From NCBI GenBank assembly GCA_964654185.1, contig CAZZIE010000007.1, forward strand, positions 1 to 61,028: a DNA stretch of 61,028 bases, read 5' to 3'. The number at the start of each line of letters is the position of its first letter. Position 1 is the first letter of the stretch. The translations under genes were made by a program, and so were the position numbers. The stretch comes from an uncultured Spirochaetaceae bacterium. Its GTDB lineage: Bacteria > Spirochaetota > Spirochaetia > DSM-27196 > PWMO01. This document shows, one piece after another, positions 1 through 61,028 of the stretch. The notes below the pieces were generated by a model that was given only the letters and a program-made list of their open reading frames with translations, ran no database searches and was not told where the DNA came from.

Positions 1-55
1 TATTATGCGATACGGGATCTGGCCCAGGCAAATCAACAGGGTTGTGGGTAGGTTA
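1..55 (-). repeat. Truncated copy (D) of the ~165-bp terminal-inverted-repeat element family
   Basis: 32-55 (ATCAACAGGGTTGTGGGTAGGTTA) is the exact 24-nt reverse complement of 27371-27394. The rest of the element runs off the window edge. Confidence 0.85.
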
Positions 56-129
56 TATGGGCTCGAAGACTCGCGAGTCGCCGCCATCCGGTGGATGTGA
101 GGCGCTCTAGTAGGGCATGCGAGTTCGAC

Positions 130-408
130 CTATGAAGCCTCAACCGCTTCAGCCCCAATCACAGTATCGCGGAGCTTCTCGACCGCTTCGAGAGCGTCAT
201 TGCGAGACTGGTAAGGCCCTTTCGATACGAGCGTCTCGCCGTCTTCAGCTTGGAGACGGAAGTTGAATGTCCCTCGTTCGTCCGTGTAAACCTCGAATCG
301 CCCGGCCTTCGGTCTGTGATCGAGCATGATTAGGTACCGTTTTTCCGTGTTTGGTCGGAAGAACAGGCCGCGTTTCCCCTTCGAAAAGTTATACTCGTCT
401 TTCATCAC
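130..408 (-). CDS. BrnA-like antitoxin N-terminus fused to a YegP/DUF1508-like domain
   Basis: The N-terminus MKDEYNFSKGKRGLFFRP resembles BrnA-type antitoxins. The C-terminus FEVYTDERGTFNFRLQAEDGETLVSKGPYQSRNDALEAVEKL fits the DUF1508 pattern. It lies directly downstream of brnT. Confidence 0.65.
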   Translation of the reverse strand: MMKDEYNFSKGKRGLFFRPNTEKRYLIMLDHRPKAGRFEVYTDERGTFNFRLQAEDGETLVSKGPYQSRNDALEAVEKLRDTVIGAEAVEAS

Positions 409-412
409 GCCT

Positions 413-703
413 CTAACCCTGAGTATACACCCTGCGCTCGCGCGTCGTCGCCAGCCGGGCAGATATCAGCCTGATTGCTTCATTGGTCGGGTCGCGGTAA
501 GAGCGCGTGTGAACCACGGCAAGCACCCTCCCGCTGATCGACATCCCGACAGTGACCCACCGATCCTCCTCCCTGGAGTGCTCTGGGTCGGGTATGGAGA
601 TGGCGAGTGGGTCGTCGAAGACCGAACTACTCTCCGAGAAACTGACCCCGTGTTTTCGTTGGTTGGCCTTTGCCTTTGTTTCATCCCACTGGTAGGTAAC
701 CAT
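413..703 (-). CDS. brnT: BrnT family ribonuclease toxin (type II TA)
   Basis: The C-terminal 96 aa of ORF 413-1180 read MVTYQWDETKAKANQRKHGVSF...HSREEDRW...IRLISARLATTRERRVY, the hallmark BrnT motifs. ATG at 703. Confidence 0.9.
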   Translation of the reverse strand: MVTYQWDETKAKANQRKHGVSFSESSSVFDDPLAISIPDPEHSREEDRWVTVGMSISGRVLAVVHTRSYRDPTNEAIRLISARLATTRERRVYTQG

Positions 704-737
704 GTTCCGGGAACTCTGAAAGGCTAATTGCTGTCGA

Positions 738-1835
738 TCAAAGCTGCAACACCGCCCCGAGGCAACCACGAAGTTCCTCCAGGGTCGGGAGAGCCCGGGC
801 GCCCTCCCGGGCGACCTGGTGGGCGGAGGCGCAGAGGCCCCACTCGAGGGCCGCGGCTTCCGGGTGACCGCGCATCCGGGCGGCAATGTAGCCGGCGTTG
901 AAGGCATCGCCGGCGCCGACACTGTCCACGACGTCGACGGGATGGGCGGGAAGCTCGGTGAGGGTGCCGTCGCCGCTGAGGAGTGCGGCCCCGTCTTTTC
1001 CGCGTCGGGCGACGACGGTGCGGGACAGGCCACCGGCACCCGTGGCGCTTTCCGGTGCGACGGGGCCCGGCGCACCGGCTTCGGGCGTCCCCGTCCCGCC
1101 CGGGGCTGCGTCCGGCATTGCAACCCGGCCGAGCGCCGCCATTGCGTGCCGCAGGTCGATGCGGTCGGCCCTTGCCGCACCTGCGGCGTCCGCGCCGGTC
1201 AGCGTTTGAACCAGCGGGACGATCTCATCTTCAAGGGAGCCGAAGACCGTGGTGACGTAGGGCAACAGCCTCTGAAGGGTCTCGCGGATCTCGTGGTTCC
1301 AGCCCCAGAACTCCAGGCGCAGATTGAGATCCAGACTGACGGGGATAGCCGCCTCATGGGCAATCCGTGCCGCCTCAATGATGGCCTCCCGGACCGGGGT
1401 GCGGCGCAGGGCGATGCCGGAGGTGTGGACCCAGCCGCAGGCACGGACGGCGTCGGCGGGGACGTCGGCGGGTTCCAGGTGGGCGTGGGCGCCCCCCTCC
1501 GGGGGCCAGACGGTGATGGTGCGGTCGCCGTCGGGGGATATGATGGCGAAGACGCTGACGGTGAAGTCCGCATCCGTGGTCCTGAGCAGAGAGGTGTCGA
1601 TGCCTTCGGCATCCAGGTCCTTCGCCACGAACGCGCCGTACCCGTCCTCTCCGACGGCGCCCGCGAACCGGGCGGGCACCCCGAGGCGGCGAATCCCCAC
1701 TGCCGTGTTTGCAATGGTGCCGCCGCCGTGAAGCTCCGGCGGTGCTACGGGCTCCCCGGGGTGAGCGGGGAGACGGATAATGAGATCGCTGTTCGCGTCG
1801 CCGATTGCCAGAACCGGCTTCATGCCGGCGTTCAC
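738..1835 (-). CDS. PfkB/ribokinase-family carbohydrate kinase
   Basis: GGTIANTAVGIRRLG and VDSVGAGDAFNAG PfkB signatures, with a Gly/Ala/Pro-rich insertion. Confidence 0.9.
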   Translation of the reverse strand: MNAGMKPVLAIGDANSDLIIRLPAHPGEPVAPPELHGGGTIANTAVGIRRLGVPARFAGAVGEDGYGAFVAKDLDAEGIDTSLLRTTDADFTVSVFAIISPDGDRTITVWPPEGGAHAHLEPADVPADAVRACGWVHTSGIALRRTPVREAIIEAARIAHEAAIPVSLDLNLRLEFWGWNHEIRETLQRLLPYVTTVFGSLEDEIVPLVQTLTGADAAGAARADRIDLRHAMAALGRVAMPDAAPGGTGTPEAGAPGPVAPESATGAGGLSRTVVARRGKDGAALLSGDGTLTELPAHPVDVVDSVGAGDAFNAGYIAARMRGHPEAAALEWGLCASAHQVAREGARALPTLEELRGCLGAVLQL

Positions 1836-2749
1836 GGACGGGTCAGCTCTTCGTAGACCGCCAGGGCGGCTTTGGTGCCTTCGCCCAGGGCGACGAGGAT
1901 CTGCTCGAAGCCGACGTTGGTGACATCGCCGGCGGCAAAGATGCCCGGGGCGGTGGTGCGGTTGCGCATGTCCACGATGATGCGGCCGTCATCATCGATA
2001 TCAACTACTTCTCCGGCCATGATGGAGTTGGCTGCAGGTTGCAGTTGGATGAAGAAGGCGTCCGCCTCGTAGGTGCTCTTCACGCCGTCGGCGTCGGCGA
2101 TCACGACGGCGTGGGCGAACTTCTCCCCTTGGAAGGAGACGATGCGGTCGCCGTCGATAAGGCGGACATTCTTCACGGCGGCGAGCTCGCGAAGGTGCAC
2201 GTCGTGGTAGCGGCCGGATGAGCGGAAGAAGAGGAGGACTTCCCGTGCCTGGGCGGCGAGCTCCCGGGCGTCTGCAACGGTGCGCCGGCTGTCGCCGATG
2301 AGGAAGACCCGACGATCCTTCAGGAGGTGCGAGTAGCTGATGGAGGAGTAGCCGAGGCCGCGGCCGGCGAACTCCCGCTCGCCGGGTACGCCGAGGGGCC
2401 GTGGTGTGACACCGGTGGCAATCAGGACGTACCGCGCGTCCAGAACGGAGGTGGTGCCGTCGGCACTTCGCGTCTCGACGCGGCAGCTCTCCTGATCGTA
2501 GGTGATGGCGGTCGCCCGGGCGCTCGTATGGGCGTGGGACAGGTACGAAAGCTGATTGACGTAGTCCTGAACGATCGCCTGGGGCTTGAGGACGCGGTGG
2601 CCCTCCGTGTTGGGAATCGAGAGCCCCTGGTAGGCCTTGCCGCCGAGGTCCGGGGAGACCACCATGACGTCAATGCCCTTGCGCAGGGCGTACATGGCCG
2701 CGGCGAGACCTGCGGGGCCGCCGCCAAGGATAATCAGGTCATGCATCAC
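1832..2749 (-). CDS. Thioredoxin-reductase-like FAD oxidoreductase lacking the CxxC motif
   Basis: ILGGGPAGLAAA, IATGVTPRPLGVPGEREFAGRG and TTAPGIFAAGDVT. The CxxC position reads YSSISY. Confidence 0.8.
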   Translation of the reverse strand: MMHDLIILGGGPAGLAAAMYALRKGIDVMVVSPDLGGKAYQGLSIPNTEGHRVLKPQAIVQDYVNQLSYLSHAHTSARATAITYDQESCRVETRSADGTTSVLDARYVLIATGVTPRPLGVPGEREFAGRGLGYSSISYSHLLKDRRVFLIGDSRRTVADARELAAQAREVLLFFRSSGRYHDVHLRELAAVKNVRLIDGDRIVSFQGEKFAHAVVIADADGVKSTYEADAFFIQLQPAANSIMAGEVVDIDDDGRIIVDMRNRTTAPGIFAAGDVTNVGFEQILVALGEGTKAALAVYEELTRP

Positions 2750-4104
2750 ACTACCCCGTCCGGCGCGGGAATGTGACCGCGCTCCATCATGTCCCGGGTA
2801 ACATCGCGGGAGCGGCGGATCATCTGGTCCGCCTGCGTCCGCAGCTCTTCGCTACTCCGGTGGTGCCGCGCGATTCCCTGGTCCATGGCGGTCTCCGCCA
2901 CGGCGACGGCAACATCCACGAAGACGCTCCAGTCCTCCATTGTTGGGAGAATGTGATCGGGCCGCAAGGAATCGCCGACGTTCTTCGCCAGCGCTTCCGC
3001 GGCGGCGTAGCACATCTCATCGGTAATGGTCGTGGCGCGGACATCCAGGGCGCCCCGGAAAATCCCCGGAAAACAGAGGCTGTTGTTCACCTGGTTGGGA
3101 AAGTCGGACCGTCCGGTCGCGATGACGGCGGCGCCGGCCTCTTCCGCCTCCCAGGGCCAGATCTCCGGGACCGGATTGGCGCAGGCAAAGACGATTGGAT
3201 CCTTCGCCATGGCGGAGACCCACTCCGGCTGAATGGTGCCGGGCCCCGGCGTCGCCAGGGAGATGACCACGTCGGCCCCCTTCATGGCTTCGGCAATGCC
3301 GCCCTCTTCGCCGGCGGTGTTGGTTTTTGCGCAGAGCTCCCACTTCTCCGGGTACTCGTTCCGGCGCCCGGCAATGTCCTCCCGGTGGGAACCGAGAATA
3401 CCCTTGCTGTCGACGACCAGGCACCTGCCCGGGTCGGCGCCGCGCCCGAAGATGAGGCGGGCGCACGCCACGTTCGCCGCGCCGGCGCCAATGAAGGCGA
3501 TCCGCACACTGCCGATTTCCTTGCCGACCACGCGCAGCGCGTTCAGCAGCCCCGCCAGGGTCACCGTCGCCGTGCCCTGCTGGTCGTCGTGCCACACCGG
3601 GATCTCCGCCCGGCGCCGCAGCGTTTCGAGAATGCGAAAGCACTTCGGCTGGGCAATATCCTCCAGGTTGATGCCCCCGAAGGTGGGCTGCAGGAGCAGG
3701 ACCGTGCGGATGATCTCGTCGGGATCTTTTGTATCAAGGACGATGGGTACGCTGTCCACGCCGCCGAGGTAGCGATACAGGAGGGCCTTTCCCTCCATGA
3801 CCGGGAGCCCCGCCTTCGGTCCAATGTCGCCGAGACCGAGGACACGGCTGCCGTCGGAGACGACCGCCACGGTGTTCCACTTGTTGGTGTAGTCGTAGAC
3901 CTTCTCGGGCTCTTCGTGAATCGCCTTGCACGGGCCCGCTACGCCGGGAGAGTACCAGAGGGAGAAGTCCGAGAGATCCCGAACCACGCACTTCGGCACC
4001 GTCTCCATCTTCCCGCGGTAGAATTCGTGCAGCTTCACCGAGTCTTCCTGCGGCTTCTGCGCCTGCCGGAGGCGTTCGTCATCAGGGGGGTGCTCGTTGC
4101 TCAT
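2746..4104 (-). CDS. NAD(P)-dependent malic enzyme (short type)
   Basis: [48 protein letters not shown] and DFPNQVNN motifs. Confidence 0.95.
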
Positions 4105-4646
4105 TGGGACGCCATTGCCTTCTGTGCGTACTCGGCGTAGTTCCGGGCCGACTCGGCCAGGTAGTCGATCTCTTCCTTTGTGAGCTCCCGGATCGGTTTG
4201 GCGGGAATGCCGCCGTAAAGCATGTGGCGCTTCACCCGGGTCCGCGGGGTGACCACGGCGCCGGCGGCTACCATCGACTCAGATTCAATATAGGAGTGGT
4301 CCAGGAGCGTCGCGCCGATACCGATCAGACAGCGGTCCTCAATGGTGCAGCCGTGCAAGGTAGCCTTGTGTCCCACGGTCACCTCCCGCCCGATGTGGGT
4401 GAGGGTTCCCCCGTGAGGTCCGTGGACCATGCAGTCGTCCTGGATGTTGGTGTAGGCGCCGATCTCGATGCGGCAGACATCTCCGCGCATCACGGTGTTG
4501 TACCAGATGCCGGTGTGCTCGTGCAGGCGGATGTCGCCGACCAGGGTGACGCCGGCCGCGACGAAGGAGGTTTCGTGAATGGTCGGGAGAATTCCCTCGT
4601 AGGCGAGAAGGCGCGCGCCGAATCGGGCGGGATCATGTTCAGCCAT
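4101..4646 (-). CDS. Gamma carbonic anhydrase family protein
   Basis: Hexapeptide repeats with RGD, TNIQD, H...H(K)ATLHGC and a YAE tail. Confidence 0.9.
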   Translation of the reverse strand: MAEHDPARFGARLLAYEGILPTIHETSFVAAGVTLVGDIRLHEHTGIWYNTVMRGDVCRIEIGAYTNIQDDCMVHGPHGGTLTHIGREVTVGHKATLHGCTIEDRCLIGIGATLLDHSYIESESMVAAGAVVTPRTRVKRHMLYGGIPAKPIRELTKEEIDYLAESARNYAEYAQKAMASQ

Positions 4647-5031
4647 GCGGGCGCTCTCGCTCGTGCTCGAAACGGGCGACGAAATCCCGGGAGGTCACGT
4701 AGTTCGTCGTACCGATGAGTTCACCGTCCCGGTAGTACAGGACGAACGGAATCTCCGCGTTACCGAGACTCTGTTCCTTGAACCGGCGGAAATCGTCGAA
4801 GAAGCCGACCTTGTCGTAGAGGAACTGGTACACGGTGATGTCCGTGTCCTCCGGTCGCTCGCGCTTCTCCATGAAGTTCAGCCAGACGTTCATGGAGACC
4901 CACTGGGGGCACCATCCCTGGGTGAGCACCACTGCCACATTCTCACCGTCGGCGCGAACCGCCTCGTCCAGCTCGCCGTCGCGCATCCACGCCTTTGCCT
5001 GGTCGTCACTCAGCGTCTTTCGTCGAAGCAT
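4639..5031 (-). CDS. Thioredoxin-fold-like protein with a single-Cys WCPQW motif
   Basis: VAVVLTQGWCPQW and EIPFVLYYRDGELI resemble the Trx fold. Start set at MLRRK; the ORF overlaps the next gene by 8 nt. Confidence 0.55.
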   Translation of the reverse strand: MLRRKTLSDDQAKAWMRDGELDEAVRADGENVAVVLTQGWCPQWVSMNVWLNFMEKRERPEDTDITVYQFLYDKVGFFDDFRRFKEQSLGNAEIPFVLYYRDGELIGTTNYVTSRDFVARFEHERERPHG

Positions 5032-5117
5032 TGCTACCCTCTTCCCTGCGCTCTGTACCATACCATGCACTGCCGCCGCTGCCAAATCTGGCGAAGCACG
5101 ATATGATAGATGCCGCC

Positions 5118-6206
5118 ATGAGCCGCGACCACATGAGCGAGACACTGCGCCGCGCCGCCGAGATCACCGCCCGACCCGGAGAGATCCGCGCCGCCGCGCG
5201 CCTGGTTGCCGGTGACGGCACGGTCCTGGCGGAGGTCGCCGGTGCGCTGCCTCGCCTCCCGGGCTACCCGGCGAGCCTGCTCCCGGACTCACCGGCCACA
5301 CCGGACGCACCGGACTCACCGGTGGGCATGAACGGGGCCACCCTCTACGTAACGGTGGACCCCTTCGATCTTCCCGCTACGCTTCGCCATGGCGGTGCCC
5401 CGACAAGGGGCGACCAGTCTGCGGCAGACGGCGCCGCCGGACCCGATGCGGCCGCGACGGCGCAGCGTATTGCCGACGCCGGTGTGGCCCGGGTGCGCAT
5501 TGCCATGCCGCCGCTCGCGCTGCTGAGTCGGGGGGCGCACCTTCCAGAGGACGCGGTCGAAGCGGACGCGGCGGACGCCACCCCGCTTGGGGAGGCGCTG
5601 GCCCGCGCCCGAGTCGCCGTGGAGCTGGGGGTATGCGGTCCGGAGGCGCTGATCTTGAACGAGGCTCCGATCGTCGGCGCCCTCCGGGGTGCACCGTTCA
5701 CGCATCTCTTCGTCGTGCAGACCCTCGACGGCCGACGCCTTCGCTCGGATGCGTATTCGGCGGCGGTCATCGCCCTCAGAGACGCCGTACACCGGCGGTA
5801 CGACCGCGTCGTTGGCGCTGATCCATCGCCGGAGGCGGATCCTGATGCGCCCGTCCTGACCGACCTCGTGGCGCGAGACGACTGGGATCGGCTCACCGTG
5901 GCCACGCTTCCCCGGGTGTTCGGGAACGGCGCGGAAACCATCGGCGACATTGGGGTGCGGGAGTTGGCGGACGTGAAGCGCCTCGAGAAGGCCGTGTGGT
6001 GGACCCTGGACGGGGTCGTGGCGGTGAGCGGATATCGCGCCCCGGAGGAGACCTTCGGATCGGCGGCGGCGCGTCTGATTCGCGAAGCTTCACCCCTCGT
6101 CTACCTGCCGGGTAGCACCGGTGATTTCGCTGCTCCCCGCAAGGAAAGTGTTCTCTCTATCCTCGATCGGCGGCGGAAGCCCTCCTCACACACCAACTCG
6201 CCATAA
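5118..6206 (+). CDS. Degenerate RibD-like deaminase/reductase homologue
   Basis: ATLYVTVDPF, AGVARVRIAM and VAVELGVCGPEALILNE...GAPFTHLFVVQTLDGR follow the RibD layout. The HAE and PCxxC zinc ligands are absent. Confidence 0.6.
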   Translation: MSRDHMSETLRRAAEITARPGEIRAAARLVAGDGTVLAEVAGALPRLPGYPASLLPDSPATPDAPDSPVGMNGATLYVTVDPFDLPATLRHGGAPTRGDQSAADGAAGPDAAATAQRIADAGVARVRIAMPPLALLSRGAHLPEDAVEADAADATPLGEALARARVAVELGVCGPEALILNEAPIVGALRGAPFTHLFVVQTLDGRRLRSDAYSAAVIALRDAVHRRYDRVVGADPSPEADPDAPVLTDLVARDDWDRLTVATLPRVFGNGAETIGDIGVRELADVKRLEKAVWWTLDGVVAVSGYRAPEETFGSAAARLIREASPLVYLPGSTGDFAAPRKESVLSILDRRRKPSSHTNSP

Positions 6207-6368
6207 CCTGCTAAGAACCCTGTTGATGAGATTCCGGCAAGTCACGCTGCAAAGGAAGGTTACGCGGCTGTAGACTCGTGAAGGAGGTTTCGGACGGTCT
6301 GCCGCCGCCAAGCCATGCGGCTGTAGCACTTTATGGGATGCGCCATCAACAGGGTTCCGAGTACGTTG
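6204..6368 (+). repeat. ~165-bp TIR element, copy A
   Basis: Left arm TAACCTGCTAAGAACCCTGTTGATG (6204-6228), right arm CATCAACAGGGTTCCGAGTACGTTG (6344-6368), 115-nt core. Confidence 0.9.
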
Positions 6369-6442
6369 CTGGTGTCCAAAATTTATGACTGATTCGGTAA
6401 AATTCGCAGTCAACGGCAAAGTCCACTTGCTATCTTCGACTC

Positions 6443-7807
6443 ATGGGACGTTACCGACACACAGCTCCTCTCACGGCAGTTCTGCTCGCCTTCGCGGCGG
6501 TACCATTTGCAGCCTCATGTGCCACGCAGCCGGCCGGGCGGTCTCTTCCGAACCCCGATGGCACCTTCGACGCCATGCAGGCGGACCGTCGCGTGGGCGA
6601 GATCGCCTACGTCGGGGTGGACCGGCGGATCTACCTCACGGATCGGTACGGCCAACGAACTCTCCCTGTAACCGAAACCCGGGACATTCCGCCGACGGAG
6701 CTTCTCTTCGACATTCCGACGTGGTCGCCCGACGGAGACAGGCTCGCGTTCATGGGCTTCGACTCCTCCGGGGAGGGTGAGAGCCGGAGCACCATGTACG
6801 TGGCCGACTTCGTGCAGGGCAAGCTGCATACCAGCTTCGTCGCCCTGGACAACTCGCCCTTCTACCTTGCCTGGGACCCCTCGGGAGAGCGCATCAGCTT
6901 CCTGAGCTCGGATGAGGAGAGCTCCAGGCTGAGCCTGCAGATCGTGGAACCGGACGGCTCCGGATACCGGGTCCTCACCACGGGGCGTCCCATGTACTTC
7001 AGCTGGTCACCCCGCGGCAGCTACATTGCGGTGCACGCCGGCGGAGCCGGCGTCCGGGAAGATGCGAGAAGCAGGATATCCGTTCTGGACATGGACGCCG
7101 CCGCCGGCCCGGAGGAGCGGAGCATAGAGGCGCGTGCCGGGTACTTCCAAGCACCCTCCTTCTCCCCTGCGGGGCGCCGGTTCGCCGCCGCCGTCATTGA
7201 CGATGAGGGTAATCGCAGTCTGGATGTGTACGCCTCGGATGGTGAACGTCTGGCGACGGTGTCGGCACTCAACAGGTTTGTTGCCTTCGACTGGTCCCCG
7301 ACGGGAGAGCAGATCGCCTTCATTGACGGATTCAACTCACCCTTCGGCGGGGTCCTGGGGCGCTTTCGCCTCATCGATCTGACGGGATCGGCGACGACGG
7401 TCGATCTCAATGTAACCGAGGCGCCGATAACATCGGCCACTGCTTTCTTCTGGTCCCCCGATGGAAGCAAGATCGCCATTCTCGAGACCTTGCCCGGGCC
7501 CGACCAGGAGCAGGTCTCGCGGTTCTATCTGACACTCTCGATTCTGGATACCGAAACCCGACAGGTGCGACGGGTTGGACCGTTCATTCCGACTGCGACG
7601 TTCGCGACGCAAGTCGTGCCCTTCTTCGATCAGTACCAGCGCTCCACGACCCCCTGGGCGCCGGACAGTTCGGCCCTGGTGATCGCGGCCATGTCGCCGG
7701 AGAACCGGCCGGGCATCTATCTGATCGATCTCAGCGAGGAGCGGCCACAGTACAGCAAGGTGGCCGAGGGGCGCATGGCGTTCTGGCGCCCCGCGCCGGA
7801 CGAGTAG
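6443..7807 (+). CDS. TolB-like/PD40 beta-propeller lipoprotein
   Basis: Lipobox FAASC and repeated WSPDG/WSPRG/FSPAG blades. Confidence 0.8.
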   Translation: MGRYRHTAPLTAVLLAFAAVPFAASCATQPAGRSLPNPDGTFDAMQADRRVGEIAYVGVDRRIYLTDRYGQRTLPVTETRDIPPTELLFDIPTWSPDGDRLAFMGFDSSGEGESRSTMYVADFVQGKLHTSFVALDNSPFYLAWDPSGERISFLSSDEESSRLSLQIVEPDGSGYRVLTTGRPMYFSWSPRGSYIAVHAGGAGVREDARSRISVLDMDAAAGPEERSIEARAGYFQAPSFSPAGRRFAAAVIDDEGNRSLDVYASDGERLATVSALNRFVAFDWSPTGEQIAFIDGFNSPFGGVLGRFRLIDLTGSATTVDLNVTEAPITSATAFFWSPDGSKIAILETLPGPDQEQVSRFYLTLSILDTETRQVRRVGPFIPTATFATQVVPFFDQYQRSTTPWAPDSSALVIAAMSPENRPGIYLIDLSEERPQYSKVAEGRMAFWRPAPDE

Positions 7808-7925
7808 GACGGCCGACCCCGGGGCGGTCCGGTAGCGGGCCGGGGGCCGGCCTCGCGCGGGGCCCGTGGCCGCCCGGTTTGCTTTGCACGGGGCGACTTG
7901 ATCTCCGACCCCGCGCCGGGTCGGT

Positions 7926-9158
7926 TCACTCCGGGGCGGCTTCCGCTTTCGAGCCTTCCGTTTCCACGCCTTCCGACTCGTGGTGCGTCACTTTGGGATC
8001 GAGCAGTGGCACCAGGAGCAGGCTGCCCAGCATAAGAGCTCCAAGGACGATGAAGCCGAGGTAGAACACTCCCAGGTCGCCGAGGACGCCCATGCCGGCG
8101 GGAAAGAGACCGGCGCCGACGGTGTTGACCGCCGGGATCATGAGGCTCACCACCAGGTTGCGACTGGTTGCCGTCCCGATCCGGGAGAGCGCCGAGAGCG
8201 CCGCGGGAAAGAAGGCGGCAACCACCGCGGGTTGCAGAAAGACCACCGCCACGAGGGGCCCCCCGTGCAACACACCGAATAGCAGGGTAAGCACGCCGCC
8301 GACGCCCACCACCGTTCCAATAAGGACCCGTTCGCCCAGGCGGTCCCGAAGCACTCCCGACACGAAGACCATGACAATGCCCGATACGCGGGACAGACCG
8401 ACCACGGTGTTCACCGTCGATTGGTCGAAGTTGCGCTCGGATGTGAGATACGTCGGCAGGATGGAGAAGACACCGAGCGCCGCCGATGCGGCCAGGATGA
8501 AGAAGGTCGCCACAGCCCAGAAGCGCCTTTGCCGAAGGAGCTCGGTCACCGTCGAGAAGCGCGGCGGTTCGCCGCGGAAGCGCCCCGCCCTGGATGTCAG
8601 TGAGAATACCACCAGCATTACCAGCACAGCGGCTCCGAGTATCGCGATCACACCGCGCCAGGATGTTACCGGCAGAAGCAGGTTGGTGAGAAAGGGCGCC
8701 GAGACGAAGGCGAGATTCGGGCCCAGGTCGTGGAAGGCGATCGCCTTGCCCCAATCCCGGGGCGAAACCATCTCGGTGAGCGTCGCTATGCCGGAGGGTG
8801 CGTACAACCCGGCTCCGGCGCCGAGGAAGAACACGCTCACCTGGATGAGTCGCAGGTTCGGACTCACTGCGGTGAGCAGAAGAGCCACGCCCGTCACGAC
8901 GGAGGCAACCTGGATGGTGGCGCGGTGATCGATGGCGCGGGCCACGAAGCCCGACAGGAGCATGGTAATGCTGTACCCCACCGCCATGATGAGGAACAGG
9001 CTCCCCGTAACCGCGTGGCCGACCCCCAGATCGGCACCGATCTCAACCAGCAGCGGGCTGAAGACAAGGCGGCCGAGGAAGTTGAGATAGATCGTCCCCG
9101 TCAGCAGGAGTACAGGGGCGGGATTGAATGGACGGAGGGTGCTCGTCGTATCGGTCAT
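7926..9158 (-). CDS. MFS transporter
   Basis: About 12 hydrophobic segments, with an MFS-like GFVARAIDHR loop. Confidence 0.85.
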   Translation of the reverse strand: MTDTTSTLRPFNPAPVLLLTGTIYLNFLGRLVFSPLLVEIGADLGVGHAVTGSLFLIMAVGYSITMLLSGFVARAIDHRATIQVASVVTGVALLLTAVSPNLRLIQVSVFFLGAGAGLYAPSGIATLTEMVSPRDWGKAIAFHDLGPNLAFVSAPFLTNLLLPVTSWRGVIAILGAAVLVMLVVFSLTSRAGRFRGEPPRFSTVTELLRQRRFWAVATFFILAASAALGVFSILPTYLTSERNFDQSTVNTVVGLSRVSGIVMVFVSGVLRDRLGERVLIGTVVGVGGVLTLLFGVLHGGPLVAVVFLQPAVVAAFFPAALSALSRIGTATSRNLVVSLMIPAVNTVGAGLFPAGMGVLGDLGVFYLGFIVLGALMLGSLLLVPLLDPKVTHHESEGVETEGSKAEAAPE

Positions 9159-9195
9159 TTTCGGGTCGCCGCTGCCGGTCCGTTACGGCCGGGGC

Positions 9196-9816
9196 TCACG
9201 GCCGCGGGCCCAGGTCCACGATCTCGTGTATGAAGGCGTAGTTGCTTCCGGCAAGGCGGCCCACCGGCTTCAGGGTCTTATGGTCAATGTGCAAACGCTC
9301 ATTGACAAGATCCTTCCGCACGGAGACGGTGACGACTTCTCCCAGCACCAGGGTGGCGCTGCCGGGACCGTTTCCGACCTGGATGCTGTCGTAGAGGGTG
9401 CACTCCAGGCGAATGGGGCTCTCCGCGAGGGACGGCGGGCGAACCCTCTGCGACGTCTCCGGCGTGAGCCCATACAGATCGAGCTCACTCTTCTCCGGCG
9501 GGTAGTCCCCCGAAGACCCGTGCATGGCAACCTCATTGGGCTCGCTCACCACATTGATGACGAACTCCCCGGTAGCGCGGATGTTCCGCAGAGTGTCCTT
9601 GGCGTTCTCCGGTCGGTCCGGGTGATAACTGAAGGAGACCGAGACGACCGCCGGGCGTGAGGAGACTCCGTTGAAGTAGCTGAAGGGTGCCAGATTGACG
9701 ACGCCCGCATCGTTCACTGAGGTGATCCACGCGATAGGCCTGGGTACAACACAACCAATCATGAGCTTATAGACCTCACGAGGCGTGAGATCATCGGGAG
9801 TCAGGTGTGTGAACAT
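9196..9816 (-). CDS. Flavin reductase family (FMN-binding) protein
   Basis: VVPRPIAWITS...NLAPFSYF, KDTLRNIRATGEFVINVV and GRLAGSNY. Confidence 0.9.
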   Translation of the reverse strand: MFTHLTPDDLTPREVYKLMIGCVVPRPIAWITSVNDAGVVNLAPFSYFNGVSSRPAVVSVSFSYHPDRPENAKDTLRNIRATGEFVINVVSEPNEVAMHGSSGDYPPEKSELDLYGLTPETSQRVRPPSLAESPIRLECTLYDSIQVGNGPGSATLVLGEVVTVSVRKDLVNERLHIDHKTLKPVGRLAGSNYAFIHEIVDLGPRP

Positions 9817-9827
9817 GTACCTGCAGC

Positions 9828-11027
9828 CTACTCCCCGTCGTCGCTTTCGGCAATAAGTCGCGTGAGGGTTTCGGTGATCCGGTCGACGAGGGCGCCGAAG
9901 TCGGGGGCATCGCTCTTCTCAATCCGGAACCCAATGGCGCCGGCGTGGCCGCCGCCGTTCTCAATGTTCATCTCATCGAGGAGTAAGCGAAGGTCCAGGG
10001 TCTTGAAGGCGCGGCTTCGCCGCGACCTGAGCTGAATGAGGTTGGAAACTCCGGGGGGGTCGAAGAAACACACCAGGCTGACGTAGCCGCTCGCCTCGGC
10101 GAGCTCGTCCGCGACGCCCCGGGCGACCGAGACGAGAGTGTCGACGTCGAATCGTTCCGTCGCCTCGGCACTCGCCTCCTCATCCAGCGCCGCAATGCCG
10201 ACGGGGCCGCGGATCTCCCGGTGCTTCATGATGAAGGCGTGGCACTTCGACTCCTTAACGGACAGCTTCTTCAGCTCGGAGTAGACCTCTTCCATGTTGG
10301 TGAAGTTGGTGTGCTTGGTCGTCTTTGCCGTAAGGAGGCGGTCGAACATGTTGCTGAACATGCGGTAGAACCGCGCCTCCTTCTTGCTCTTGATGAAGCT
10401 CCCCATCTGGGTATCGCCGACAATGCCGGTGATGATCGCAAGGACCACGTTGCGAGAAAAGACTTCCTCCACGGCGAACTCCTGAAGGAGCTCATCCCGA
10501 CCGCTGAGCTTGCAGGCCAGAAGGCCGACGAGCTCACAGGCGGAGGAGGCTTCCGCCACGAGAGCGTATTCCGGCTTCGCGTTGTAGCGGCTGTCCGATG
10601 CAACGTGATGATCGAACTCTATGTGGAGAACGTCGTCCCGGCCGACGAGCGCCTCTACCTCCGGGGAGATGTATACGAGATCCGGCTTGGCGCTGTCGCA
10701 GAAGATGATCGTGTCGATCCGGTCCTCTTCATCGCGGCACCCGGTATTCACGTTGATCGAGTTGTACCGGGCAATGTCGATGAGGTACTCGAAGTGGTCC
10801 GGAAGGTCCGGGATGGTGCAGAGGGTGACCTTCTTGTCGAGCTTGCTCAGGAGAAGGGCAACCGCGACCATGCAGGAGACGCAATCCTCGTCGGGACTCT
10901 TGTGACCGACGATCACAAAGTTCTCGCGTCGGGCAAAGGCGGTTATGATATTGTCCACGACGCGATTCTTCTGAGCGATCGTGGGGATGTCCCGCTTCCG
11001 CATTGTGCTGGCATCCGGACTGTGCAT
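9828..11027 (-). CDS. DHH/DHHA1 family phosphoesterase
   Basis: GHKSPDED, FCDS, FDHH, GIVGDT and GGGHAGAIG motifs. GGAGG RBS upstream of the ATG at 11027. Confidence 0.85.
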   Translation of the reverse strand: MHSPDASTMRKRDIPTIAQKNRVVDNIITAFARRENFVIVGHKSPDEDCVSCMVAVALLLSKLDKKVTLCTIPDLPDHFEYLIDIARYNSINVNTGCRDEEDRIDTIIFCDSAKPDLVYISPEVEALVGRDDVLHIEFDHHVASDSRYNAKPEYALVAEASSACELVGLLACKLSGRDELLQEFAVEEVFSRNVVLAIITGIVGDTQMGSFIKSKKEARFYRMFSNMFDRLLTAKTTKHTNFTNMEEVYSELKKLSVKESKCHAFIMKHREIRGPVGIAALDEEASAEATERFDVDTLVSVARGVADELAEASGYVSLVCFFDPPGVSNLIQLRSRRSRAFKTLDLRLLLDEMNIENGGGHAGAIGFRIEKSDAPDFGALVDRITETLTRLIAESDDGE

Positions 11028-11045
11028 GAACGTCCCTCCGTATGA

Positions 11046-11104
11046 GCTCAGTAGCCCCCGTGGGCTCAACAGCCCCTGTGGGCTCAACAGCCCCAGTGGG
11101 CTCA
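11046..11104. repeat. 18-bp tandem repeat (about 3.3 copies, GCTCAACAGCCCCNGTGG)
   Basis: Units at 11046, 11064 and 11082 plus a partial unit. They form GGGCT-CAAC-AGCCC hairpins. Confidence 0.85.
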
Positions 11105-12091
11105 GCCGCCGTCTTCCCCCGTCGGGGCGACTTCGGAGCGATTCCGACCGCGCTCCTTAGCAATGTACAGCGCCTGGTCGGCCTTTTCCCGCAGTTCTTC
11201 GGCATCCGCGGCGTGCATGGGATAACAGGCGATGCCCTGACTCGTCGTGACCTTGGTGATGGTCCCGCCGAACTGCTCGAGGAAGTCGAGTTGTGCGACC
11301 TCTTCCCGAAGCTTCCCGCAGATCTCGCTTGCGACGTCCGGCGTCGTGTTCGGCAGAATGAAGGTGAACTCGTCTCCGCCGTACCGCGCCAGGATGTCCG
11401 TCTCGCGAAAGTTGCGCTTGATCGCCGGGGCGACGGCGGCAATGAGCTGATCTCCGGTCTCGTGACCGTACTCGTTGTTGATTCCGGTGAAACGGTCCAG
11501 ATCCATCATGACCAGACACATCGGTTCTCCCGTCGAGACGGCGTGGGCGAACTGGTCGGTGAGGCTCTGGTCCAGGAAGCGCCGATTGAAGAGCCCGGTC
11601 AGATCGTCGGTGAAGGCGCGCTTCCGGGACTCCTCACCCCACTGGACGAGATCCGAGAGGAAGGAGCTCGTGTTCTCCAGTCGTCCCGCAATGACCCCGA
11701 GCATCTTATGCATGATCTTGATGGCAACTGTCGGCCTGCTGCTCAGGAGTGTCGAGAAGTCCTTCTCGTGGAGGCGGTACACCACGGCGTCGTCTGCGGC
11801 ACGGCATGTCGCCGAGCGCGGGGCGTGCTCGAATATGGACATCTCCCCGAAGAAGTCTCCGGGGCCGAACTCAGCGACCGTCAGGTCCTCTCCGTCCTCG
11901 GTGCTCACGCTGGTCGCCACCTTCCCATCACTCACAATGAAGAGAGAGTCGCCGGGATCTCCCTGCTGGAACAGCGCCTGTCCGTCGGTGAGATGCTCTT
12001 CCTTCAGGACCTGAGAGATCGCTTCCAGCTCGCTGGAATTGAGGTCGGCGAAGATCTCGACGCCTTCGAGAAAGGAGAGCTCACTAACCAT
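11102..12091 (-). CDS. cNMP-binding domain + GGDEF protein
   Basis: CAP_ED motif FGPGDFFGEMSIFEHAPRSAT, then DLDRFTGINNEYGHETGD, an RETD I-site, RYGGDEF and AKERGRNR. Confidence 0.9.
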   Translation of the reverse strand: MVSELSFLEGVEIFADLNSSELEAISQVLKEEHLTDGQALFQQGDPGDSLFIVSDGKVATSVSTEDGEDLTVAEFGPGDFFGEMSIFEHAPRSATCRAADDAVVYRLHEKDFSTLLSSRPTVAIKIMHKMLGVIAGRLENTSSFLSDLVQWGEESRKRAFTDDLTGLFNRRFLDQSLTDQFAHAVSTGEPMCLVMMDLDRFTGINNEYGHETGDQLIAAVAPAIKRNFRETDILARYGGDEFTFILPNTTPDVASEICGKLREEVAQLDFLEQFGGTITKVTTSQGIACYPMHAADAEELREKADQALYIAKERGRNRSEVAPTGEDGG

Positions 12092-13121
12092 TGTCGCCTC
12101 CGGACTGCGTCGACTCCTGCCGAACCTGCCCGCTTCCTTCCGCGCAGACGCGGTCGCCGCCGTCGTTGCGGGCGTGCATGAGCCGGTCGTAGGCGAGCTG
12201 GAGCAGGTCGTCGCCGTTGCTCCCGTCGGTCGGCGCGACCGCAATTCCAATGCTCGGGGTAAGCGTCACCGCCTCGCCGGTCATACCGGAAATGTCGATG
12301 GCGTGGACGCGATCCCGCAGCTCCTCGGCGATCTTCAACGCGCCCTCGCGGGCGATCCCCGGCAGCAGTGCAGCGAACTCATTGCCGCGGTAGCGGATTG
12401 CGGAGCCGTCCACATCGACCCGTTCCTGAAAGCTCCGAGCCAGGATCTTGATCGTCTTGTCGCCCACCTCGTGACCGTAGGTATCGTTTATGTCCTTGAA
12501 TCGGTCCGGCTTGAGCATGAGGACGCTCGATGCATCGGCGTCGGTGGGTGGAAAGCTCTTCATGGAGTCCTTGAGAAACGCGGTGTTGTAGAGGCCCGTG
12601 AGTTTGTCGGAGTAAACCTGACGACGCAACTCGCGAACCCAGGAGCTGTTCTCGCTGAGGAGCTTGTTCGTTGAGCGGATCCGCCCCGCCAGGAAGGCGA
12701 TCAGCTTCTGGAGAACCCGCGCAAAGACCACCGGCTCGCGGTCGAGCACGTCTTCGAACCGATCCGGCGGGGCCGGGAAGACCAGCACCCTTGTCTCCTT
12801 GCTTGCTACCGCGGTGGCGCTGCGGCCGGATCCGCGCAGTACGTCCAGCTCTCCGAAGGACTCTCCGGCAATGAAGCGTGCCACATCCCGGGAACGGGTC
12901 TCATCTTCCTTCTGGCGGATGAGAACCTCCCCCCGCTCAATGACGTAGAAGTTGCTTGCGCGGTCGTTCTCCCGAAAGACCGGCTGCTCTTCCTGAAAGG
13001 TGAGGTAGATGCTGTGTCGCTCCACCGCCGAGCGCTCTTCCGCGCTCAATTCGGCGAAGATTCCGCTTCCGGCCAGGAGATCGGAAGTTGTGCTGCGGTT
13101 CATTGTGGCTGCCACACTCAT
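12084..13121 (-). CDS. cNMP-binding domain + degenerate GGDEF (RGNEF) protein
   Basis: FIAGESFGELDVLRGSGRSATA, then KPDRFKDINDTYGHEVGD and RYRGNEF. Confidence 0.85.
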   Translation of the reverse strand: MSVAATMNRSTTSDLLAGSGIFAELSAEERSAVERHSIYLTFQEEQPVFRENDRASNFYVIERGEVLIRQKEDETRSRDVARFIAGESFGELDVLRGSGRSATAVASKETRVLVFPAPPDRFEDVLDREPVVFARVLQKLIAFLAGRIRSTNKLLSENSSWVRELRRQVYSDKLTGLYNTAFLKDSMKSFPPTDADASSVLMLKPDRFKDINDTYGHEVGDKTIKILARSFQERVDVDGSAIRYRGNEFAALLPGIAREGALKIAEELRDRVHAIDISGMTGEAVTLTPSIGIAVAPTDGSNGDDLLQLAYDRLMHARNDGGDRVCAEGSGQVRQESTQSGGDNG

Positions 13122-13245
13122 TCCTCGGCCCGTAGTTTCCCCTAGTATGGCGAGGCTTCCCTCGAAAAAGCAAGGACAAGGTAGTCACAGGAGCGTTTCC
13201 TTGACTTCGAGATCTGACTGGTTAGTTTGAAAAGAGGAGGGCAAG

Positions 13246-15174
13246 ATGCGGAACACCCTTACTGAAGAGATTCTGGAGCAGCATCTGGTAGAGGGAAGTC
13301 TCGAACCGGGGCAGGAAATCGGTCTCCGGGTGGATCAGACCCTCACCCAGGATGCTACCGGAACCATGGTATATCTGGAGTTCGAGACACTTGGTATCGA
13401 CACGGCACAGCCCGAAGTCGCGGTGAGCTACATAGATCACAACATCATCCAGACCGACTACAAGAACGCCGACGACCATCGCTTTCTGCAGTCGAGTGCC
13501 GCGCGATACGGGGTTACCTTGTCGCCGGCGGGCAACGGCGTATCGCACCACGTCCATCGGCAGCGCTTCGGAATGCCCGGGAAGACGCTCCTGGGCTCGG
13601 ACAGCCACACCACAACCGGTGGATGCCTGAGCATGCTCGCCATGGGCGCCGGCGGCCTGGAAGTCGCCATGGCCATGGCCGGCAGGCCCTACTACATCAC
13701 CACGCCGAAGGTGTGGGGTATCTACGTCGAGAATGAGCTGCAGCCCTTCGTCTCCGGGAAGGATGTGATACTCGAGCTCCTTCGCCGGTTCACCGTGAAG
13801 GGTGGTCTCGGCACGGTCATGGAGTTCCACGGCCCCGGCGTCGAGAACCTGGACATGGCTGCGCGGGCGACCATTGCCAACATGGCCGTCGACATTGGTG
13901 CTACCGCGGCAATGTTTCCCTCCGACGAGATCACCCGGGACTTCATGCGCCTCAACGGCCGGGAAGAGCAATGGGTGGAGCGGCCGCAGCGTCCCGACGG
14001 CGAGTTCGACGAGCTCACCGAGCTCGATCTGAGCGCCATTGACCCCCTGGTTGCCTGCCCGTCCAATCCGGACAACGTCAAGCCGGCGCGGGAGCTGGCC
14101 GACGTACCGGTGCATCAGGTGATCATCGGGTCGAGCTGTAACGGCAGCTACCGGGACTTCATGGTTGCCGCGCACATGGTGGACGGTCACATCAAGGCCG
14201 GGCACACCAACTTCGAGATCAACACCGGGAGCCGCCAGACCCTGGTCAATCTCCTGGCGCAGGGAGGACTGCAGAAGCTCATCGGTGCGGGTGCGCGCGT
14301 TCACGAGCCGGGCTGTCTGGGCTGCATCGGCATGGGCCAGGCTCCGGCGACGGGAACGAACTCGCTGCGCACCTTTCCGCGGAACTTCAAGGGCCGGAGC
14401 GGCACCAAGGAGGACTTCGTCTACCTCTGTTCGCCGGAGACCGCGGCGGCATCGGCCTTGACCGGATACATTTCGGATCCCCGCGAGATGGGCGAGTTCC
14501 CCGCCATTCCCTTCCCCGAGCGGTTTGCCTTCAACGAGAAGTGGTTCATGCCGCCGCCGGAGGATCCCAGGAGCGTGGAAATCGACCGGGGGCCGAACAT
14601 CAAACCCTTCCCCGAGTTCGATCCGCTTCCGGACGATCTCAAACTGAAGGTCTCACTCAAGGTGGAAGACAACATCAGCACGGACATCATCATGCCGGCG
14701 GGCAATCGCGTTCTGCCCTATCGCAGCAACATTCCGGCCATCAGCGGTTTCGTCTACGACATCCTCGACAACGATTTCCCGGACCGCGCTCAGAGCTACG
14801 GACAGAGCGCAATTGTCGGCGGGCACAACTACGGGCAGGGCTCATCACGGGAGCACGCCGCCATTGCGCCGCGATACCTCGGCGTCCGAGTCAAGATTGC
14901 CAGGAGCTTTGCCCGGATTCACAAGGCCAATCTCGTGAACTTCGGCATTGTGCCGCTGGAGTTCGTGGATCCTGCCGACTACGAGAAGATCAACGCCGGG
15001 GATGCCCTGGAGTTTCCGGACCTCCGGCGACACGTCGAATCCGGCGCCGAGGAGATACCCGTGGCCATTAACGGTGCAACCATTCCGACGCGCCTCGACG
15101 TTTCACCGCGGCAGCGGCGCATGCTCGTTGCCGGCGGAGCGCTCAACGTTGTGAAGGAGGAACGCGGATCATGA
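13246..15174 (+). CDS. Aconitate hydratase (short ~640-aa type)
   Basis: LTQDATGT, DHN, GSDSHTTT, GSSCNGS, GCLGCIGMG, RNFKGRSG and NYGQGSSREHAA. Confidence 0.93.
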   Translation: MRNTLTEEILEQHLVEGSLEPGQEIGLRVDQTLTQDATGTMVYLEFETLGIDTAQPEVAVSYIDHNIIQTDYKNADDHRFLQSSAARYGVTLSPAGNGVSHHVHRQRFGMPGKTLLGSDSHTTTGGCLSMLAMGAGGLEVAMAMAGRPYYITTPKVWGIYVENELQPFVSGKDVILELLRRFTVKGGLGTVMEFHGPGVENLDMAARATIANMAVDIGATAAMFPSDEITRDFMRLNGREEQWVERPQRPDGEFDELTELDLSAIDPLVACPSNPDNVKPARELADVPVHQVIIGSSCNGSYRDFMVAAHMVDGHIKAGHTNFEINTGSRQTLVNLLAQGGLQKLIGAGARVHEPGCLGCIGMGQAPATGTNSLRTFPRNFKGRSGTKEDFVYLCSPETAAASALTGYISDPREMGEFPAIPFPERFAFNEKWFMPPPEDPRSVEIDRGPNIKPFPEFDPLPDDLKLKVSLKVEDNISTDIIMPAGNRVLPYRSNIPAISGFVYDILDNDFPDRAQSYGQSAIVGGHNYGQGSSREHAAIAPRYLGVRVKIARSFARIHKANLVNFGIVPLEFVDPADYEKINAGDALEFPDLRRHVESGAEEIPVAINGATIPTRLDVSPRQRRMLVAGGALNVVKEERGS

Positions 15175-15527
15175 CCGAGGAGTTTCTACAAGAGCGCAAG
15201 GCGGACCTTCAGCGTATGCGGGACGACCTGCGGGAGCGCGTGCAGCTCGAAACGTCGGAGTTCAACCGGCTCTTTGATCAGCTCTCGACCAAGGACTATC
15301 CGGAGCAGGCCCACGAAGAGATCGATGAGATCGCCACCGGACTCCGGGAGGTCACCGATCGTGAGCGCCTCCGGCGGATAGCGGCGGCGTTCTACCGGAT
15401 GGAGCAGGGCACTTACGGCATCTGCCAGAGCTGCGGCGGGGAGATTCATCCTGATCGTCTCGAGGCCATTCCGGATGCCCAGCTTTGTCTGGCGTGCAAA
15501 TCCCGGCTCGAGCAGGAGCGCCGCTGA
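15171..15527 (+). CDS. DksA/TraR C4 zinc-finger protein
   Basis: Coiled coil followed by YGICQSCGGEIHPDRLEAIPDAQLCLAC. Confidence 0.9.
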   Translation: MTEEFLQERKADLQRMRDDLRERVQLETSEFNRLFDQLSTKDYPEQAHEEIDEIATGLREVTDRERLRRIAAAFYRMEQGTYGICQSCGGEIHPDRLEAIPDAQLCLACKSRLEQERR

Positions 15528-15541
15528 CCGGCGCGTCCCCG

Positions 15542-16288
15542 ATGAGCTTCCTTACAGCCGACGTTGCCATTGTCTTCTACTACGCCGCCATCACCGCTGT
15601 CGCTACCGGACTCGGTGCGGTCCCGTTCTTCTTCATCCGCCGCGTTCCAAAGGTGTGGCTCGGCCGTGCGGGCGCTCTGGCGGCGGGAATCATGGCCGCC
15701 GCCAGCTTCAATCTCATATTCGAAGGTCTCGCCTACGGGATGCCCCGGGTCGTTGTGGGCATTGTCGTGGGTACCGCCCTTATCTGGCTGGCCCAGAACC
15801 GGCTCAGTGACCGTGAAGAGCTGGATGCGGGAGCCCTCAGCGGCGCGGATGCGCTGAAGGCCTTACTCATTGTGGGAGTCATGACGGCGCACTCCTTTGC
15901 TGAGGGGGTCGGTGTCGGCGTGTCCTTCGGCGGCGGTCGCGAGTTCGGGGCCTTCATCTCCATAGCGATTGCGGTTCATAACATCCCGGAGGGGCTTGCC
16001 ATCAGTCTGGTACTCGTGCCGAAAGGGGTGAAGCCGTGGAAGGCCGTGCTGTGGTCCATCTTCACCAGTCTGCCGCAACCTCTGATTGCCGTTCCGGCCT
16101 TTCTCTTCGTTGAGGCCTTCCGTCCCTTCCTGCCCGTAGGGCTGGGACTTGCAGGAGGCGCCATGGTGTGGATGATTACCTCGGAGCTCATTCCCGACGC
16201 CCTGGAAGATGCGCCGAAGGAGCAGGTAGCGACCATCACCACCCTCGGCGTCGCCGCCATGGTGGCCTTCCAGGTTCTGGTCGGTTAA
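15542..16288 (+). CDS. ZIP (ZupT/GufA) family metal transporter
   Basis: AHSFAEGVGVG and AIAVHNIPEGLAI motifs. Confidence 0.9.
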   Translation: MSFLTADVAIVFYYAAITAVATGLGAVPFFFIRRVPKVWLGRAGALAAGIMAAASFNLIFEGLAYGMPRVVVGIVVGTALIWLAQNRLSDREELDAGALSGADALKALLIVGVMTAHSFAEGVGVGVSFGGGREFGAFISIAIAVHNIPEGLAISLVLVPKGVKPWKAVLWSIFTSLPQPLIAVPAFLFVEAFRPFLPVGLGLAGGAMVWMITSELIPDALEDAPKEQVATITTLGVAAMVAFQVLVG

Positions 16289-16307
16289 CTGGATCCCGGG
16301 CGGTGCC

Positions 16308-16916
16308 GTGGCGACTATCATCATCCTCCTTGTAATCCTCTTTCTGGTTCTCGCCGCAGTGGCCAGCATCATGGTGAGCACGCTCATGACCGGAACGCCG
16401 CCCATGCCGACCTCGCCGGTGGTTCTGCCCACCGTGGTGTCGGCGGTGCGGGCCTCGCTCCCGGCTACGGAGGCCGCCCCGGAGTCGCCGCACTCCCGGC
16501 GACGTCCGGTTGTGCTGGATGCCGGCTGCGGATGGGGAACCCTGGTCATGGCGCTCGCGGCGACCATTCCGGGCATCGAGGTTCGTGGAATCGAGCGTTC
16601 GCCGGCCCCCTGCCTGTACGCCCGGGGGCGGGCCGCTTTGTTCAATCGCACTGCTCTGTCCGGGCGCCGCGCACCCGGGGGCGTTCCGCCGCGGGTCTTC
16701 GTGCGCTGCGGGGACCTCTTTCGGGAGTCACTGGAAGATGTGGACGTGCTGGTCACCTATCTCTCGACTGGTCACATGCAGCGGCTCAAACAAATCGAGG
16801 TCCGACTTCCGCCGGTCCTCGTCAGTGTTGCCTTCGCCTTACCGGATCGCACTCCGGCGGTGACGTATCGGGTCGACGACCCCTACCACACGCCGGTTTA
16901 CGTCTACCGCCTGTGA
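16308..16916 (+). CDS. Membrane-anchored class I SAM-dependent methyltransferase
   Basis: N-terminal TM, GTPPMPTS, VLDAGCGWG and VTYLS. Confidence 0.8.
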   Translation: MATIIILLVILFLVLAAVASIMVSTLMTGTPPMPTSPVVLPTVVSAVRASLPATEAAPESPHSRRRPVVLDAGCGWGTLVMALAATIPGIEVRGIERSPAPCLYARGRAALFNRTALSGRRAPGGVPPRVFVRCGDLFRESLEDVDVLVTYLSTGHMQRLKQIEVRLPPVLVSVAFALPDRTPAVTYRVDDPYHTPVYVYRL

Positions 16917-16920
16917 GGGT

Positions 16921-17040
16921 GCGCCGCGCCCGGCGAACAGCCGCGGCGCCGCGAACAACCGCGCCGATCCGGGCAGCACCCGCGGCGCGGCGGCGCGAAA
17001 AGCCGCGACCATCCGCGCCGGTCCGGGCAGCACCCGCGCC
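16921..17040. repeat. GC-rich direct repeats between convergent genes
   Basis: A 26-bp CCGCGCCGRTCCGGGCAGCACCCGCG-type unit at 16959 and 17013 (one mismatch), plus three GCGAA(C/A)A(G/A)CCGCG units. Confidence 0.7.
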
Positions 17041-17046
17041 CGCGAG

Positions 17047-18528
17047 CTACTGCGCCGGGGCGGCGTACTCCTTCCGGGGCCGGCCGGCCCGGGTGCGGTT
17101 GAGGAGCTCCGCCCGCCGCTCCGGCGTCTGGAACTGGAAGAGGCTCTCGTAGCCCTCTCCCCACTTGTACCATCGTGACTCCGGATCGTTAATGATTTCC
17201 TCCCAGATGGGATCCGCCAGGCTGCGGTACTTCTCCGCGTAGTTGTCGATCCACTTCACCGTCTCGGGATCCTTGATCAGATCCTCCGAGTGATCGTGCC
17301 CGTGTGGTACCAGGTACTCGTTGACCGCGTCGCGGAGGACGTCGGGGTTGTCAATGATCATGCAGGGAGCGCGCAGGTTGGCGTTGTCGTTGTAGGGGAA
17401 GCGACTGCGGATGTACTTGAAGAACTTCGAGTTCATGGCGTCGAAGAGTGAAGTGTTCCTGATATTGTCGGCGCTGAAGTGGGCGAAGACGCAGGGCTCC
17501 ACGTTACCGTTGTTGAGGACGTGCATGTACCCCTTGCCGCCGGCCATGCATCCGTTCACCGAGTCGCCGTCGTTCCAGAAGTCCGCCAGGAAGATTGGAT
17601 GCCTGGCCCGGAGCTCCCGGACCCGCCTGGCGCTGTAGACGCGCTGCTCCGGCGTCGGGACCAGATCCAGGATCGGGTCCTTACCGACGGGCATGAACAT
17701 GAAGTACCAGCCGAAGATGGCGCCCTTGTCCAGGAAGTACTCGACGAACTCGTCACTGAGGATCGAGTCCAGGTTGTATTGCGTCTGAGTGACGCTGATC
17801 CCGAACATGACCCCGTCCTCCCGGAGGTTCTCCATGGCGGTGAGGACCTTGTTCCACACGCCTTTGCCGCGGCGCTCGTCGGTCTCTTTCTGCCACCCCT
17901 CGACGCTGATGGCGGGGGCGACGTTGCCGAGCTTGCCGAGCTTCTTTGCAAGCTTCTTATCGAAGTAGGTCCCGTTGGTGTAGGTGAGGAAGAACATGTC
18001 GTTGTACTTCTTGAACATCTTCAGGAGGGTGTCCTTGATGAAGTAGGGCTCACCACCGGAGACGACAATGAAGTAGATGCCCAGATCGCGCGCCTGAGAG
18101 AGGACGCTGTCGATCTCATCCTCGGTGAGCTCGATCTGCTTCGTATACAGCCCCGAGTAGCATCCGGTGCACTTGAGATTGCAGCGCATCGTGGGGCTGA
18201 TAACCAGCACGGCGGGAACCATGTTCCCGTCGACGCTCAGCTCGTCGCGGCGCGCCTTCCCCTTGATGAAGGAGTTGTAGATGAGGTTGCGGGCAAGATT
18301 CTTCTTGTACGACTTGCTTGTCTCCGAGCCGATCCGCAGGAAGATTTTGGAGAAGTTCGTCTCCTCCTCGAGACTCCGGCGGAGATTGCCCACGAAGAGA
18401 TCGACATCGCGGGTAAGGTTCAGCTTCGATGTTGCCCCAATGAGCTGCTCGAGGTTCTCTCGTCGTCCGGTCAGACTCTTCTTGAGTCTGTTGACGACAA
18501 ACTTTTCAGCTAACGCAGAACCAGCCAT
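17047..18528 (-). CDS. Radical SAM protein with a SPASM/twitch-like C-terminal region
   Basis: CNLKCTGC (CxxxCxxC), VSGGEP, YTNGT, GCMAGG and VEPCVF. Confidence 0.9.
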   Translation of the reverse strand: MAGSALAEKFVVNRLKKSLTGRRENLEQLIGATSKLNLTRDVDLFVGNLRRSLEEETNFSKIFLRIGSETSKSYKKNLARNLIYNSFIKGKARRDELSVDGNMVPAVLVISPTMRCNLKCTGCYSGLYTKQIELTEDEIDSVLSQARDLGIYFIVVSGGEPYFIKDTLLKMFKKYNDMFFLTYTNGTYFDKKLAKKLGKLGNVAPAISVEGWQKETDERRGKGVWNKVLTAMENLREDGVMFGISVTQTQYNLDSILSDEFVEYFLDKGAIFGWYFMFMPVGKDPILDLVPTPEQRVYSARRVRELRARHPIFLADFWNDGDSVNGCMAGGKGYMHVLNNGNVEPCVFAHFSADNIRNTSLFDAMNSKFFKYIRSRFPYNDNANLRAPCMIIDNPDVLRDAVNEYLVPHGHDHSEDLIKDPETVKWIDNYAEKYRSLADPIWEEIINDPESRWYKWGEGYESLFQFQTPERRAELLNRTRAGRPRKEYAAPAQ

Positions 18529-18764
18529 TGCTTCCTCCTTCTCACAAGCGTACCAGGCTCTTTCAACATGTCGTTCGGTCGACGTGGATGCCGCCCGGCC
18601 GACGTGGTGCCTCCTTATGTGTATACGAAAAGGCTATCACCGGCCGACGGACTCACGAATAGGCCGTGTAGTCTATTCTGCGACAACTTCCGGAATGACG
18701 AACGCAGAATCTTGCTCCGCCGCGTTGACACGACGGCAAATATGCGTAGCGTGAAGGCGAAGCC

Positions 18765-19922
18765 ATGGCAGCAGAACGAGATAGACAGACACGCGGCTCT
18801 TTGGCACGCGGCTCCTTTTCGAGCGGCTCCTTCGGACGCACATTCTTCATTGTCGTACTCCTGGCGGTGACCGCCCTCGTTGTGGTGATTGTCCGGCGCT
18901 TCCTCATGGCTGCCCTCCTGGCGGCGATTACCGCGGCCCTCTTCTACCCGTTCTACCGCTTCTTCGAACGGCGCATTCCAATTCGGCGACTTGCCGCCCT
19001 GGTCGCGCTCATACTTGTCATCGTGGTATTCGTCGTGCCCCTGGCGGCCTTCGCATACCTGGCGGTCGACACCGTCGCCGGCTTCATGCAGAACCTGCAG
19101 GAGGGGTCGGCCCCGGTCCGCAACGAGGTCCGACAGGTCGTGGAAGCGGTCATGGAGTGGCCGATCTTCAGGCGCTTCGACATCGACCCGGGAGATATTG
19201 TTCAGAACCTCCTTGCAGGCCTGAACGTCGTGGATGCACAGTTGCTCACCAGTGTGCGCTCGGTGGTTCAGTCCGTCGGGGCGACGGCGCTGAACATCTT
19301 CATCTATGTGTACAGCCTCTACTTCTTCTTTCGGGACGGACCGACGCTTCTGAGGCGGATCTTCGAGCGCATTCCCATGCGCCGGCAGGATAAGGACGTG
19401 CTCTTGGAGAAGTTCGTCACCGTCACCCGCGCGACCATCAAGGGCACCATCATCATCGGCATCTTCCAGGGCGCCATCGGCGGACTTGTCATGTTCGTTC
19501 TCGGACTGCCCGGCGCGGTGGTGTGGGGGGTGCTCCTCTTCTTCCTGGCGGCCATCCCCAACTTCGGCGCAATTCTCGTCTGGCTGCCGGCGTCCATCTA
19601 CCTCTTCCTCACCGGCGCCATTGCCCGGGGCATCCTCATGGTCGCCCTCGCCGGCGGACTCCTGGCGGCGGTGGACTACCTGCTCCGCCCGCGCCTCATT
19701 GAAGAGGACATCCGGGTGCATCAGCTCCTTGTCCTCTTCAGCGTGCTCGGCGGCCTCATTGTCTTCGGCGTATTCGGCCTCATCCTCGGGCCCATCATCA
19801 TGGCCGTCTTCGTCAAGATGTGGGAGATCTACGGCGACCTCTTCCACCATGAGATCGAAGCTGCCGAGCATCCCGCAGTCTCATCTCAGGAAGAGCATGA
19901 ACCTCCGGAAGATCATGAATAG
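18765..19922 (+). CDS. AI-2E family transporter
   Basis: Multi-TM protein with DYLLRPRLI and FGVFGLILGPII motifs. Confidence 0.9.
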   Translation: MAAERDRQTRGSLARGSFSSGSFGRTFFIVVLLAVTALVVVIVRRFLMAALLAAITAALFYPFYRFFERRIPIRRLAALVALILVIVVFVVPLAAFAYLAVDTVAGFMQNLQEGSAPVRNEVRQVVEAVMEWPIFRRFDIDPGDIVQNLLAGLNVVDAQLLTSVRSVVQSVGATALNIFIYVYSLYFFFRDGPTLLRRIFERIPMRRQDKDVLLEKFVTVTRATIKGTIIIGIFQGAIGGLVMFVLGLPGAVVWGVLLFFLAAIPNFGAILVWLPASIYLFLTGAIARGILMVALAGGLLAAVDYLLRPRLIEEDIRVHQLLVLFSVLGGLIVFGVFGLILGPIIMAVFVKMWEIYGDLFHHEIEAAEHPAVSSQEEHEPPEDHE

Positions 19923-20556
19923 GGACGATGCCCCCAGGGACCGCCCGGAAGAACGAATCGAGGCGCTGCTGCGCGCCTTCGCGGTGAAGCGGACAACCCG
20001 CGCGGGCTGGCACCGGGTCGGTGTCGGGGACCCGGAGTCGGTGGGCGACCACTCCTGGGGGACGGCGCTCCTTGCGCTGGAGTTCGCCGGCCTTGCCGGT
20101 GTGCCCGCGCACCGCGCCGCCGCCATGGCGGTGGTCCACGACCTCCCCGAGGCGATCACCGGCGACGTGCCGTACCGTCCGGAGGGGCGGGCGGGCCCGG
20201 ACGAGCAGCGGGCGCGCCTGGATGTCCCGGCGGGTGGGGCGACGCCGGAGCACGCGGTGCGCGGCGGGAAGGCGGAGCGTGAGGCCGCCGCCATGGCGGA
20301 GCTCACTGCGGAAGGCGACGAGGCGCGAACGCTCTGGAATGAGTACGAGGCAGGGGCTACTCCGACGGCGCAGTTCGTCCGGGACATGAACCTCATCGAC
20401 ATGTGTCTGCAGGCGGTGATCTACGCCGAGGCGGAGGCTTCTCCCGGCCACGATTCGCTCCGGGAGTTCCTGGATTCCTCCGCGCCCCGCCTGCAGACCA
20501 AAGTGGGGCGCAGACTATTTGCCGCGCTGGATCGGCGCTTCTTGGACAGCCGGTAA
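19915..20556 (+). CDS. HD-domain hydrolase (YfbR/HDDC2-like)
   Basis: RAGW...ESVGDHSW, VVHDLPEAITGD, LWNEYE and FVRDMN. Confidence 0.85.
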   Translation: MNRDDAPRDRPEERIEALLRAFAVKRTTRAGWHRVGVGDPESVGDHSWGTALLALEFAGLAGVPAHRAAAMAVVHDLPEAITGDVPYRPEGRAGPDEQRARLDVPAGGATPEHAVRGGKAEREAAAMAELTAEGDEARTLWNEYEAGATPTAQFVRDMNLIDMCLQAVIYAEAEASPGHDSLREFLDSSAPRLQTKVGRRLFAALDRRFLDSR

Positions 20557-20605
20557 TCCACCTGTAAAATGGGTGTCCAACCACACCGCGGGAGGAGCAG
20601 TCTGC

Positions 20606-21370
20606 ATGCCCTATCTACATCTGCTGGGAACCGGCGCAGCCATGAGCGATCCACACCGTACTGTCACCATGCTCGCCCTCGAGGATGAGCATGACCTCTA
20701 CCTCATCGACTGCGGTGGCGACACCATTCAGCGCCTGCTCCTGCTCGGAACGCCGCTGGAGAAGCTTCGCGGCGTGGTCATCACGCATGAGCATCCCGAC
20801 CACGTGGCCGGGTTCCCCCTCCTCATGGAGAAGCTCTGGCTTGCCGGACGGCGCGATCCGGTGGATGTGTACGGCATTGAGCCGGCGCTGGGAACGGCAG
20901 ATCAACTCCTGGCTACCTTCGATACCTCCGGATGGGAGGGCATGCCGGAGATCCGCTGGCATGAGGTCGCCCATGAGCCCGGCGCGGCCGTTCTGTCGGA
21001 GGGCCCCTGGACCATGACGGCGGCGCCCGGCATTCATTCGGTTCCCGTCGTCGGGCTGCGAGTAGGGTACCAGGCCGGAGAGAACGAGATGCCGCGCGTC
21101 CTGGCGTACTCCTGCGACACCGAGTACGCCGACGACATTGTCGAACTTGCCTCGGATGCGGACGTGCTGGTGCATGAGGCGACCGGCCCCATGGAGGGGC
21201 ACAGTAGCGCGCGGGATGCCGCGGCGGTTGCCTCCCGCGCGACCTGCGGCCGCCTGCTTCTGGTGCACCTCCCGCCGGCGGCATCACTTACCGACGAGAT
21301 GATCACTCAGGCCCGCGGTATCTTTGCCAACCTGGACCGAGGCCGCGAAGGGGGAACCTATCCATGGTAG
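20606..21370 (+). CDS. MBL-fold metallo-hydrolase (RNase Z-like)
   Basis: LLGTG, LIDCG, ITHEHPDHVAG, YSCDT, LVHEAT and LVHL. Confidence 0.85.
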   Translation: MPYLHLLGTGAAMSDPHRTVTMLALEDEHDLYLIDCGGDTIQRLLLLGTPLEKLRGVVITHEHPDHVAGFPLLMEKLWLAGRRDPVDVYGIEPALGTADQLLATFDTSGWEGMPEIRWHEVAHEPGAAVLSEGPWTMTAAPGIHSVPVVGLRVGYQAGENEMPRVLAYSCDTEYADDIVELASDADVLVHEATGPMEGHSSARDAAAVASRATCGRLLLVHLPPAASLTDEMITQARGIFANLDRGREGGTYPW

Positions 21371-21404
21371 TCCGGGAGCCGGTGGTTGAAGGAGAGGAAC
21401 GAGC

Positions 21405-23129
21405 ATGAAACGAATAATCGACGCATTGACCCGACGCTACGATGAACGGGACCTCCTGGTGCGCCGGCGCGCACGTCTCTTCGTGGTGGTGGTGTTCATC
21501 ATTGCGCTGCTGACCATCCTCAACTTCGTGAGTGAGGTGGCTCTCGGGACAACGGACCTCGGCTCCGTTCTCGGCAATATCGCTCTGATCGTCGTCTACA
21601 TTGTCACGGTTGTGATCATGGCGAGTGGCCGCTACCAGCTCGCAACGACGATCTTCCTGCTTTTCACCATTGCCGGCGTTGCCCTGACCGTTCTCACACT
21701 CCCCGAGGTGAATGCAACGACGAGCTACCGGATGGCCGCGGGGCTGCTCCTCCCGCTTGTTGCGGCGGCGGTCGTGGCCTTGCGATATTACCAGGTCATC
21801 CTTTCGGGGGCTCTCGCCGTGGGCCTTCACCTCTACTTCCATTTCGCAAGGATCGTGCCCGCCGTGCAGGGGCCGGCCGCCGCGGACGTCCTGGGCTCGA
21901 CCCTTGTGTATCTGATCGTTGCTACGGTTCTCGTGGTGGCGGCGGTGTGGATGACCCAGCGGCTCATGCAAACTGCGGAAGAGCAAACCGACGCGAGCCG
22001 CACACGCCTCGAGGAGATGCAGACTCTGGTGGCGACTTCAGAGGAGGGCTTCCGGGTCGGCGCTTCAGTCCAGCAGGAAATCCAGGCGGTTCGCTCCAGC
22101 ATTGAGCAGGTCGAGCGCACCATGCGCTCCCTCCGGGATCGCATGCAGGACCTTGCCACACGGCATGACGGTATCCGCAACGCCAACCAAGCAGTCGCCG
22201 AGGCGACCGCGACGGTGAAGCGCGTCGTCATGGATCAGAACAGCGCCACCGAGGAGAGCTCCGCCTCCATTGCGGAGATGGCCGCATCGATTCGCAGCAT
22301 CGACGAGGTCGCGCGCTCCAAGAAGAGCCTTGCCGACGGTCTCGCCCAGACCGCCCAGGAAGGGCAGACCCAGATGGACGAGTCCGTCGAGGCGATTGCG
22401 AGTCTCGCCGACAAGGTTTCCGAGATCTCCGACGTCGTAGGGGTGATCGAGAGCATCAGCGAGCAGACCAGCCTCTTGTCCATGAATGCCGCCATTGAGG
22501 CGGCCCACGCCGGCGAGCACGGCCGCGGCTTCGCCGTGGTGGCGGAGGAGATTCGAAAGCTCAGCGAGAACACCAGCGAGAACACCCACCGCATTGCCGA
22601 TACCATCAGCAGCATTGTCGAGCAGATCCGCCACACCCGGGAAACCAACAGCGAGGCCGGTGGCTACTTCCAGCGTATCACCAAAGAGATCTTCGACGTC
22701 CGGGACGCCATTGACGAGATGATCAGCGGTCTCGGGGAGCTTTCCACCGGTACCGGAGAGATGGACAAGGCGGTTCGCAGCCTCGTCGACGGGAGCCGCA
22801 CCGTCGACTCAACAATTGACGATGTCGACGGCAAGATCAAGGACAGCAACCAGGACATTGAGCAGCTCACCACCTACTCCACGCAACTCCTCGAAGAGGT
22901 CGACCAGGTCGTCTCGGAGGTCGAGCGCATTGAGCAGTCGGCCAACACCCTGGAGCAGATCGGCCGGCGCAATGTGGAGCAGCTCAAAGGCTTCGAGGAG
23001 AAGCTGAACAGCATAACCGGCGGCCGCGCCGGCGCGGACGACCGTGTCGGCGGCCCGGACGGCCGCACCACGGCGCCTGCCGGCACTCAGGAAGGTGAAT
23101 CGGAGGAGACGGGGATCCGCCTGGCGTAG
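21405..23129 (+). CDS. Methyl-accepting chemotaxis protein
   Basis: Multi-TM N-terminus, and [36 protein letters not shown]. Confidence 0.95.
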
Positions 23130-23207
23130 CCGCGCGGTTAAGCCAGGCGGCGGGCTGGTGCGGCGGGGCACCGCAGCTGCAGGCCGGGGCGGTCCGCCCG
23201 GCGGGTC

Positions 23208-24098
23208 TCAACCCCGAAGGCGCAGCAGGGCATCCCGCAGACGGTCGGGGAGAGGTGCAACCAGCCGCGCCGCCAGGCGTGCATCGGGACCGACAAGGTA
23301 GCGTGTGCGGGGTCGACGCGCCGTGAGCGCCCGGGCAACAACGCGCGCTACCGCGTCCGGCCGGATGCCCCGGTTCGGGGCCCGCTCGGCGTGGACGATC
23401 GCCTTCGTGATGCGGTCACCGTAGAGGGTCGTCGCCTCCACCGGCATCTGCTGCTGCATTGCGCGACCCGCCTCCAACGCCTTGTCCCAGAGGGGCGTAC
23501 GCACCGTTCCCGGCTCTACCGCCGCAACCCGGATTCCCTGCCGCTCCACCTCCATTCGCAGTGTGTCCGTCAGGCTCTCGACGGCAAACTTGCTCGCCGT
23601 GTAGGGCCCGCTCGGGCTGAAGGCAATCCGCCCGCCGATCGAGCTGACGTTGACCAGCCGCGCCCGGCGGTACCGCCCGGGCACGTCGCCACCGGCGCCG
23701 CTCCGTACCGTCGCCACATACTGCCGTAGCAGCGGCAGACAGAGCTGAGACATGGCCACCAGGGAGAACACGTTGACCTCGAACTGCCGGCGCAGCTCCT
23801 CGATTGGAACAAACTCGATCGGCGCCGCCAGGGCAATCCCGGCGTTGTTGACCACCCCGTAGAGCCCCGCCTCCCCGGCAAGCTCAGCAATGTGCTCCAC
23901 CGCTGCGCGCCGCGCGGCCTCATCGGTGACATCAAACACAAGGGGATGAATGCGCCGCGGCTCAGTCGCCGCCATCTCCGCCGCATCTTCCTCTCGCCGC
24001 ACCCCTGCAAAAACCGTGAACCCGCGGTTTGCCAGCTCATGCACCGTCGCCAGCCCAATGCCCTTCGACGCCCCCGTCACCAATACGTGCCTGGTCAT
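23208..24098 (-). CDS. SDR family oxidoreductase
   Basis: VTGASKGIG, VNNAGI, NVSSIGG and YTASK. Confidence 0.92.
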   Translation of the reverse strand: MTRHVLVTGASKGIGLATVHELANRGFTVFAGVRREEDAAEMAATEPRRIHPLVFDVTDEAARRAAVEHIAELAGEAGLYGVVNNAGIALAAPIEFVPIEELRRQFEVNVFSLVAMSQLCLPLLRQYVATVRSGAGGDVPGRYRRARLVNVSSIGGRIAFSPSGPYTASKFAVESLTDTLRMEVERQGIRVAAVEPGTVRTPLWDKALEAGRAMQQQMPVEATTLYGDRITKAIVHAERAPNRGIRPDAVARVVARALTARRPRTRYLVGPDARLAARLVAPLPDRLRDALLRLRG

Positions 24099-24140
24099 CT
24101 GCGCTTCCTCGCCGCCCGCCCCGGATCGGCGGCCGGACAC

Positions 24141-24169
24141 AAAAAAACCGGGCACCGCAGTGCCCGGTT
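24141..24169 (-). terminator. Rho-independent terminator
   Basis: On the minus strand AACCGGGCAC-TGCG-GTGCCCGG followed by a T7 tract, downstream of 24201-25472. Confidence 0.85.
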
Positions 24170-24200
24170 CAAGTATACGTCTTCTACAACGCTGGAGGGT

Positions 24201-25472
24201 CTACCAGAGGAGTCCGACGTTCAGACCCAGGCTGAGGCCGGGCCCCCGGTCTTCCTCCAGCGGGAAGTACACCGCTGCAGGGACATCGATCTTGAAGGGC
24301 CCAAGGTTGAATGCAGTTCCGAAGGTGATCCGCGGATTGAGAAAGGCGGGCTGGCTGCTGCTCACCTGACTCAGGGTGATGGAACCGCCGTTGGCGGAGA
24401 GATAGTCGCTTTCACCGAGGTAGCCGGTGACTTCCGCGCTTCCCTCCCCTTCGATAGCAATGTCCGATGAGCCGCCGAGGGAGAGGTCCACGCCTGCACC
24501 AAGGCTGAAGTCGAAGAGCCAGAGCAGGCGCAGTGCCGTAGCAACCTCAATGGGGATGGTCAGCGCGCGGTTTTCGACGCTGAGGCGCGCCTCCGGATTC
24601 AGCAAAACAGTTCCCAAGTCGGTTCCCGAGGGGTAATTCGTCGGATCTTGGTTTTCGAGGGCGATGTCCAGTTGCTCCAGATCGCCACCCTCGGTCAAGC
24701 CGAGTTGCTCTTTCGTAAGGTTGGCTTCGAAGCTTCCCTCTTCAAGGATATCCCCGACGGGAATTCCGATGCCAACACCGCTGCTGTGCAGAACGGCGCC
24801 GGCGCCGACGCTGATTCCCCGAAAGCGGATGGGACCGTTGGGCCAGAGATTGCCGACCAGGAGGTAGTTCAGGAAGCCGCCGACCGATCTGGACTGGATG
24901 TCGGCGGTAACGCCCTCTTCAATGGGAACGGACACGTCAATGCTGCCGAACTTGCCCGATAGGTAGAGCCCGTCAATGAGGAAGTCCATGCTGAGGCCCA
25001 GGGAAGCAGCCCAGGTCTGCCAGGCGCCACCAATGGCGGCGTTGTTGCCGAGCGCCTCATAGAGAGCTGCCGTAGGATCGGTGGCGTCCGCGGAGATTTC
25101 AACTGCCGGCAGCTGAACGCCGATGTTGGTCCCCGCAGCCAGGTAGAAGCTCTGGTAGTCGGTGTATGACCGCAGGGTGGCGACATTCGTGGCAAAGATC
25201 CCCGCATTGGCAAAGGCCCCTGCGAGATTGCTCAGGTCGGGCAGTTGGCCCAGTGCTTCGTCGGCGGAGGAAACCGCGCCGTCTACCTGGGTTGCCAGCT
25301 TGGTGTTGACGGTGTTTTCCCAATCGTTGATATCAGTCTGAGTGATTCCGCCCTGATCTGCGAGGGAATCATCGATCTCGATGCTCGGGTACGTGCCGAC
25401 CGTCACCTGTGCCGTGGCAACGGAAGCTCCAAGAAGCGCCAAAACTATTGCTATTGTCACTATTCGTTTCAC
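24201..25472 (-). CDS. Secreted, probable outer-membrane beta-barrel protein (spirochaete Lsa36-like family)
   Basis: GTG start with a GAGGAG RBS, signal peptide, AGAFANAG motif, alternating beta-strands and a C-terminal Trp. The family name is from recall only. Confidence 0.55.
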   Translation of the reverse strand: MKRIVTIAIVLALLGASVATAQVTVGTYPSIEIDDSLADQGGITQTDINDWENTVNTKLATQVDGAVSSADEALGQLPDLSNLAGAFANAGIFATNVATLRSYTDYQSFYLAAGTNIGVQLPAVEISADATDPTAALYEALGNNAAIGGAWQTWAASLGLSMDFLIDGLYLSGKFGSIDVSVPIEEGVTADIQSRSVGGFLNYLLVGNLWPNGPIRFRGISVGAGAVLHSSGVGIGIPVGDILEEGSFEANLTKEQLGLTEGGDLEQLDIALENQDPTNYPSGTDLGTVLLNPEARLSVENRALTIPIEVATALRLLWLFDFSLGAGVDLSLGGSSDIAIEGEGSAEVTGYLGESDYLSANGGSITLSQVSSSQPAFLNPRITFGTAFNLGPFKIDVPAAVYFPLEEDRGPGLSLGLNVGLLW

Positions 25473-25627
25473 AACAAAACTCCTCGTGCCCCGGGTCGTT
25501 CGCCTGGAGCTGTTCTCCTGTGTTTCAAACATAGCCCTGTAGCGAGCATATATCAAAGTGACGGGATGCGGAAGGAGAAGAACCTGAAACGGGTCTGGGA
25601 ATTCCGCGAAGCGTGTCGCAAAAGGGC

Positions 25628-25666
25628 GGGCGCCGACCGGTCCGGGCGCCGACCGGTCCGGGCGCC
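25628..25666. repeat. 16-bp tandem repeat GGGCGCCGACCGGTCC (about 2.4 copies)
   Basis: Read directly from the sequence, immediately left of element B. Confidence 0.75.
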
Positions 25667-25676
25667 GGGCGAACTC

Positions 25677-25842
25677 TAACGTACTCAGAACCGTGTTGAT
25701 GGCCCGAGAGCCAGCTCCTTTCGGGACCGAGAGATAAGCAGCCGGTCGCAGGTAAAGGGACGCCTGACATGGCGGGGTCCTCGCAACACCTTTCGACCGC
25801 GGCGGATACGCCGGAGCCATCAACACGGTTCTGAGTAGGTTG
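25677..25842 (-). repeat. ~165-bp TIR element, copy B
   Basis: Arms TAACGTACTCAGAACCGTGTTGATG (25677-25701) and CATCAACACGGTTCTGAGTAGGTTG (25818-25842), 116-nt core, flanked by the direct repeat GGGCGAACTC. Confidence 0.9.
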
Positions 25843-25868
25843 GGCGAACTCCTCCTTCCGCCGACACA

Positions 25869-26288
25869 TTACCGCGCGGGGCGGATCTCGTAGTCGTAGG
25901 TGATGGTGGCGCCGGTGCGGAGCATCTCGCCGACGGAGCAGTACTTGTTCACCGCGAGGTCGAGGGCGCGGGCGGCCTTCGCCTCGTCGACGGGGCCTAT
26001 GAGCGTGAAGTGGAGGTGGATCGCGGTGAAGGGAGCGGGAGACGTGTCGGGGCGAGTGCCGTTGACATCGATCTCAATGTCTTCCAATCCGGCCCGCTGC
26101 TTGCGCAGGATTTCCACGAGATCCATGGAGGCGCAGGTCGCAAGGGCGGCAAGGAGGGTTTCCATGGGGCGCAGGCCGGCGCCTTCGCCGCCGATGGCCG
26201 GGGCGCCGTCGATGTGGATTTCGGCGCCGTCTGTGTTGCGGGCGACGAAGTGGACGCGGTCGTTGGCGCGGTGGAGTGATACGTTCAT
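25869..26288 (-). CDS. OsmC/YhfA family protein
   Basis: RPMETLLAALATCASMD...AVNKYCSV. Confidence 0.9.
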   Translation of the reverse strand: MNVSLHRANDRVHFVARNTDGAEIHIDGAPAIGGEGAGLRPMETLLAALATCASMDLVEILRKQRAGLEDIEIDVNGTRPDTSPAPFTAIHLHFTLIGPVDEAKAARALDLAVNKYCSVGEMLRTGATITYDYEIRPAR

Positions 26289-26306
26289 GGGTCTTTCATA
26301 GTAAAA

Positions 26307-26323
26307 TCGACTTACTCAGTCAA
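26307..26323. promoter_or_regulatory. Rrf2-family (IscR/CymR-like) operator candidate
   Basis: TCGACT-N5-AGTCAA near-palindrome between the divergent osmC-like gene and cysM. It matches the YYGACT-N5-AGTCRR core of IscR type 1 sites. Confidence 0.5.
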
Positions 26324-26371
26324 CTAAGTGAAGACTTGCTGGGGCGATGTGAATTGGCTACCCTGACACTC

Positions 26372-27373
26372 ATGAACATCAAGACCATTGAAGAGTGTGT
26401 CGGCAACACGCCGCTGGTGAAGCTGCAGCGACTCTATCAGGGCGCCAACACGGTGCTCTGCAAGCTGGAAGGGGACAACCCCGCCGGGTCGGTGAAGGAT
26501 CGGCCCGCCCTCAGCATGATTCGCCGCGCTGAAGAGGCGGGGCGAATCAAGCCCGGGGACACGCTGATTGAGGCGACGAGCGGCAACACGGGCATTGCGC
26601 TGGCGATGGTTGCGGCGGCGCGAGGCTACAAGATGGTCGTGATCATGCCCGAGCACATGAGCGAGGAGCGCCGCGCGGTCATGCGCGCCTACGGCGCCGA
26701 GCTGATCCTCACCTCCAAAGAGGGGAGCATGGAGGAGGCCATTGATACGGCGCGGCGGATGGAGTCGGAGGGCCGCGGCGTGATCCTGGACCAGTTCTCC
26801 AACCCGGACAACCCGCGCGCCCACTACGAGACGACGGGGCCCGAGGTGTGGCGGGACACGGACGGTCGGATCACGCACTTTGTGGCATCGACCGGGACGA
26901 CGGGCACGCTGATGGGAACCTCCCAGTACTTGAAGGAGCAGAACCCGGACATCCGCATTGTCGGGGTTACTCCGGACGCCGAAGGCGGCATTCCGGGGAT
27001 CCGCAAGTGGCCGAAGGAGTACGAGCCGCGGATCTTCGATGAGTCGCGTCTGGACGAGCGGCGGCAGGTCGGCCGGGAAGAGGCCGTCGCCATGATGCGC
27101 GCCCTCGCCCGAGAAGAGGGCATCTTCGGGGGCATTTCCTCCGGGGGGAACGTTGCCGTGGCGTTGCGGCTGGCCCGGGAGCTCGAGGTGGAAGGCCCTG
27201 CGCCGGCGGCCCGCCACGGGACGGGCGCCAGTGGGGCGGGTGCCGGCAGGACGGGTGCCGGCAGGACGGGTGCCGGCGGGGCAGGATCCCCCCGGACGGG
27301 CTCCGAGGGGGCGGTGATCGTGACGGTGATCTGTGATCGGGGAGACCGCTACCTCTCAACGGGCCTCTTTTAA
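26372..27373 (+). CDS. cysM: Cysteine synthase B (O-acetylserine sulfhydrylase)
   Basis: KLEGDNPAGSVKDR, EATSGNTG, GTTGT, PGIRKW, EEGIFGGISSG and CDRGDRYLSTG. Confidence 0.93.
   Translation: MNIKTIEECVGNTPLVKLQRLYQGANTVLCKLEGDNPAGSVKDRPALSMIRRAEEAGRIKPGDTLIEATSGNTGIALAMVAAARGYKMVVIMPEHMSEERRAVMRAYGAELILTSKEGSMEEAIDTARRMESEGRGVILDQFSNPDNPRAHYETTGPEVWRDTDGRITHFVASTGTTGTLMGTSQYLKEQNPDIRIVGVTPDAEGGIPGIRKWPKEYEPRIFDESRLDERRQVGREEAVAMMRALAREEGIFGGISSGGNVAVALRLARELEVEGPAPAARHGTGASGAGAGRTGAGRTGAGGAGSPRTGSEGAVIVTVICDRGDRYLSTGLF
27238..27277. repeat. In-frame 15-bp tandem repeat within cysM
   Basis: GGGTGCCGGCAGGAC about 2.7 times, encoding GAGRT repeats. Confidence 0.85.
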
Positions 27374-27535
27374 CCTACCCACAACCCTGTTGATGCCGTA
27401 GCGGGTAACTCACGGTGGCGCAGAGGCTTCGCCGTTTCTGCGGGCTGGATGCATGCGTATCGTGTTCGCAAGGCGCCAACGTCTGCTGATGCAAGGCGTT
27501 GGGCCGCTCCCATCAACAGGGTTCTGAGTACTTAA
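27371..27535 (+). repeat. ~165-bp TIR element, copy C
   Basis: Arms TAACCTACCCACAACCCTGTTGATG (27371-27395) and CATCAACAGGGTTCTGAGTACTTAA (27511-27535), 115-nt core. Confidence 0.9.
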
Positions 27536-28137
27536 AAGGAGCCCCAGCCGATGCGCAGGCCGATCACCGGCGTGTACGACAGAAAATCCCTGAATATCAC
27601 CCCTGGCAGCACGTTGCCGATCACCTGGTAGCCGGCGTAAACGGTCGGGGTGAACCACTCCACGAAGGGCAACCCCGCCTCCAGGGTCAGCTCCTGGAAG
27701 ATGGCGAAGTACGAGTCCGCGGTGCTGACGCGCCCGGCATTCTCCAGGGAGACACCGCCGAGGCCCGTCCAGCTTGTCAGGGTCAGGTAGATCGGCCGGC
27801 GCAGGATTCGCCATCCACCGATGACGCCGCCGAACCCGGCTGAGATCCCGCCGTCGGAATCGTAGGGATCGAAGACCCCGATGCCGAAGCCGCCGCTGAT
27901 GCCGCCGCCTCCGGTCACGCCGTAGCCGAAGCCGCCAATGTAGGTCAGACCCAGGTTGTTGTTCTGGATCCGGTAGTCTTCGAGGAAGGGATACTCACTT
28001 GTCTGATTGCCGATGATGAGGCCTCCGGCCCCGCCGCCGCGGGAATCTGCGGCTGCGGTTCCCACGCCGAGGAGGAGCAAGAAGACGACCGCGAGGGCCG
28101 TAAGGCGCCGTCGAGTCAGTGATCGATGTGTGTTCAT
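27532..28137 (-). CDS. Secreted Gly-rich hypothetical protein, possibly a small outer-membrane beta-barrel
   Basis: Signal peptide, amphipathic Gly-rich strands and a C-terminal Phe. Confidence 0.55.
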   Translation of the reverse strand: MNTHRSLTRRRLTALAVVFLLLLGVGTAAADSRGGGAGGLIIGNQTSEYPFLEDYRIQNNNLGLTYIGGFGYGVTGGGGISGGFGIGVFDPYDSDGGISAGFGGVIGGWRILRRPIYLTLTSWTGLGGVSLENAGRVSTADSYFAIFQELTLEAGLPFVEWFTPTVYAGYQVIGNVLPGVIFRDFLSYTPVIGLRIGWGSF

Positions 28138-28214
28138 ATGAAATGGTATATCGCACCGGCACGGCATTCGTCAGCCCCGTGGGGCGACGGAGCCCGCAGC
28201 CCGGGCGGAGGACG

Positions 28215-29213
28215 CTATCCCCCGCCCTGTAAGGTCTGTAACTGCCGTTGCTCCCGCACCCTGCTGGTGAAGTGATTCACCGTAATGACCAAAATGATGA
28301 TCAGGCCCCACATGGAGCGGATGAAGAAGGGATCCATCCGCAGAAGGTTCACCCCGGTCGAGATGACCTGGAGGATGACCACGGAGAGGACCATGCCGGA
28401 GACGGTGCCGACGCCGCCGAAGGGGTCGATCCCCCCGAGGAAACAGGCGAGGACCGCAACCAGCAGGAAGGACTCCGCGTAGTTTGCCTTCACCGAGTTG
28501 AGCTGCCCCATCATGACGAAGGCGGTGAGGGCGCTGAAGAGGGCGGACACCAGGTACTCCCGCATGATGATCGACTTGTTGTCGATGTTGGAGAAGCTCG
28601 TGGCCCGGTAGTTCGACCCCAGCATGTAGAGGCTGAAGCCGAATGCCGTGCGCTTCAGCACCACCGCCAGGATCAGCACCGCAACGATCAACAGCAGGAA
28701 GGGCACCGGCACCCCGACAATGCTTCCATTACCAATGGTAATGAGCGAGCCCGGGAAACCCGAGATGGTGTACCCCTTGGTCATGACGATGTTGATGCCG
28801 TCGAGCAGCGTCATCATGCCCAGGGTGGTGAGGATGGAGGGGATCTCCAGAAAGGCGATGAGAAAGCCGTTCACGGCACCCACGGCAAAGCCCGCTGCCA
28901 GGCCCGTCAGCATCGCTACCAGAACAACACCAATTCCCGCCTCCGCGGAGGCGCCGCCGGTGAGGCCGTTCAAGGTCAACGCCGTGACAATGCCCACGAG
29001 GTTCGCCGTTGATACAATGGCCAGATTGATGCCGCCGGAGAGCATGGCCATCATCATGGCCAGCGAGAGGAAGGCGAGGATGGGAAGCTGGTAGGCCATA
29101 CTGGCGATGTTCGAGATCGACGGAAAGCGCTGGGGATTCAGAGCGATCATCAGCACGACGATCAGCACGAGAATGATGAAAAGCGATCTGTTCGGGATGT
29201 TCGTCTTACTCAT
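28215..29213 (-). CDS. Sugar ABC transporter permease
   Basis: RbsC-like features: GGINLAI, TAFGFSLYMLGSN and ACFLGG. Confidence 0.9.
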   Translation of the reverse strand: MSKTNIPNRSLFIILVLIVVLMIALNPQRFPSISNIASMAYQLPILAFLSLAMMMAMLSGGINLAIVSTANLVGIVTALTLNGLTGGASAEAGIGVVLVAMLTGLAAGFAVGAVNGFLIAFLEIPSILTTLGMMTLLDGINIVMTKGYTISGFPGSLITIGNGSIVGVPVPFLLLIVAVLILAVVLKRTAFGFSLYMLGSNYRATSFSNIDNKSIIMREYLVSALFSALTAFVMMGQLNSVKANYAESFLLVAVLACFLGGIDPFGGVGTVSGMVLSVVILQVISTGVNLLRMDPFFIRSMWGLIIILVITVNHFTSRVREQRQLQTLQGGG

Positions 29214-30235
29214 GCCGGCTGCTCCTTGGTTTCTTCGCCTTCGACGTTGACGTTTACCCGGAGTCGCTGCCGCCGAAGCGCCTGGAGGGCGTTGACGGTG
29301 ATGCTGATCATGATCACCGCGCCGATCAGCACGTCGTACCAGTAGGACGAGATCTTCAGGAGGGTAAGGCCGTTGCTCATGACGGCGAAGAGCGCCACAC
29401 CGAGGAAGGTTCCCACCACGGTGCCGCGGCCACCGAACACACTCGCTCCTCCCAGGACCGCGGCGGCAATGACGTCGAGCTCCTTCCCGACAATGCTGTT
29501 GGGAATGGCCGACTGCACAATGGTCGCGTGGACCACGCCGGCAATGCCGGATAGAAATCCAACGAAGCTGAACACGAAGATGCGCGCCCGGAAGACGTTG
29601 ATACCGACGCGACGCGCCGCGGTCTCGTTGCCGCCGATGGCGTAGATGTTTCGCCCGAGGGTGGTGTGCTTGAGGATGAACCAGCCCAGGAGCAGCACCG
29701 CCAGCCAGATGATCGGCATCAGCTCAAGGCCGAACTGGTTTCCGTTCTCTGCGGTCAGTGTGAAGACGTTGATGTTCGCGAAGTTGCGGAACATCTCGTG
29801 GACCTCGTAGACGACCTGACCTTCGGAGAAGACGTAGAGAAGGCCGAAGTAGATGTTGAAGGTCGCAATCGACACAATGATTGTCGGCACCCGGAAGTAG
29901 TGGAGAATGAAGCCGTTGACGCTTCCCAGGAGCGTTCCCATGACCGCGGCCATGAGAAAGGCCAGGATGATGCTCCCGCCCATCTGCAGGGTAACGATGA
30001 CGACGGCGTACTCCGCCACCTGGGCGATCGCCGTGAATGATACATCCGGCGTACCGCCCAGGATCAGAACGAAGAGAATTCCCACCGCCATGATGCCGAT
30101 CACGGAGAAGCTCTTCAGGAGTCCGAAGAGGTTCTGCAGTGAGAGGAATGCGGGGTTCACAATGGAAATGGCTATCGCCATGAGAAGAATCACAATGGCG
30201 ACGTAGAACTCGGTATATCCCAGTAGTTTCTTCAT
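29210..30235 (-). CDS. Sugar ABC transporter permease
   Basis: TTLGRNIYAIGGNETAARRVG and ELDVIAAAVLGGAS. Confidence 0.92.
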   Translation of the reverse strand: MKKLLGYTEFYVAIVILLMAIAISIVNPAFLSLQNLFGLLKSFSVIGIMAVGILFVLILGGTPDVSFTAIAQVAEYAVVIVTLQMGGSIILAFLMAAVMGTLLGSVNGFILHYFRVPTIIVSIATFNIYFGLLYVFSEGQVVYEVHEMFRNFANINVFTLTAENGNQFGLELMPIIWLAVLLLGWFILKHTTLGRNIYAIGGNETAARRVGINVFRARIFVFSFVGFLSGIAGVVHATIVQSAIPNSIVGKELDVIAAAVLGGASVFGGRGTVVGTFLGVALFAVMSNGLTLLKISSYWYDVLIGAVIMISITVNALQALRRQRLRVNVNVEGEETKEQPA

Positions 30236-30238
30236 GGC

Positions 30239-31744
30239 TTAGCTCGCTGCCGCTTGAATATTCTCGATCCGCCGTTGGATCTCGTCCTCTCCGACCTCAC
30301 GGGGATCCACAATGTCGCTGATCCGGCCGCGCCGCATGATGGCGACCCGGTTGGAGTTCTGGGCAACCTCCTGCACCTCGTCCGAGATGAGGATGATCCC
30401 GACTCCCCGTTCGGCCATCCGGCGAACGATTGCGTGGACCGAGCTCTTTGCTGCGACATCGATGCCTACGGTAGGCCCGTCCAGAATCAGTATCTTCGGC
30501 TCAGTGGCCAGCCACTTCGCAATCACGACGCGCTGCTGATTCCCGCCGGAAAGGGTCTGTGCCGCAACGCTCTCGTTGGCAACTCGAATGGAGAGCTCGT
30601 CGATCCAGTTCCGTACCACCTCGTCGCGCTTCTCCCGGTCGATCAGGGGGAGGGGCTTGCGCAGGAGCTTACGAATGATGGCCGTAACAAGGTTGTCTCC
30701 TACGGACTGATCGAGGATCAGCCCCTCGCTCAGGCGGTTCTCCGGCACGTATGCAATGCCGTGGCGAACAGCCTCCTTTACCGACCGGATCTTCACTTCG
30801 GTGCCGTCAATGAAGATTTGGCCCTCCTCGGCGGGATGTCGGCCGAAGAGCGCCTGGGCGAGCTCGGTACGTCCGGACCCGATGAGCCCCGTGATTCCGA
30901 GGATCTCTCCCGCATGCAGATCGAAGGAGATGTCCTTGAAGTTTCGGGGCTTGCTGAGATTGCGCACCGCCAGAAGCACTTTGCCCGTGTCGGGCTGATG
31001 TTCAATGTGGGTGTGGGTTACCTTCTGACCGGTCATGAGCTCGGTCAGGCGGTCATTGTCCAGCTCCGAGGCGGGATAGGTGCCCATGCTGTTGCCGTCG
31101 CGCAGGACCGTGACGCGCTCGGCGATCTCGAAGATCTCGTTCAGCTTGTGGCTTACGAAGAGCACGGAAATGCCCTTGCTCTGCAGGTCCTTCACAACGG
31201 AGAAGAGCTGGTCGACTTCCTTCTTGGTGAGGGCGGTGGTCGGCTCGTCCAGGATGAGGAGCCTGAGATCGCTGGTGAGGGCGCGGCAGATGGCGACCAT
31301 CTGCTGACGAGCCACCGGCAGGTCGCCCAGTGTGGCATCCGGGTCGAGCTCCAGGCCGATCTTCCCCATGGCCTCTTTCGCGATCTCGTAGACCTGGGAC
31401 CACTCGACCATCTGCTTGCCCGATTCGACGAGCTCACTGATGGCGATGTTCTCGGCAACGGTGAGATTGGGAAAGAGCGACAGGTCCTGGTAGATGACCT
31501 CAATGCCCTTCTTGATGGAGGCGATGGAGTCGACGTGGCGCAGTACCTCGCCCTGGACTTCGATCTCGCCGGCATCCGGTTGCTCGACGCCGGAGATGAT
31601 CTTGATCATGGTGGACTTGCCCGAGCCGTTCTCGCCGACAAGGCAGTGGATCTCTCCCTCGCCGATGGAGAAGTCCACTCCCTTGAGGGCCTGTACGCCG
31701 ACGAAGCTCTTCTTGATGTTCCTCAGAGTCAGGAAATCACCCAT
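30239..31744 (-). CDS. Sugar ABC transporter ATP-binding protein (tandem ABC domains)
   Basis: GENGSGKST, LDEPT and LSGGNQQ. Confidence 0.95.
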   Translation of the reverse strand: MGDFLTLRNIKKSFVGVQALKGVDFSIGEGEIHCLVGENGSGKSTMIKIISGVEQPDAGEIEVQGEVLRHVDSIASIKKGIEVIYQDLSLFPNLTVAENIAISELVESGKQMVEWSQVYEIAKEAMGKIGLELDPDATLGDLPVARQQMVAICRALTSDLRLLILDEPTTALTKKEVDQLFSVVKDLQSKGISVLFVSHKLNEIFEIAERVTVLRDGNSMGTYPASELDNDRLTELMTGQKVTHTHIEHQPDTGKVLLAVRNLSKPRNFKDISFDLHAGEILGITGLIGSGRTELAQALFGRHPAEEGQIFIDGTEVKIRSVKEAVRHGIAYVPENRLSEGLILDQSVGDNLVTAIIRKLLRKPLPLIDREKRDEVVRNWIDELSIRVANESVAAQTLSGGNQQRVVIAKWLATEPKILILDGPTVGIDVAAKSSVHAIVRRMAERGVGIILISDEVQEVAQNSNRVAIMRRGRISDIVDPREVGEDEIQRRIENIQAAAS

Positions 31745-31822
31745 GCAGCAACTCTCATTGTAAAGCGACCGCGGATGCCGCCGGCACCCACGGTCGCGTG
31801 CGGTTGGTTACAGACTACACGA

Positions 31823-32833
31823 CTAGAAGTCGTAGTCTCCAGCGTTGTCCGTGGTAATGATCAACGGGCGGTCGAAGATGATGTTCTTGCCGTCGACCTG
31901 CGCGGTCCCGATCGTCGGAACTTCCATGCCGTCCTGGATCTGGTCCTCGTTGCCGTCCAGGATCATCTTGGCGACGTAGACCATGGTGTAGCCGGCTTCA
32001 GCCGGACGCCATACGACGGCGTAGTCCATGGAACCGTCTTCGAGGTACTGAGACGCCTGGTTCGGCGAGGTGGTGCCGACAACGGCCACATCGTCTTCGA
32101 GGCCGCGCTCACGCAGCGCCTGGGCTGCACCCGGGGCGCCCTGGCTGCCGAAGCAGAGGAAGCCGTCCAGGTCGGGATAGGCGGTCAGAATCTCGTTGGC
32201 CGTCTGCCGGGACTGGTTCTGATCCTCAGCGACAGGATAGCGATCCGCGACCAGCTCGAGGTTGGGGTACTTCTCTTCAGCCAGCTCGAGTGCGGCGTCC
32301 GCCCAGATATTGTGCGCCGGAACCGTCAAAGAGCCGACGTAGATGACGAACTGACCTTCCTCGGTGCCCATTGCATCGACCATGAGCTCGAGGGACTGCC
32401 GGCCGAATGCCTCGTTGTCGATCATCTCCACGTCGTAGTCGTGGTTCTTCTGGTTCGGCGACTCATGGGTCATGACGACAATGCCCTCGTCCTGAGCGCG
32501 CTGGAAGACCGGCTCCAGGGAGCTTGCATCATTCGGTACGACCATGACGGCGTCGACGCCCTGATTGATCGCATCCTCTACCAGGCGGACCTGCTCCGCC
32601 TCGTCGGCGCTGCCCGGTGCCTGCTGATACGCGTTGATGTCGTATTCCTCGGCCGCTCGGAGCACGCCCTTCTCGAGGTCGTTGAACCAGGGAACTCGAA
32701 CCTTCGGTATCGAGACCATCTGGTACTGCCCGTCTTCGGCCTGCTCGGCCTCTCCGGCCGCGAAGGCGAACCCGCCACTGAGCAGCAGAATGAACGCTGC
32801 CAACAATGCAGTGCTGATAACCCGTGCCTTCAT
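31823..32833 (-). CDS. Sugar ABC substrate-binding protein (RhaS/LsrB-like)
   Basis: Signal peptide FAFAAGEAE, PWFN and DAVMVVPNDA, periplasmic binding fold. Confidence 0.88.
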   Translation of the reverse strand: MKARVISTALLAAFILLLSGGFAFAAGEAEQAEDGQYQMVSIPKVRVPWFNDLEKGVLRAAEEYDINAYQQAPGSADEAEQVRLVEDAINQGVDAVMVVPNDASSLEPVFQRAQDEGIVVMTHESPNQKNHDYDVEMIDNEAFGRQSLELMVDAMGTEEGQFVIYVGSLTVPAHNIWADAALELAEEKYPNLELVADRYPVAEDQNQSRQTANEILTAYPDLDGFLCFGSQGAPGAAQALRERGLEDDVAVVGTTSPNQASQYLEDGSMDYAVVWRPAEAGYTMVYVAKMILDGNEDQIQDGMEVPTIGTAQVDGKNIIFDRPLIITTDNAGDYDF

Positions 32834-32963
32834 ACGAAAGCCTCCTTCATTGGAATTGTGCACCCGTCGAGTGCACCCATAAGACGATGGTTACCCATCG
32901 CCGCCGTTCTACCCATAGGCCGGGTGGTCTAATTCACCCACCGCGGCCTAATGCCTTGCATGC

Positions 32964-33638
32964 CTAGCCTCCAATGAGGCTCGCGTTCTTCTTCCCGTAG
33001 TGATCCTTCACGAAGGCCTGCATGTCGTCGATCTCTTGCGAAGTGAAGAGCTTCGGCTCTCCGATCATGCGGGCGTACATGTAGATCTGGGCGTTCTTCT
33101 CCAGCACCCGGGCAACCTTGAGGGCCCATCCCATCTCAGGCCCAACCGAGAGCGCGCCGTGCCGGGGCAGGATGACGGCGTTCTTGTCCGCCAGGGTCCT
33201 GGCTGCGACGGCGCCGAGCTCCGGTGTGCCCGGGAGCTCGTAGGGCAGCGCAATGTGGATCTTGTCTCCCACAATCTGCGCGAAGTCCTCACTCACCGCG
33301 GGAAGCTCCATCTCGACCACGCCGAAGACGCTGGAGAAGATCGGGTGCGTGTGCACCACCGCGTTGACGTCCTTCCGGGCGCGGTAGACAGCCGCGTGCA
33401 TGTTCTTCTCGATCGAGGGCTCGAAGTCGCCGTCAACTACGTTCGTCTGGAGGTCCAGCACGACGACGTGCTCCCGGCGAATGCTCATGTAGTCCATGCC
33501 GCTCGGGCTGATGTACATGTAGTCGGTTTCGGGATCGCGGATACTGATGTTTCCCCAGGTTCCGACAGTCATCCCCGTCTCGATCATGTTGCGGCCGGTC
33601 TCAACTATCTGGTCTTTCAGCTCGTCACGAGTCTTCAC
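32964..33638 (-). CDS. Class II aldolase/adducin family protein (FucA/AraD-like)
   Basis: GTWGNISIR, PSGM, PSIEKNMH, VVHTHP and HGALSVG. Confidence 0.9.
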   Translation of the reverse strand: MKTRDELKDQIVETGRNMIETGMTVGTWGNISIRDPETDYMYISPSGMDYMSIRREHVVVLDLQTNVVDGDFEPSIEKNMHAAVYRARKDVNAVVHTHPIFSSVFGVVEMELPAVSEDFAQIVGDKIHIALPYELPGTPELGAVAARTLADKNAVILPRHGALSVGPEMGWALKVARVLEKNAQIYMYARMIGEPKLFTSQEIDDMQAFVKDHYGKKNASLIGG

Positions 33639-35311
33639 GTCCTTCCTTCCTTTGTTGGTGTGCCTGTGGGCGGCCGGGCGGAGGTGGGCGCCTGCTTGGA
33701 CGCGTGAGTCTCCGCGGTTGCCTCGCCACGCTCCTTCCCCGAGGCGCGCGCCGCGGCGACCCCGGGCATGCTGTTGTGCATGATTGTCCGGCGCCGCTTG
33801 AAGAGTGGTTGCAGCTGTGTGTAGAGATCGAGGAAGAGGCCGTAGTGCTCGTCGAAGCGGTGCTCACCGGCCGGTTCGAGGACCTCACTGGTGCGCTCTT
33901 CACTAGCCTTGACGAGCTCCGCCGGGTCGTCGATCTCTCCCGTTGCGGTTCGGCCCAGGGCAACGTTGCCCCGCACCGAGGGCTCGCCGGCGTGGATGAC
34001 GCGAATCGGCTTCTCCAGGACCGCCGAGAGTATCCGGAGCCACGCTCTGCTTCTGAGGCCGCCGCCGACGGCGCGGACCTCCGTGATCTCCTGTCCAAGG
34101 GCCTCGACGGTTTCGGCGTTGTGCCGGAGTGCCATTGCGACGCCCTCCATGATCGCCCGGACGAAGTGCGCCTTCGTCGTACCCAGGCCGGCGCCGAAGA
34201 AGACGCCCCGGGCATCTCCGTCCCAGTAGGGGGTCCGTTCCCCGTTCAGGTAGGGGAGAAAGAAGAGCCCCTCGGATCCGTCGGGAACATCTGCAATCAT
34301 GGCGTTGTACTGCGAGAAGACGTCGCTATCCCCGGCGGCGTCCGCGTCGAAGGCGCGGCGAAACCAGTTGAGGGATTCGCCGGCGGTCTGCATGACCCCC
34401 AGGTTGATCCACTTGTTCGCCAGGGCGTAGTTCCAGCAGACCACGGCGTCGTTCGGGTCCGGGATCGGGTGGTCCGAGCATACCGAAATGACGCCGGCCG
34501 TCCCGATAATGGCGGTGGCCTCGCCGTTTTCGGTTACGCCGGCGCCGAGGGCCGCCGTCGAGTTGTCCGTTGCTCCGTTCACCACCGGCGTGCCTTCCGG
34601 AATCCCGGTTTCCTCCGCAGCACGCCGAATGACCCGACCGATGACGTGGGCCGCCGGCGCAACCTGCGGCAGCATGGCTTCATCGACCCGAAACAGATCC
34701 AGGAGGGGAGCCGACCACCGGCCCTCTGCCACGTTGAACAGAAGCGTCCCGGCCGCCTCAGAGGGGTCGGTCGCCATTTCCCCGGTCAGCAGGAACTTGA
34801 CGTAGTCCTTCGCCACCAGGACGGACCGGCTCTGCTTCCACGTCGCCGGATCGTTGCGTCGGACCCAGAGGAGGTTCGGTGCCGTGTAGGTCGCCGTGAC
34901 GGCGTTGGCGGTCTCCCTCTTGATCAGGGCGGCAGCGTCGGCATCTTCCTTGAGCTCTTCCACGATCGGTGCCGCGCGCTGATCCATCCAGGAGATGGCG
35001 CTGCGCAGCGGCCGATGGCCCTCGTCCAGGTAGACGTGGGTGTGCATCTGGCCGCACATGGCCACCAGGGCTACCGACCCGAAGGCGCCGGGCTGCTCTT
35101 TTGTGAGGGCGCCGCAGGCATCCACGAGGGCGGACCACCATGCGGTGGGATCCTGTTCCGCAAAGCCTTCGCGGTCGCCGAAGGTCTTGTATCCGACGGA
35201 GGCGGATGCAATGGTGCGCCCGGCCTCATCCGCCAGGTCGGCCTTCAGCGCGGTCGTGCCGAGATCAACGGCGAGAACGATTGCCTCTGTACGATCCTTC
35301 CGGTGACTCAT
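33635..35311 (-). CDS. FGGY carbohydrate kinase (xylulokinase-like)
   Basis: AVDLGTT, GQMH, SWMDQR, GATDN, PYLNGERTP and VGGGLRS. Confidence 0.9.
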   Translation of the reverse strand: MSHRKDRTEAIVLAVDLGTTALKADLADEAGRTIASASVGYKTFGDREGFAEQDPTAWWSALVDACGALTKEQPGAFGSVALVAMCGQMHTHVYLDEGHRPLRSAISWMDQRAAPIVEELKEDADAAALIKRETANAVTATYTAPNLLWVRRNDPATWKQSRSVLVAKDYVKFLLTGEMATDPSEAAGTLLFNVAEGRWSAPLLDLFRVDEAMLPQVAPAAHVIGRVIRRAAEETGIPEGTPVVNGATDNSTAALGAGVTENGEATAIIGTAGVISVCSDHPIPDPNDAVVCWNYALANKWINLGVMQTAGESLNWFRRAFDADAAGDSDVFSQYNAMIADVPDGSEGLFFLPYLNGERTPYWDGDARGVFFGAGLGTTKAHFVRAIMEGVAMALRHNAETVEALGQEITEVRAVGGGLRSRAWLRILSAVLEKPIRVIHAGEPSVRGNVALGRTATGEIDDPAELVKASEERTSEVLEPAGEHRFDEHYGLFLDLYTQLQPLFKRRRTIMHNSMPGVAAARASGKERGEATAETHASKQAPTSARPPTGTPTKEGRT

Positions 35312-35329
35312 GATTGATCGATTTGAAAC

Positions 35330-35358
35330 ATTGTTGAGCCAATAACAACAACTGTCAA
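35330..35358 (-). promoter_or_regulatory. Sigma70-type promoter of the sugar operon with a DeoR-type operator
   Basis: Minus strand TTGACA-17 nt-AACAAT. TGTT-N8-AACA (35332-35347) lies in the promoter spacer, next to the divergent DeoR gene. Confidence 0.6.
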
Positions 35359-35456
35359 GGAAAAAAGTGTACGATACGCACATTAATTCTGGCGTTATCC
35401 AACAGATGATGCTACCATACGAAGCATCTGAGACAACTTGCGAGTGGGAAAGAGAA

Positions 35457-36245
35457 ATGACCGGGGCAAATCGACAGGTGCGGCTCGATCAGATGTGCGA
35501 GATCCTCGCGGATGGGCAGCCGAAGCGCATTGCCGATCTCGCAAAGACCCTGGACGTCAGCGTCATGACCATCCGCCGGGACGCAGAGGTTCTCGTCGAG
35601 CAGGGCCGGGCGTACGTGCTGCACGGAGCCCTGGTAAGCCGAACGGAAGAGAGCGAGTCCATGTCCTCGCGGTACCTTCTCAATACCGCCAAGAGCGTGA
35701 ACCGCGCCGAGAAGGCCGCCATCGGCGCGGCCGCCGCCGCGCTCATTGAGGAAAGCGACACGGTGGTCATTGACGCGGGATCGACAACGGAGTTCCTGGC
35801 GGAGAGCCTGCCGGCGCACACCGACGCAACGGTCATCTCCTACAGCATGAACGTCTTCCTCAAGGCCGCCGAGAACAGCGACGCCCACCTCATCCTGGCG
35901 GGCGGCGAGTACCATCGCGACAGCAAGATCTTTCGGGGCAGCGCCACCACCACCGTGCTCAGGTCCATGCGCGCCACGAAGGCATTCCTCTCCGCCGGCG
36001 GCGTGAGTGACCAGCTCGGCGTGACCTGCTCCAATCAGTTCGAGTACGAGAGCAAGCGCAGTCTCATTGACTACAGCATTCGCCGCATCCTCCTGGTGGA
36101 CCACACCAAGTTCGACCACACCGCCAGCACCTTCTTTGCGGACCTGTCGGACTTCGACACCATCGTCACCGATCGGGAGCCTCCCCCGCGCTACCGCGAC
36201 TACTGCCGCGCCCACGAGGTTGAGATCATCGTTGCCGAGGGATGA
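35457..36245 (+). CDS. DeoR/GlpR family transcriptional regulator
   Basis: HTH VSVMTIRRD, EKAAIG, IDAGSTT and LLVDHTKF. Confidence 0.93.
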   Translation: MTGANRQVRLDQMCEILADGQPKRIADLAKTLDVSVMTIRRDAEVLVEQGRAYVLHGALVSRTEESESMSSRYLLNTAKSVNRAEKAAIGAAAAALIEESDTVVIDAGSTTEFLAESLPAHTDATVISYSMNVFLKAAENSDAHLILAGGEYHRDSKIFRGSATTTVLRSMRATKAFLSAGGVSDQLGVTCSNQFEYESKRSLIDYSIRRILLVDHTKFDHTASTFFADLSDFDTIVTDREPPPRYRDYCRAHEVEIIVAEG

Positions 36246-36254
36246 GGCCGCGCG

Positions 36255-36344
36255 CCGTGGGCGGCCAGCCCCCGTGGGCGGCCAGCTCCCGTGGGCGGCC
36301 AGCCCCCGTGGGCGGCCGGCCCCCGTGGGCGGCCGGCCCCCGTG
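36255..36344. repeat. 17-bp tandem minisatellite CCGTGGGCGGCC(A/G)GC(C/T)C (about 5.3 copies)
   Basis: Units at 36255, 36272, 36289, 36306 and 36323 plus a partial unit, with no spacers. Confidence 0.9.
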
Positions 36345-36425
36345 CCCCGGTCGCACCGCCGCCCCGGGCTGATCGACTTGCCGCCCCGGGCCGGCCCCGA
36401 CACATCTTGGAGGCAGGAGTACTCA

Positions 36426-37466
36426 ATGACACAGGAAAACGAAACAGTGAAGGCCGGACCCACCGGAAACGGGCGAGCAGACGCGCCCCTGGTCCTCGTG
36501 ACCGGCGCAACCGGGAAGGTCGGACAGACCTTCATTCGCCGGCTCACCGCGGACTCCCGCTTCAACGGCTGGCGGATCCGCGCCTTCTGCCACAACCGCA
36601 CCGTGGAGGAGACCGACCGGGTCTCCGTGTTCCGCGGTGACACCTCGAACCGCGAGGACGTGAAGCGCGCCATGGACGGCGTCACCCACGTCCTCCATCT
36701 GGCGACCTCAAAGGAGACCCCCTCAACCATCATGGATGTCGCGATCAAGGGGCTTTTCTGGCTTCTCGAAGAGGCGCGGGTCTCACCGACTTTGCGGCGC
36801 TTCATTCTGATCGGGGGTGACGCCGGCATGGGGCACTACTTCTATCCCCACCCGGTGCCCGTCACGGAGCAGCAGCGCCACTCCGCCTATCCCGGCTGCT
36901 ACGCTCTCTCCAAGGTCCTGGAGGAGGTCATGGTCGAACAGTACTACCTGCAGTACGACTTTCCGGGCACCTGTCTCCGGGCACCGTGGATTCAGGAGAA
37001 GGACGACTTCCGCTACTCCCTGCGATTCGATGAGGAGCAGTTCGGCGGCCCCCGCCTCGGCGAGCTCGTCGGCCCGGAGAAGGCGGAGCAGTATCAGAAA
37101 GAGGGACGCGTCCCGGTGCTCTGCGATGCCAACGGCGATCCCCTCCTGCGCAACCTGGTCCACGTGGAAGACCTGGTCGGCGCCATCCTGATCGCCCTGG
37201 AGCACCCGCACGCTCATCAGGAGACCTACAACATCTGCATGGACGAGCCGGTCAACTACCGACACGTCGCCGATTATCTGGCCCGGACCCGCAACCTCCC
37301 CAGCGTGGATGTCCGCACCGACCACCACTCGACCTGGCTCGACAACACCAAGGCGAAGTTCCATCTCGGCTGGCGGCCGGAGTACGACACCGAGCGCCTG
37401 ATCGAAGAGGCGTGGCGGTACGAGCGCGGCCCCGACGAGCCCCGCATCATTCATTATCCAGGGTGA
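36426..37466 (+). CDS. NAD-dependent epimerase/dehydratase (extended SDR)
   Basis: VTGATGKVG, HLAT, YALSK and VHVEDL. Confidence 0.88.
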   Translation: MTQENETVKAGPTGNGRADAPLVLVTGATGKVGQTFIRRLTADSRFNGWRIRAFCHNRTVEETDRVSVFRGDTSNREDVKRAMDGVTHVLHLATSKETPSTIMDVAIKGLFWLLEEARVSPTLRRFILIGGDAGMGHYFYPHPVPVTEQQRHSAYPGCYALSKVLEEVMVEQYYLQYDFPGTCLRAPWIQEKDDFRYSLRFDEEQFGGPRLGELVGPEKAEQYQKEGRVPVLCDANGDPLLRNLVHVEDLVGAILIALEHPHAHQETYNICMDEPVNYRHVADYLARTRNLPSVDVRTDHHSTWLDNTKAKFHLGWRPEYDTERLIEEAWRYERGPDEPRIIHYPG

Positions 37467-37544
37467 CGATGCCGACGGCCGAAGCTCCCACGCCCTTCGC
37501 ACGGGGCGGCGCGTGCGCACCCGGCTGCGGCGGGGCGTCGAGGG

Positions 37545-38369
37545 TCAGTGGCCGGCGCGGCGGAAGAGCTCGAGCATGGCGCGCTGGGTCACGGCGCGCT
37601 GCTCCTCGCCGCTGATGGTTGCAGGCAGGTCGTCATCCTGGGGGCCGTACATGCCGAATTGCGCGTGGTTTCCCCCGGAGATCCCCAGGAGCCCGGCGTC
37701 GGCGGGATACTGATCGGCCGCGCCCTGGATGGCGTCGACATCCGCCACGCCGTCCCGGGTCCCGTAGACGGAGAGAACTTCCACTGCGCCGTCGGTAAGG
37801 TCCACACCGCCGGCGGGGTACGAGGCGAGCATGGTGAGGCTCGCAAAGAGCTCCGGGTTGCGGTCAACGAGCTGCGCCGCCATGGCGCCGCCGAGGGAGT
37901 GCCCGACGATGTGCCACCTCTCGGGTCCACCGTCGTCGCTCTCCGCGGCTTCGATCACCTTCAGGGCGCGGTCCACATCCATGACCGCCAGGTCCAGCGG
38001 CATCTTCACAATGTAGACGACATACCCCTCCGCCACGACTCGGCGGAAGAGCGGCAGGTATGAGCGCGGCGAGACCTTTCCGCCGGGGTAGAAGATGACG
38101 CCGCCGGCGGGAGCTCCGTCCCCGACCGCTGCGTCCCCGGCCCCTGCGGCGATGTCCGCCATCGGCTCGAGGACGATCCACTGCTCCTCGTCACGAATGG
38201 TCGCCACCGCGGCAAGGTCCTCCTCGGCATCCGCAATGGAGGGGTTCGGCGCGTAGGAGGAGGCGAAGAAGGCGCACCCGGACAGGAGGAGCGCTCCGGC
38301 GGCCACCATCAGCAATCGCACCGCACCGCCGGCGGAAAGCCGGGGTCTCTCACTCATACTTGTATCCAC
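37545..38369 (-). CDS. Alpha/beta hydrolase lipoprotein
   Basis: Lipobox LLSGC, IFYPGGKV, GHSLGG and GGNHAQFGMYG. Confidence 0.88.
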   Translation of the reverse strand: MDTSMSERPRLSAGGAVRLLMVAAGALLLSGCAFFASSYAPNPSIADAEEDLAAVATIRDEEQWIVLEPMADIAAGAGDAAVGDGAPAGGVIFYPGGKVSPRSYLPLFRRVVAEGYVVYIVKMPLDLAVMDVDRALKVIEAAESDDGGPERWHIVGHSLGGAMAAQLVDRNPELFASLTMLASYPAGGVDLTDGAVEVLSVYGTRDGVADVDAIQGAADQYPADAGLLGISGGNHAQFGMYGPQDDDLPATISGEEQRAVTQRAMLELFRRAGH

Positions 38370-38910
38370 CGGGATCGGTTTCCAGGTCGACGTCGAGCGC
38401 CTGGACCAGGCGGTTCACGAAGTTGAAGTAGGCGACCACCAGGGTCGCATCCAGAATGGCGCGATCCTCCAGGCCGACCTCGCGAAGTGGCTGCGTCGGA
38501 TCCGTCTTCGTTGCCGCGCCCGGGTCCACCGTCACGCTCCAGGCGTAGTCGCAGAGGGCGCGGTCCGTCGGTGCCAGGTCGAGGGTGGTGTAATCGGCAC
38601 GGAGCGCCTCACTCTTTGCCTCATCCTTCCAGAAGTGCTGGAGCGCCTCGAGGTGGTGGCGCTGACAGTAGGCGCAGCCGTTGGCAACGGAGACAACTAC
38701 CGCCATCATCTCGCGCTGCGCCCGCTTGAGGGGCGACTTCGAGAACATGATCCCCATGTAGAGGTTCATGTGCTGCTCGATCGTCTCCGGGTTCAGACTC
38801 TGGATCTTGTGAATCTCGGCAATCTTGCCCCGGCTGCCGGCAATCCCGTCGTAAATCTCTTTAAGCCGGCCTGTTGCATCGGCGGGCTCAATGACGTTGA
38901 TACGTGACAT
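38350..38910 (-). CDS. AhpD/carboxymuconolactone-decarboxylase-like peroxidase-related enzyme
   Basis: EMMAVVVSVANGCAYCQRHH and AYFNFVNR. Confidence 0.88.
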   Translation of the reverse strand: MSRINVIEPADATGRLKEIYDGIAGSRGKIAEIHKIQSLNPETIEQHMNLYMGIMFSKSPLKRAQREMMAVVVSVANGCAYCQRHHLEALQHFWKDEAKSEALRADYTTLDLAPTDRALCDYAWSVTVDPGAATKTDPTQPLREVGLEDRAILDATLVVAYFNFVNRLVQALDVDLETDPGGYKYE

Positions 38911-39010
38911 GGCCATGAGAATAGTCGGAGCACGCCGGGGACGCAACGCCGCCGGGGCCGCCGGCGCCGCGGCCGCACCGCTGCGCGGGACGCAACGACG
39001 CGGCCGGCCG

Positions 39011-40474
39011 CTACAGGGTCAGCACCTCGCTCAGGGCGGGGTGGGCCAGCGGGGTTGCACGCAGAGCCGCATAGGGGATGCCGTGCTCCATGGCGAGCTG
39101 GATCGGGGCCAGAATGTCCACGGCGCCCTCGCCGAAGGCAGCGGCCCCCCGGATCGCGCCGCCGTGGGCATCGACCCAGATCTTGATGTATTGCTCGCTC
39201 CCGCCATGGCCGTCCCGGTGGATGCGGCCGAGGAGGGTGTCGTCGTATGCGCGGCGGACTTCGGTGACGCCGGGGACCGTGCCCGCGGCAAGATCGACGA
39301 CGGGGCCAATGTGGACGGCCTGCGGATCCGTGTAGACCGCTTCGATCAGGATCGGTGCGGTGTCGGACTGCGCTTCGCCCCGGATGTCCCGGACGATGCG
39401 GCGGGCGACGGTGTGGGCCTGGTTGGCCGTGAGGGGTGCCCCGGCAATGTCGCCGGCTGCGTAGACTCCGGCCAGAGAGGTTCGGCCGACGCCGTCGACC
39501 TTCAGCCAGCCGCCGCCGTCCTGTTCGGGTCGCTCTTCCGCCTCCTCGAGGAAGCTGTCGTCGGGGCGGCGTCCCGTGGCAATGAAGGTGAAGTCCGTGC
39601 GGTGTGCGGTACCGTCGGCGGTGGTGGTGACGACTTCGGTTCCGGTGTTCTCGACGCTCTTGATGGGACTGTTGAAGGTGAGCTTGATGCCGATGCCTTC
39701 CATGTAGCGACGCAGGCTCTCGGCGAGCTCCGGGTCGGTCCGGGGAAGCAGCCGGTCGATGTCGGTGATCAGGTGAACCTTCGTGCCCATCTTCCGGAAG
39801 GCCGTGGCGTACTCGCAGCCGGTGACGCCGCCGCCGACCATGATCATGGTTTCCGGAATTCTCTCGATCTTCTGGGTGTGGCGCGGGGCGATCATCCGAT
39901 CGCCGTCGGGTTTCACGTTCGGGAAGAAGCGCGGCTCCGACCCGGCGGTGATGACGATCGCCTTCGCGGTGACGTCGACGCTTTCCGCGGGGTCGGTGCC
40001 GGCGGCGGTGCCTTCCGGGGCCTGTCCGTCGGCTTCCCCGGCGGTTCGCACCCGCACGCGCCGGCGGTCGAGGAGGCGCGCTGTCCCCGAGACGACCTCG
40101 ACGCCGCGATTCCGGAGGGCCTCCGAGAGCTGTGCGGTGCGCTCCTTCTGGAGGTGCTGGATCCGCTGTCGCAGAGGCGCCAGGTCCGGGGCGGCGCGGC
40201 CGTTGGTGCGCTCCGCACCTGTGCTGTTCTCCCCGGCTGCGGCGCCCATCGTGGCGCTGTTCGCGGCGCCGGCCACGGCGCTTTCCGCGGTGTGGAGCCA
40301 CACCTTGCTCGGGAGCAGGCTGCCGTAGGTGGCCCGGCCGCCGATCGGCATGTCCGCCACGACGAGGGTCTTGAGGTTGTGCGAGCCCGCCTCGAGGGCG
40401 GTTTCCACGCCGGCGGGGCCGCCGCCTATCACAACAACATCGTAGGTTTCTGAGGTGGGTGTGTTTCGTGCCAT
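39011..40474 (-). CDS. Dihydrolipoamide-dehydrogenase-like flavoprotein lacking the redox disulfide
   Basis: GGGPAG, GGRATYGSLLPSK (no Cys), VGGGVTGCE, VYAAGD and HPALSE. Confidence 0.82.
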   Translation of the reverse strand: MARNTPTSETYDVVVIGGGPAGVETALEAGSHNLKTLVVADMPIGGRATYGSLLPSKVWLHTAESAVAGAANSATMGAAAGENSTGAERTNGRAAPDLAPLRQRIQHLQKERTAQLSEALRNRGVEVVSGTARLLDRRRVRVRTAGEADGQAPEGTAAGTDPAESVDVTAKAIVITAGSEPRFFPNVKPDGDRMIAPRHTQKIERIPETMIMVGGGVTGCEYATAFRKMGTKVHLITDIDRLLPRTDPELAESLRRYMEGIGIKLTFNSPIKSVENTGTEVVTTTADGTAHRTDFTFIATGRRPDDSFLEEAEERPEQDGGGWLKVDGVGRTSLAGVYAAGDIAGAPLTANQAHTVARRIVRDIRGEAQSDTAPILIEAVYTDPQAVHIGPVVDLAAGTVPGVTEVRRAYDDTLLGRIHRDGHGGSEQYIKIWVDAHGGAIRGAAAFGEGAVDILAPIQLAMEHGIPYAALRATPLAHPALSEVLTL

Positions 40475-40516
40475 ATTCAGAAAATACTATATAAGGCGCG
40501 CCGGAGCAACGGCCGG

Positions 40517-40657
40517 GTAGGGCCGACCCCGGGGGTGAGCGGGCGGCCCCGGGGTCGGGGGCGCGGGCGCAGCCGAACGCGCGCGGGCGCGGCCGAACGC
40601 CGGCGCCGGCTCGGACGGGCCGGCGGCCGAGGGTGAGCGGGCGGCCCCGGGGTCGGG
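40517..40657. repeat. GC-rich palindromic/direct repeat cluster (REP-like)
   Basis: GTAG, then the 12-bp inverted repeat CCGACCCCGGGG/CCCCGGGGTCGG (40523-40558). GGGTGAGCGGGCGGCCCCGGGGTCGGG recurs near 40631. Confidence 0.6.
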
Positions 40658-40743
40658 CGACGCCGGGCCGGCGTCGGGGGCGCCGGGCGGTTTACGTTGA
40701 CGTTGTGCCTGCGGGGATGTGACTTTTACAGCGAACCGACGAA

Positions 40744-43113
40744 ATGCGCGTACCGGCACGGCTTGGCAGTATCAAGGACCACCTGACTCACTCGAACCTA
40801 CCGTGGCGGATAGCATTGCCGACGTCGATTCTCCTTGCGGCTCTCGCCTTTGCCGTAAATTCCGTCGGCGTACCCCTCTTCATCAACGCGCGTCTTGTCT
40901 TTGGAAGCGTCTTCGTTGTCTTTGCCGTATCCGCTCTCGGGCCCGCCTGGGCGCTTCTGGTAGGCGCCGCCGCCGCGGTTGCTTCCGGGATCTACTGGGG
41001 TTATCCTGTCCTGGCGCTGCCCTTCGCCCTGGAAGCGCTCTGGATGGCGCTGTTCTTTCGATCCGATCGCGACGCCGCGGTGGTGGCAATCGGGGCGTAC
41101 TGGGTCTCCCTGGGGGCGCCCCTGGCGCTCCTGCTATCCATATTCAGCCTCGACGTCGACTCCGCCGCCGCCGGACTCTTCGTGGTAACCAGGATCCTGA
41201 ACGGACTTCTGGCTGCACTCCTGGCGGAGCTCCTCATCCGCGTGCTTCCGCGGATCGGCTGGGTGCGCCGCACCTTTCGCATGGAGAACAAGCACCGTCT
41301 GGAGAGCCTGCTCGTGAGCATCATGATCGGACTCATTCTCGTGCCGGCCCTCATCATCGTGACGAGCGGCGCCCGGGCCATGCAGGATGCCGCGGAGCGG
41401 GTGGTTCGCGGGGAGATCCGTCTGACCGCCTCCTCCTTCGCCCGAAGCATGTCCGGGTGGCTGGATGAGAACTATCAGAACATCAGATCACTTGCCCACG
41501 TCGCCTCGGTGCACCATCGCCAGGTCGGGGGCTTCGGCAACATCGGCCCACAGGTCGAAGTGCTGAAGCACGCAGATACCGACTTTCTGGCGCTGGCCCT
41601 CTTTGATCCGAACGGCAATCCCCTGCACGTGCGCCCAGCCATCGAGCCGCCCGCCGAGGGCAGGCAGGCGCTCATGTCGGCCAAAGAGGCGATCATGGAG
41701 GGGGCCGCCGTCGGTCTGTCGGGCATCTTCCCCATGCAGGCGGTCGGCCGTACGACCCGGGCGGTGGTCCTGGCGGTGCCGGTGAAGAGTCAGGACGGCT
41801 CCCTCGTTGCGATAGCCGCGGGCATTGTGGACGCCGCAAGCCTCCACTCCCACCTCGAGAGCACCCGGGGCCGGCGCAACGTTTCGGTCTCAGTGCACGA
41901 TGGTCACGGCCAACTCTTCTCCAGCAGCGACGCCGCCGGCACATCCAGATTGGTCGCCACAGACGATCGCGTGCAACACTACGGGCCCTCCCTGAAGCGC
42001 GTGGGCTTCCCGATCCGCTCCAAGGTCTACGCCGTCGACCTGGACAAGGGGTACTACGAGATGCGTGTGCCCATTGAGCCGTACTCCGGATGGCAGGTCC
42101 AGGTTGTTCGGTATCTCGACGAGACCCTTGCCCAGCTTGTTCAGCGCGACATTGCCGCGCTTCTCCTTACCTTTGCGGTGGTCTTTGTCGTCGGTCTGAT
42201 AGCCGTCTTCTTCAGCCGCGGGATCGTCTCTTCCATCACGGCCCTCAAGACCGCCAGCGCGGACGCCTCTCTCAAGATCACCGAAGGTACCGCAATCGAC
42301 TGGCCGCAGAGCTACATCAAAGAGGTCGCCTCTCTCAGTGGCGACTTCCAGGAGATGTCCCGGGAACTCCGGACAAGCTTTTCCGAGCTTCATGAGGCGA
42401 AACAACGCGCCGAGGAGGCGAGCCTGGCGAAGAGCCGCTTCCTCCAGAACGTCAGTCACGAGCTGCGAACACCCCTGAACGGGATTCTCGGCTTTGCCCA
42501 GCTTCTCGATCGGGACGACAACGTTTCGGAGGAGCATCATGAAGCGGTCCAGGGGATCCTCCAGAGCGGCAACGACCTCCTGCGCTTCATAAAGGATCTT
42601 CTCATCCACGCCAAGATCGACTCGCAGCACATTCGGCTCACACCGGAGCCGGTGCGCCTGCGCGAAGCGGTAGATCACGTTGCCGACACGGTGCGGCCCA
42701 GCGCCGCGGCAAAGCGTCTGGCATTCCATGTCCAGGTCGATGATGAGTTGCCCGAGATCATTCGGGTGGACGACAAGCGGCTCCAGCAGATTCTCTACAA
42801 CCTGCTGTCCAACGCCGTGGCCTATACGGATGCGGGGTCGATCTCACTGCGCGTGGATCGGGAAGGCCCGGAACACGCGCGGTTCGCCGTCTCGGATACC
42901 GGTCCCGGCATTCCCGCCGAGGACATCGATTCGCTCTTCTCGCCGCTCCGTCAGCTCGAGCGCCACCCCCAGGCGCGAGGCGGGACGGGGCTCGGTCTTT
43001 CGATCGTCAAGCGTCTGGTAGAGATGATGGGCGGCCGGGTCTATGTGGAGAGCACCGAAGGGCTGGGCAGCACCTTCCGCGTTTCCATACCAATCCGCGC
43101 CTCCGAGTCTTAG
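40744..43113 (+). CDS. Membrane sensor histidine kinase (multi-TM + Cache-like + HisKA/HATPase)
   Basis: SHELRTPLNGILG, QILYNLLSNA, DTGPGI and GTGLGLSI. No receiver domain. Confidence 0.92.
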   Translation: MRVPARLGSIKDHLTHSNLPWRIALPTSILLAALAFAVNSVGVPLFINARLVFGSVFVVFAVSALGPAWALLVGAAAAVASGIYWGYPVLALPFALEALWMALFFRSDRDAAVVAIGAYWVSLGAPLALLLSIFSLDVDSAAAGLFVVTRILNGLLAALLAELLIRVLPRIGWVRRTFRMENKHRLESLLVSIMIGLILVPALIIVTSGARAMQDAAERVVRGEIRLTASSFARSMSGWLDENYQNIRSLAHVASVHHRQVGGFGNIGPQVEVLKHADTDFLALALFDPNGNPLHVRPAIEPPAEGRQALMSAKEAIMEGAAVGLSGIFPMQAVGRTTRAVVLAVPVKSQDGSLVAIAAGIVDAASLHSHLESTRGRRNVSVSVHDGHGQLFSSSDAAGTSRLVATDDRVQHYGPSLKRVGFPIRSKVYAVDLDKGYYEMRVPIEPYSGWQVQVVRYLDETLAQLVQRDIAALLLTFAVVFVVGLIAVFFSRGIVSSITALKTASADASLKITEGTAIDWPQSYIKEVASLSGDFQEMSRELRTSFSELHEAKQRAEEASLAKSRFLQNVSHELRTPLNGILGFAQLLDRDDNVSEEHHEAVQGILQSGNDLLRFIKDLLIHAKIDSQHIRLTPEPVRLREAVDHVADTVRPSAAAKRLAFHVQVDDELPEIIRVDDKRLQQILYNLLSNAVAYTDAGSISLRVDREGPEHARFAVSDTGPGIPAEDIDSLFSPLRQLERHPQARGGTGLGLSIVKRLVEMMGGRVYVESTEGLGSTFRVSIPIRASES

Positions 43114-43132
43114 GAACCGCCGTCAACGCCCG

Positions 43133-43711
43133 TTACAGCACAACCCGAAAACCGCCCCGGGCGACGTGCTTGGTCGTGTAGTTGTCGACGCCGTCACCGC
43201 CGTGGGCGTATATGACGATGACCTCCTGTCCGGGACTGAGGGCGACGTCGTACTCGTCACCTGAGTCGAGGGGCATGGTGAAGGTGAGGGTGGTGCGTCC
43301 CCCCTCTTCGCTGCCGCCGACGTTCGACACGTCCCGTGTTCCGCCGAGGTCGGTGTCGAAGCGGTGGTTGATCGCCGACACCCCGAAGTGATCGCCTACC
43401 TCGGCGGATCCGTCGGCGACGAAGCCGAACCGCATGTCGGCATCCTTCATGGCGCGGGTCGGTTCGAAGCCGATTGCCACCCAACCGGTTGTGGGCGCGG
43501 AAATTCGGACATCCAGGCTGTCGTCGCGTACCTGCCAGGCGAAGGTGAACTCCTCCAGCTCCACTACCTTGAATCCGTCGGAACCTTCCGTCGGCTCCAT
43601 GAGCTCCGCGCTCCCGCCTGCCAGAGCGCCGGCAGCGACGCAGAGTGCGAGTATGATGGTCAGAGCGCCGACCAGTCCGGCGCGAGGGGGTGCTTTCTTG
43701 AATAGAGGCAT
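43133..43711 (-). CDS. Secreted DOMON domain protein
   Basis: WVAIGF...MKDADM and a C-terminal H.ARG, with a signal peptide. Confidence 0.85.
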   Translation of the reverse strand: MPLFKKAPPRAGLVGALTIILALCVAAGALAGGSAELMEPTEGSDGFKVVELEEFTFAWQVRDDSLDVRISAPTTGWVAIGFEPTRAMKDADMRFGFVADGSAEVGDHFGVSAINHRFDTDLGGTRDVSNVGGSEEGGRTTLTFTMPLDSGDEYDVALSPGQEVIVIYAHGGDGVDNYTTKHVARGGFRVVL

Positions 43712-43760
43712 GCGTGCTCCTTTCGTTCGTACTTGACTCGGGCTGCAGTGCCGCCCGCGA

Positions 43761-45056
43761 TCACAGTGCAAAGATCTCGTAGAAGATGCGGGATCGTCCC
43801 AGCCCCAGGGATTGCAGCATGGGCACGACCTTCTCCCGCATGACCGGGGGGCCGCAGATGTAGAAGCTCCGCTCCGCGTAGTCGGGAATGAGTCGCGTGA
43901 CCTTCTCTTCGGTAATGAATCCCTTCTCCCCGGGCCAATCCTCCTGGTTCGACATGACGTGGATCATGTGGAACTCGGGGATGCTGCGCTCCAGCTCTTC
44001 CAACTCATCCCGGAAGGCGATGTCCTGCTCGGATTTGTTTCCCCAGAGGAGCGTGACGGGACGATGCCGCCCGGTATCCCGCATCTCTCTCAGCATGCTC
44101 ATGAAGGGTGTAATCCCGATTCCACCTGCAATGAAGGCAATCTTCTCCGTCGGCGCACGATCCAGGGTGAAGGCACCGTAGGGCGCCTCAATGAAGGCGG
44201 TGTCTCCCGGCTTTGTCTCCTTGATCGAGGCGGAGAAGTCCCCAATGTTCTTTGCGGTGATCGACAGGGTGTCGGAGCCGGGGCTTGCGGAGATCGTGTA
44301 GGGATGCGACTCCGAGGTGTTTCCGTTCCGACGCAGGGCGACGAGCATGAACTGACCCGCCTTGAAATCGGGCTTGGGACCCTCGAAGGTGAGGTTCCAG
44401 GTGTCATGGGTGACCTGGTCTACAGCGGCAACGGTGAAGGGCCGTTGTCTGACCCGAATGATCTTGATGCTCTTGGCAATCACGATGAGCGCGTACAATC
44501 CAATGATGGCGTACACGTATCCTGCAGCCCAGACTGAGGCCGAGAGCGTCGAACTGAGCAGCAGGATGTGCGCAAAGAGAACAGGATAGAGAAAGTACGC
44601 CGCCCGGTGAATGTTCTTCCACGTCTCGTAGCGGAGATTCAACATCTTGTAGGCGCTCGCCACGACCCCGACGACAATGAAGCCGACCAGTGCAATGGTT
44701 CCAAGAAGCTTTCCGTAGCTCAGGCTGAGGCGGCCGAGAAAGCCGAGCTCGTAGATCCCCACCAGGACCAGGTGCGCCACGGCGAAGCCGAGTCCCACCA
44801 TCCCGACCAGCCGATGTGCCACAAAAAGGCGGTCCAGCCCGATGTCCTTCTCGAAGATCCGGATCCGTGACGAGAGGACGAACTGAAAGAAGAAGAGGGT
44901 GAAGGCGATGAACGCCGCCACCTGCAACGCCAGGTAGGAGAAGGGCAGTTGGCCGAACAGCGGCGCCATTGCCGCGACCCACGCCGCAATTGGCACCGCC
45001 AGAAAGGCGACCGCCCCGAGATACAACAGGAACTTTCTCACAGTGAAAGCCTCCAC
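43761..45056 (-). CDS. Ferric-reductase-like TM domain + FAD/NAD-binding oxidoreductase
   Basis: TM His residues (HRLVG, HRAAY), HPYTIS, APYGAF, FIAGGIGITPF and YICGPP. Confidence 0.9.
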   Translation of the reverse strand: MEAFTVRKFLLYLGAVAFLAVPIAAWVAAMAPLFGQLPFSYLALQVAAFIAFTLFFFQFVLSSRIRIFEKDIGLDRLFVAHRLVGMVGLGFAVAHLVLVGIYELGFLGRLSLSYGKLLGTIALVGFIVVGVVASAYKMLNLRYETWKNIHRAAYFLYPVLFAHILLLSSTLSASVWAAGYVYAIIGLYALIVIAKSIKIIRVRQRPFTVAAVDQVTHDTWNLTFEGPKPDFKAGQFMLVALRRNGNTSESHPYTISASPGSDTLSITAKNIGDFSASIKETKPGDTAFIEAPYGAFTLDRAPTEKIAFIAGGIGITPFMSMLREMRDTGRHRPVTLLWGNKSEQDIAFRDELEELERSIPEFHMIHVMSNQEDWPGEKGFITEEKVTRLIPDYAERSFYICGPPVMREKVVPMLQSLGLGRSRIFYEIFAL

Positions 45057-45157
45057 GGTATGCGCGGAACAGACCCTGTCCGTCCCGCGCGGTCTGCGCG
45101 ATACGATATCCGGTGCAATTCCCTAAGAGTGTAGTGGACCGGTCCCCTTCTTTGCAT

Positions 45158-46333
45158 CTAGGTGGCGCGCCAGCGAGGCAGGCCGGCCATTCCGCCGAAG
45201 TCATCTATCAAGCGGTTCCGCGTGTCTCCGACGAGAAAGGCAAGGTGCGTCCCGTTTGCCGCGGCCAGGTCGGGAACAGTATCGCCCAGGCGCACCGTTT
45301 CAACGGCGTCTCCATTGCAGCCGCTTTGAGCCAGCGACTTCGTGGCGTAGAGCGAGCCGTCCACACTGCACCGGTAGAGCTCCTGATCCAGGTCGGGAGA
45401 CTCCCAGGGCAGGGCCAGCGTCTGGAGTCGCCCGGCCTGCAGTGCGGAGATCACCTCTTCGCGGCCGGACACGCCCTTCTCCTGAATGGACTCGAGGAGC
45501 TTCTCCTCCTCGGTGCTCTCGTAGCGGCTGATGATCGGTGCCGCCACGGCGAGAACCTGATCTTCCGTCGGCTCGGGGGCATCCACATTGCGCCCCGAAC
45601 CGATCACGAGCTGCGCCAGGTGCTTCGGCAGATTCTCAACAAACATGGTCACCTGCGCCTGCGGCCCCAGCACGAGCAGCCGCTTGAGATCGCGCCTGGT
45701 CAGCTCACCCTCGAGGATCGTCGCCGCCTGATTATAGAGTCGATGCGTACGCTCCTTCACACGCCGCTCGAACTTCTCCTTGCCCTGTCCGCCCCGGGCG
45801 GGGACATCCGGGGCTGCCACCGCGTCTTCAGTGAGCTCTCGCCACTCTGTCAGGTCGAGGTCCCGAAAGACATCGGCAAGTTCTTCGATCTCTCCGAGGT
45901 AGGTCTCGAAGAAGCGCCAGCTCCTGACGGTTATGTGAACGACCCCGTATCGGTGATGGTTGTTTACTGCGAGCAAGAGGGGCGTCAGATATGGCTCACC
46001 CCACCGGGCGACGACACCGCGAATTGTCCCGAGCAGGGGAAGGTCCGCCTGCAGGTGCATCCGCTCATTGACCGACTCCTGATCTTCCGAGAGAAACAGG
46101 ACCAGGGTACGGCCCTGCGGCCTGGTTTCCGTGCGTGCCAGCTGTTCTTCGACATCCCGGGCCAGGTCCTTCGGCACGCCGGCATCGCGCATGGCGTCCT
46201 TCGCCCGAATAATGAACCCTCGGCGCTCGTTCTCGGGGTTGGCCGGGTTCACGTCCAGATACAGTGAGAGGACGGGCTTCTCGGACGCTTCAATACGCTT
46301 CTTTACTTCCGTCGCCACTTGTGGTGCAATCAT
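45158..46333 (-). CDS. Bacterial archaeo-eukaryotic release factor (baeRF/eRF1-like) family protein
   Basis: VLSLYLDV, RGGQGKEKF, LKRLLVLG, ALQAGRLQTL and GGMAGLPRW. Confidence 0.75.
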   Translation of the reverse strand: MIAPQVATEVKKRIEASEKPVLSLYLDVNPANPENERRGFIIRAKDAMRDAGVPKDLARDVEEQLARTETRPQGRTLVLFLSEDQESVNERMHLQADLPLLGTIRGVVARWGEPYLTPLLLAVNNHHRYGVVHITVRSWRFFETYLGEIEELADVFRDLDLTEWRELTEDAVAAPDVPARGGQGKEKFERRVKERTHRLYNQAATILEGELTRRDLKRLLVLGPQAQVTMFVENLPKHLAQLVIGSGRNVDAPEPTEDQVLAVAAPIISRYESTEEEKLLESIQEKGVSGREEVISALQAGRLQTLALPWESPDLDQELYRCSVDGSLYATKSLAQSGCNGDAVETVRLGDTVPDLAAANGTHLAFLVGDTRNRLIDDFGGMAGLPRWRAT

Positions 46334-46436
46334 CGAACTGCCTCCTTCGGGGTAGCCGTAGTGGGGGGCCAATCAATACATCAAAGCTATTGGTGCCGGT
46401 TTGTGGCAGTCAAACGAATGAATACAAGGAGTGAAT

Positions 46437-47096
46437 ATGGCTGACAAGACGTGTGTGATAGTGGGAACAGGAAAGACAATGGGGACCAAGATTGCCAACG
46501 CCTTTGGCGCCGAAGGTTTCCATGTGGGGCTGGTGGCTCGGGATGCGGCCCATCTGGAGGAGATCGCCGCAACCGTCGGGGAGCGTGCGCCGGGCGTAAC
46601 GACTTTCACGGCGGACGTTACCAGTGACGGAAGCATGAACGCCCTTGCCGAGTCGGTGGAGTCTCAGCTCGGCACGCCGGATGTGGTCATCTACAACCCG
46701 GCCGTCCTGGAGAAGGTGAAGCCGAGCGAAATGACACCAGAGCCGCTCATCGATTCCCTGCAGGTGAACTTCCTGGGGGCCATGCGTATGGTTCGCGCCT
46801 TCCTCCCGGGCATGCGCAAACGGGGCAAAGGGAGCTTGCTCTTCACCGGCGGCGGATTCGGCTTCGATCCATCCATTGAATTCGCCACTCATTCGATCGG
46901 AAAGGCCGCGCTCCGTAACTACGTGCACGCCCTCTTCAAGGAGTTGAGCCCGGAGAGCATCCACGCAGCTACCGTTACCATTACCGCCCCGGTACGGGAG
47001 GGGACCGAGTTCGACGGCGACGTCATTGCCGCTCACTATGTGGCGCTTCATCGGCAGGACCCCGAGAGCTGGCAGTGGGAAATCGTGCACAAGTAG
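46437..47096 (+). CDS. SDR family oxidoreductase (atypical)
   Basis: IVGTGKTMG, IYNPA, LFTGGG and SIGKAALR. Confidence 0.85.
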   Translation: MADKTCVIVGTGKTMGTKIANAFGAEGFHVGLVARDAAHLEEIAATVGERAPGVTTFTADVTSDGSMNALAESVESQLGTPDVVIYNPAVLEKVKPSEMTPEPLIDSLQVNFLGAMRMVRAFLPGMRKRGKGSLLFTGGGFGFDPSIEFATHSIGKAALRNYVHALFKELSPESIHAATVTITAPVREGTEFDGDVIAAHYVALHRQDPESWQWEIVHK

Positions 47097-48301
47097 CACC
47101 ACTCGTTCTTCTCGTAGCGTACGCCTCGTTCATTGTCATTGGGCTTCCCGACGGGATGCTGGGGGTCGCCTGGCCGACCATGCGGGGCGACTTCGGCCAG
47201 GCTCTCGGCGCCCTGGGAATCCTCGTCACGGGCTTCACCGTCGGGTACCTGGCGACCTCCTTCACCATCGGTGTGCTCGTGGAACGCCTCGGGTACGCCG
47301 GCGTCCTGGTGGCCTCCGGCGTGGCCATGGCTGTCGGGTCGGCCGGGATGGCCGTCTCTCCCCTCTGGGTTCCGGTGCTCCTGGGAGCGGTGGTCCTCGG
47401 CGCCGGCGTCGGTCTCCTGGACGCCGGCTTGAACGCCTACGGCGCCCACCACTTCAACAGCCGGCAGCTCAACTGGCTCCACGCGGGCTTCGGCATCGGT
47501 GCCACGATAGGCCCCGTGATGATGTCCGGCTTTCTCACCACTTCGCTGAGCTGGCGCGGCGGGTACGCCACGACGGCCGCGGTGGCCCTGGTGACCGCAG
47601 CCGCCTTCGCGGCGACCTGGCGCCGCTGGAACGACCGATCCCAAAAAGCCGCTCCGCAGCCTGAAGCAGCCGCGGCGCCGGGTGAGCCCGCAGCCGCGGC
47701 GAGCTCCCTTCTGGAGTCGCGACGGTGGCTCCGGGATCTGCGGGATCCCGTAGTCATCGGCTCCGCTCTCCTCTTCATCCTCTACGCCGGGGTCGAGGTG
47801 ACTGCGGGGCAGTGGGCGTACAGCCTCTTCACCATTGACCGCGGCGTGGATGCGGCGCGGGCGGCGCGGTGGGTCTCCCTCTACTGGGGCGCTCTCACCG
47901 TCGGGCGGGTCGTCTTCGGCGTGATTGCCGACCGGGTAGGCCGGCTGCGGCTCCTGCGGATGACCATGGGCGGCGCCGCAGTCGGCGTTGCGCTCTTCTG
48001 GATCGGCACGCCGCCCATCCTCGGCGCGGTCGGGCTTCTGGTGCTCGGATTCTCCCTCGCACCCATGTTCCCCCTCCTCATCGGCGAGACGCCGGAGCGC
48101 GTCGGCGCCCACCGCGCCTCCTTTGTCGTCGGCTTGCAGATGGGTGGCTCGAGCATTGGTGTCATGCTCTTCGCCGGAGGCATGGGCGCGCTTGTCGAGG
48201 CCGTCAGCCTCCGGGTCGTTGTCCCGGGGGTCATGGTCGTTCTGATTCTCTTTGTCATTACCCACGAAGCGGTCTTGCGGGCGGCGCACCGGTCAACTTG
48301 A
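47075..48301 (+). CDS. MFS transporter
   Basis: GLPDGMLGVAWP, LNWLHAGFGIG, about 12 TMs. Confidence 0.88.
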   Translation: MGNRAQVAPLVLLVAYASFIVIGLPDGMLGVAWPTMRGDFGQALGALGILVTGFTVGYLATSFTIGVLVERLGYAGVLVASGVAMAVGSAGMAVSPLWVPVLLGAVVLGAGVGLLDAGLNAYGAHHFNSRQLNWLHAGFGIGATIGPVMMSGFLTTSLSWRGGYATTAAVALVTAAAFAATWRRWNDRSQKAAPQPEAAAAPGEPAAAASSLLESRRWLRDLRDPVVIGSALLFILYAGVEVTAGQWAYSLFTIDRGVDAARAARWVSLYWGALTVGRVVFGVIADRVGRLRLLRMTMGGAAVGVALFWIGTPPILGAVGLLVLGFSLAPMFPLLIGETPERVGAHRASFVVGLQMGGSSIGVMLFAGGMGALVEAVSLRVVVPGVMVVLILFVITHEAVLRAAHRST

Positions 48302-48346
48302 CCGGACCGGGCGGGCGGCGTAGCTTCACCGCCACAGGGAGGAGCC

Positions 48347-49210
48347 ATGCACCGCTTCGTTCGTCACGCTTTCGTGGCAGTGCTCGTAGGCATCGTTCTC
48401 ATTGTCTTGTCTGGTTGTGTACAGGTCCCCATTTCAGCGGACGCCATCCTGCAGCCGAAGCCGTCGGTGACGCCGGCGAGCTTCAGTCACCCTGAGGCGG
48501 AGTTGGAGGAGTTCTTCTTCGAGGGGGAGGACGGAACGCGGCTCAACGCGTGGTATCTCTCGCAGCCCGGGGCGGAGCGGACGGTGCTCTTCTTCGGCGG
48601 CTACGGCTTCTATCTGGTGCAGTCGACGCAGTACCTCGGCGCCTTTCTGGAGCAGGGGGTCAACGCCATGCTCTGGGACTACCGCGGCTACGGGCGCAGT
48701 GAAGGGGAGCCGACGGTGGAGACCATGAAGTCGGATGCCGAGCGGGCGTATCAGGTGGTTCGAGAGCGTTACGGGGCGGCGCCGGAAGAGTTGATTCTTC
48801 ACGGCCACTCCCTGGGTACCTTTGTGGCGGCTCACGTGGCGGAGGGACGGCCGGTGGGCGGCCTCATTCTGGAGAGCCCGATCACGGCGCCGGATGACTG
48901 GACCCGGACCGTCGTGCCCTGGTATCTCCGGCTGCTCCTGCGCTTCGACATTGCAGAGGATGTGGCGAATGAGGACAATCGCCGACGCCTGGAGCGGATC
49001 GATGCGCCGACCCTGCTCATTGCCGGGGGAGCGGACATTGTGGCGCCGAAGGGGCTTGCCGAGACGCTCTACGAGCACGCCGCGGCGCAGGAGAAGGAGT
49101 TGCTCGTCATTCCTGACGGGGGCCACGCCGACCTCATGACCTTTCCCGATTATGGCCGGGCGTACCGCCGGCTTCTCGATCGGACCGCAGGCGGCGGGTC
49201 AGGCGGTTGA
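48347..49210 (+). CDS. Alpha/beta hydrolase lipoprotein (YfhR/ABHD13-like)
   Basis: Lipobox VLSGC, DYRGYGRSEG, GHSLG and GGHAD. Confidence 0.88.
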   Translation: MHRFVRHAFVAVLVGIVLIVLSGCVQVPISADAILQPKPSVTPASFSHPEAELEEFFFEGEDGTRLNAWYLSQPGAERTVLFFGGYGFYLVQSTQYLGAFLEQGVNAMLWDYRGYGRSEGEPTVETMKSDAERAYQVVRERYGAAPEELILHGHSLGTFVAAHVAEGRPVGGLILESPITAPDDWTRTVVPWYLRLLLRFDIAEDVANEDNRRRLERIDAPTLLIAGGADIVAPKGLAETLYEHAAAQEKELLVIPDGGHADLMTFPDYGRAYRRLLDRTAGGGSGG

Positions 49211-49877
49211 CCGCAACACCGCACTGAATCGCCATGGCCGTGACGCCTGCGTATACGATGATCTTCTGACCGACGATCTGAACGCCCGCCCCGGTCGGGG
49301 TTTCCGGGCCCGGTCCGAACCAGAGGAGCCAGAGATATCCCAACAGCACCACCAGGAAGGCGATGTGTACGGTCTTCGCCGTCCGGGGAACCACCGGGTG
49401 CTGTATGAGTGCCGCCGCCGCAGTGGCCACGGCGGGAAGCATTCCCGTGAAGGCGAAGTAGACGCTGACGTAGTGGGCGCGGGTCTGGACATCCGTGGGA
49501 AAGATCCCAACGCCGATGAACCCGAGACCCACCACCGCCCCGAGGATTCCCGTCACCACACTCAGGATCCGCGCGTTTCGGGGTGCTTCCTGGAAGAGGC
49601 CGGGAAAGGCGGCGTGCGCGGCCATGAGGCCGACGCCGCTCAGGACCATGGCCACCGTGAAGATCCACTGTGACAAGGGCTTGGGATTGCCTTCGAAGTC
49701 GTAGACCCGTCCGAGCTCGCTGAAGGTGTTGTCCAGAAAGCGGTATGACTCGGCGTCCGGGTCGAAGCGGGTGCCGCCGGGGTAGACCAGCATGGCGACC
49801 AGCGTCGTCACCAGGAACTGCGCAATGAGCACCATGGCAACCAGGTAGACAACTCGAAGCAGTTTGAAGCGCCCCAT
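49134..49877 (-). CDS. DUF998-like membrane protein
   Basis: YPGG...NTFSELG, GVGIFPTD...H, six TMs. Confidence 0.65.
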   Translation of the reverse strand: MGRFKLLRVVYLVAMVLIAQFLVTTLVAMLVYPGGTRFDPDAESYRFLDNTFSELGRVYDFEGNPKPLSQWIFTVAMVLSGVGLMAAHAAFPGLFQEAPRNARILSVVTGILGAVVGLGFIGVGIFPTDVQTRAHYVSVYFAFTGMLPAVATAAAALIQHPVVPRTAKTVHIAFLVVLLGYLWLLWFGPGPETPTGAGVQIVGQKIIVYAGVTAMAIQCGVAVNRLTRRLRSDREAGGTPGHNRERS

Positions 49878-49980
49878 GACTCGGTGCAGTGTAGCAGAAC
49901 GGCGGATCCCAGTCGAATCGCCGGTCCGCCCGCGGCCGCCCAAGTTGACCCCTCCCGCCGGGCTTCGCACCTTTACACTC

Positions 49981-51357
49981 ATGGAACGTGCCGACTATCT
50001 GCTCATCGGCGGAGGGCTCGCCTCCGCCCGCGCAATCCGCAGCATCCGGCAGCGCGAGCCGGATGCCGTCGTGGTTCTTGTGGCCGAGGAGGACCGTCTT
50101 CCCTACGACCGTCCACCCCTCTCGAAGGAGATCATCCGGGGAGAGGTGTCTCCGAAGGAGATTGTGAGCGAGGAGGACGGCTTCTACGCCGCCAACAACG
50201 TCAACACTCTGATCGGTCTGAAGGTTACCGCCCTGGAGCTCGGCGAAAGCCGGCACACCGCGGTGCTCTCGAACGGAGACTCCCTCATCTTCCGGAAGGC
50301 GCTCCTGGCGACGGGGGGGGTGCCGCGGCGGCTGGGGGTGCCCGGGGAGAACCGCCCCGGCGTTCACACCCTTCGCACCGCCGACGACGCCGTGGCGATA
50401 GCGGAAGTGGCGCGGAGCGGCGGCAGCGCCGTGATCATTGGTGCCGGTTTTATTGGCGTCGAGCTCGCCGCCTCCCTTGCGCACCGCGGCATGGCGGTGT
50501 CCGTCGTCGAAATGGCGAGCGAGCTCTGGCCCACCTTTGCTCCGCCGGACCTCGCTACGGTCGTCCGGAAGCGCTGCGAAGATGAGGGAATCACCTTCCA
50601 CTTCGGGCGCAAGGTCGAGAGTCTCGAGGACGGCGTTGTCCTTGACAACGGTGAGCGCCTGGATGCGTCGCTGGTGTGTGTGGCCGTCGGCATTGACCCC
50701 GCGATTGAGCTCGCAGCGGCTGCCGGCCTTACAATCGGCGACGGCGTGGTGGTCAACGAGCACCTGCAGACCTCCCACCCGGATGTCTTTGCCGCCGGTG
50801 ACATTGCGCAGTTCCCGGACCCTTACTTCGGCACGCGGCGCCGGGTGGAGCACTACGGCCACGCCGAGTACACCGGACTCCTTGCCGGCGAGAACATGAC
50901 CGGCGAGACCAGGCCCTACGCCCTCCTGAGCTACCTCTGGAGCGATGTCTTTGACCTCCACCTGGAGGCCGCGGGGGACCCGCGCATGGCAACACGCTTC
51001 GTGCGCCGCGACCCGGCGGGAGGTGGTGCGACCGTGGGGGGCGGGGCCGCCGGTCAGCCCAGCGCCGGCGTCCCGGGCGACGCCGCGGGAGGTTCGGGGG
51101 CCGTCGGGGGCGGTTCGGGGGCCGCCGCGGAAGGCGCGGGTGGTTCCGGGGCCGCCGCGGCGGAAAGCGCGTCGCCTTCCTTCATCCTCATGGGCCTCTC
51201 CGAGGAGGGCCGCATGGTCGCCTACATGGCCCTCAACCGGCCGGACGGGGAGCTCGCACCCATGCAGATTCTGATCAAGAAGGGAATCGATCTGTCAGGG
51301 AAAGAGGATCAACTCGCCGACCCGTCGGTGCAGCTGGTGCAGTTGCTGAAGGGGTAG
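49981..51357 (+). CDS. FAD/NAD(P)-dependent ferredoxin-reductase-like oxidoreductase
   Basis: IGGGLA, PYDRPPLSK, LLATGG, IGAGFIGVE, VFAAGDIA and YLWSD. Confidence 0.9.
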   Translation: MERADYLLIGGGLASARAIRSIRQREPDAVVVLVAEEDRLPYDRPPLSKEIIRGEVSPKEIVSEEDGFYAANNVNTLIGLKVTALELGESRHTAVLSNGDSLIFRKALLATGGVPRRLGVPGENRPGVHTLRTADDAVAIAEVARSGGSAVIIGAGFIGVELAASLAHRGMAVSVVEMASELWPTFAPPDLATVVRKRCEDEGITFHFGRKVESLEDGVVLDNGERLDASLVCVAVGIDPAIELAAAAGLTIGDGVVVNEHLQTSHPDVFAAGDIAQFPDPYFGTRRRVEHYGHAEYTGLLAGENMTGETRPYALLSYLWSDVFDLHLEAAGDPRMATRFVRRDPAGGGATVGGGAAGQPSAGVPGDAAGGSGAVGGGSGAAAEGAGGSGAAAAESASPSFILMGLSEEGRMVAYMALNRPDGELAPMQILIKKGIDLSGKEDQLADPSVQLVQLLKG

Positions 51358-51553
51358 GGGTGGGGCGAGTGCGTCCCGGGTGCGCTGGACCCGGGTCGGA
51401 GGTCATGTAAGCGCTTGCCCATGGATCCACCTTTGACGTTGCTTCAGGCCACCCTTTCTGTCGAACTGGATAGCGACTAAACTGTGGCTGCCAGACCGAC
51501 CGATGACAGGAGGCCGGTCCTTGTCAGGCGCCACACGGCTTACGGATACGTGC

Positions 51554-53098
51554 CTACTGCCGGTCTTCAATCAGTTGGTTCAGCATCGTAGTCCAACATC
51601 CATACGCTTGGTCCAAACCCGCGCGAAGGTTCGAGTCGGGTTCCGTCAGCTGCATCAATTGAAGTCCCGCTCGAGCGTCGCTGACCGAGCGGAAGTAACC
51701 TGCGCCTACAGCAGCGCCAATAGCCGCTCCGAACGCGGGATCGGCGATGTAGATCTCGATTGGGGTTTCCAGGAAAGAGGCGAGCAGTGTGCGGAAATAG
51801 GGGCTCTGCAGGAGGCCAGTCTCCGCGCCGCGCAGAACCGTCAGCTCGACTCCGAGCTCTTTGAGTACGCTGTTCCCATAGGCAAAGGAGAACGCTATAC
51901 CCTCAACTACGGCGCGCGCCAGATCCGCTGGACCGTGGCGCGTGAAGTCGACGCCATGGACCGAGAATCCCGTCGTCCTGTGTCCTAACATGCGTTCGGC
52001 ACCATTCCCGAACGGGAACACCGTGATCTCTTTCGCGCCGATCGACGCGTACTGAACCATATTGTTCAGCGTATCGTAGGAAAGACGCCCGACGTTGGCG
52101 AGCCCGGTGCCTCCCGGGTCACCACTACCTGTAGATAGCAGGCTCCGCAACCAGCTATAGGCAATGCCCACGGCGTTGATACACAGTACCACGACGCTGC
52201 GTGGGGCCTTGTCGGCGGACGTTACGTGGAGGAAAGAATTGATCCGAGAACTACGATCGATAACAGGAGAGTCGGTTACACCGAAAATGACACCGGAGGT
52301 ACCCGCGGCACAGGCTGCGCTGCCTGGCTCCATAACGCCCAATCCTACGGCGTTGGCGTGCTGATCGCCGGCCCGGAATGTCACGCGAACTTCGCGCCGC
52401 AGGCCGAGTTCGTACGCGGCATCGGCGCTCAATGCACCCTGATCGCCGAAACTGTCAATGACCGTCGGACAAAGCCCGGGATCAATACCGACGACCTGCA
52501 GCAACTCCGTTGCGGGGCGCTGTTGTGACAGCGAGTAGAACATGCCCTCCGAGAGCCCCTCTTTTGTTGTTGCTGCGACTCCCGTCATTCGGTAGGCAAT
52601 GTAATCACCGGGAAGGAGCCAGGCTTCTGCCGCCTCATACGTGGCCGGCTCACAGTCGCGCACCCACGCGAGCTTGGATGCGGTGAAGGTGCCGGGAAGA
52701 TTGCATACCTCACTGAACCACCTTTCGGCGCTTGCCGCCTCAACAAGCTGCCGCTCCGTTGCCAGTGTCCTCGAATCGCACCAGATGATAGCTGGGCGCA
52801 GTACGCGGCCCTGGCGATCAAGAAGAACGAGTCCGTGTTCCTGATAGGAGATCCCGATCGCCGTTACCTGTAGGTAACGTTCCGGTGCTTGCTCACGAAG
52901 CGACCGGCAGGCGTGGACGATGTGCTGCCACCATTCCTCGGGTGACTGCTCCGCCCAACCTGCATGCGGTGCGGAAATGACGAGCTCCTCATCCGCCGGA
53001 GATGTTGCGACTGCCACTGCGTGCGGTCCCTCGAGGCTTACCAGGGATACTTTCACCGCGGAGCTACCAACATCGATGCCGAGTACGAACTCACTCAT
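51554..53098 (-). CDS. FGGY carbohydrate kinase (xylulokinase-like)
   Basis: GIDVGSS, IWCDSR, FTASKL, AGDQ and PFGNGAER. Confidence 0.88.
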   Translation of the reverse strand: MSEFVLGIDVGSSAVKVSLVSLEGPHAVAVATSPADEELVISAPHAGWAEQSPEEWWQHIVHACRSLREQAPERYLQVTAIGISYQEHGLVLLDRQGRVLRPAIIWCDSRTLATERQLVEAASAERWFSEVCNLPGTFTASKLAWVRDCEPATYEAAEAWLLPGDYIAYRMTGVAATTKEGLSEGMFYSLSQQRPATELLQVVGIDPGLCPTVIDSFGDQGALSADAAYELGLRREVRVTFRAGDQHANAVGLGVMEPGSAACAAGTSGVIFGVTDSPVIDRSSRINSFLHVTSADKAPRSVVVLCINAVGIAYSWLRSLLSTGSGDPGGTGLANVGRLSYDTLNNMVQYASIGAKEITVFPFGNGAERMLGHRTTGFSVHGVDFTRHGPADLARAVVEGIAFSFAYGNSVLKELGVELTVLRGAETGLLQSPYFRTLLASFLETPIEIYIADPAFGAAIGAAVGAGYFRSVSDARAGLQLMQLTEPDSNLRAGLDQAYGCWTTMLNQLIEDRQ

Positions 53099-53127
53099 GG
53101 TTGCAACTCTTTCCGGCCGGATTGTCG

Positions 53128-54219
53128 CTATCGTTTGACGCGTCCGGAGGCAGAACCTCCCATAAGAGCCTCAACCTCGGCTCGCGAGTTGAGATTGAAG
53201 TCGCCCCGGATGGAGTGTGCGAGGCAGGATGCTGCAGTGGCAAAGTCCACTGCCGCACGAGGTTGCGATAGCTCTGGTGTGGTAAGCGCATAAATGAGCG
53301 CGGCGGCAAAAGAGTCGCCCCCGCCGACTCGATCAACAATCGCCTTGATCTCGTAGGGCCGATATTCGCCTGACTGCATCGGCGCGAAGTAGGATTCCCG
53401 GCCATTCGCATCGAAGAGCATGGCGCCCCAGTTGTTGTGGGTCGCCGAAAGGCTGGCGCGAAGTGTTGTGGCAATCTTCTTCAGCGCAGGGAACTGAGCA
53501 GCAATTTCTTCCGCCGCGTTATGATAGCCGTCCAGGGAAATGACCCCCGTTTCAACATCGGTATCCGCGACGGTAATTCCAAGCACCTTGGAGGCGTCTT
53601 CCTCATTTGCAATAAGGACATCCACGTTCTTCAGGAGTTTTCGCATGATTCGCTCGGCGAGAGCAGCGGGTTTCTCCCTTGCGGACCAGCGCCAAAGTTT
53701 GTTGCGAAAGTTTAAATCGCAGGAGACGGTCAGCCCCTTCTCTTTGGCGCGTGCGGCTCCTGCCATCGCAGCCTCGGCGGCGGTTTCCGACAGTGCGGGA
53801 GTGATTCCCGTAACGTGAAACCACTCGGCGCCTTCGAAGGCTGCATCCCAATCGTACACTTCAGGGTCTGCCAGGGCGATGCAGGAGCCTGCACGATCGT
53901 AGATCACATTGCTCGGGCGTTGATTCGCTCCTGTTTCCACGAAATACGCACCGAATCGCCCAGGCACGCTTCGTTCAATGTAGTCGGTGTCGACACCGAA
54001 GCTCTTCAACACGCCAAGGCATGCATCAGTTACCGTGTTGTCCGGCAGCGCCGTGACAAATCGGCTGCGGCCACCGAAGTGAGCGATCGACACGGCTACA
54101 TTGGCCTCTGCCCCCGCAAAGGTCGTGTTCAGGGCGCCCGGCATTGCCTGCCGGAACCGAAGATTGTCCGGGGCATCAAAGCGAATCATTATCTCGCCGA
54201 AGGTGACGATGTGCTTCAT
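53128..54219 (-). CDS. kdgK: 2-keto-3-deoxygluconate kinase (PfkB family)
   Basis: FGEIMIR, FAGAEANVA, DLNFRNKLW, VDRVGGGDSF and GDFN. Confidence 0.85.
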   Translation of the reverse strand: MKHIVTFGEIMIRFDAPDNLRFRQAMPGALNTTFAGAEANVAVSIAHFGGRSRFVTALPDNTVTDACLGVLKSFGVDTDYIERSVPGRFGAYFVETGANQRPSNVIYDRAGSCIALADPEVYDWDAAFEGAEWFHVTGITPALSETAAEAAMAGAARAKEKGLTVSCDLNFRNKLWRWSAREKPAALAERIMRKLLKNVDVLIANEEDASKVLGITVADTDVETGVISLDGYHNAAEEIAAQFPALKKIATTLRASLSATHNNWGAMLFDANGRESYFAPMQSGEYRPYEIKAIVDRVGGGDSFAAALIYALTTPELSQPRAAVDFATAASCLAHSIRGDFNLNSRAEVEALMGGSASGRVKR

Positions 54220-54863
54220 ACAGGCTTGCTCCTCAGGCTCTTCGCGATTGCGGAAGCCTCTTCTGCGTTCTTACGAATCATGTCCCAGGCCTCAGCGGCA
54301 ATCAGGTCTCGTTTTGCTAACCATGAGCCACCCACTGCGCCAACCAGGGGGTGCTCGAGATAGCTCTTTAGATTGTCGATGTTGATGCCTCCCAGGGGAA
54401 CGAAGCGGAGGCCCAGGTAGTTATAGGGACCAGCCATGGAGCTCAGGTAGCGAGTCCCACCGAGAGCTTCCGCCGGATTGAACTTAAGGATCCGCAGCGA
54501 GAAACGGAGAGCGGTCTCAATGTCTGAGGGGGTTGCGACTCCGGGAGCAAAGGGAAGCCCCTGCTTCGCAGCCTCTTCCATGACTACCGGAGCGGTGCCC
54601 GGCGCCACGGCAAAGTCTGCTCCGGCCTCCACCACCTGTTGCACCTGCTCAGGGAATATGACCGTTCCCGCCCCGACAACAATGTCCGGACGATGCCTTT
54701 TGATTGCTCCAATCGCTTCTATGGCCGCGTCCGTCCGCAGCGCGAGCTCAATGCTTTTGATCCCGCCTGCGGCGAGGGCCTCGGCGACCGGCAAGGCATG
54801 CTCCACCGTATCAACAACTACGACGGCAATGATCGGATTTCGAGTGATGATATCTTGCTTCAC
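54216..54863 (-). CDS. eda: KDPG/KHG aldolase
   Basis: IELALRT, VGAGTV, PGVATPSD, KFNPAE, VPLGGI and VGGSWL. Confidence 0.92.
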   Translation of the reverse strand: MKQDIITRNPIIAVVVVDTVEHALPVAEALAAGGIKSIELALRTDAAIEAIGAIKRHRPDIVVGAGTVIFPEQVQQVVEAGADFAVAPGTAPVVMEEAAKQGLPFAPGVATPSDIETALRFSLRILKFNPAEALGGTRYLSSMAGPYNYLGLRFVPLGGINIDNLKSYLEHPLVGAVGGSWLAKRDLIAAEAWDMIRKNAEEASAIAKSLRSKPV

Positions 54864-54957
54864 TGGAGGCTCCCTGGAATGTGTTGCTCTGCTCGGTCAA
54901 TGACGGCGGGCGACGCGCCCACATTGGGCGCCTGCCCGCCGGAGTATGCCGTGCTGC

Positions 54958-56397
54958 CTACAGTCGTGCGGTAGTGATCCGCTTCTTCACCATGTAGTCT
55001 TCAAGCGCGAAGTGCGAGCAGTCCTGTCCAAGCCCGCTCTGCTTGATGCCGATGTGCGGAAGATCGATGTAGTACTTCACGCCGTTCACCTGCACTTCAC
55101 CAAAGTCGAGATCCCGGGATGCCTTCTGGATCGTCGTAATGTCGTTGCTGAAGACGTAGGATGCCAGTCCCACGTCGGTGGAGTTGGCTCTAGCAATTAC
55201 GTCGTCGTAATCGGTGAAGGACAGGATGGGAACGACGGGGCCGAAGACCTCATCACAACTTACACGCATTGAGTCTTTGACGTTGTCCAGAACGGTGGGC
55301 ATGTAGTAGGAACCCTTGTCGGCCAGGTCATCGGGCACCTTCCCGCCGAAGAGAAGCTTCGCACCCTGTTTGACCGCCTCCTGGACCCACGAATCGATTC
55401 GATCACGAGCCTTCTTGTTGATGATCGGCCCCATTGTGGCGCCGGAATCTCGACCGTGACCAATTTTCACCGCCTTTGCGTGCTCAACCACCTTGTCAAC
55501 GAACTCTTTGTGTACCGACTCGTGCACAAAGATCCGTTCCGGTGTGACGCAGATTTGGCCCGAGTTGGAGAACTTCAGAAGGGAAACAATGGAAGCCGCC
55601 AGATCGACGTCCGCGTCGGGGAACACAAGAACCGGTGCGTTACCGCCGAGCTCCATGCTGTACATTTTCACGCTGGTCGACCCGTTCTCCATGATCTTGC
55701 GTCCGGTCTCCGAAGAACCGATGAGCGTGAGAACAGCGGGAATCGTGCTTTTTGTTATGATGTCGGCGGTCTCGCTGACCGGACCGGGAAGAATGTTGAC
55801 GACTCCCGGCGGCAGCCCAGCCTCGGCGCAGAGTTCACCTATGATGCACGCTGAAATGGGAGTGTCGCCGGAGGGCCGGATGATGATGGGACAGCCCGCC
55901 GCCATGGCCGGACCGATCTTGAACGCCAGATTCAACATGGGAAAGTTCCAGGCCACGAATGCGCCCACGACACCGGCGCCGCGGTAGATGACCTGATGGT
56001 CGAAATTACCGACCGTGTCCACAAGGAGGTGCCCGTGCAAGCGCTTGATCTCCTCGGCGTAGAACTCAAGTGAGTTTATGACGGCTTCATAGCCTTCATA
56101 CGCTTGCTCGTAGGTCTTTCCGTGCTCATTCATCTCCGCCTCGCGAATGAGCTCCTCGTTCTTCACAATTAGTTCGCGAAGGCGCAGCATGTAATCCACG
56201 CGTGTGTTTACCGACGCGTCCCGCCACGCAGGAAGGGCCTTCTTGGCTGCGTCCAGCGCTTTTCCGGTGTCGTCCGCAGTCGCCCACGCTACTTCTCCGA
56301 TCTTCTCATCGTTGGCCGGACAGAAGACATCTTGCCTTCTTCCTCCACTCGCATCCTGCAGTTCTCCAGCAATGTAGAGCTTCTTATATCCGTACAC
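54958..56397 (-). CDS. NAD-dependent aldehyde dehydrogenase (SSADH-like)
   Basis: WNFP, MELGGNAP, NSGQIC and EVFGP. Confidence 0.93.
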   Translation of the reverse strand: MYGYKKLYIAGELQDASGGRRQDVFCPANDEKIGEVAWATADDTGKALDAAKKALPAWRDASVNTRVDYMLRLRELIVKNEELIREAEMNEHGKTYEQAYEGYEAVINSLEFYAEEIKRLHGHLLVDTVGNFDHQVIYRGAGVVGAFVAWNFPMLNLAFKIGPAMAAGCPIIIRPSGDTPISACIIGELCAEAGLPPGVVNILPGPVSETADIITKSTIPAVLTLIGSSETGRKIMENGSTSVKMYSMELGGNAPVLVFPDADVDLAASIVSLLKFSNSGQICVTPERIFVHESVHKEFVDKVVEHAKAVKIGHGRDSGATMGPIINKKARDRIDSWVQEAVKQGAKLLFGGKVPDDLADKGSYYMPTVLDNVKDSMRVSCDEVFGPVVPILSFTDYDDVIARANSTDVGLASYVFSNDITTIQKASRDLDFGEVQVNGVKYYIDLPHIGIKQSGLGQDCSHFALEDYMVKKRITTARL

Positions 56398-56418
56398 GGG
56401 GGACCTCCAATGTTTGGT

Positions 56419-56455
56419 GTATTATGTATTCTATCATGGTATTATGTACAGTCAA
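56419..56455 (-). promoter_or_regulatory. Promoter with paired TACATAATAC boxes
   Basis: Minus strand TTGACT-16 nt-TAGAAT. GTATTATGTA occurs at 56419-56428 and 56439-56448. Confidence 0.6.
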
Positions 56456-56515
56456 CACTCCTTTTTGCGGGAGAATCGAGGCAAGTACCATCAATCGTAC
56501 AGAAGGTCATATACA

Positions 56516-57565
56516 ATGTATCAAGTCGAGAAGAACATCTGCGTTGTCATGACGGAACCCAAGCTCTTCGAAATCGAAGAGCGGGAGATACCTTCTCCAG
56601 ATCCGAGCGAAGTCCTGGTTCGAGTCGAGTACGTCGGCATATGCGGCTCGGACGTTCACCTGTTTCAGTCGGGTAGACAGGGAGAAAACGTGGCTTCGGA
56701 ACCGATGATTCTGGGTCACGAGGCTGCAGGGGTCGTTGTGGAAGTTGGCAGCGACGTGTCCCGTCTGCATATCGGCGACCGCGTTGCGATCGAGCCCGGA
56801 GAGGTGTGTGGCAGCTGCTACTACTGCAAGCGCGGGAAGTACAACCTCTGTCCACATATGGTTTTTCCATCGACGCCACCACACGACGGCGCCTACCGAA
56901 CCTACATGACCGTGCCACACTACGGCGCCATCCCTTTGCCGCAGAACGTGACTACCCGTCAGGGAGCCATGACGGAGCCCCTCTCGGTAGCACTGCAGAA
57001 CACCAAGCGAGGCGGGGTCACCGCGGGAAACTCCGTGATTGTGCTTGGGGCCGGTCCAATCGGCCTCATGAACGTCCTCTTCTGCCGAATGCGAGGTGCC
57101 ACGGAGATTGTTGTTGCCGGCAGACACAGGAGAAAGCTCAAGACGGCTCGTACGTGCGGCGCGACCACAGTCGTCGATGCAGAGCAGGGAGATATCATTC
57201 CCACCATTCTGGAAGTTACCGGTGGGGACGGAGCCGACGTTGTCATCGATTGCACTGGGACCAGCAAGGGATTGCAGATAACGCCGGAGCTCGTACGCCC
57301 GGGCGGTTCGATCGTCATGGTGGGAATGCCCCCGGATGACGTCGTGGGACTCAACGTCACGAAGCTTATCTGGAAAGAGGTTTCCGTGTTCGCATCGTTT
57401 CGCTACGACAACTGCTTTCCTGCTGCAATTCAGGCGCTTTCTACGGGTCGGATCGTCGTAGACCCACTCATTACCCATGAGTTCCCGCTGACCGAGCTAT
57501 CGGCGGCATTCCACTATGTTGTTGAGCACCGTGACGAAGTCATTAAGGCGGTCATCAGGATCTGA
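56516..57565 (+). CDS. Zn-dependent polyol (sorbitol/xylitol-type) dehydrogenase
   Basis: GICGSD, LGHEAAG, CGSCYYC...YNLC and LGAGPIG. Confidence 0.9.
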   Translation: MYQVEKNICVVMTEPKLFEIEEREIPSPDPSEVLVRVEYVGICGSDVHLFQSGRQGENVASEPMILGHEAAGVVVEVGSDVSRLHIGDRVAIEPGEVCGSCYYCKRGKYNLCPHMVFPSTPPHDGAYRTYMTVPHYGAIPLPQNVTTRQGAMTEPLSVALQNTKRGGVTAGNSVIVLGAGPIGLMNVLFCRMRGATEIVVAGRHRRKLKTARTCGATTVVDAEQGDIIPTILEVTGGDGADVVIDCTGTSKGLQITPELVRPGGSIVMVGMPPDDVVGLNVTKLIWKEVSVFASFRYDNCFPAAIQALSTGRIVVDPLITHEFPLTELSAAFHYVVEHRDEVIKAVIRI

Positions 57566-57641
57566 ATCGTTTACGTATCAGCGCACAATATAGGATGCAT
57601 GAATACGATATACACTCAAACCGACGTAAGTGAAGTTTTTG

Positions 57642-57686
57642 TTGACAGATTGGTATTCATAGTACAGTATACGTTATACATAGTAC
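57642..57686 (+). promoter_or_regulatory. Promoter with paired TWCATAGTAC boxes
   Basis: TTGACA at 57642, with boxes at 57656-57665 and 57677-57686. Confidence 0.55.
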
Positions 57687-57699
57687 GAAAGAGGTGACC

Positions 57700-58662
57700 A
57701 TGAGAACGTTGAGAATCGAAGGCGTTCAGAAGGATGCCTCGATACTTGGTCTGGGCACCATGATTTTTGCCCCAAACAAGAAAGACCTGTGTTTCGAGAT
57801 CCTTGAGAACTTCACGAGCCACGGCGGCACCTTTGTTGATACCGCCGAGATCTACGGCGACCCGGAGGAGCACGGCTATTCCGAGCAAACAATCGGAATG
57901 TGGCTGGATGAGACCGGCAAGCGAGATGACATTGTACTCTGCAGCAAAGGTCTGATCCCCGGCACCTGCAAGCCAATCCATACGAATGGCCTGGAGATTA
58001 CTCCCGAGCACATTCACGCCGCGATTTCCGGGAGCCTGGAGCGTCTTAGGACCGACTATCTTGATCTCTGGCTATTCCACCGGGACGACGAAAGCTTGGA
58101 TGTTGGCCCATTGGTCGATGCCTGCAACAAGGAGATCGACGACGGTCGGATCAAGGCCTACGGCGCTTCGAACTGGTCTACAAAGCGAATCCAGGAAGCG
58201 CGGGACTACGCTGCAAAGCACGGACTCCAGGCAATGAGCGCGTCCAGTCCCCACTTCTCACTCGCGGTTGCGAAGGAACCCTACTGGCCCAATACCGTCG
58301 TCGTTACACCCAGCGAAAAAGCCTGGTACGAGAAACACAACCTGCCGCTCATGGCGTGGTCCTCTCTCGGGCGTGGATTCATTGCGAAAGGCAGCCCGGA
58401 TTACACGGAGGACGAGAATCTGGTCCGCGTCTATTACAACGATGAGAACTTCGCGCGCCTCTCGCGAGCTGAAGAGATCGGTCGGAAGTATGGACTGAAC
58501 AAGATCGAGACGGCGCTCGCATATGTCTTGAGTCAGTCCTTCCCGACTATCGCTCTGGTTGGCGCGGCCAATAAGGCTGAAATGCTTTCCTGCCTCAAGG
58601 CGGCTGAGACAAAGCTCCCGCCGGAGGATATTGCATATCTCGAAGGCAATGCCGCTCGATGA
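57700..58662 (+). CDS. Aldo/keto reductase
   Basis: LGLGT, VDTAEIYG, SLERLRTDYLDL, YGASNWS and AWSSLGRG. Confidence 0.93.
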   Translation: MRTLRIEGVQKDASILGLGTMIFAPNKKDLCFEILENFTSHGGTFVDTAEIYGDPEEHGYSEQTIGMWLDETGKRDDIVLCSKGLIPGTCKPIHTNGLEITPEHIHAAISGSLERLRTDYLDLWLFHRDDESLDVGPLVDACNKEIDDGRIKAYGASNWSTKRIQEARDYAAKHGLQAMSASSPHFSLAVAKEPYWPNTVVVTPSEKAWYEKHNLPLMAWSSLGRGFIAKGSPDYTEDENLVRVYYNDENFARLSRAEEIGRKYGLNKIETALAYVLSQSFPTIALVGAANKAEMLSCLKAAETKLPPEDIAYLEGNAAR

Positions 58663-58760
58663 GCGAGCGCATGAAATAGGTGGTAGCAATCATTGGGTAC
58701 AACGCCCACCTCAAAACCAATCCGGGGCGGGCGTTCCAGTGCATTGGCAAGGAGGGTCAA

Positions 58761-59852
58761 ATGCGAAAGGCACTAGCAGTACTACTGATGGTCTTCATGG
58801 CCGTCAGCGTGTTCGCTGCAGGTCAGGGCGAAGCAGAGTCAGATGAGATAGTCATCGGCATCTCAATGCCTACCCTGCAAGAAGAACGGTGGCAAAAGGA
58901 TCAGCAGATCATGATCGACCAGCTTCTCGACCTCGGCGTTAAACGGGAGAACATCCTGATTCAGTCCGCTGACGGCGACGAACAGAAGCAGGTAACCCAG
59001 AGCGAGAACCTCATCACTCAGGGGATCGATGCGCTGATCATCATTCCTCAAAACGGTGAAGCCGTTGCTCCGGTAGTCGGATCGGCGCACGACGCGGGCA
59101 TCAAGGTGGTTGCAGTCGACCGCATCATCAAGAATGCAGCGCTGGACTTCTACGTCTCCTACGACATGTTTGCCCTTGGCCAGATTCAGGCGGACTACGT
59201 TGTGAACGAACTCGGTATAACATCTGGTGACTGGATTCTGGTCGGCGGCGCACCCACCGACCCGAACGCGGCGGTCATCCGTAACGGTCAGATGTCCATC
59301 TATGGTGAATATATCGAGAGCGGCGACATCAATGTCGTCCTTGATCAACCGGCGAACTACTGGAGCCCGGCGGAGGCGCTCCGAATTGTTGAGGCCGGCC
59401 TGACGCGAGCCAACAACGATGTCGACGTGGTGTTCACAACCAACGACGGGACGGCAGGCGCCGCAGTCGAGGCGCTCCAGGAGCAGGGTCTCGCAGGCGA
59501 AGTCGCAGTAACCGGACTGGATGCGGATCTGGCGGCGCTACAGCGCATCGTCCAGGGCACCCAGAGCATGACGGTCTACCGCAAACTGCGAGTTCAGGAC
59601 CAGGTCGCCGCTCAAGTGGCCTTTGCCTGGGCGACGGGGCAGGATCCGGCGGATGTGATCGACTTCCCGGTAACAAGCGTGGACAACGGATTCACCGAAC
59701 TCCCGGCAGTTCTCTTCGGTGCCGGCGAGGCAATGTTCGCGGTTGATGCCGACAACATCAAGGACGTTGTGGACGACGATTGGCTGGAAGCAGACGAGAT
59801 CTACTCAGACCTCGATTCGTCGCTGTGGCCGGACTGGTATCAGGGCAGCTAG
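58761..59852 (+). CDS. Sugar ABC substrate-binding protein (XylF-like)
   Basis: MPTLQEERWQKD, GGAPTDPNA, NDGTAGA, VTGLDADL and QSMTVY. Confidence 0.88.
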   Translation: MRKALAVLLMVFMAVSVFAAGQGEAESDEIVIGISMPTLQEERWQKDQQIMIDQLLDLGVKRENILIQSADGDEQKQVTQSENLITQGIDALIIIPQNGEAVAPVVGSAHDAGIKVVAVDRIIKNAALDFYVSYDMFALGQIQADYVVNELGITSGDWILVGGAPTDPNAAVIRNGQMSIYGEYIESGDINVVLDQPANYWSPAEALRIVEAGLTRANNDVDVVFTTNDGTAGAAVEALQEQGLAGEVAVTGLDADLAALQRIVQGTQSMTVYRKLRVQDQVAAQVAFAWATGQDPADVIDFPVTSVDNGFTELPAVLFGAGEAMFAVDADNIKDVVDDDWLEADEIYSDLDSSLWPDWYQGS

Positions 59853-59892
59853 GGCTGACAAGCACAGCAACCCATACCAATTGAATTGCACC

Positions 59893-59920
59893 GGTGGGGG
59901 AGGGCTTCGCCCTTCCCCGC
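59893..59920 (+). other. Intercistronic stem-loop after the SBP gene
   Basis: GGTGGGGAGGGC-TTC-GCCCTTCCCCGCC hairpin with no U-tract. Confidence 0.6.
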
Positions 59921-59947
59921 CTATACACCGCACTGGAGCGATTTTCC

Positions 59948-61028
59948 GTGAGTGACGCCGTACTTGAAATGCGCAACATAACGAAGGACTTCCCCGGTGT
60001 CCGGGCCTTGGACAACGTCTCCATGACGATCCGTCGCGGCGAAACCCACGCACTTGTGGGTGAGAACGGCGCGGGAAAGTCCACCCTTATCAAGATCCTC
60101 AGTGGCGCATATCCGTACAAGACCTACGAGGGACAGGTTTTCGTCAACGGTCAGGAAGCGGAGTTCCATTCTACACGGGATGCGGTCAACGCGGGGATTG
60201 CCGTCATCTATCAGGAGTTGGAACTGATCAAGCACTTGAGCGTTGCTGAAAACATCTTCCTTGGACGCCTCCACCGTCGACTCGGCGTCGTGGACTGGGA
60301 ACGCGTCTACTTTGAGGCGCGCAGGCTACTGGAGTCGATCGGTGTCAACATCGATCTGACCAAGCGCATAAATGATATTGGAATCGGCCAGCAGCAGTTG
60401 GTTGAGATTGCCAAGGCCCTCTCAGTCAACGCGGACATCCTGATTCTGGACGAGCCCACGGCAGCGTTGACCGAGACGGAAGTCGATCTCCTTATGGAGA
60501 TCATCCGTCAGCTTCGGGGAAATGGCGTTACCTGTCTGCTCATTTCCCATAAGCTGAACGAGGTCCTGGAGATAGCCGACCGCGTAACAGTTCTCCGCGA
60601 CGGGGCAGAGGTCGGTACCGATACGATCGAAAACTTCAACGAGGATCGTCTGATCAGCATGATGGCCGGACGCACCCTGACTCAGATGTACCCGGCCAGG
60701 GATAACCCCATTGGAAACGTCGTGCTGGAGGTTTCGAGTTTCAACAAGAAATCGTTCGGCAGAGACGCTGAGGAGATTCTGCACGATGTCAGCTTCACCG
60801 TCCGAGAGGGCGAGATACTCGGTATCTCCGGCTTAATGGGTGCGGGGCGGACAGAGCTTCTTATGAGCCTGTTCGGGTTTCTCAAGGGTGAAGATAGCGG
60901 CGAGATTCGCATCAATGGCGAAGCAGTAAGGATCGACCATCCGAAGGACGCAATTAGCCTGGGCATCGGCTCCGTGACCGAAGACCGCAAGCGCTATGGT
61001 CTCATACCGATTGAGCCAGTGGCGCGAA
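59948..61028 (+). CDS. Sugar ABC transporter ATP-binding protein (XylG-like), truncated by the window edge
   Basis: Not in the ORF track. My translation from GTG 59948 gives MSDAVLEMRNITKDFPGVRALDNV...GENGAGKST...LDEPT, open to the window end. Confidence 0.92.
   Translation, partial: MSDAVLEMRNITKDFPGVRALDNVSMTIRRGETHALVGENGAGKSTLIKILSGAYPYKTYEGQVFVNGQEAEFHSTRDAVNAGIAVIYQELELIKHLSVAENIFLGRLHRRLGVVDWERVYFEARRLLESIGVNIDLTKRINDIGIGQQQLVEIAKALSVNADILILDEPTAALTETEVDLLMEIIRQLRGNGVTCLLISHKLNEVLEIADRVTVLRDGAEVGTDTIENFNEDRLISMMAGRTLTQMYPARDNPIGNVVLEVSSFNKKSFGRDAEEILHDVSFTVREGEILGISGLMGAGRTELLMSLFGFLKGEDSGEIRINGEAVRIDHPKDAISLGIGSVTEDRKRYGLIPIEPVAR

Follow-up and report, generated by a model that had tools for sequence, protein, structure and literature searches.

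A MITE family and its parent insertion sequence at gene stop codons in an uncultured spirochaete

Elements and genes in the window

The window, a stretch of 61,028 nucleotides of contig CAZZIE010000007.1 from an uncultured Spirochaetaceae bacterium, carries four repeat elements (A to D in Table 1), and the core sequence AACCCTGTTGATG occurs in it eight times against 0.9 expected. A preliminary description had taken the four to be elements of one kind lying 3' of genes. This holds for A, B and C, which are copies of a non-coding MITE of ~165 bp, but not for D, which, rather than being another MITE copy, represents the right terminus of the parent insertion sequence (IS), an element of ~1.35 kb. 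The object is of an ordinary kind: a MITE together with its parent IS.

Table 1. Repeat elements and neighboring genes in the window. Genes were called with a purpose-made codon-usage caller, not a benchmarked program.
Feature	Coordinates	Strand	Remarks
D, parent-IS right end cut by contig start	1..55	+	TIR 31-54, terminal A at 55
Conserved ORF, unknown family ("ribD-like")	4995..6206	+	no Pfam family; stop from A
MITE copy A	6204..6368	+	core 6205-6367 (163 bp); T at 6204 and G at 6368 just outside core; nhmmer 126 bits plus, 44 minus
B TSD, left copy	25667..25676		GGGCGAACTC
MITE copy B	25677..25842	-	164-bp core 25678-25841; nhmmer 78 bits minus, 47 plus
B TSD, right copy	25842..25851		GGGCGAACTC
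OsmC-like gene, upstream of B	25869..26288	-	PF02566; own stop codon retained
CysM gene	26276..27373	+	NF008735 CysM, E = 1e-141; PALP; stop codon from C
MITE copy C	27371..27534	ambiguous	nhmmer 75 vs 82 bits

Two of the elements share their terminal letters with neighboring genes, as had been noticed for the TAAs that open A (6204-6206) and C (27371-27373). T6204 and A6205-A6206 of A form the TAA stop codon of the ORF 4995/5103-6206, and the first TAA of C is the stop codon of CysM, whose C-terminal end is the family motif DRYLSTGLF. C indeed lies between convergent genes, but its second terminal TAA (27532-27534) had been overlooked; on the minus strand it is the stop codon of the ORF 27532-28080. 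B lies between tandem minus-strand genes, and we measured 26-27 nt between it and the OsmC-like stop codon (25869-25871), in agreement with the 26 nt given before. The 74 nt between the outer end of D (position 55) and the stop codon of the minus-strand ORF 130-408 were likewise recovered. Positions 1-48 of D encode the last 16 transposase codons (YYAIRDLAQANQQGCG) and positions 49-51 are a TAG stop codon; this DDE transposase reading frame terminates inside the TIR.

The assignments of OsmC, CysM (PALP) and BrnT were borne out by Pfam. The "ribD-like" identity of the ORF upstream of A, on the other hand, found no Pfam match.

The repeat family and its parent insertion sequence

Using nhmmer we identified at least 64 full-length copies of the MITE, on separate contigs of a 4.85-Mb spirochaete MAG. 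The core, AACC..GGTT, is 163 bp long and is mostly extended at both tips by a single T or A (163-165 bp in total); its length is exactly 163 bp in 58 of 63 copies (92%). The TIR of 24 nt, (T)AACCTACCCACAACCCTGTTGAT, is conserved in all copies. The element is short, well within the ~300 bp usual for a bacterial MITE, and has no coding capacity: no ORF is conserved and the sequence varies freely between copies. Conserved interior positions are CAA at 34-36 and GTTGC at about 55-59, plus their mirror images. The family thus shows what is expected of a bacterial MITE: a short non-coding sequence, TIRs, a TSD of fixed length, dispersed copies and TIRs in common with a transposase-encoding IS.

The two arms had been described as distinguishable, one ending in AACCT and the other in AACGT or AAGTAC. 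This is not a property of the family, as position 4 is C on both arms in 38 of 63 copies and G on both in four of 63. Whether an arm has C or G there is also independent of the interior-defined orientation (11 vs 10).

A perfect TSD of ~9 bp flanks nine of 63 MITE copies (14%), B included; the copy on contig C1 was read as 8 bp, and a longest-repeat search (8-12 nt) also recovered all nine. The remaining 54 copies have no TSD and are presumed to be old. One of them matches two copies with a TSD at 100% identity. Copies of 100% identity occur at three different loci. The target logo is limited to an R at the second TSD position and a Y at the eighth and has no motif that would account for finding stop codons. 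No TSD pairs were found among the 31 contig ends that carry ends of the parent IS.

The copies in the window differ in their distribution among relatives. A, which has no recognizable TSD, is lacking at the orthologous sites of genomes G001-G003, and the congener G002 has no copy of B in the orthologous intergenic region. These absences, like the occurrence of identical copies at three loci, are indirect signs of mobility. C has an orthologous counterpart at this site in G002; there, cysM now ends in TGA and the convergent gene still in TAA. It also occurs in a relative from run X4, with ~92% identity over the compared piece; all listed substitutions within C fall in the interior and none in the TIRs.

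Of the 31 contig ends with parent-IS sequence, 16 carry the D-type right end and 14 the corresponding left end. The assembled sequence comprises ~140 nt of the left end and ~215 nt of the right end. The transposase begins 105 nt in from the left end, and its C-terminus extends into the right TIR; an intact paralogue lies on contig C53. The IS ends carry a TIR identical to that of the MITE, and each MITE arm (~60 nt) is similar to the left end of the IS. This similarity accounts for the conserved interior positions and for a length that stays constant while the center varies freely. Because the IS is assembled only as ends, the link between transposase and MITE rests on these common TIRs and the similarity of the arms. 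They suggest that the parent transposase most likely mobilizes the MITE in trans.

The parent transposase is encoded by a single unbroken ORF of ~390 amino acids. Its structure model, of high confidence (pLDDT 86), has its top PDB matches in the ISCth4 transposase and in retroviral integrases, and as modeled it belongs to the DDE (RNase-H-fold) superfamily. D124, D214 and E271 are invariant among 34 homologues and probably form the catalytic triad. The best solved fold, that of the IS256-family ISCth4 transposase, matches weakly (TM 0.27).

No Pfam family matched the protein. Its best relative in sequence, and a weak one, is the IS1 family, with which it has in common the 9-bp TSD and, at the N-terminus, a CxxC...CxxC zinc finger that precedes a DDE domain. 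The IS1 model NF033558, however, gave 19.3 bits where 100 is the cut-off (E = 8e-4 over residues 37-153), the TIRs differ, and the parent ORF has no frameshift. On this score the transposase falls outside the IS1 model; a TSD of 8-9 bp, as expected for IS1, was seen for the MITE.

Placement at stop codons and its possible causes

Compared to expectation, the MITE copies are strongly concentrated at gene ends: 23 lie between convergent genes, 31 between tandem genes and five between divergent genes, where 8.7, 41.6 and 8.7 were expected (p = 1e-6). Stop codons face 80 of 122 element ends and start codons 42. The bias toward 3' ends is real and stronger than first reported.

The overlap of TAA and stop codon seen in two of the four elements proved to be a strong feature of the whole family. 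Among 76 stop-facing MITE ends, 23 lie at distance -2, where the stop codon of the gene consists of the T and the following AA of the element; 0.75 were expected (p ~1e-27). The young IS shows this at 10 of its 20 stop-facing ends. The TAA of the element is thus the stop codon of full-length genes at about one third of the stop-facing MITE ends and half of the stop-facing IS ends. Genes at this distance extended to the end of their NCBIfam profiles in all 13 assessable cases and their proteins are full length. In the three recent -2 copies (contigs C17, C85 and C1), the second TSD copy is immediately followed by the native stop codon. Stop codons at or overlapping the element ends were also found in G003, G010 and G038, although in G038 the recent copies are less tightly clustered around stops.

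The excess at -2 suggests stop-codon-directed insertion. In its strictest form this would mean that the IS and the MITE pick targets at stop codons with the precision of a nucleotide and of the reading frame, entering 5' of the native stop codon and substituting the TAA of their own TIR tip; we regard this form as a serious but tentative possibility. If it is true, replacement of the native stop codon by the TAA of the element would allow a genome that is 90% coding to be colonized without altering its proteins.

A rather unlikely but still substantial competitor is that insertion is essentially random and that the accumulation at stop codons arises from selection alone, the TAA tip making this the only harmless landing within a gene and copies that have captured a stop codon resisting deletion. 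This is consistent with the high coding density. The T-AA of the TIR tip and a TGA at TIR positions 20-22 immediately close two of the three entering reading frames, and in G038 ORFs end within the TIR in all three frames. Many -2 copies are also old and without TSD; C predates the split of G000 and G002. On the other hand, a site 3 nt downstream, where the native stop codon is retained, would be equally harmless, yet it is ~15-fold rarer than -2: it was used two times against 23 by the MITE and never against 10 by the IS. Frame c would add only ~7 residues, yet the MITE used it three to four times and the IS once. Young copies show the -2 pattern about as often as old MITEs do (10 of 31 ends of the young IS and three of nine TSD-bearing MITE copies), which argues against slow survivorship. 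The absence of truncated proteins also speaks against random insertion with selection alone.

Another possibility, which we consider improbable, is that the copies are a selected, orientation-specific RNA module of 3' UTRs, serving as a stabilizer, an RNase III/E site or a terminator, comparable to ERIC in Yersinia. ERIC elements have effects on mRNA stability that depend on orientation (PMC2229807), and like the present MITE they are imperfect palindromes of similar size in transcribed intergenic regions. On folding, every MITE copy gives a long hairpin (mean MFE -70 kcal/mol vs -52 for shuffled sequences, z = -4.6), and the enrichment at gene 3' ends would fit such a role. In contrast, the orientation of the MITE relative to neighboring genes is random genome-wide. 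Among copies between tandem genes, the upstream stop codon is faced 15 times by the left end, as defined by the interior, and 16 times by the right end (binomial p = 1.0). Nor did the AACCT end always face the stop codon of a co-oriented upstream gene, as had been claimed for the four elements; in the 21 copies with differing arms it did so in nine and not in five (p = 0.42). Of the proposed orientation-specific targeting of 3' UTRs, then, the placement stands and the orientation does not. The preliminary description had itself named random orientation and position across the genome as speaking against its reading, and it is orientation that is random and position that is not.

RNAalifold returned six invariant TIR pairs with no compensatory change and no conserved interior fold, conservation being limited to the TIR stem, and the interior evolves faster than the adjoining coding DNA. 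Rfam contained no matching family even at E <= 5. With no support from covariation and an unbiased orientation, an ERIC-like or structured 3'-UTR element is an unlikely classification; ERIC/IRU elements are moreover unrelated in sequence, and TSDs and an identifiable parent IS set the present family apart from them. Furthermore, the non-palindromic parent IS is placed at stop codons in the same way, so the placement is independent of the hairpin. Nothing in these observations requires an mRNA-level role for the MITE, although single copies could act as terminators through exaptation; the sequencing runs that contain this sequence are all DNA metagenomes.

That the arrangement of all four elements in the window arose by chance, which had been put at 1 in 8, is highly improbable given the genome-wide positions and the recurrence in G003, G010 and G038, though its orientation component was indeed chance.

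Resemblance to integron attC sites had also been proposed; that the elements are such sites, placed in fixed orientation by a tyrosine recombinase, is a reading to which we give next to no credence. The family does have a variable center between conserved inverted AAC...GTT ends, and B with its flanks reads GCCCAAC...GTTAGAG, which fits 13 of 14 positions of RYYYAAC...GTTRRRY. These letters are present as described, but the outer ones (GCCC/AGAG) are the TSD of B, so the match is confined to that insertion site; A with its flanks (CCATAAC...GTTGCTG) does not fit. The search for intI suggested earlier revealed no integron integrase in the 94%-complete genome (best TIGR02249 match 80 bits vs a cut-off of 265), and generic tyrosine recombinases matched equally in all 14 control genomes. 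Rather than forming cassette arrays, the copies are single, dispersed and in either orientation, recent ones carry 9-bp TSDs, which attC recombination does not leave, and identical TIRs bound an IS encoding a DDE transposase.

We return to transposition and consider it very likely that the MITE is moved in trans by the transposase of its parent IS, in random orientation. Insertion duplicates 9 bp of the target. A preference of the transposase for the boundary between ORF and stop codon would mainly produce the concentration at stop codons, purifying selection would afterwards clear other intragenic insertions, and effects on mRNA, for example through a 3' hairpin, would be a by-product.

Relation to known elements

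Correia/NEMIS elements of Neisseria have TIRs of roughly 26 nt and duplicate a TA target, compared with 9 bp here. Like the present family they are MITEs (~100-155 bp) that form long hairpins in transcripts, and they are abundant beside genes and co-transcribed with them; unlike it they have an IHF site, promoters and demonstrated RNase III processing (PMC2229807). They have no known parent IS, and frequent use of their TIRs as the stop codon of a neighbor is not reported.

A close parallel is MITEAba12 of Acinetobacter, a short non-coding element whose TIRs are identical to those of the co-resident ISAba12 (PMC6382973). In both families a minority of copies keeps a 9-bp TSD (40% of MITEAba12 vs 14% here), length is uniform (90% at 113 bp vs 92% at 163 bp) and stop codons lie within the element (PMC6382973). 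MITEAba12 itself is AT-rich, with 16-nt TIRs and a preference for AT-rich targets; one copy has become joined to a gene at its 3' end, truncating the protein by 398 amino acids, whereas the genes here are full length, and no stop-codon hot spot is reported (PMC6382973). The two families are unrelated in sequence and depend on different transposases, ISAba12 being a described and named IS.

QMITE2 of Coxiella burnetii is reported mainly in 3' untranslated regions of ORFs, with no description of stop-codon replacement or frame-precise placement (cited in PMC10969869). In a 2024 review of MITEs the words "stop codon" do not occur. If the placement reported here reflects target choice rather than selection, it would reveal a new way in which transposons locate safe sites where genes are densely packed, and choice of stop codons would be a mode of targeting not yet described.

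The IS/MITE family also helps to annotate fragmented spirochaete assemblies and explains their fragmentation. The parent transposase family is widespread but unnamed in Pfam and NCBIfam, and its MITEs are spread over a whole order of uncultured spirochaetes; the MITE family described here is present in 23 of 61 related genomes. At least 295 relatives of the transposase were found in metagenomes, mostly on contigs of the size of an IS.

Composition of the MITE family and its parent insertion sequence

The core AACCCTGTTGATG and its complement occur eight times in the window against 0.9 expected, and they bracket three complete elements, the MITE copies A, B and C; a fourth element, D, is partial and abuts the contig start. 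The preliminary description had located all four and measured their distances to genes correctly: TAA at 6204-6206 is the stop of the ORF upstream of A, TAA at 27371-27373 is the stop of cysM at C, B is 26-27 nt beyond the stop of the OsmC-like gene, and D is 74 nt beyond that of the ORF at 130-408. Its OsmC (Pfam) and cysM (Pfam PALP enzyme, NCBIfam CysM) identities were borne out, and Pfam also recognized a BrnT toxin, while the "ribD-like" ORF upstream of A matched no Pfam family.

Elements and adjoining genes located in the window
Feature	Position	Strand	Description
MITE A	6204-6368		complete element bracketed by cores
MITE B	25677-25842		complete element bracketed by cores
MITE C	27371-27534		complete element bracketed by cores
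D	1-55		partial element abutting contig start
DUF1508 ORF	133-408	minus	antitoxin position after BrnT toxin gene
BrnT-family toxin gene	416-727	minus	Pfam

The source assembly (4.85 Mb, 368 contigs, 63% GC; the window is contig C7) contains 54 complete elements by core pairing and 64 with an nhmmer profile. Anchored on the cores, the length from AACC to GGTT is exactly 163 bp in 58 of 63 copies. Such uniformity is usual for MITEs, as in MITEAba12, 90% of whose copies are 113 bp long (PMC6382973). Conservation is concentrated in the outer 24 nt, AAC[C/G]TACYCRSAACCCTGTTGATG, which form the terminal inverted repeat (TIR). The interior is conserved only at a few symmetric positions (CAA at 34-36 and TT at 56-57, with mirror images at 106-107 and 127-128), and the remainder differs widely among sub-families. 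A search for a conserved RNA structure in the interior found none: the folds of single copies differ, and RNAalifold returned just six invariant TIR pairs with no compensatory change. An Rfam search of the elements gave no match at the gathering threshold nor at E <= 5.

Some 30 contigs of the same genome carry, about 30 nt from their end, a variant core that ends in GATT and is joined to two kinds of inner sequence. In the first, a Shine-Dalgarno sequence and the ATG of MPTPTYCPNPACP... follow after 105 nt; the second, read in reverse, encodes ...WRKGQEGTTVRIPYYAIRDLAQANQQGCG*, with its stop within the TIR. Since one carries the start and the other the C-terminus of a transposase, they are the left and right ends of an insertion sequence (IS). 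The body of this parent IS is not placed by the short-read assembler, and its ends alone appear in the assembly. Window positions 1-51 are exactly the ...WRKGQEGTTVRIPYYAIRDLAQANQQGCG* C-terminus, so D, previously counted as a fourth copy, is the right end of the parent IS. Up to about position 60, either arm of the MITE is similar to the left end of the IS, CAA at 34-36 and AGTTGC at 54-59 included, which accounts for the appearance of a fixed length around a variable core. The elements are of an ordinary type, being a MITE together with its parent IS. Directly adjoining D is the BrnT toxin/DUF1508 pair (130-727, minus strand), in a region of lower GC.

An intact paralogue of the transposase is encoded outside the window (contig C53, 17831-19021; 396 aa) between TIRs of its own, about CCACAACCTTGTGGGTTTG. 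Metagenomes contain at least 295 homologues of it, mostly of about 389 aa on contigs of 1.2-2 kb. It matched no Pfam family, and its NCBIfam matches, to IS1 (19 bits against a cut-off of 100) and ISL3, were all below threshold. An AlphaFold model of the transposase, built from 34 homologues, was confident (pLDDT 86, pTM 0.89), and its best PDB matches were the IS256-family ISCth4 transposase (E = 4e-4, with a TM of only 0.27) and retroviral integrases. The modelled fold is of the RNase-H type. Taken with the lack of a named family, these matches make the protein a DDE/RNase-H-fold transposase outside the named families, and the C53 paralogue represents a candidate unclassified DDE IS family.

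Target duplication and comparison with attC sites

Perfect direct repeats of flanking DNA border nine of the 63 MITE copies; most copies have no target-site duplication (TSD). For the copies on C175, C176 and C67 the flanks match over 9 bp, and the bases beside AACC and GGTT differ between the two sides, reading T and A. The simplest reading that fits all copies uniformly is a 9-bp TSD around an element with the tips T-AACC...GGTT-A. A TA or TAA duplication in the style of IS630 or Harbinger, hinted at by the TAACC...GGTTA tips, was rejected because the outer bases differ between the flanks of these three copies.

B is flanked on both sides by GGGCGAACTC (25667-25676 and 25842-25851). Its outer letters therefore belong to its target and not to the element, which is why B alone resembled the attC pattern RYYYAAC...GTTRRRY. 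The likeness to attC that had been proposed did not hold: TSDs are present, the copies are single, dispersed and found in either orientation, and the TIRs belong to a DDE IS. A search for intI gave a best match to the integron-integrase model of 80 bits against a cut-off of 265, and sub-threshold matches of generic recombinases to this model also occur in every one of 14 control genomes. We therefore rejected the integron reading; the elements are not attC sites.

Three MITE copies in the source genome (C9:46732, C17:38067 and C176:3125) share 100% identity. Two of them are flanked by perfect 9-bp TSDs; the C9 copy has none, and the sequence on its right (AGAGCAGGCG) is similar to the TSD found with the C17 copy (AGAGCCGGCG). 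Beside the left TSD of B, at 25629-25662, is a direct duplication of GGGCGCCGACCGGTCC, which explains part of the difference in spacer length from the orthologous spacer of the congener G002.

The runs that contain this sequence are DNA metagenomes only. Examined for empty sites or population polymorphism, their contigs yielded no empty site, at a depth of only about 5x and with contigs breaking at the TIR, and pairing IS ends across contigs by their TSDs to rebuild pre-insertion sites gave no pairs. K-mers of the IS-type TIR reach a depth of about 200-280 (runs X1 and X4; loci L058 and L063), or about 40-50-fold that of unique flanks (about 5.7 in X1), which implies some 40-50 TIR ends in the population, more than in the assembly.

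Orientation and placement relative to genes

To place the copies relative to genes we wrote a codon-usage log-odds caller, trained on long ORFs of high GC3. It called 4183 genes (coding density 90%) and gave sensible-looking results within the window. Each copy was oriented by how far apart its profile scores on the two strands lay, a gap usually of 30-85 bits; C, at 75 versus 82 bits, is close to symmetric.

The elements had been described as lying 3' of genes in a fixed orientation, with the AACCT end always facing an upstream stop. The orientation rule was refuted genome-wide by the very tabulation proposed with it. Among copies between tandem genes, the left end faced the upstream stop 15 times and the right end 16 times (p = 1.0). 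An AACCT arm is paired with an AACGT arm in only 21 of 63 copies, and position 4 did not track the orientation of the interior (11 versus 10). In tandem contexts the AACCT end pointed to a stop in nine cases and to a start in five (p = 0.42).

Placement at gene 3' ends, the other half of the description, was confirmed, and it is unusually precise at stop codons. The 59 copies with two callable neighbors comprised 23 convergent, 31 tandem and 5 divergent contexts, against 8.7, 41.6 and 8.7 expected from the intergenic regions of the genome (p = 1e-6), and 80 of 122 element ends faced stops while 42 faced starts (p = 7e-4). Of the 76 ends that face a stop at a distance of -40 to +60 nt, 23 lie at exactly -2, the distance at which the stop codon consists of the element's tip T and its first AA (0.75 expected under uniformity, p about 1e-27). 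Between 0 and +10 there are 19 ends altogether, or about 1.7 per position. At least one neighboring stop codon lies inside 30 of 63 elements, and both do in five, C among them. TGA at TIR positions 20-22, in the second closed frame, is used as a stop 3-4 times. Young IS copies behave similarly: 20 of their 31 ends face stops, ten at exactly -2 and one at -22. Stop codons go entirely unmentioned in a 2024 review of MITEs in prokaryotes.

Each of the 13 genes at -2 that could be assessed extends to the end of its NCBIfam profile (RecO, TIGR02757, IolO-like epimerase, MntR and CrtD at IS ends; PatB, SauS, Gnd, AroFGH, MTAP, FumC/AspA, YqaB-type phosphatase and a short AlaRS at MITE ends). The alignments stop about 1-3 residues from the profile end (8 for RecO); every protein has roughly as many residues or more past the aligned part. 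At the three recent copies at -2, the second TSD copy runs straight into the native stop (TAA, TGA and TGA), which places the insertion immediately 5' of the native stop. A stop is still found at that position in 5 of the 23 ends at -2, against 1.1 expected (p = 0.004). The TIR's TAA thereby replaced the native stop.

We lean modestly towards a target preference of the transposase, rather than selection, as the source of the -2 placement, because an equally harmless site is rarely used and the share at -2 is similar across ages. An insertion 3 nt further downstream keeps the native stop and would do no more harm to the protein, yet two MITE ends and no IS ends lie there, compared with 23 and 10 at -2; frame c, which adds only about 7 residues, is also rare. 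The flank logo, searched for a target motif that would mark the stop as a hot spot, showed no more than a weak pattern, R and Y at TSD positions 2 and 8. An argument against slow survivorship is that old MITE copies show about the same share at -2 as copies with a TSD (3 of 9) and young IS ends (10 of 31). Pooled C-terminal truncations were rejected as the cause of the peak, the genes being full length.

Related genomes and local features of the window

Exact-pattern scans, for the TIR in all species genomes and for the IS left end in metagenome contigs, gave no matches, and a covariance model was needed to find relatives. With this model, 23 of 61 related genomes proved to carry the family; they span several of the order's taxonomic families, and their elements are 141-170 bp long. 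In the congener G003 and the related genome G010 together, 8 of the 40 element ends show a stop at -2 or 0. In another relative, G038, the TIR differs, ORFs end within it in all three frames, and TSD-bearing copies are placed less tightly. The strength and exact form of the stop effect vary with the TIR variant.

C occupies the same site in G002 at 85% identity, where the cysM stop has turned into TGA and the other remains TAA, and it also occurs on a contig of a relative from another sediment metagenome (about 92% identity over the aligned piece). On that contig all 18 listed substitutions within C fall in the interior and none in the TIRs, at a density higher than in the adjoining gene. A and B are absent from the orthologous regions of G001-G003; exact empty sites were not found in these congeners, whose flanks, at about 70% identity, are too diverged to align base by base. 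In run X4, a 332-nt contig from a relative about 97% identical matches window positions 5933-6217, to 14 nt inside the left TIR of A, and then runs into unrelated sequence (GACAATATGAAGAACC...). It may represent a solo-TIR remnant or a rearrangement at the site of A.

The inverted repeat of C seemingly extends into both flanking genes (GGGCCTCTTT and GGGGCTCCTTT). We judged this coincidental because GLF is the native C-terminal motif of the CysK/M family. Within cysM, 15-nt tandem repeats at 27219-27278 encode a Gly/Ala/Arg-rich insert that sits just before the conserved C-terminal DRYLSTGLF and is shorter in G002. Elsewhere in the window, 17-nt tandem repeats close to GGCCAGCCCCCGTGGGC span about 116 nt at 36246-36361.

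Follow-up and report, generated by a model that had tools for sequence, protein, structure and literature searches.

The dispersed elements of 165 bp in this spirochaete genome are very probably MITEs, small non-autonomous DNA transposons that depend for their movement on the DDE-type transposase which a co-resident insertion sequence (IS) supplies in trans. We read them as MITEs because 9-bp target duplications flank some of the copies and because one copy, termed B, is missing from the corresponding site of a congener. Spirochaetes are already known as MITE-rich (PMC11602168), and the 165-bp family is one more MITE family. Its kind is ordinary; it stands out by its exact length and its frequent placement at stop codons.

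Copies of the element and their mobility

The window, i.e. the whole stretch of 61,028 nucleotides that was analysed, contains the following features.

1-55, forward strand: right end of the autonomous partner, a full-length IS, with the last 16 transposase codons (1-48), the stop codon TAG (49-51) and the terminal inverted repeat, TIR (31-55, AATCAACAGGGTTGTGGGTAGGTTA)
6204-6368: MITE copy A, subfamily I, 165 bp; the upstream ORF 4995-6206 ends on its first three bases, the stop codon TAA (6204-6206)
25668-25676: left 9-bp target-site duplication of copy B, sequence GGCGAACTC
25677-25842: MITE copy B, subfamily III, 166 bp, 26 nt downstream of the stop codon of an OsmC-like gene
25843-25851: right 9-bp target-site duplication of copy B, sequence GGCGAACTC
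25869-26288, minus strand: the OsmC-like gene, neighbour of copy B
27371-27535: MITE copy C, 165 bp, with a convergent gene on either side

Copies A, B and C thus lie where the sequence-only reading had placed them, with lengths of 165, 166 and 165 bp. A PLP-enzyme gene (26276-27373) terminates at the stop codon TAA with which copy C begins (27371-27373), and the last 4 nt of the copy hold the stop codon of the ORF 27532-28167 on the minus strand. Copies B and C are 1.5 kb apart.

A 20-nt arm motif with up to 3 mismatches occurred 7 times in the window and never in 100 shuffles. Genome-wide, 63 copies with both arms were found, and a profile search added one further complete copy and about 5 that are cut by contig ends. 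The 4.85-Mb genome, a MAG of an uncultured spirochaete, therefore carries 64 complete and about 5 truncated copies. They are spread singly across at least 55 contigs and form no arrays. Like other MITEs, the elements are small (below about 300 bp), non-coding and present in many dispersed copies. The arm-to-arm spacing was 135 in 58 of the 63 copies, 134 in two, 136 in two and 133 in one, and the same 58 have the exact length of 165 bp. All 63 copies could be aligned in 168 columns almost without gaps. Pairwise identity of the cores had a median of 45% (5th to 95th percentile, 32-75%). The fixed length and the divergent core proposed earlier were both borne out; the cores, however, are not unrelated but homologous, fall into subfamilies and share the landmarks A36/37, T57/58, A78, A107/108 and T128/129.

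Direct repeats of 9 bp flank the element perfectly in 8 copies and with 8/9 matches in 2. About 14 of the 63 copies lay above the control distribution and the others were at chance, so that a target-site duplication of fixed length, a further MITE feature, is present and about 49 of the 63 copies are without it. The duplication would arise when the transposase makes a 9-bp staggered cut at integration. Although they lack a duplication, the copies C9 and C16 show 100% and 98.8% identity to copies flanked by one. Exchange of flanks by recombination was considered as the cause of the missing duplications, and no reciprocal pairs were found. Copy A has no duplication (2/9 matches), and within the genome it shares 76% identity with its nearest relative. 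Only 6 of 126 flanks showed a target motif, CGCCGACTC, and 4 of these come from two duplications.

Flanked by a perfect duplication, copy B is missing from the syntenic intergenic region of the congener G002, which measures 81 bp compared to 295 bp here. It is a lineage-specific insertion. The element was also absent from same-genus genomes at 7 further tested loci. In the congeners, divergence and partial N-masking of the intergenic DNA prevented the reconstruction of precise empty sites; insertion polymorphism, another MITE trait, is seen at copy B, while at the 7 other loci the divergence hides any single clean target copy. Some copies are identical or almost so and have intact 9-bp duplications. 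An old non-autonomous mobile unit had been suggested, and these elements are non-autonomous and mobile but not merely old.

The probable partner insertion sequence

The first 55 bp of the window had been taken for a truncated fourth copy. They belong instead to a full-length IS that bears the same 25-bp TIR and whose right end they form; the contig of the window breaks inside this IS. That the window holds no cognate transposase is accordingly correct for the gene body, but the terminal 55 bp of the cognate IS are present. The IS repeat, which has the TIR of the MITEs, terminates about 34 contigs at assembly breaks. Its interiors are of two kinds, carrying either the start of the transposase (MPTPTYCPNPACP) or the transposase C-terminus. 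The two termini of a transposase gene within the same ends, which the earlier reading had advised to look for, were thereby found. The genome has at least 17 copies of the IS with a size of about 1.34-1.4 kb. Intact relatives of the transposase are ORFs of about 390 residues, many on contigs of about 1.3-1.5 kb, and one complete relative on a metagenome contig has 1.34 kb and the TIR TAACGTATCCCGAAGCTTGTTGAT. The MITEs thus have their TIRs in common with a transposase-encoding IS, whose own interior in this genome is absent from the assembly. The link between element and transposase is drawn solely from TIR identity, and mobility is read from sequence. Of the two features by which the earlier reading would have recognised an ordinary MITE, the match of the ends to an IS is present and the high identity of aligned cores is absent.

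The transposase, a protein of about 390 aa, showed no significant match to Pfam and none in a tblastn search of 72,556 plasmids. Its AlphaFold model (pLDDT 89) was compared with known structures by Foldseek. The top PDB match was the ISCth4 transposase, with E = 3e-4 and prob 1.0 but a TM of just 0.26; behind it came retroviral integrases, Metnase and RNase H, all of the RNase-H fold. The residues D124, D214 and E271 are invariant and are candidates for the catalytic triad. As in DDE transposases in general, the predicted fold is RNase-H-like and acidic residues are conserved.

The N-terminal zinc-ribbon and HTH of IS1 and ISL3 transposases are found in the partner, too. In NCBIfam, all of the 32 aligned homologues matched ISL3 weakly (best 8e-9) and 31 matched IS1 weakly (best 2.3e-8), and the IS1 match extends to about residue 153 and includes D124. 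However, the scores of about 19-34 bits are far under the family cut-offs: NF033558 (IS1) gave 19-29 bits against 100 and covered only profile positions 12-130 of 199, and NF033550 (ISL3) gave 19-34 bits against 180 and covered only the N-terminal 110 residues or so. For approximately the C-terminal 240 residues, neither Pfam nor NCBIfam had a matching model. IS1 typically duplicates 9 bp, whereas the ISL3 family makes a duplication of 8 bp. The partner transposase may found an undescribed IS family that is distant kin of IS1 and ISL3. The protein is widespread, Pfam-less and annotated as 'hypothetical' or 'transposase-like'; TIRs, 9-bp duplication and RNase-H fold together would allow the family to be defined.

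End modules, fixed length and the alternatives to mobility

Terminal inverted repeats are expected of MITEs, and the 25-bp TIR here has the invariant positions A3, T6, C8, A13 and A14 and TGTTGA at 18-23. TGTTGA/TCAACA was invariant in almost all of the 122 distinct arms compared. At each end the TIR is followed by subterminal AA at +19/20 and TT at +39/40, numbered from TGTTGA. The element is thus built from two end modules of about 60 bp that flank a poorly conserved centre of about 45-50 bp. The landmarks hold their register in ungapped coordinates. In other genera, related MITEs have them in each of their two halves, and by inspection they also occur at the left ends of the partner IS and of the L075 IS. 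In the arms, the variable positions change independently on the left and on the right, and the invariant positions are interspersed among them, a pattern that would fit recognition by a protein rather than pairing.

Could the arms instead close a long stem of structured RNA genes, whose core fold is kept by covariation? The arms are able to form a stem of about 25 bp, and in copies B and C117 they are perfectly complementary despite several departures from the consensus. In 61 distinct copies, however, the complementarity of left and right arms at variable positions was that of the shuffled expectation. RNAalifold with all copies and on both strands returned only the arm stem, and a scan of column pairs found no core helix at 75% canonical pairing or more. 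The mean z-score of the core folding energy was -0.12 on the forward and -0.64 on the reverse strand, no better than shuffles. Rfam gave no match, neither for the whole window at gathering thresholds nor for 25600-27620 at E <= 1. Relative to transcription no orientation is favoured, with 15 cores against 14, and G.U and C.A occurred equally on the transcribed strand (32 versus 32). Covariation, folding energy and a strand or orientation bias, the marks of an RNA family, were all absent. The structured RNA of the sequence-only reading is unsupported, and we regard it as very improbable.

The same reading had also named a recombination substrate. Imperfect inverted ends around a variable centre look superficially like attC of integrons, and copies B and C are only 1.5 kb from each other. 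The attC sites of integrons stand in cassette arrays and have ends that are conserved in structure, whereas our copies are single and dispersed and their ends are conserved in sequence at interspersed positions. The 9-bp duplications are typical of DDE transposition, and an IS coding for a protein of RNase-H fold has these ends too. These findings make it hardly credible that the elements are substrates of a site-specific recombinase, attC-like or other, rather than transposons.

For the MITEs, the claim that the element is selected for geometry rather than sequence was supported at the DNA level, where the length and the A/T landmarks keep their register despite an identity of 45%. The conserved length and landmarks point to a constraint from transpososome geometry. 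A copy would be mobilisable only if it retained the TIR contacts, the subterminal landmarks and their exact spacing, since the short, stiff DNA would still have to be synapsed and cut by the transposase. Lineages that keep moving would then gather substitutions and almost no indels. This would result in conserved ends, a fixed length and a divergent core, for which an RNA function is not needed.

A/T occupancy showed a period of about 10.0 bp, which was reached in none of 5000 column permutations (p = 0.0016 with 17 representatives below 60% identity). A peak at 7.1 bp was as strong and inseparable from it; both are due to the landmark spacings of 21 and 71 nt. The lengths of related families, 153-154, 156-158 and 164-166 bp, are not spaced by whole helical turns. 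A direct repeat inside the element at offset 71 was real and weak (0.42 versus about 0.29). Tandem duplication as its source was rejected; two quasi-palindromic AA-N19-TT modules account for the repeat. A simple rod model, which pairs position i with 166-i and includes shifts, yielded only the AA/TT landmark pairs. The inverted repeat does not generally run on into the flanks, and copy C alone had 8/10 matches there. The TIR (WATCAANNNNTTR) fits the IHF consensus only with a 5-nt spacer, and an IHF site is not claimed.

Constraint may also be sought in the host. Domesticated elements could act at gene 3' ends, and selection in place, not mobility, would then keep the ends and the length. The elements adjoin stop codons, and 23 of 56 copies lie between convergent genes, compared to 17.6% of gene pairs genome-wide, and only 3 between divergent genes. 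Copy C is retained at the orthologous site of another species, the congener G002, with a core identity of 76.5%, no indels and arms that are 84% and 92% identical, whereas several other intergenic regions of the same two genomes failed to align. Orthologous copies with the same flanks are apparently also common to the genomes G004 and G010 and to G007 and G010. However, the copy C core has diverged by 23.5%, close to what we roughly estimate for the third codon positions of its neighbouring genes; any constraint in place is thus weak at best. As congeners carry 0-1 copies, the elements are dispensable. The random orientation of the cores, the equal G.U and C.A counts and the folding energies given above also speak against it. 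We therefore consider a host function unlikely, and only an outside chance is left to its forms taken jointly, such as terminators or insulators between convergent genes, hairpins of the 25-bp arms that stabilise mRNA 3' ends, and sites for nucleoid proteins.

Placement at stop codons and comparison with known systems

Genes were called with a crude GC3-based caller. With these calls, nucleotides 1-3 of the element (TAA) were the stop codon of the gene reading in at 22 of 75 MITE ends and 10 of 17 IS ends, a spike compared to the other offsets, where a stop codon was found at most 4 times each. As the TIR starts with TAA, the stop codon is swapped and the protein left unchanged when the final three codons of a gene serve as the 9-bp target. 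For the copies C17 and C85, reconstruction of the empty site places the original stop codon immediately after the target. By inspection, a T(A/G)A adjoining the target is absent as a general rule in duplication-bearing copies away from gene ends. The surviving insertions would be those at gene 3' ends, and the spike could reflect target choice or survivorship. The IS/MITE family may actively pick translation stop sites as targets and cut on the last three codons. If so, targeting would be a built-in 'harmless docking' in which the TAA of the element takes over as stop codon. The sharp coincidence of stop codon and TAA offers a clean case to part target choice from survivorship in transposon landscapes.

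A joint reading, which we put forward only tentatively, is that the 165-bp MITE is a minimal transpososome substrate, that stop sites are chosen as targets and that the transposase founds an undescribed IS family. The exact length and the phased A/T landmarks may then be set by the looping of DNA shorter than its persistence length.

The Correia/NEMIS elements of Neisseria are similar in having about 100-160 bp, TIRs of about 25 bp and many dispersed, gene-adjacent copies. Their target duplication is TA, they work through RNA as substrates of RNase III, and we know of no established partner transposase. In contrast, the elements studied here have a 9-bp duplication, a partner IS and no RNA-level signature, and with cores of 45% identity they are much less alike than Correia copies. 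Correia elements, too, occur in discrete length classes, of 155 and 107 bp, and the longer one has an internal IHF site (PMC2229807). RUP of Streptococcus pneumoniae is likewise a small intergenic element that is tied to a co-resident IS, IS630-Spn1, by its TIRs. It is intergenic, has stop codons in its reading frames and was assigned its transposase through TIR similarity (PMC2229807). RUP differs in its 107 bp, its high conservation and its IS630-family partner, whereas the partner here is Pfam-less and weakly IS1/ISL3-like at the N-terminus. The evolution of ERIC reportedly respects an RNA hairpin, whereas here the covariation and stability tests were negative and a cognate IS and target duplications are present. 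ERIC/RU-1 (127 bp) and RU-2 (168 bp) resemble our elements in size and are also imperfect palindromes in intergenic regions near gene ends (PMC2759123, PMC2229807).

In Paramecium, IES sizes show a 10-bp periodicity (PMC3408717). The IES/PiggyMac system is comparable since the two ends of a DNA below the persistence length are synapsed by a transposase and the length appears to be bound by geometry. It differs in being eukaryotic and domesticated and in having the periodicity in its size distribution, whereas here each family has one dominant length and the three length classes across genera are not whole turns apart.

Its 64 copies, 45% identical and free of indels, make the family akin to a natural mutational scan, in which the fixed positions and spacings probably mark the needs of the transposase or of a host bending factor. 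In the MAGs of this group, many contig breaks and inflated ORF ends are also explained by these MITEs and the IS.

Copy number, fixed length and core divergence

The three complete elements of the window, A (6204-6368), B (25677-25842) and C (27371-27535), lie exactly at the positions that the sequence-only reading had assigned to them. The 20-nt motif of the arms was matched seven times in the window with at most 3 mismatches, and not once in 100 dinucleotide-preserving shuffles. An arm-pair search of the full assembly (4.85 Mb in 368 contigs, 63% G+C) returned 63 two-armed copies. The arm-to-arm spacing was 135 in 58 of them, 134 in two, 136 in two and 133 in one. A profile HMM built from the core alone recovered the two-armed copies, just one extra complete copy (C1:92155-92319 of this genome) and three additional copies cut by contig ends; a full-element profile added two more truncated ones.

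The 63 oriented copies fit an alignment of 168 columns and have a pairwise median core identity of 45%. The combination of constant length, conserved ends and divergent core that had been noticed in the window is therefore real. The cores are indeed divergent, yet they are homologous and fall into subfamilies, and are thus not unrelated sequences. Copy A is a member of the largest subfamily, copy B belongs to a small one together with copies C23 and C117, and copy C is almost an orphan, with a closest relative that is 55% identical.

The partner insertion sequence and traces of transposition

The elements form a new family of small non-autonomous transposons (MITEs), and the arms are their terminal inverted repeats (TIRs). 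Their partner insertion sequence (IS), which has the same TIR, was previously unannotated. A MITE with a partner IS is a known kind of thing. What had been taken for a truncated small copy at window 1-55 belongs to this IS, whose open frame has its final 16 codons at window 1-48. Two reading frames adjoin the IS end:

130-408, minus strand: 92-aa DUF1508 ORF
413-1180, minus strand: 255-aa ORF, BrnT ribonuclease-toxin domain at the C-terminus (PF04365, E = 7e-27)

The latter has a long N-terminal extension, which is unusual for a BrnT toxin.

The arm variant AATCAACAGGGTTGTGGGTAGGTTA was found at ~34 contig ends, followed inside by one of two interiors. In the first type the opposite strand carries ATG CCG ACA CCA ACC TAC TGC..., translating to MPTPTYCPNPACP. 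The second is an open frame ending in ...IPYYAIRDLAQANQQGCG, with its stop codon inside the TIR. Therefore, a high-copy element with the TIR of the small repeats breaks the assembly, and its interior is left unassembled. An intact, diverged full-length transposase paralogue, 58% identical over the C-terminus, is located at C53:17831-19021. Its TIRs, ATC(C/A)(A/T)(C/G)AACCTTGTGGGTTTG, are related to that of the small repeats, yet different, and two sub-lineages of the IS family thus co-reside in the genome. Full-length relatives also occur in a congener (locus L002) and in many metagenome contigs, many of these only ~1.3-1.5 kb long; the 174-kb metagenome contig L075 contains a clean 1.34-kb IS relative with the TIR TAACGTATCCCGAAGCTTGTTGAT.

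No Pfam domain was found in the transposase. Weak N-terminal NCBIfam matches to ISL3 (32 of 32 aligned homologues) and IS1 (31 of 32) span the zinc ribbon and HTH, the IS1 match extending to about residue 153, and every homologue scored far below both family cut-offs. The AlphaFold model, which is a confident one (pLDDT 89), indicates an RNase-H fold, with TM-scores of only ~0.26 to its best PDB matches (ISCth4 transposase, retroviral integrases, Metnase, EndoV and RNase H). Residues D124, D214 and E271 are invariant in the homologues.

Target duplications were analysed with the element boundaries set at (T/G)AAC...GTT(A/C). The 9 flanking bases are identical on both sides in 8 copies and match at 8 of 9 positions in two. 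Altogether, the flank match lies above the mismatched-flank control in ~14 of the 63 copies, and the others look random. Copy B has the perfect duplication GGCGAACTC; despite this, its closest relative in the genome is just 73.5% identical, which would be compatible with cut-and-paste lineages that have lost their donor copies. Immediately upstream of this duplication there is a short tandem repeat, GGGCGCCGACCGGTCC, of ~2.5 units (25625-25667).

In a contig of the congener G002 that is syntenic with window 18823-27795, the intergenic region at the site of copy B measures 81 bp, compared with 295 bp in the window. When a chimeric query of the joined flanks from 12 further copies was used, the element was absent at seven of the 12 loci in same-genus genomes. 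A clean single target copy could not be shown at these seven, since the intergenic DNA of those genomes is too diverged and partly masked. G002 does carry copy C at the orthologous site, with a core 76.5% identical without indels and arms 84% and 92% identical, next to coding DNA of ~87-90% identity. Some insertions are therefore older than the species split.

The C9 copy is identical to those on C17 and C176, both with 9/9 duplications, yet its own flanks match at only 2 of 9 positions, and C16 shows the same pattern relative to its near-twin C175. A reciprocal exchange of flanks between copies was not found as the source of the missing duplications. At the locus orthologous to the MITE at C5:54139-54304, the relative G003 (L065, contig C171) has GATAG joined to CGTAGGCTA instead. 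The junction looks like the terminal bases of the two element ends and may have been left behind by an excision or a deletion.

Two further differences from G002 were observed in the syntenic region. The repetitive 3' part of the PLP-enzyme gene (27200-27295, GGTGCCGGCAGGACGG-like units) has several indels relative to the orthologue, whereas the remainder of the gene is ~87% identical. The ~855 bp at 23278-24133 have no counterpart in the G002 contig (~20 bp there); an insertion or a lost gene is possible.

Conserved landmarks and the structured-RNA reading

In the G+C-rich, otherwise almost saturated core, A/T landmarks are conserved at A36/37, T57/58, A78, A107/108 and T128/129, with 1.3-1.9 bits each and at constant ungapped coordinates. 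Counting inward from TGTTGA, AA occupies +19/20 and TT +39/40 in each half. This layout recurs in both halves of related MITEs from other genera and, by inspection, in the left end of both the IS of this genome and the L075 IS. Across the core, A/T occupancy is periodic at ~10.0 bp, with an amplitude reached by none of 5000 column permutations (per-sequence z-score 12; p = 0.0016 for a set of 17 representatives that are less than 60% identical). A 7.1-bp peak is as strong, and both peaks arise because the landmarks are spaced by 21 and 71 nt. The data are thus consistent with helical phasing of the landmarks and fall short of proving it.

Related families in other genomes fall into narrow length classes (153-154, 156-158 and 164-166 bp). 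The length is fixed inside each family, yet the steps between classes do not correspond to whole helical turns. Each element end would act as a two-part binding module, and synapsis on DNA of about its persistence length would constrain how far apart the two modules lie. The 10-bp periodicity in the sizes of Paramecium IESs has been given the same synapsis explanation (PMC3408717), like the spacing constraint that we propose for the MITEs.

A structured RNA, one of the options raised by the sequence-only reading, was not borne out. The cores have no folding advantage over dinucleotide shuffles (mean z -0.12 on one strand, -0.64 on the other), RNAalifold recovers only the arm stem, and no helix in the core holds up throughout the alignment. 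Agreement between the left arm and the reverse-complemented right arm at the variable positions (5, 7, 9-12, 15, 17 and 24-26) is no higher than in partner-shuffled copies; the perfect arm complementarity in B and C117 is thus no general rule. In the 29 tandem contexts, where the strand was read from the upstream gene, G.U and C.A were equally frequent (32 each) and the core showed no orientation bias (15 versus 14). Rfam gave no match, either for the window at gathering thresholds or for 25600-27620 at E <= 1. Invariant arm positions interspersed with freely varying ones have the look of a TIR recognised by a protein.

Position at gene ends and distribution

With gene calls from a crude GC3-based caller, convergent genes flank 23 of 56 copies, whereas convergent pairs make up 17.6% of gene pairs genome-wide. 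A further 29 copies are in tandem contexts at the 3' end of the upstream gene, 3 lie between divergent genes and 1 is intragenic. Where a gene reads into a MITE end, its stop codon is element nt 1-3 (TAA) at 22 of 75 ends, with at most 4 at any other offset. For full-length IS ends the stop codon is nt 1-3 at 10 of 17, and the TAA at the start of the L075 IS likewise terminates the upstream radical-SAM gene. In the window, the following genes end in an element:

4995-6206: ORF whose stop is the TAA of copy A
26276-27373: PLP-enzyme gene whose stop is the TAA of copy C
27532-28167: convergent ORF that stops inside the last 4 nt of copy C

C17 and C85 have intact duplications, and when their empty sites are reconstructed, the original stop (TAA and TGA, respectively) stands right after the 9-bp target; the same was found by hand for C1. 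As reconstructed, these insertions exchanged the stop codon and left the protein unchanged. The stop-codon spike may reflect target choice, or it may reflect the survival of harmless insertions. In duplication-bearing copies away from gene ends, T(A/G)A was not seen beside the target. In related MITEs of other genera (L039-L058, from G010, G004, G013 and G007), the first triplet is often TAA, TAG or TGA and the following TIR bases are conserved. This suggests that, where a gene runs into the element, the terminal triplet is retained to serve as its stop codon. Strict length, phased landmarks and stop-codon docking are features worth bench testing.

Spirochaetes are already known to be rich in MITEs (PMC11602168). 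Elements with these TIRs were found in 10 of 61 relatives, all of them from the family to which the window belongs or from one further family in its order. This genome has 60 copies, two others have 14-15 and the rest 0-3. A phylum-wide sample of 400 genomes gave nothing beyond chance-level single matches. One exact match to the arm pair of this genome's type was observed at 6931-7065 of a contig labelled as a Prevotellaceae MAG (L060, JAFLUW010000088.1), which could be due to chance, mis-binning or transfer.

Follow-up and report, generated by a model that had tools for sequence, protein, structure and literature searches.

Among bacterial enzymes that make cyclic dinucleotides, those of the GGDEF type are the most numerous, and they have been described as symmetric homodimers. 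The locus analysed here raises the question whether two different GGDEF-type chains with complementary defects may share one catalytic centre. It lies in a window (the whole stretch of DNA analysed, 61,028 nucleotides) from an uncultured Spirochaetaceae bacterium, for which an earlier note had described two overlapping cNMP-GGDEF genes and proposed that their products form an obligate heterodimer with one competent site, gated by cAMP/cGMP.

Locus layout and domain assignment

Gene B is the upstream and gene A the downstream gene of the pair (Table 1). Coordinates, the overlap ATGGTTAG and Pfam matches agreed with the earlier description, and every motif string quoted for the two proteins was present: MMDLDRFTGINN, RETD, GGDEF and AKERGRNR in A, and LMLKPDRFKDIND, GHEVGD, RGNEF and ARNDGGDR in B. 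Over their full length, the two proteins are 29% identical. Both scored above the cutoffs of PF00990 (A 162.7 bits, B 102.5 bits; cutoff 23.8), TIGR00254 (A 156.9, B 112.5; cutoff 37.4) and PF00027 (A 89.4 bits, B 55.4 bits; cutoff 27.5), and Pfam E-values were 8e-48 (A) and 2.6e-29 (B) for GGDEF and 1.5e-25 (A) and 6.3e-15 (B) for cNMP_binding. For gene B, the gene caller gave M7 as another possible start (P0122, 339 aa); translation of the DHH ORF probably starts from an ATG, either that at 11027 or that at 11003. The PleD numbering used below was verified on PDB alignments, as were the DgcR equivalences.

Table 1. Features of the A/B locus; PleD numbers are given after the equals sign.
Feature	Position	Strand	Description or basis
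Gene B (P0002, 345 aa)	12084..13121	(-)	cNMP-binding domain and remodelled, metal-less GGDEF-type domain
cNMP-binding domain of B, residues 41-127	12741..13001	(-)	Pfam
GGDEF-type domain of B, residues 170-323	12153..12614	(-)	Pfam
B key residues K204/P205 (=D327/I328)	codons 12510-12512, 12507-12509		
B key residue K209 (=K332)	codon 12495-12497		
B key residues N212, D213 (=D336), H217 (=H340), D221, R243			
B key residues R245-G-N247 (=G368-G-E370) then E-F, R318/G322 (=K442/R446)			
B stop/A start overlap ATGGTTAG, 8 nt	12084..12091	(-)	translational coupling
Gene A (P0001, 329 aa)	11102..12091	(-)	cNMP-binding domain and GGDEF domain, complete GTP·Mg site and I-site
cNMP-binding domain of A, residues 32-118	11738..11998	(-)	Pfam
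GGDEF domain of A, residues 159-318	11138..11617	(-)	Pfam
A key residue T202 (=K332)	codon 11486-11488		
A key residues R170 (=R300), D197 (=D327), N205, N206 (=D336), D214			
A key residues R229/D232, G238-G-D-E-F, D305 (=D435), Y309 (=Y439), K312, R316			R229/D232: RxxD I-site
DHH/DHHA1 phosphoesterase ORF, directly downstream of A	9828..11087	(-)	profile match and motifs

Residue conservation in A and B

Conservation was sampled in about 120 homologues per protein (A, n=120; B, n=121) and in 110 genomic pairs. Among the A homologues, D327, the GGDEF motif, K442, R446, D435, Y439 and R300 were conserved at 100%, and the guanine-binding N335 and D344 were kept (120/120), one subclade (L013-L015, L034) departing from this. 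The phosphate-binding cassette of the cNMP domain (G82, E83, R92, S93, A94) was likewise unchanged in 120/120. What the window's A lacks are the cross-dimer residues, with T202 standing at K332 and N206 at D336. Position 332 was occupied by Arg (48), Thr (26), Asn (25), Gly (10), His (7) or Ser (4), and D336 and H340 were variable; about half of the A proteins combine Arg at 332 with Glu at 336, and H340 is kept in most. Lysine at 332, whose retention in most orthologues had been named beforehand as evidence against pairing, occurred in 0/120 homologues and in 3/75 and 0/~34 members of further A sets. The earlier note's Lys-to-Thr change thus holds family-wide as a loss of Lys, whereas Thr itself is limited to the window's clade and the usual state is Arg.

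Protein B shows the converse. All 121 homologues carry D327K, I328P, K332, D336, H340, N335, D344 and R446G, and the metal-binding Asp is absent from every one of them. The first Gly of the GGDEF motif is replaced by Arg (G368R) in 116/121 homologues and in 72/80 members of the locus set, E370 is Asn or Asp, and K442R was found in 114/121. Asp never occurs at 435, position 439 is mostly Phe, and E371 is invariant. The cNMP cassette FGE...RSA is intact in the window's B; its homologues keep FGE, with the Arg in 99/121.

Each A/B pair has one full set of GG[DE]EF, D327/E370 and K442/R446, located in A and absent from B. Canonical domains were used as controls: the other GG[DE]EF domains of the same genome carry K332, D336, H340, R300, D435 and Y439 in 22/22 cases, A being the sole intact-GGDEF domain of its genome without K332, and unrelated GGDEF domains carry K332, D336, H340, D435 and Y439 in 30/30 cases, with Arg at 300 in 27/30. 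Combined, these five residues were present in 52/52 controls. The complementary defects noticed in the window are co-conserved in orthologous pairs (B always D327K with K332, A almost never Lys332), and this pattern is a conserved design, beyond chance.

In trees, the GGDEF domains of A were monophyletic (support 0.998), as were those of B (1.0). In a tree of the GGDEF domains only, A and B did not come out as sister groups, so that the pair may or may not stem from a tandem duplication. A charge association between A332 and B370 was also considered as coevolution: acidic B370 together with non-basic A332 occurred in 0/110 pairs, but these perfect counts reflect only 4 and 6 inferred changes, and the association was not counted because independent changes were too few.

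Gene linkage, distribution and natural fusions

A relative of B is encoded in 437 species genomes and in 49/153 sampled genera, at identities down to about 35%. The module occurs in about one quarter of the sampled Spirochaetota genomes, and its carriers include complete genomes of cultured organisms (about 2.8-2.9 Mb) and the named species Salinispira pacifica. Among the best 80 loci, B was followed by A on the same strand in 78; in loci sampled for A without a B match, a diverged B lay directly upstream in 11/12, the twelfth being cut by a contig end. Wherever there was sequence enough to judge, the order was B then A. The junction in 74 related loci consisted of a 4-nt overlap in 21 and an 8-nt overlap in 5, the rest being mostly ≤26 nt.

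In at least 20 genomes, both proteins are fused into a single B-A chain. P0242 and 19/20 sampled regions contain one ORF (647-687 aa) in which two cNMP-GGDEF units follow each other, the first with a B-type and the second with an A-type GGDEF domain; the residue pattern is the same as in separate A and B. The A half has Arg, Glu and His at 332, 336 and 340 in 17/17 tabulated fusions, so that the A side is remodelled at these positions and has not simply decayed. A further candidate fusion, P0250 (619 aa), was rejected as a frameshift artefact on account of Arg/Pro-rich out-of-frame stretches. The genuine fusions lend independent support to a predicted physical pairing of A and B.

The fusion P0242 was modelled with AlphaFold2 on a paired alignment of 13 rows, comprising P0242 and 12 loci with B and A in frame, stop codons being read as Gly; mixed MAFFT alignments that combined P0242 with separately encoded homologues of A and B had the B rows on the A half and were left out. 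The model (mean pLDDT 80.6, pTM 0.45) had confident domains, linker helices with pLDDT <50 and uncertain domain packing, and was thus uninformative on the interface.

The neighbouring DHH/DHHA1 gene

All catalytic motifs (PDxDC, D, DHH, GD, GGGH, FRxRR) are conserved in the DHH ORF downstream of A; for PDxDC, D, DHH and GD the conservation among 48 operon-linked homologues is 90% or more, and GGGH is conserved in homologues as well. The protein matched PF01368 (43.1 bits; cutoff 28.1). The Pfam DHHA1 model gave no match on the window's protein, and the fused homologue P0246 has PF02272. With the NCBIfam NrnA model, 23.6 bits were obtained against a cutoff of 350; judged by sequence, the protein is distantly related to NrnA and TM1595 and is no NrnA equivalog. 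A role as the cell's only nanoRNase was discarded, the genome encoding five other DHH-family proteins.

About 48 of the best 80 loci have a DHH gene after A, about 12 of them as a fusion with A, and at least 17 clusters of A-DHH fusions were found in a library of 1.84 billion proteins. No DHH gene was present in about 20 loci with ample downstream sequence, nor with any of the single-chain B-A fusions examined, so the DHH protein would be an accessory of the module and not its output. Following or fused to A, it probably hydrolyses a linear dinucleotide, e.g. pGpG or pppGpG.

Proposed mechanism

In the published model of the competent DgcR dimer, K179 (=K332) and metal M2 act on the substrate of the opposing domain, cross-dimer contacts are proposed for D183 (=D336) with Y286 (=Y439) and D282 (=D435) with H187 (=H340), and R147 (=R300) points to the opposing guanine (PMC8041772). 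As to whether the lysine acts in cis or in trans, this model puts K332 in trans, on the basis of a modelled Michaelis complex (PMC8041772). A rival model gives the trans-acting role to E371 (PMC6456294); neither accounts for the invariance of E371 in B. Taken together, the residues kept by B and those kept by A form exactly one half of the symmetric DgcR interface. If K332, D336 and H340 act across the dimer as in the DgcR model, exactly one half-site is preserved, with GTP·Mg in A and closed by B.

Complementary defects, their conservation in hundreds of species and the fusions make it most likely that both proteins together constitute one enzyme sharing one active centre. From these comparisons of sequences we infer heterodimer formation, chemistry, ligand and product as follows. 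A and B would pair as an asymmetric GGDEF dimer of unlike chains (possibly A2B2) in which only one half-site is competent and cNMP acts as the gate (probability about 0.7); conserved pattern, adjacency and natural fusions all favour the one-site heterodimer put forward earlier, which may be obligate and gated by cAMP/cGMP. In this dimer, A would hold GTP with two Mg2+ through D197, D240, K312 and R316. The B pocket keeps the guanine-binding Asn and Asp and has no metal site, which suggests that B holds a guanine nucleotide as acceptor; its metal and phosphate ligands are replaced by invariant Lys-Pro, Arg, Asn/Asp, Arg and Gly. The 3'-OH of the B-held nucleotide could then attack the alpha-phosphate of the A-bound GTP, which K209 of B would cover across the dimer, with Y309 and D305 of A as docking points for D213 and H217 of B, and R170 of A contacting the B-held guanine. 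The reciprocal half-reaction should be impossible because the metals of B are gone, the trans Lys is absent from A, and interface contacts are gone or relaxed.

With only one half-reaction, the first product would be 5'-pppGpG, and c-di-GMP would arise only if this intermediate re-binds after a turn of 180 degrees. The N-terminal cNMP domains, conserved strictly in A but less so in B, probably act as a gate for assembly of the GGDEF domains. Signalling through cNMP and through c-di-GMP is plausible here, given about 12 class III cyclase domains and 9 EAL domains in the same genome.

Alternative explanations

The relaxation of A and the invariance of B also bear on a rather improbable reading in which B is a non-catalytic regulatory pseudoenzyme, e.g. 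a sensor of GTP, pGpG or c-di-GMP, that tunes A, catalysis taking place in a symmetric A-A GGDEF dimer within A2B2. A has all cis-acting catalytic residues and the I-site, and the Arg332 and Glu336 found in about half of A proteins could replace Lys and Asp and might support an A-A homodimer. NrnA-type enzymes are dimers, and A-DHH fusions would pair two A chains by DHH dimerisation. Nucleotide-sensing degenerate GGDEF domains are moreover well known, CC3396 and GdpP/YybT being examples cited in a passage of PMC12943098. Such a role of B leaves unexplained, however, why relaxation of K332, D336 and H340 (to Thr, Asn, Gly, His, Ser or Ala, in many clades) is confined to A when 52/52 canonical domains keep them, why the same residues are invariant in a 'dead' partner, and why B has lost exactly D435 and Y439; in the single-chain fusions, furthermore, A has B as its nearest GGDEF neighbour.

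Frequent linkage and fusion of the DHH gene to A would fit a module that makes no dinucleotide and instead senses nucleotides so as to control the adjacent or fused DHH/DHHA1 enzyme, in the manner of the degenerate GGDEF domain of GdpP. This is very doubtful, since the metal, phosphate, base and GGDEF residues of A are 100% conserved over wide divergence, which points to catalysis, and since the loci and B-A fusions described above do without a DHH gene. An incidental pattern, with B as a decaying duplicate of A and the Lys-to-Thr change of A as a neutral lineage-specific event, could invoke the confinement of Thr to the window's clade; it has hardly any probability left, being refuted by the invariance of the B replacement residues throughout the sampled species and genera, the intact ORFs, the tightly conserved adjacency and the existence of natural fusions.

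Comparison with known systems

PleD, DgcR and WspR share with A and B the PF00990 fold, a sensor domain and helical linker N-terminal to GGDEF, and the need for two facing GGDEF domains, and with A the full GTP·Mg site, GGDEF motif and RxxD I-site. In the canonical enzymes, which are symmetric, both phosphodiester bonds are formed by two equivalent half-sites, and K332, D336 and H340, not conserved in A, are invariant. In A/B the halves are different chains, or halves of one chain, each without what the other keeps, so that only one half-reaction seems possible.

Class III heterodimers (mammalian adenylyl cyclase C1/C2, soluble guanylyl cyclase alpha/beta) build one site from complementary residues and retain a second, degenerate pocket. 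Like them, A/B has pseudo-symmetric homologous catalytic domains in two chains or one fused chain. Both families are palm-like, yet distinct; class III enzymes cyclise one substrate, whereas A/B would join two nucleotides, and the degenerate pocket binds a regulator in the former and would bind a substrate (the acceptor) in the latter. The Cas10 Palm1/Palm2 pair of type III CRISPR systems, a cyclic oligoadenylate synthase, likewise combines a GGDEF-like palm (GGDD) with a degenerate one and has non-equivalent donor and acceptor sites, as proposed for A/B. Cas10 makes 3- to 6-mers from ATP upon activation by target RNA; A/B has a guanine-type pocket, a cNMP sensor and no real sequence membership, the weak Cas10-Cmr2_palm2 Pfam match on A (E 0.002) lying under the cutoff.

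GdpP/YybT (PAS, degenerate GGDEF, DHH/DHHA1) resembles the A-DHH fusions in its order sensor-GGDEF-DHH-DHHA1. It is, however, a membrane-anchored c-di-AMP phosphodiesterase with a degenerate GGDEF domain, whereas fused A is catalytically complete by its residues and a separate degenerate B is always present. The window's proteins fall outside that family, being separate, of soluble type and equipped with cNMP domains, with intact A as the DHH-linked GGDEF protein; the linked DHH protein is, unlike GdpP, closest to stand-alone dinucleotidases of the NrnA/TM1595 type. PF24898 (GGDEF_GdpP) was flagged on a few homologues in precomputed domain lists, and faintly on the P0242 fusion.

The Hypr GGDEF enzyme GacA and the asymmetric PadC dimer show that GGDEF catalysis is shaped by residues from across the dimer and that such dimers are able to function asymmetrically, though these are homodimers with transient asymmetry, that of A/B being hard-wired in two genes. 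The linear intermediate pppGpG is mentioned in passages on GacA (PMC6456294) and PadC (PMC6005682). A full-text search of the open-access literature retrieved no account of GGDEF cyclases that are heteromeric or form asymmetric tandems, nor of this spirochaete pair.

Implications

If A and B do form a hard-wired heterodimer with one centre, they would constitute a natural dissection of the GGDEF reaction, with the donor site apart from the acceptor site. The A/B pattern provides evolutionary evidence for an action of K332, D336 and H340 across the dimer, which hitherto was based on modelling. It also makes testable whether both bonds are made in turn at one centre or linear pppGpG is released, and for structural studies the single-chain B-A fusions offer heterodimers already tethered by nature. 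A tentative version of the heterodimer, to which we give a minor share of probability, is that A/B never cyclises and may be dedicated, under cNMP control, to making linear di- or short oligonucleotides of guanine (pppGpG, pGpG or longer) at one centre, the product being the signal and the DHH/DHHA1 protein its specific hydrolase; if true, this would be a new second-messenger pair made from GGDEF parts. The module would tie cNMP sensing to c-di-GMP-type chemistry and a DHH/DHHA1 nuclease.

Gene organisation

The stop codon of B and the start codon of A overlap by 8 nt, with ATGGTTAG as the common sequence. In both proteins a cNMP-binding domain is followed by a GGDEF domain, all scoring above the Pfam cutoffs; full-length identity between A and B is 29%.

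Genes of the B-A region on the contig
Feature	Position	Strand	Location
Gene B (P0002, 345 aa)	12084-13121	minus	Upstream of A
Gene A (P0001, 329 aa)	11102-12091	minus	Downstream of B
DHH-family phosphoesterase ORF	9828-11087	minus	Directly downstream of A
Flavin-reductase-like gene	9196-9816	minus	Begins 11 nt past the DHH stop
MFS transporter gene	7926-9158	minus	After the flavin-reductase-like gene

Positions 11053-11104 carry 2.9 copies of an 18-bp tandem repeat (consensus AGCCCCAGTGGGCTCAAC, 94% matches), which is found at no other site in the window; it covers A's stop codon together with intergenic sequence or the 5′ end of the DHH ORF. The repeat casts doubt on the TTG annotated as DHH start (11087). 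The real start is probably at 11027 or 11003. The flavin-reductase-like and MFS genes may be co-transcribed with B, A and DHH.

Motifs and residue conservation

All motifs quoted for the two proteins in the earlier note were found in their sequences. PleD numbering of the residues was verified (DgcR numbers equal PleD numbers minus 153), T202 of A aligning with the Lys of DIDKFKNIND. With PleD positions in brackets, A carries the metal and base residues D197 (D327), N205 (N335) and D214 (D344), GGDEF, and RETD as I-site. Its helix positions are occupied by T202 (K332) and N206 (D336), and its C-terminal part contains D305 (D435), Y309 (Y439), K312 (K442) and R316 (R446). B contains K204-P205 (D327-I328), K209 (K332), N212, D213 (D336), H217 (H340), D221 and RGNEF, followed in the C-terminal part by Y (D435), M (Y439), R318 (K442) and G322 (R446).

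Full-length matches to A and to B were collected from 5.8 billion proteins; nearly all were labelled Spirochaetota (Alkalispirochaeta, Salinispira pacifica and others).

Residues at PleD positions when 120 A-type and 121 B-type sequences are aligned together
Position	A-type	B-type
D327	D, all 120	K, all 121
I328	L in 119	P, all
K332	Never K (R48, T26, N25, G10, H7, S4)	K, all
D336	Variable (E, D, N, Q and others)	D, all
H340	Variable (H, Q, E, P and others)	H, all
N335, D344	Kept, all	Kept, all
G368	G, all	R in 116
E370	D, all	N in 87, D in 34
K442	K, all	R in 114
R446	R, all	G, all
R300	R, all	R in 55 only
D435	D, all	Never D (H, F or Y)
Y439	Y, all	Mostly F

E371 was invariant in both families, and the RxxD I-site of A-type proteins had R in 89/120 and D in 111/120. 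The same pattern was obtained with a second, independent set from species-representative genomes, in which K327 and K332 were present in 80/80 B proteins and position 332 of A was R37, T13, N10, H5, G4, K3 and A2. Orthologues of A thus do not mostly retain the lysine (Lys in 0/120 aligned homologues and in three of the species-representative A proteins), the outcome named in the earlier note as refuting its proposal. One point needs correcting: across the family the residue is something other than Lys, usually Arg, and the K-to-T change is particular to the clade of the window.

Canonical GGDEF domains served as controls. In the host genome (a 4.8-Mb MAG, 94% complete, with ~28 GGDEF genes), K332, D336, H340, R300, D435 and Y439 were present in 22/22 other intact GG[DE]EF domains, leaving A as the sole exception. 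K332, D336, H340, D435 and Y439 were also present in 30/30 unrelated GGDEF domains from other phyla, 27 of which had Arg at R300.

Across L001-L116 and the window, 110 pairs were scored for A332 and B370: non-basic with N in 43, basic with D in 36, basic with N in 31 and non-basic with D in none. Only 4 and 6 parsimony changes lie beneath these counts; with so few independent changes, the missing combination is suggestive of A332-B370 proximity as a lead, not as evidence.

Two groups of loci depart from the common pattern. In L013, L014, L015 and L034 the base pocket of A is altered, N335 being replaced by S, G or C and D344 by N, and position 332 is K or R. These pairs have wide B-A gaps of 68-165 nt and lack a DHH gene after A; their donor site may accept a nucleotide other than GTP. 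L103, L104, L108, L109 and L110 form a further diverged branch, with SGDEF or AGDEF instead of GGDEF in A, and with S at G369 and W at K442 in the partner B.

Linkage and single-chain fusions

B relatives with the KPDxFKxIND signature were present in 437 species genomes. In the best 80 loci, A followed B directly on the same strand in 78, one of the two exceptions being cut by a contig end. Junctions comprised a 4-nt overlap in 21 loci and an 8-nt overlap in 5, the rest being mostly ≤26 nt apart. Across 401 evenly sampled Spirochaetota genomes, B was detected in 89 (49/153 genera) and A in 104; when 12 loci with A and no B match were fetched, a diverged B lay directly upstream in 11 and the twelfth ended at a contig end. 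The pair also occurs in complete genomes of a single genus (L102, L114; 2.8-2.9 Mb), with G, R and A at 332, 336 and 340 of A. One locus (L029) lies in a MAG labelled Parachlamydiales, all others being Spirochaetota; the label is probably a binning or labelling error, a transfer event being possible.

Single-chain B-A fusions were found as uninterrupted ORFs in protein P0242 (647 aa) and in 19/20 fetched regions (657-687 aa). Their domains run cNMP-GGDEF (B type)-cNMP-GGDEF (A type), the complementary residues match those of the separate genes, and the linker has only ~6-8 residues (from the L088 sequence). At 50% identity, a library of 1.84 billion proteins held two full-length B-A fusion clusters and one truncated cluster. 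A fusion matching the gene order is a classic sign of physical association of two proteins. The AlphaFold2 model of a natural fusion was good for the domains and uncertain for their packing.

In nine loci B has, upstream and on its own strand, a large ORF (~570-1050 aa) whose GGDEF-type match is weak (45-91 bits); this ORF abuts B in L035, L040, L041 and L046 and ends ~1-2.3 kb upstream in L032, L052, L070, L072 and L074. Another tandem arrangement, outside the A/B family, is the unrelated P0264 (947 aa), with a canonical first and a degenerate second GGDEF domain (GSDAF, R at 332).

The DHH gene

The closest solved structures to the DHH protein are stand-alone DHH/DHHA1 phosphodiesterases such as TM1595. 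It is a distant NrnA relative (E ~1e-5, far below the equivalog cutoff), and its catalytic motifs are all conserved among 48 operon-linked homologues. The gene comes after A in ~48/80 loci; in ~12 of them, A and DHH share one reading frame as fusions of 711-731 aa, and the 1.84-billion-protein library held at least 17 A-DHH fusion clusters. DHH was missing from ~20 loci despite ample downstream sequence and was not found beside any single-chain B-A fusion examined. Given these absences and five other DHH-family proteins in the host genome, DHH is a frequent, specialised accessory and not obligatory. Since NrnA-type enzymes break down pGpG in c-di-GMP signalling (Orr et al. 2018, PMC6256023), its substrate is, by analogy, most likely a linear dinucleotide.

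Half-sites and probable catalytic partner

In the modelled Michaelis complex of DgcR (Teixeira, Holzschuh and Schirmer, Nat Commun 2021, PMC8041772), K179 (K332) and metal M2 are placed on the substrate bound by the opposing domain, which bears on the cis-or-trans question left open in the earlier note. D183 and D282 may touch Y286 and H187 of the opposing domain and R147 may reach the Hoogsteen edge of the opposing guanine. With the numbering, this yields a cross-dimer set of K332, D336 and H340 facing D435, Y439 and GTP·Mg of the other domain, plus R300. When the family data were placed on this model, the half-site of GTP·Mg in A with K332/D336/H340 of B against D435/Y439 of A was fully conserved, as was R300 of A, which would reach the guanine in B. 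All elements of the reciprocal half-site are lost or relaxed: the metals of B, Lys332 of A, R300 of B, and the contacts D336(A)-Y439(B) and H340(A)-D435(B).

On this model, retention of one half-site and loss of its reciprocal argue that the catalytic partner of A is B rather than another A. The main rival makes B a regulatory pseudoenzyme and assigns catalysis to an A-A dimer; the conservative Arg332 and Glu336 of about half of the A proteins speak for it, but it leaves the mirror-image A/B residue pattern unexplained. A pure nucleotide sensor controlling DHH and incidental decay both fit the data poorly. In a competing model of catalysis, E371 is a trans-acting general base (Hallberg et al. 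2019, PMC6456294); conservation of E371 in B is explained by neither this nor the DgcR model.

Proposed mechanism

Complementary residues, their conservation, gene coupling and fusions are observed, all by computation; for an A/B heterodimer the following course may be proposed. A would hold GTP with two Mg2+ and B a guanine nucleotide without metal, D327K, G368R and E370N of B contributing, by our own count, ~+4 charges, roughly two Mg2+ worth. The 3′-OH of the nucleotide in B would attack the alpha-phosphate of A-bound GTP, with pyrophosphate leaving. If B held GTP, the single-step product would be 5′-pppGpG; cyclisation would need the intermediate to be re-bound after a 180-degree turn, triphosphate end in A, for a geometrically identical reaction. 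The RxxD I-site kept in A suggests c-di-GMP as at least a feedback ligand, and the DHH partner hints at the relevance of a linear species.

In A the phosphate-binding cassette of the cNMP domain (FGE...RSA) never varies; in B it is relaxed (Arg in 99/121 homologues), and in B of the window it is intact. The host genome encodes ~12 class III cyclase domains and 9 EAL domains. We infer that gating of A/B by cAMP or cGMP is plausible.

Full-text searches of open-access papers brought up neither a GGDEF cyclase that is heteromeric or asymmetric in tandem nor the A/B pair. Nearest in concept are class III cyclase heterodimers, Cas10 Palm1/Palm2, GdpP, and GacA and PadC with their transient asymmetry. 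The A/B pair matters because it turns open questions of GGDEF mechanism into direct experiments.

Follow-up and report, generated by a model that had tools for sequence, protein, structure and literature searches.

Copy B, an element of 165 bp at positions 25677-25841 of the window, is in all likelihood a recently inserted, non-autonomous MITE flanked by a 10-bp target-site duplication (TSD), and the change that its two arms share is an inherited variant and not evidence for a functional hairpin. The window, that is the whole stretch of 61,028 nucleotides analysed here, is contig C7 of a 4.85-Mb assembly with 368 contigs and a G+C content of 63%.

Layout of copy B and its neighbourhood

The features of the window to which the following sections refer are listed below.

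1-55, plus strand: right end of an IS of about 1.3 kb, with the last transposase codons (..DLAQANQQGCG) and the 25-bp terminal repeat
6204-6368: copy A, a further member of the MITE family with 165 bp, in which no TSD remains
24201-25475, minus strand: gene for a signal-peptide protein (named 'OMP' in the first-pass annotation); no Pfam match
25627-25667: perfect 16-nt tandem repeat, 2.6 copies, sharing its last base with the left TSD copy
25667-25676: left copy of the putative TSD, GGGCGAACTC; exact 10/10 repeat, abuts the element end
25677-25701: left terminal inverted repeat of B, TAACGTACTCAGAACCGTGTTGATG, composed of the outer 12 nt TAACGTACTCAG and the inner 13 nt AACCGTGTTGATG
25702-25817: non-coding core of B, 116 nt, in register with other copies
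25818-25841: right terminal inverted repeat of B, CATCAACACGGTTCTGAGTAGGTT, composed of CATCAACACGGTT and CTGAGTAGGTT
25842-25851: right copy of the putative TSD, GGGCGAACTC; exact 10/10 repeat
25869-26288, minus strand: OsmC-like gene (PF02566, E 1.4e-20)
27371-27535: copy C, an old insertion of the same MITE family, with the stop codon of a convergent gene on either side

The inverted ends of B (24/25 nt) both contain AACCGTG, and the arms agree at 23/24 compared positions. A reciprocal change in the two arms had been described in the first-pass annotation and was found again here: the base is G in both arms of B and C in those of copies A (6216/6356) and C (27383/27523). The 10-bp direct repeat was likewise present as described, with GGGCGAACTC at 25667-25676 and 25842-25851 abutting both arms; the surrounding host DNA reads ...GGGCGCC to the left of the left repeat and CTCCTTCC to the right of the right one. 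What had been taken for a further small copy, 'copy D', is instead the right end of a full-length IS that is cut by the start of the contig, and the TAG stop codon of its transposase lies inside the terminal repeat.

Copy B lies 26 nt downstream of the osmC stop codon. It lies about 200 nt upstream of the start of the signal-peptide protein gene, which is encoded on the same strand as osmC, and also upstream of the promoter-like site of that gene (25556-25528). With up to two mismatches allowed, the window contains 12 occurrences of the 13-nt arm motif, compared to 2.6 expected, and no shuffled sequence reached 12. Other repeats of the window are five overlapping copies of a GC-rich unit with a period of 17 nt (GGCCAGCCCCCGTGGGC; 36246-36361) and a GC-rich 31-nt repeat whose copies are 98 nt apart (40529-40657). 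A database look-up of the exact OsmC protein sequence returned no record, a metagenome scan for the right junction of B gave 0 matches, and a search of the available literature library for the arm sequence revealed no relevant paper.

A MITE family expanded in one lineage

The genome contains at least 54 elements with paired arms. The span from AACC to GGTT measures exactly 141 nt in 49 of the 54 copies, which corresponds to an element of 165 bp with full 25-nt ends. The cores measure 115-116 nt, and copies in both orientations could be aligned in register without a conserved reading frame. Ungapped core identities form a chain from 100% down to approximately 43%, with all oriented copies free of gaps, and the conserved islands with fixed columns are CAAGTCACG near 35, TT at 57-58, CCAA at 105-108 and TT at 128-129. 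That the length hardly changes although the cores diverge by as much as about 55% suggests that the transposition complex requires a certain geometry, and we suspect that it is the spacing of the paired ends that is constrained.

A pattern scan with fixed spacing detected 50 copies in the genome and 0 with the reversed control pattern, while the same scan over 40 relatives returned 0-2 copies each. Copies with the 141-nt spacing were found once in the sister species G002, once in G012, which belongs to another genus of the family, and twice in G038, which belongs to another family of the order. Based on these counts at identical spacing across the 40 relatives, the MITE family is old and its expansion is confined to the lineage of the studied genome. 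The copies G038:C1:156091-156231, G038:C40:34105-34245 and G012:C191:651-791 have the same arms and unrelated, more AT-rich cores. The arm motif AAsCnTGTTGAT is common to 108/108 arms, the IS ends and a related IS of another genus.

Within this family the core of B is 44-74% identical to complete relatives and 94-98% identical to two truncated siblings located at contig ends. Since these siblings are as close as 97.7% and 93.6%, B is a member of a young, active subfamily.

The partner IS and its transposase

The 25-bp ends of the MITE match the ends of an IS of approximately 1.3 kb. These IS ends (TAACCTACCCACAACCCTGTTGATT) lie at or close to contig ends in 32 places, 16 for each end type, from where they run into IS-internal sequence. 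The partner IS is accordingly present in about 16 copies in the genome, which break the assembly at both ends, and the interior of the IS is absent from the assembly bin. The fragmentation of the assembly is caused by the very IS that is the partner of the MITE. The right end encodes the C-terminus of a transposase (...RDLAQANQQGCG). A metagenome contig from the ENA (L073) contains an ORF of 396 aa at 24-1214 whose C-terminus is almost identical and which has the same right end, and together with the 116-nt left leader of the studied genome this ORF gives an IS length of about 1.31 kb. An exact search for the IS end in the genome contig collection and a metagenome scan for the left IS end gave 0 matches each. 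As the interior of this multi-copy IS is missing from the assembly, it is the matching ends that point to a mobilisation of the MITE in trans by the 396-aa transposase.

Homologues in other genera have 389-407 aa. A homologue search returned 312 proteins, all of them unnamed or labelled 'transposase-like', and the seven loci recovered in the genome collection all belong to uncultured Spirochaetaceae or Spirochaetales. The transposase family occurs in 28 of the 41 genomes of the order that were searched, and closed genomes carry 12-14 copies of it. Among the relatives, the ends are clearest at locus L008, where the inner motif reads AACCCTGTTGAT on the left and CTTTGTTGAT on the right and the outer 12 nt differ; variants of the inner motif such as AGCGTGTTG were found in the IS of other relatives. 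The IS copies of the closed relatives G036 and G028 have different ends, and no clear TSD was readable in them. The studied genome also encodes a second IS of the same Pfam-less family, present as a single copy at C53:17831-19018 with 396 aa and the ends AACCTTGTGGGTTTG. Because its ends are different, it is probably not the partner of the MITE. By reading of the alignments, the spacing CAA-N19-TTG stands at the same register in the ends of the MITE and in the left end of the partner IS. A direct derivation of the core from the IS by deletion was considered and rejected, as only the 25-bp ends and this spacing are shared.

A Pfam search assigned the transposase to no family even at E = 10, DDE_Tnp_IS1 included. 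All 23 of the 23 aligned members have sub-threshold NCBIfam matches to transpos_IS1 (best E 3.5e-9) and ISL3 (best E 8e-9), and the scores for transpos_IS1 fall well short of the 100 bits set as the curated cut-off. These matches extend over the zinc-finger/helix-turn-helix part into the beginning of the catalytic part, and there are sub-threshold matches to zinc-domain and helix-turn-helix models. An AlphaFold (AF2) model of the transposase reached a pLDDT of 82. Since its best structural matches are retroviral integrases, ISCth4, the Mu and Metnase transposases and RNase H, the model indicates a catalytic core with a predicted RNase-H fold of the DDE type. Invariant acidic residues include D124, D214 and E271/E275, and we infer that the members of the catalytic triad are among them. 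The members belong to no Pfam family, none of them passes a curated NCBIfam model, and annotation pipelines call them hypothetical; the family deserves a model of its own.

Target-site duplications and empty sites

For the scoring of TSDs the element was taken as T-AACC...GGTT(-A), with the last base of the right end being ambiguous; the TSD is 9 or 10 bp long. Flanking repeats matched at 10/10 positions in five copies, at 9/10 in five, at 8/10 in one and at 7/10 in one. A match of 9-10/10 hence occurs in 10 of 54 copies, compared to approximately 0.05 expected. When flanks of different copies were cross-paired (2862 pairs), a 10/10 match never occurred and 9/10 was reached in 0.1%. The flank sequences of the TSD-bearing copies are unrelated to each other. 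In 42 of 54 copies a recognisable TSD is missing; their flanks are no more alike than those of controls, and the distribution is bimodal and not graded. Copies A and C, for which the first-pass annotation had reported no 10-bp flanking repeat, are among the copies of this kind, with matches at 5/10 and 2/10 positions, respectively. Pairing of the 16 left with the 16 right IS ends by TSD yielded a single 9/10 match. As 42 of 54 copies and, one pairing excepted, the IS ends have no TSD, a TSD is not the rule among surviving copies. Its absence might be due to intramolecular transposition that deleted or inverted neighbouring DNA, to recombination between copies, or to contigs that are missing. 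The copy at C9:46731-46895 (C9:46743) has exactly the sequence of two copies with a TSD, those on C17 and C176, and yet no flanking repeat.

Contig C107 of the sister species G002 is syntenic with positions 18823-28155 of the window. Because the spacer between the osmC homologue and the upstream gene comprises only 80 nt there, compared to 295 nt with B in the window, B is absent from the syntenic site of G002. The spacer of G002 on the osmC side is too diverged to be aligned or to display a single GGGCGAACTC. In G001 and G003, which belong to the same genus, osmC homologues with only 72-75% identity were found and no element near them, so that these genomes are uninformative about an empty site.

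Predicted empty sites of the nine copies whose repeats are exact were therefore constructed and used as queries across the genus. At the site of the C1:75607 copy, the sequence of G002 is ungapped across the junction with 91% identity and contains a single AGTACACCC, whereas the element of the studied genome is flanked by AATACACCC on either side. G002 thus has a precise empty site at C1:75607. The site of the C17:38078 copy is ambiguous, since G002 has no element there and the flanking sequence already occurs twice, in a tandem repeat with a period of 16 nt; a flanking repeat can thus pre-exist. Perfect tandem repeats with a 16-nt period adjoin two insertion sites, namely window 25627-25667 and L035 (G002:C114, orthologous to C17:38078), where the G002 unit includes the sequence flanking the element in the studied genome; they could be footprints of excision or a coincidence of GC-rich spacers. 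Fourteen further copies were checked at the corresponding sites of G002: none of these sites contains the element, five of them align straight across the junction, and the rest are diverged, partly unmatched or broken by N runs. In the G002 loci L051, L052, L053 and L040, the N runs are bracketed by GC-rich direct repeats and made the orthologous sites unreadable.

Together, the geometry shared with other copies, the absence of B in G002, the empty site at C1:75607, the siblings with 94-98% identity and the matching IS with its transposase bear out the earlier proposal that the repeat around B is a TSD left by a recent insertion. The insertion chemistry, which the first-pass annotation had left open, can now be narrowed to a TSD of 9-10 bp and a partner with a predicted RNase-H-fold (DDE-type) transposase; on the other side, most copies, one very young copy among them, have no TSD.

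Folding of the element

The whole of B folds with -89.4 kcal/mol (z = -7.8), and the excess stability comes from the arms. The nested stems that the first-pass annotation had proposed for the core do appear in the predicted fold. Their stability, however, does not exceed chance: the core alone (116 nt) has a z-score of -0.92, and 31 of 200 shuffled sequences fold at least as well. An RNAalifold consensus of the 47 unique copies kept only 6-8 pairs of the arm stem on either strand. Mutual information across the core columns is dominated by the subfamily signal; the top pairs are mostly not Watson-Crick pairs, and no nested set was found among them. A structured non-coding RNA family was also considered and rejected, as the Rfam scan of the window gave no match and the core showed neither a conserved structure nor covariation.

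Association with gene ends and the old copy C

The positions of the elements relative to genes were analysed for 108 element ends, with counts that rest on crude ORF calls based on high GC3. The 3' end of a gene is faced within 60 nt by 63 of the 108 ends. At 21 of those 63 ends the terminal TAA of the element is the stop codon of the neighbouring gene, and at 26 the stop codon is located 1-20 nt before the element; only two ORFs run on to an in-frame TGA at positions 21-23. By one crude ORF call, 23 copies are located between convergent genes and two between divergent genes; a stricter call gives 17 copies between convergent 3' ends. The orientation of the elements relative to the adjacent gene (20 vs 9) shows no significant bias. 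Insertion into terminator hairpins was rejected as an explanation, since flank complementarity is 4.94 compared to 4.91 in controls, and so was a preference for AT-rich targets, since the flanks have about 35% AT and the genome on average 37%. As the flanks are neither self-complementary nor AT-rich, the clustering at 3' ends may reflect either target choice or the survival of harmless insertions.

Copy C is present at the same site in G002, and both convergent genes end in the termini of the element. The stop codons within these termini are TAA in the studied genome and TGA and TAA in G002. The pattern scan of G002 detected no copy besides the one at this site. Between the two genomes the core of copy C is 77% identical without an indel; the outer arms agree at 18/24 positions and the inner arms at 26/26, which has a probability of about 1e-3 at the rate of the core. 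In this single orthologous pair, the retention hints at constraint on the inner arms of copy C after insertion. One might speculate that the elements are domesticated 3'-end modules, such as a bidirectional terminator or a protein-binding site, or that the transposase picks gene ends, with the inner 13-bp arms and the 141-nt spacing being kept after insertion and the elements targeted to, or retained at, stop codons; we consider this rather doubtful.

The arm change of copy B and alternative explanations

To analyse the arms, the left arm was compared with the reverse complement of the right arm at each position in the 54 copies. At the position that had been flagged (AACC[C]TG), both arms read C in 28 copies; in four copies including B the two arms share one change, in two the changes differ, and in 20 only one arm is changed. 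The arms are hence identical in 32 copies, compared to 28.3 expected from shuffling (p = 0.09). Over the 13 nt of the inner arm 12 concordant cells stand against 74 discordant ones, and over all 25 arm positions 51 against 248; at position 9, the arms differ in 34 of 54 copies. The hexamer TGTTGA is invariant in 108/108 arms, which is partly due to ascertainment, as copies were found with at most two mismatches in the 13-mer. Among the relatives of B, the sibling C45 carries G in the arm that matches the left arm of B and the sibling C72 in the arm that matches the right one. The more distant relative C117 has G in both arms, and C23 and C221 have it in one. Since C45 and C72 carry G in the corresponding arms, the G/G state of B was inherited from its source copy, at a position that is tolerant. 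The first-pass annotation had argued from covariation that the hairpin is functional or the arms homogenised, and had itself named the balance of compensatory and disruptive arm changes as the measure. By that measure the argument fails, because arm changes are mostly non-matching and discordant cells outnumber concordant ones. The apparent compensatory change hence gives no evidence of a functional hairpin, and the value of this result lies mainly in clearing up the matter.

That the hairpin is nevertheless functional, as RNA or as DNA cruciform, and that selection keeps the arms complementary, which would make the change in B truly compensatory, seems unlikely. The strong fold of the whole element relative to shuffled sequences, the intact inner arms of old copy C beside a core of 77% identity to the sister species, and the location of copies at the 3' ends of genes, where hairpins can terminate or stabilise transcripts, would all be in line with such a function. 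They are opposed by the excess of discordant cells in the inner arm and the insignificant result at the flagged position, and also by what is conserved: TGTTGA is kept in the 108 arms as a sequence, which is beyond mere pairing, and the arm motif is equally kept in the ends of transposase-coding relatives. In addition, the core structure is not conserved and the orientation of the copies is not significantly biased. Even less probable is a homogenisation of the arms after insertion, be it through mismatch repair on a hairpin that has snapped back or through gene conversion acting within or between copies. The arms differ at the flagged position in 20 and at position 9 in 34 of 54 copies, and the G in the siblings C45 and C72 indicates an inherited state. 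An excess of matching arms does exist, small and not significant at positions 15 and 17 (p = 0.10 and 0.09) and nominal at positions 1 and 12 (p = 0.046 and 0.01), but such a weak excess is explicable by subfamily relatedness alone.

The direct repeat of B could also be a piece of local tandem repetition that existed before the element arrived, and not a TSD. A perfect tandem repeat of 16 nt runs right up to the left GGGCGAACTC, and at C17:38078 the element-free G002 already has a duplicated flank with a period of 16 nt. Nonetheless, we regard this explanation as highly improbable: GGGCGAACTC is distinct from the unit of the adjoining tandem repeat, both of its copies adjoin the element with no base in between, this geometry is found again with unrelated flanks in 10 of 54 copies, and the empty site at C1:75607 has a single copy.

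A model for the insertion of copy B

If B is a recently inserted MITE, its 25-bp terminal inverted repeats would be the binding and cleavage sites of a transposase that is supplied in trans by the IS of about 1.3 kb. This protein of 396 aa would consist of an N-terminal zinc-finger/helix-turn-helix part followed by the RNase-H-fold (DDE-type) core. It probably cuts the target in a staggered fashion, 9-10 bp apart, and repair of the gaps would then give rise to the duplication of GGGCGAACTC. B would have landed in a permissive spot, past the stop codon of osmC and upstream of the promoter-like site of the next gene. The G in both arms would represent a variant of the putative transposase-binding motif AA[C/G]C[C/G/T]TGTTGAT, at a position that is degenerate and tolerates change. 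It would already have been present as G/G in the source copy of the young subfamily of B, in place of a double mutation that preserves pairing.

Comparison with known systems

Integron attC sites resemble the elements in their imperfect inverted repeats, conserved ends, variable centre and similar length (up to about 140 bp). An attC reading was rejected, as the ends ..CAGAACC and GGTTCTGAG do not fit RYYYAAC and GTTRRRY. In contrast to attC sites, the copies are not arrayed; they are dispersed on many contigs in both orientations and have the ends of a DDE-type IS as well as TSDs. The Correia elements of Neisseria have a length of about 100-155 bp, 26-bp inverted ends, a TA duplication and effects on transcripts. 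The B family is similar to them in size, in long inverted ends that would form a strong hairpin in read-through RNA and in its location near gene ends, whereas its TSD has 9-10 bp instead of TA and there is no sequence similarity.

Members of the IS1 family encode a zinc finger and a helix-turn-helix in the N-terminus and a DDE core, have ends of about 23 bp and mostly generate 9-bp duplications. The partner IS is comparable in its sub-threshold transpos_IS1 matches, its TSD of 9-10 bp and its 25-bp ends, and with a zinc finger/helix-turn-helix part and an RNase-H-fold core it apparently works in the manner of IS1. It differs in that it scores below the cut-off, has ISL3 matches that are equally good and encodes a single ORF of 396 aa without a frameshift. 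Membership in IS1 was rejected: because transpos_IS1 stays below 100 bits and Pfam gives no match, so that the curated models do not apply, the partner was not filed under this family.

Copy B and its partner are a MITE with its IS and hence a known kind of element. The elements are short and non-coding, have terminal inverted repeats, share their ends with a transposase-coding IS and show TSDs together with an empty site (C1:75607). RUP of Streptococcus pneumoniae is a bacterial MITE that is mobilised in trans by an IS. MITEAba12 of Acinetobacter is another bacterial MITE that an IS mobilises in trans (PMC6382973), and a survey of MITEs published in NAR in 2024 notes a cluster of MITE-rich genomes within the Spirochaetes (PMC11602168). 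The B family differs from bacterial MITEs in a partner transposase without a Pfam family, in the large number of copies without a TSD, and in cores that differ by up to about 55% while the length is fixed in 49 of 54 copies and in other genera. What it has in common with them is the small size, the lack of coding capacity, the ends shared with an IS, the tens of mostly intergenic copies and the TSDs in young copies.
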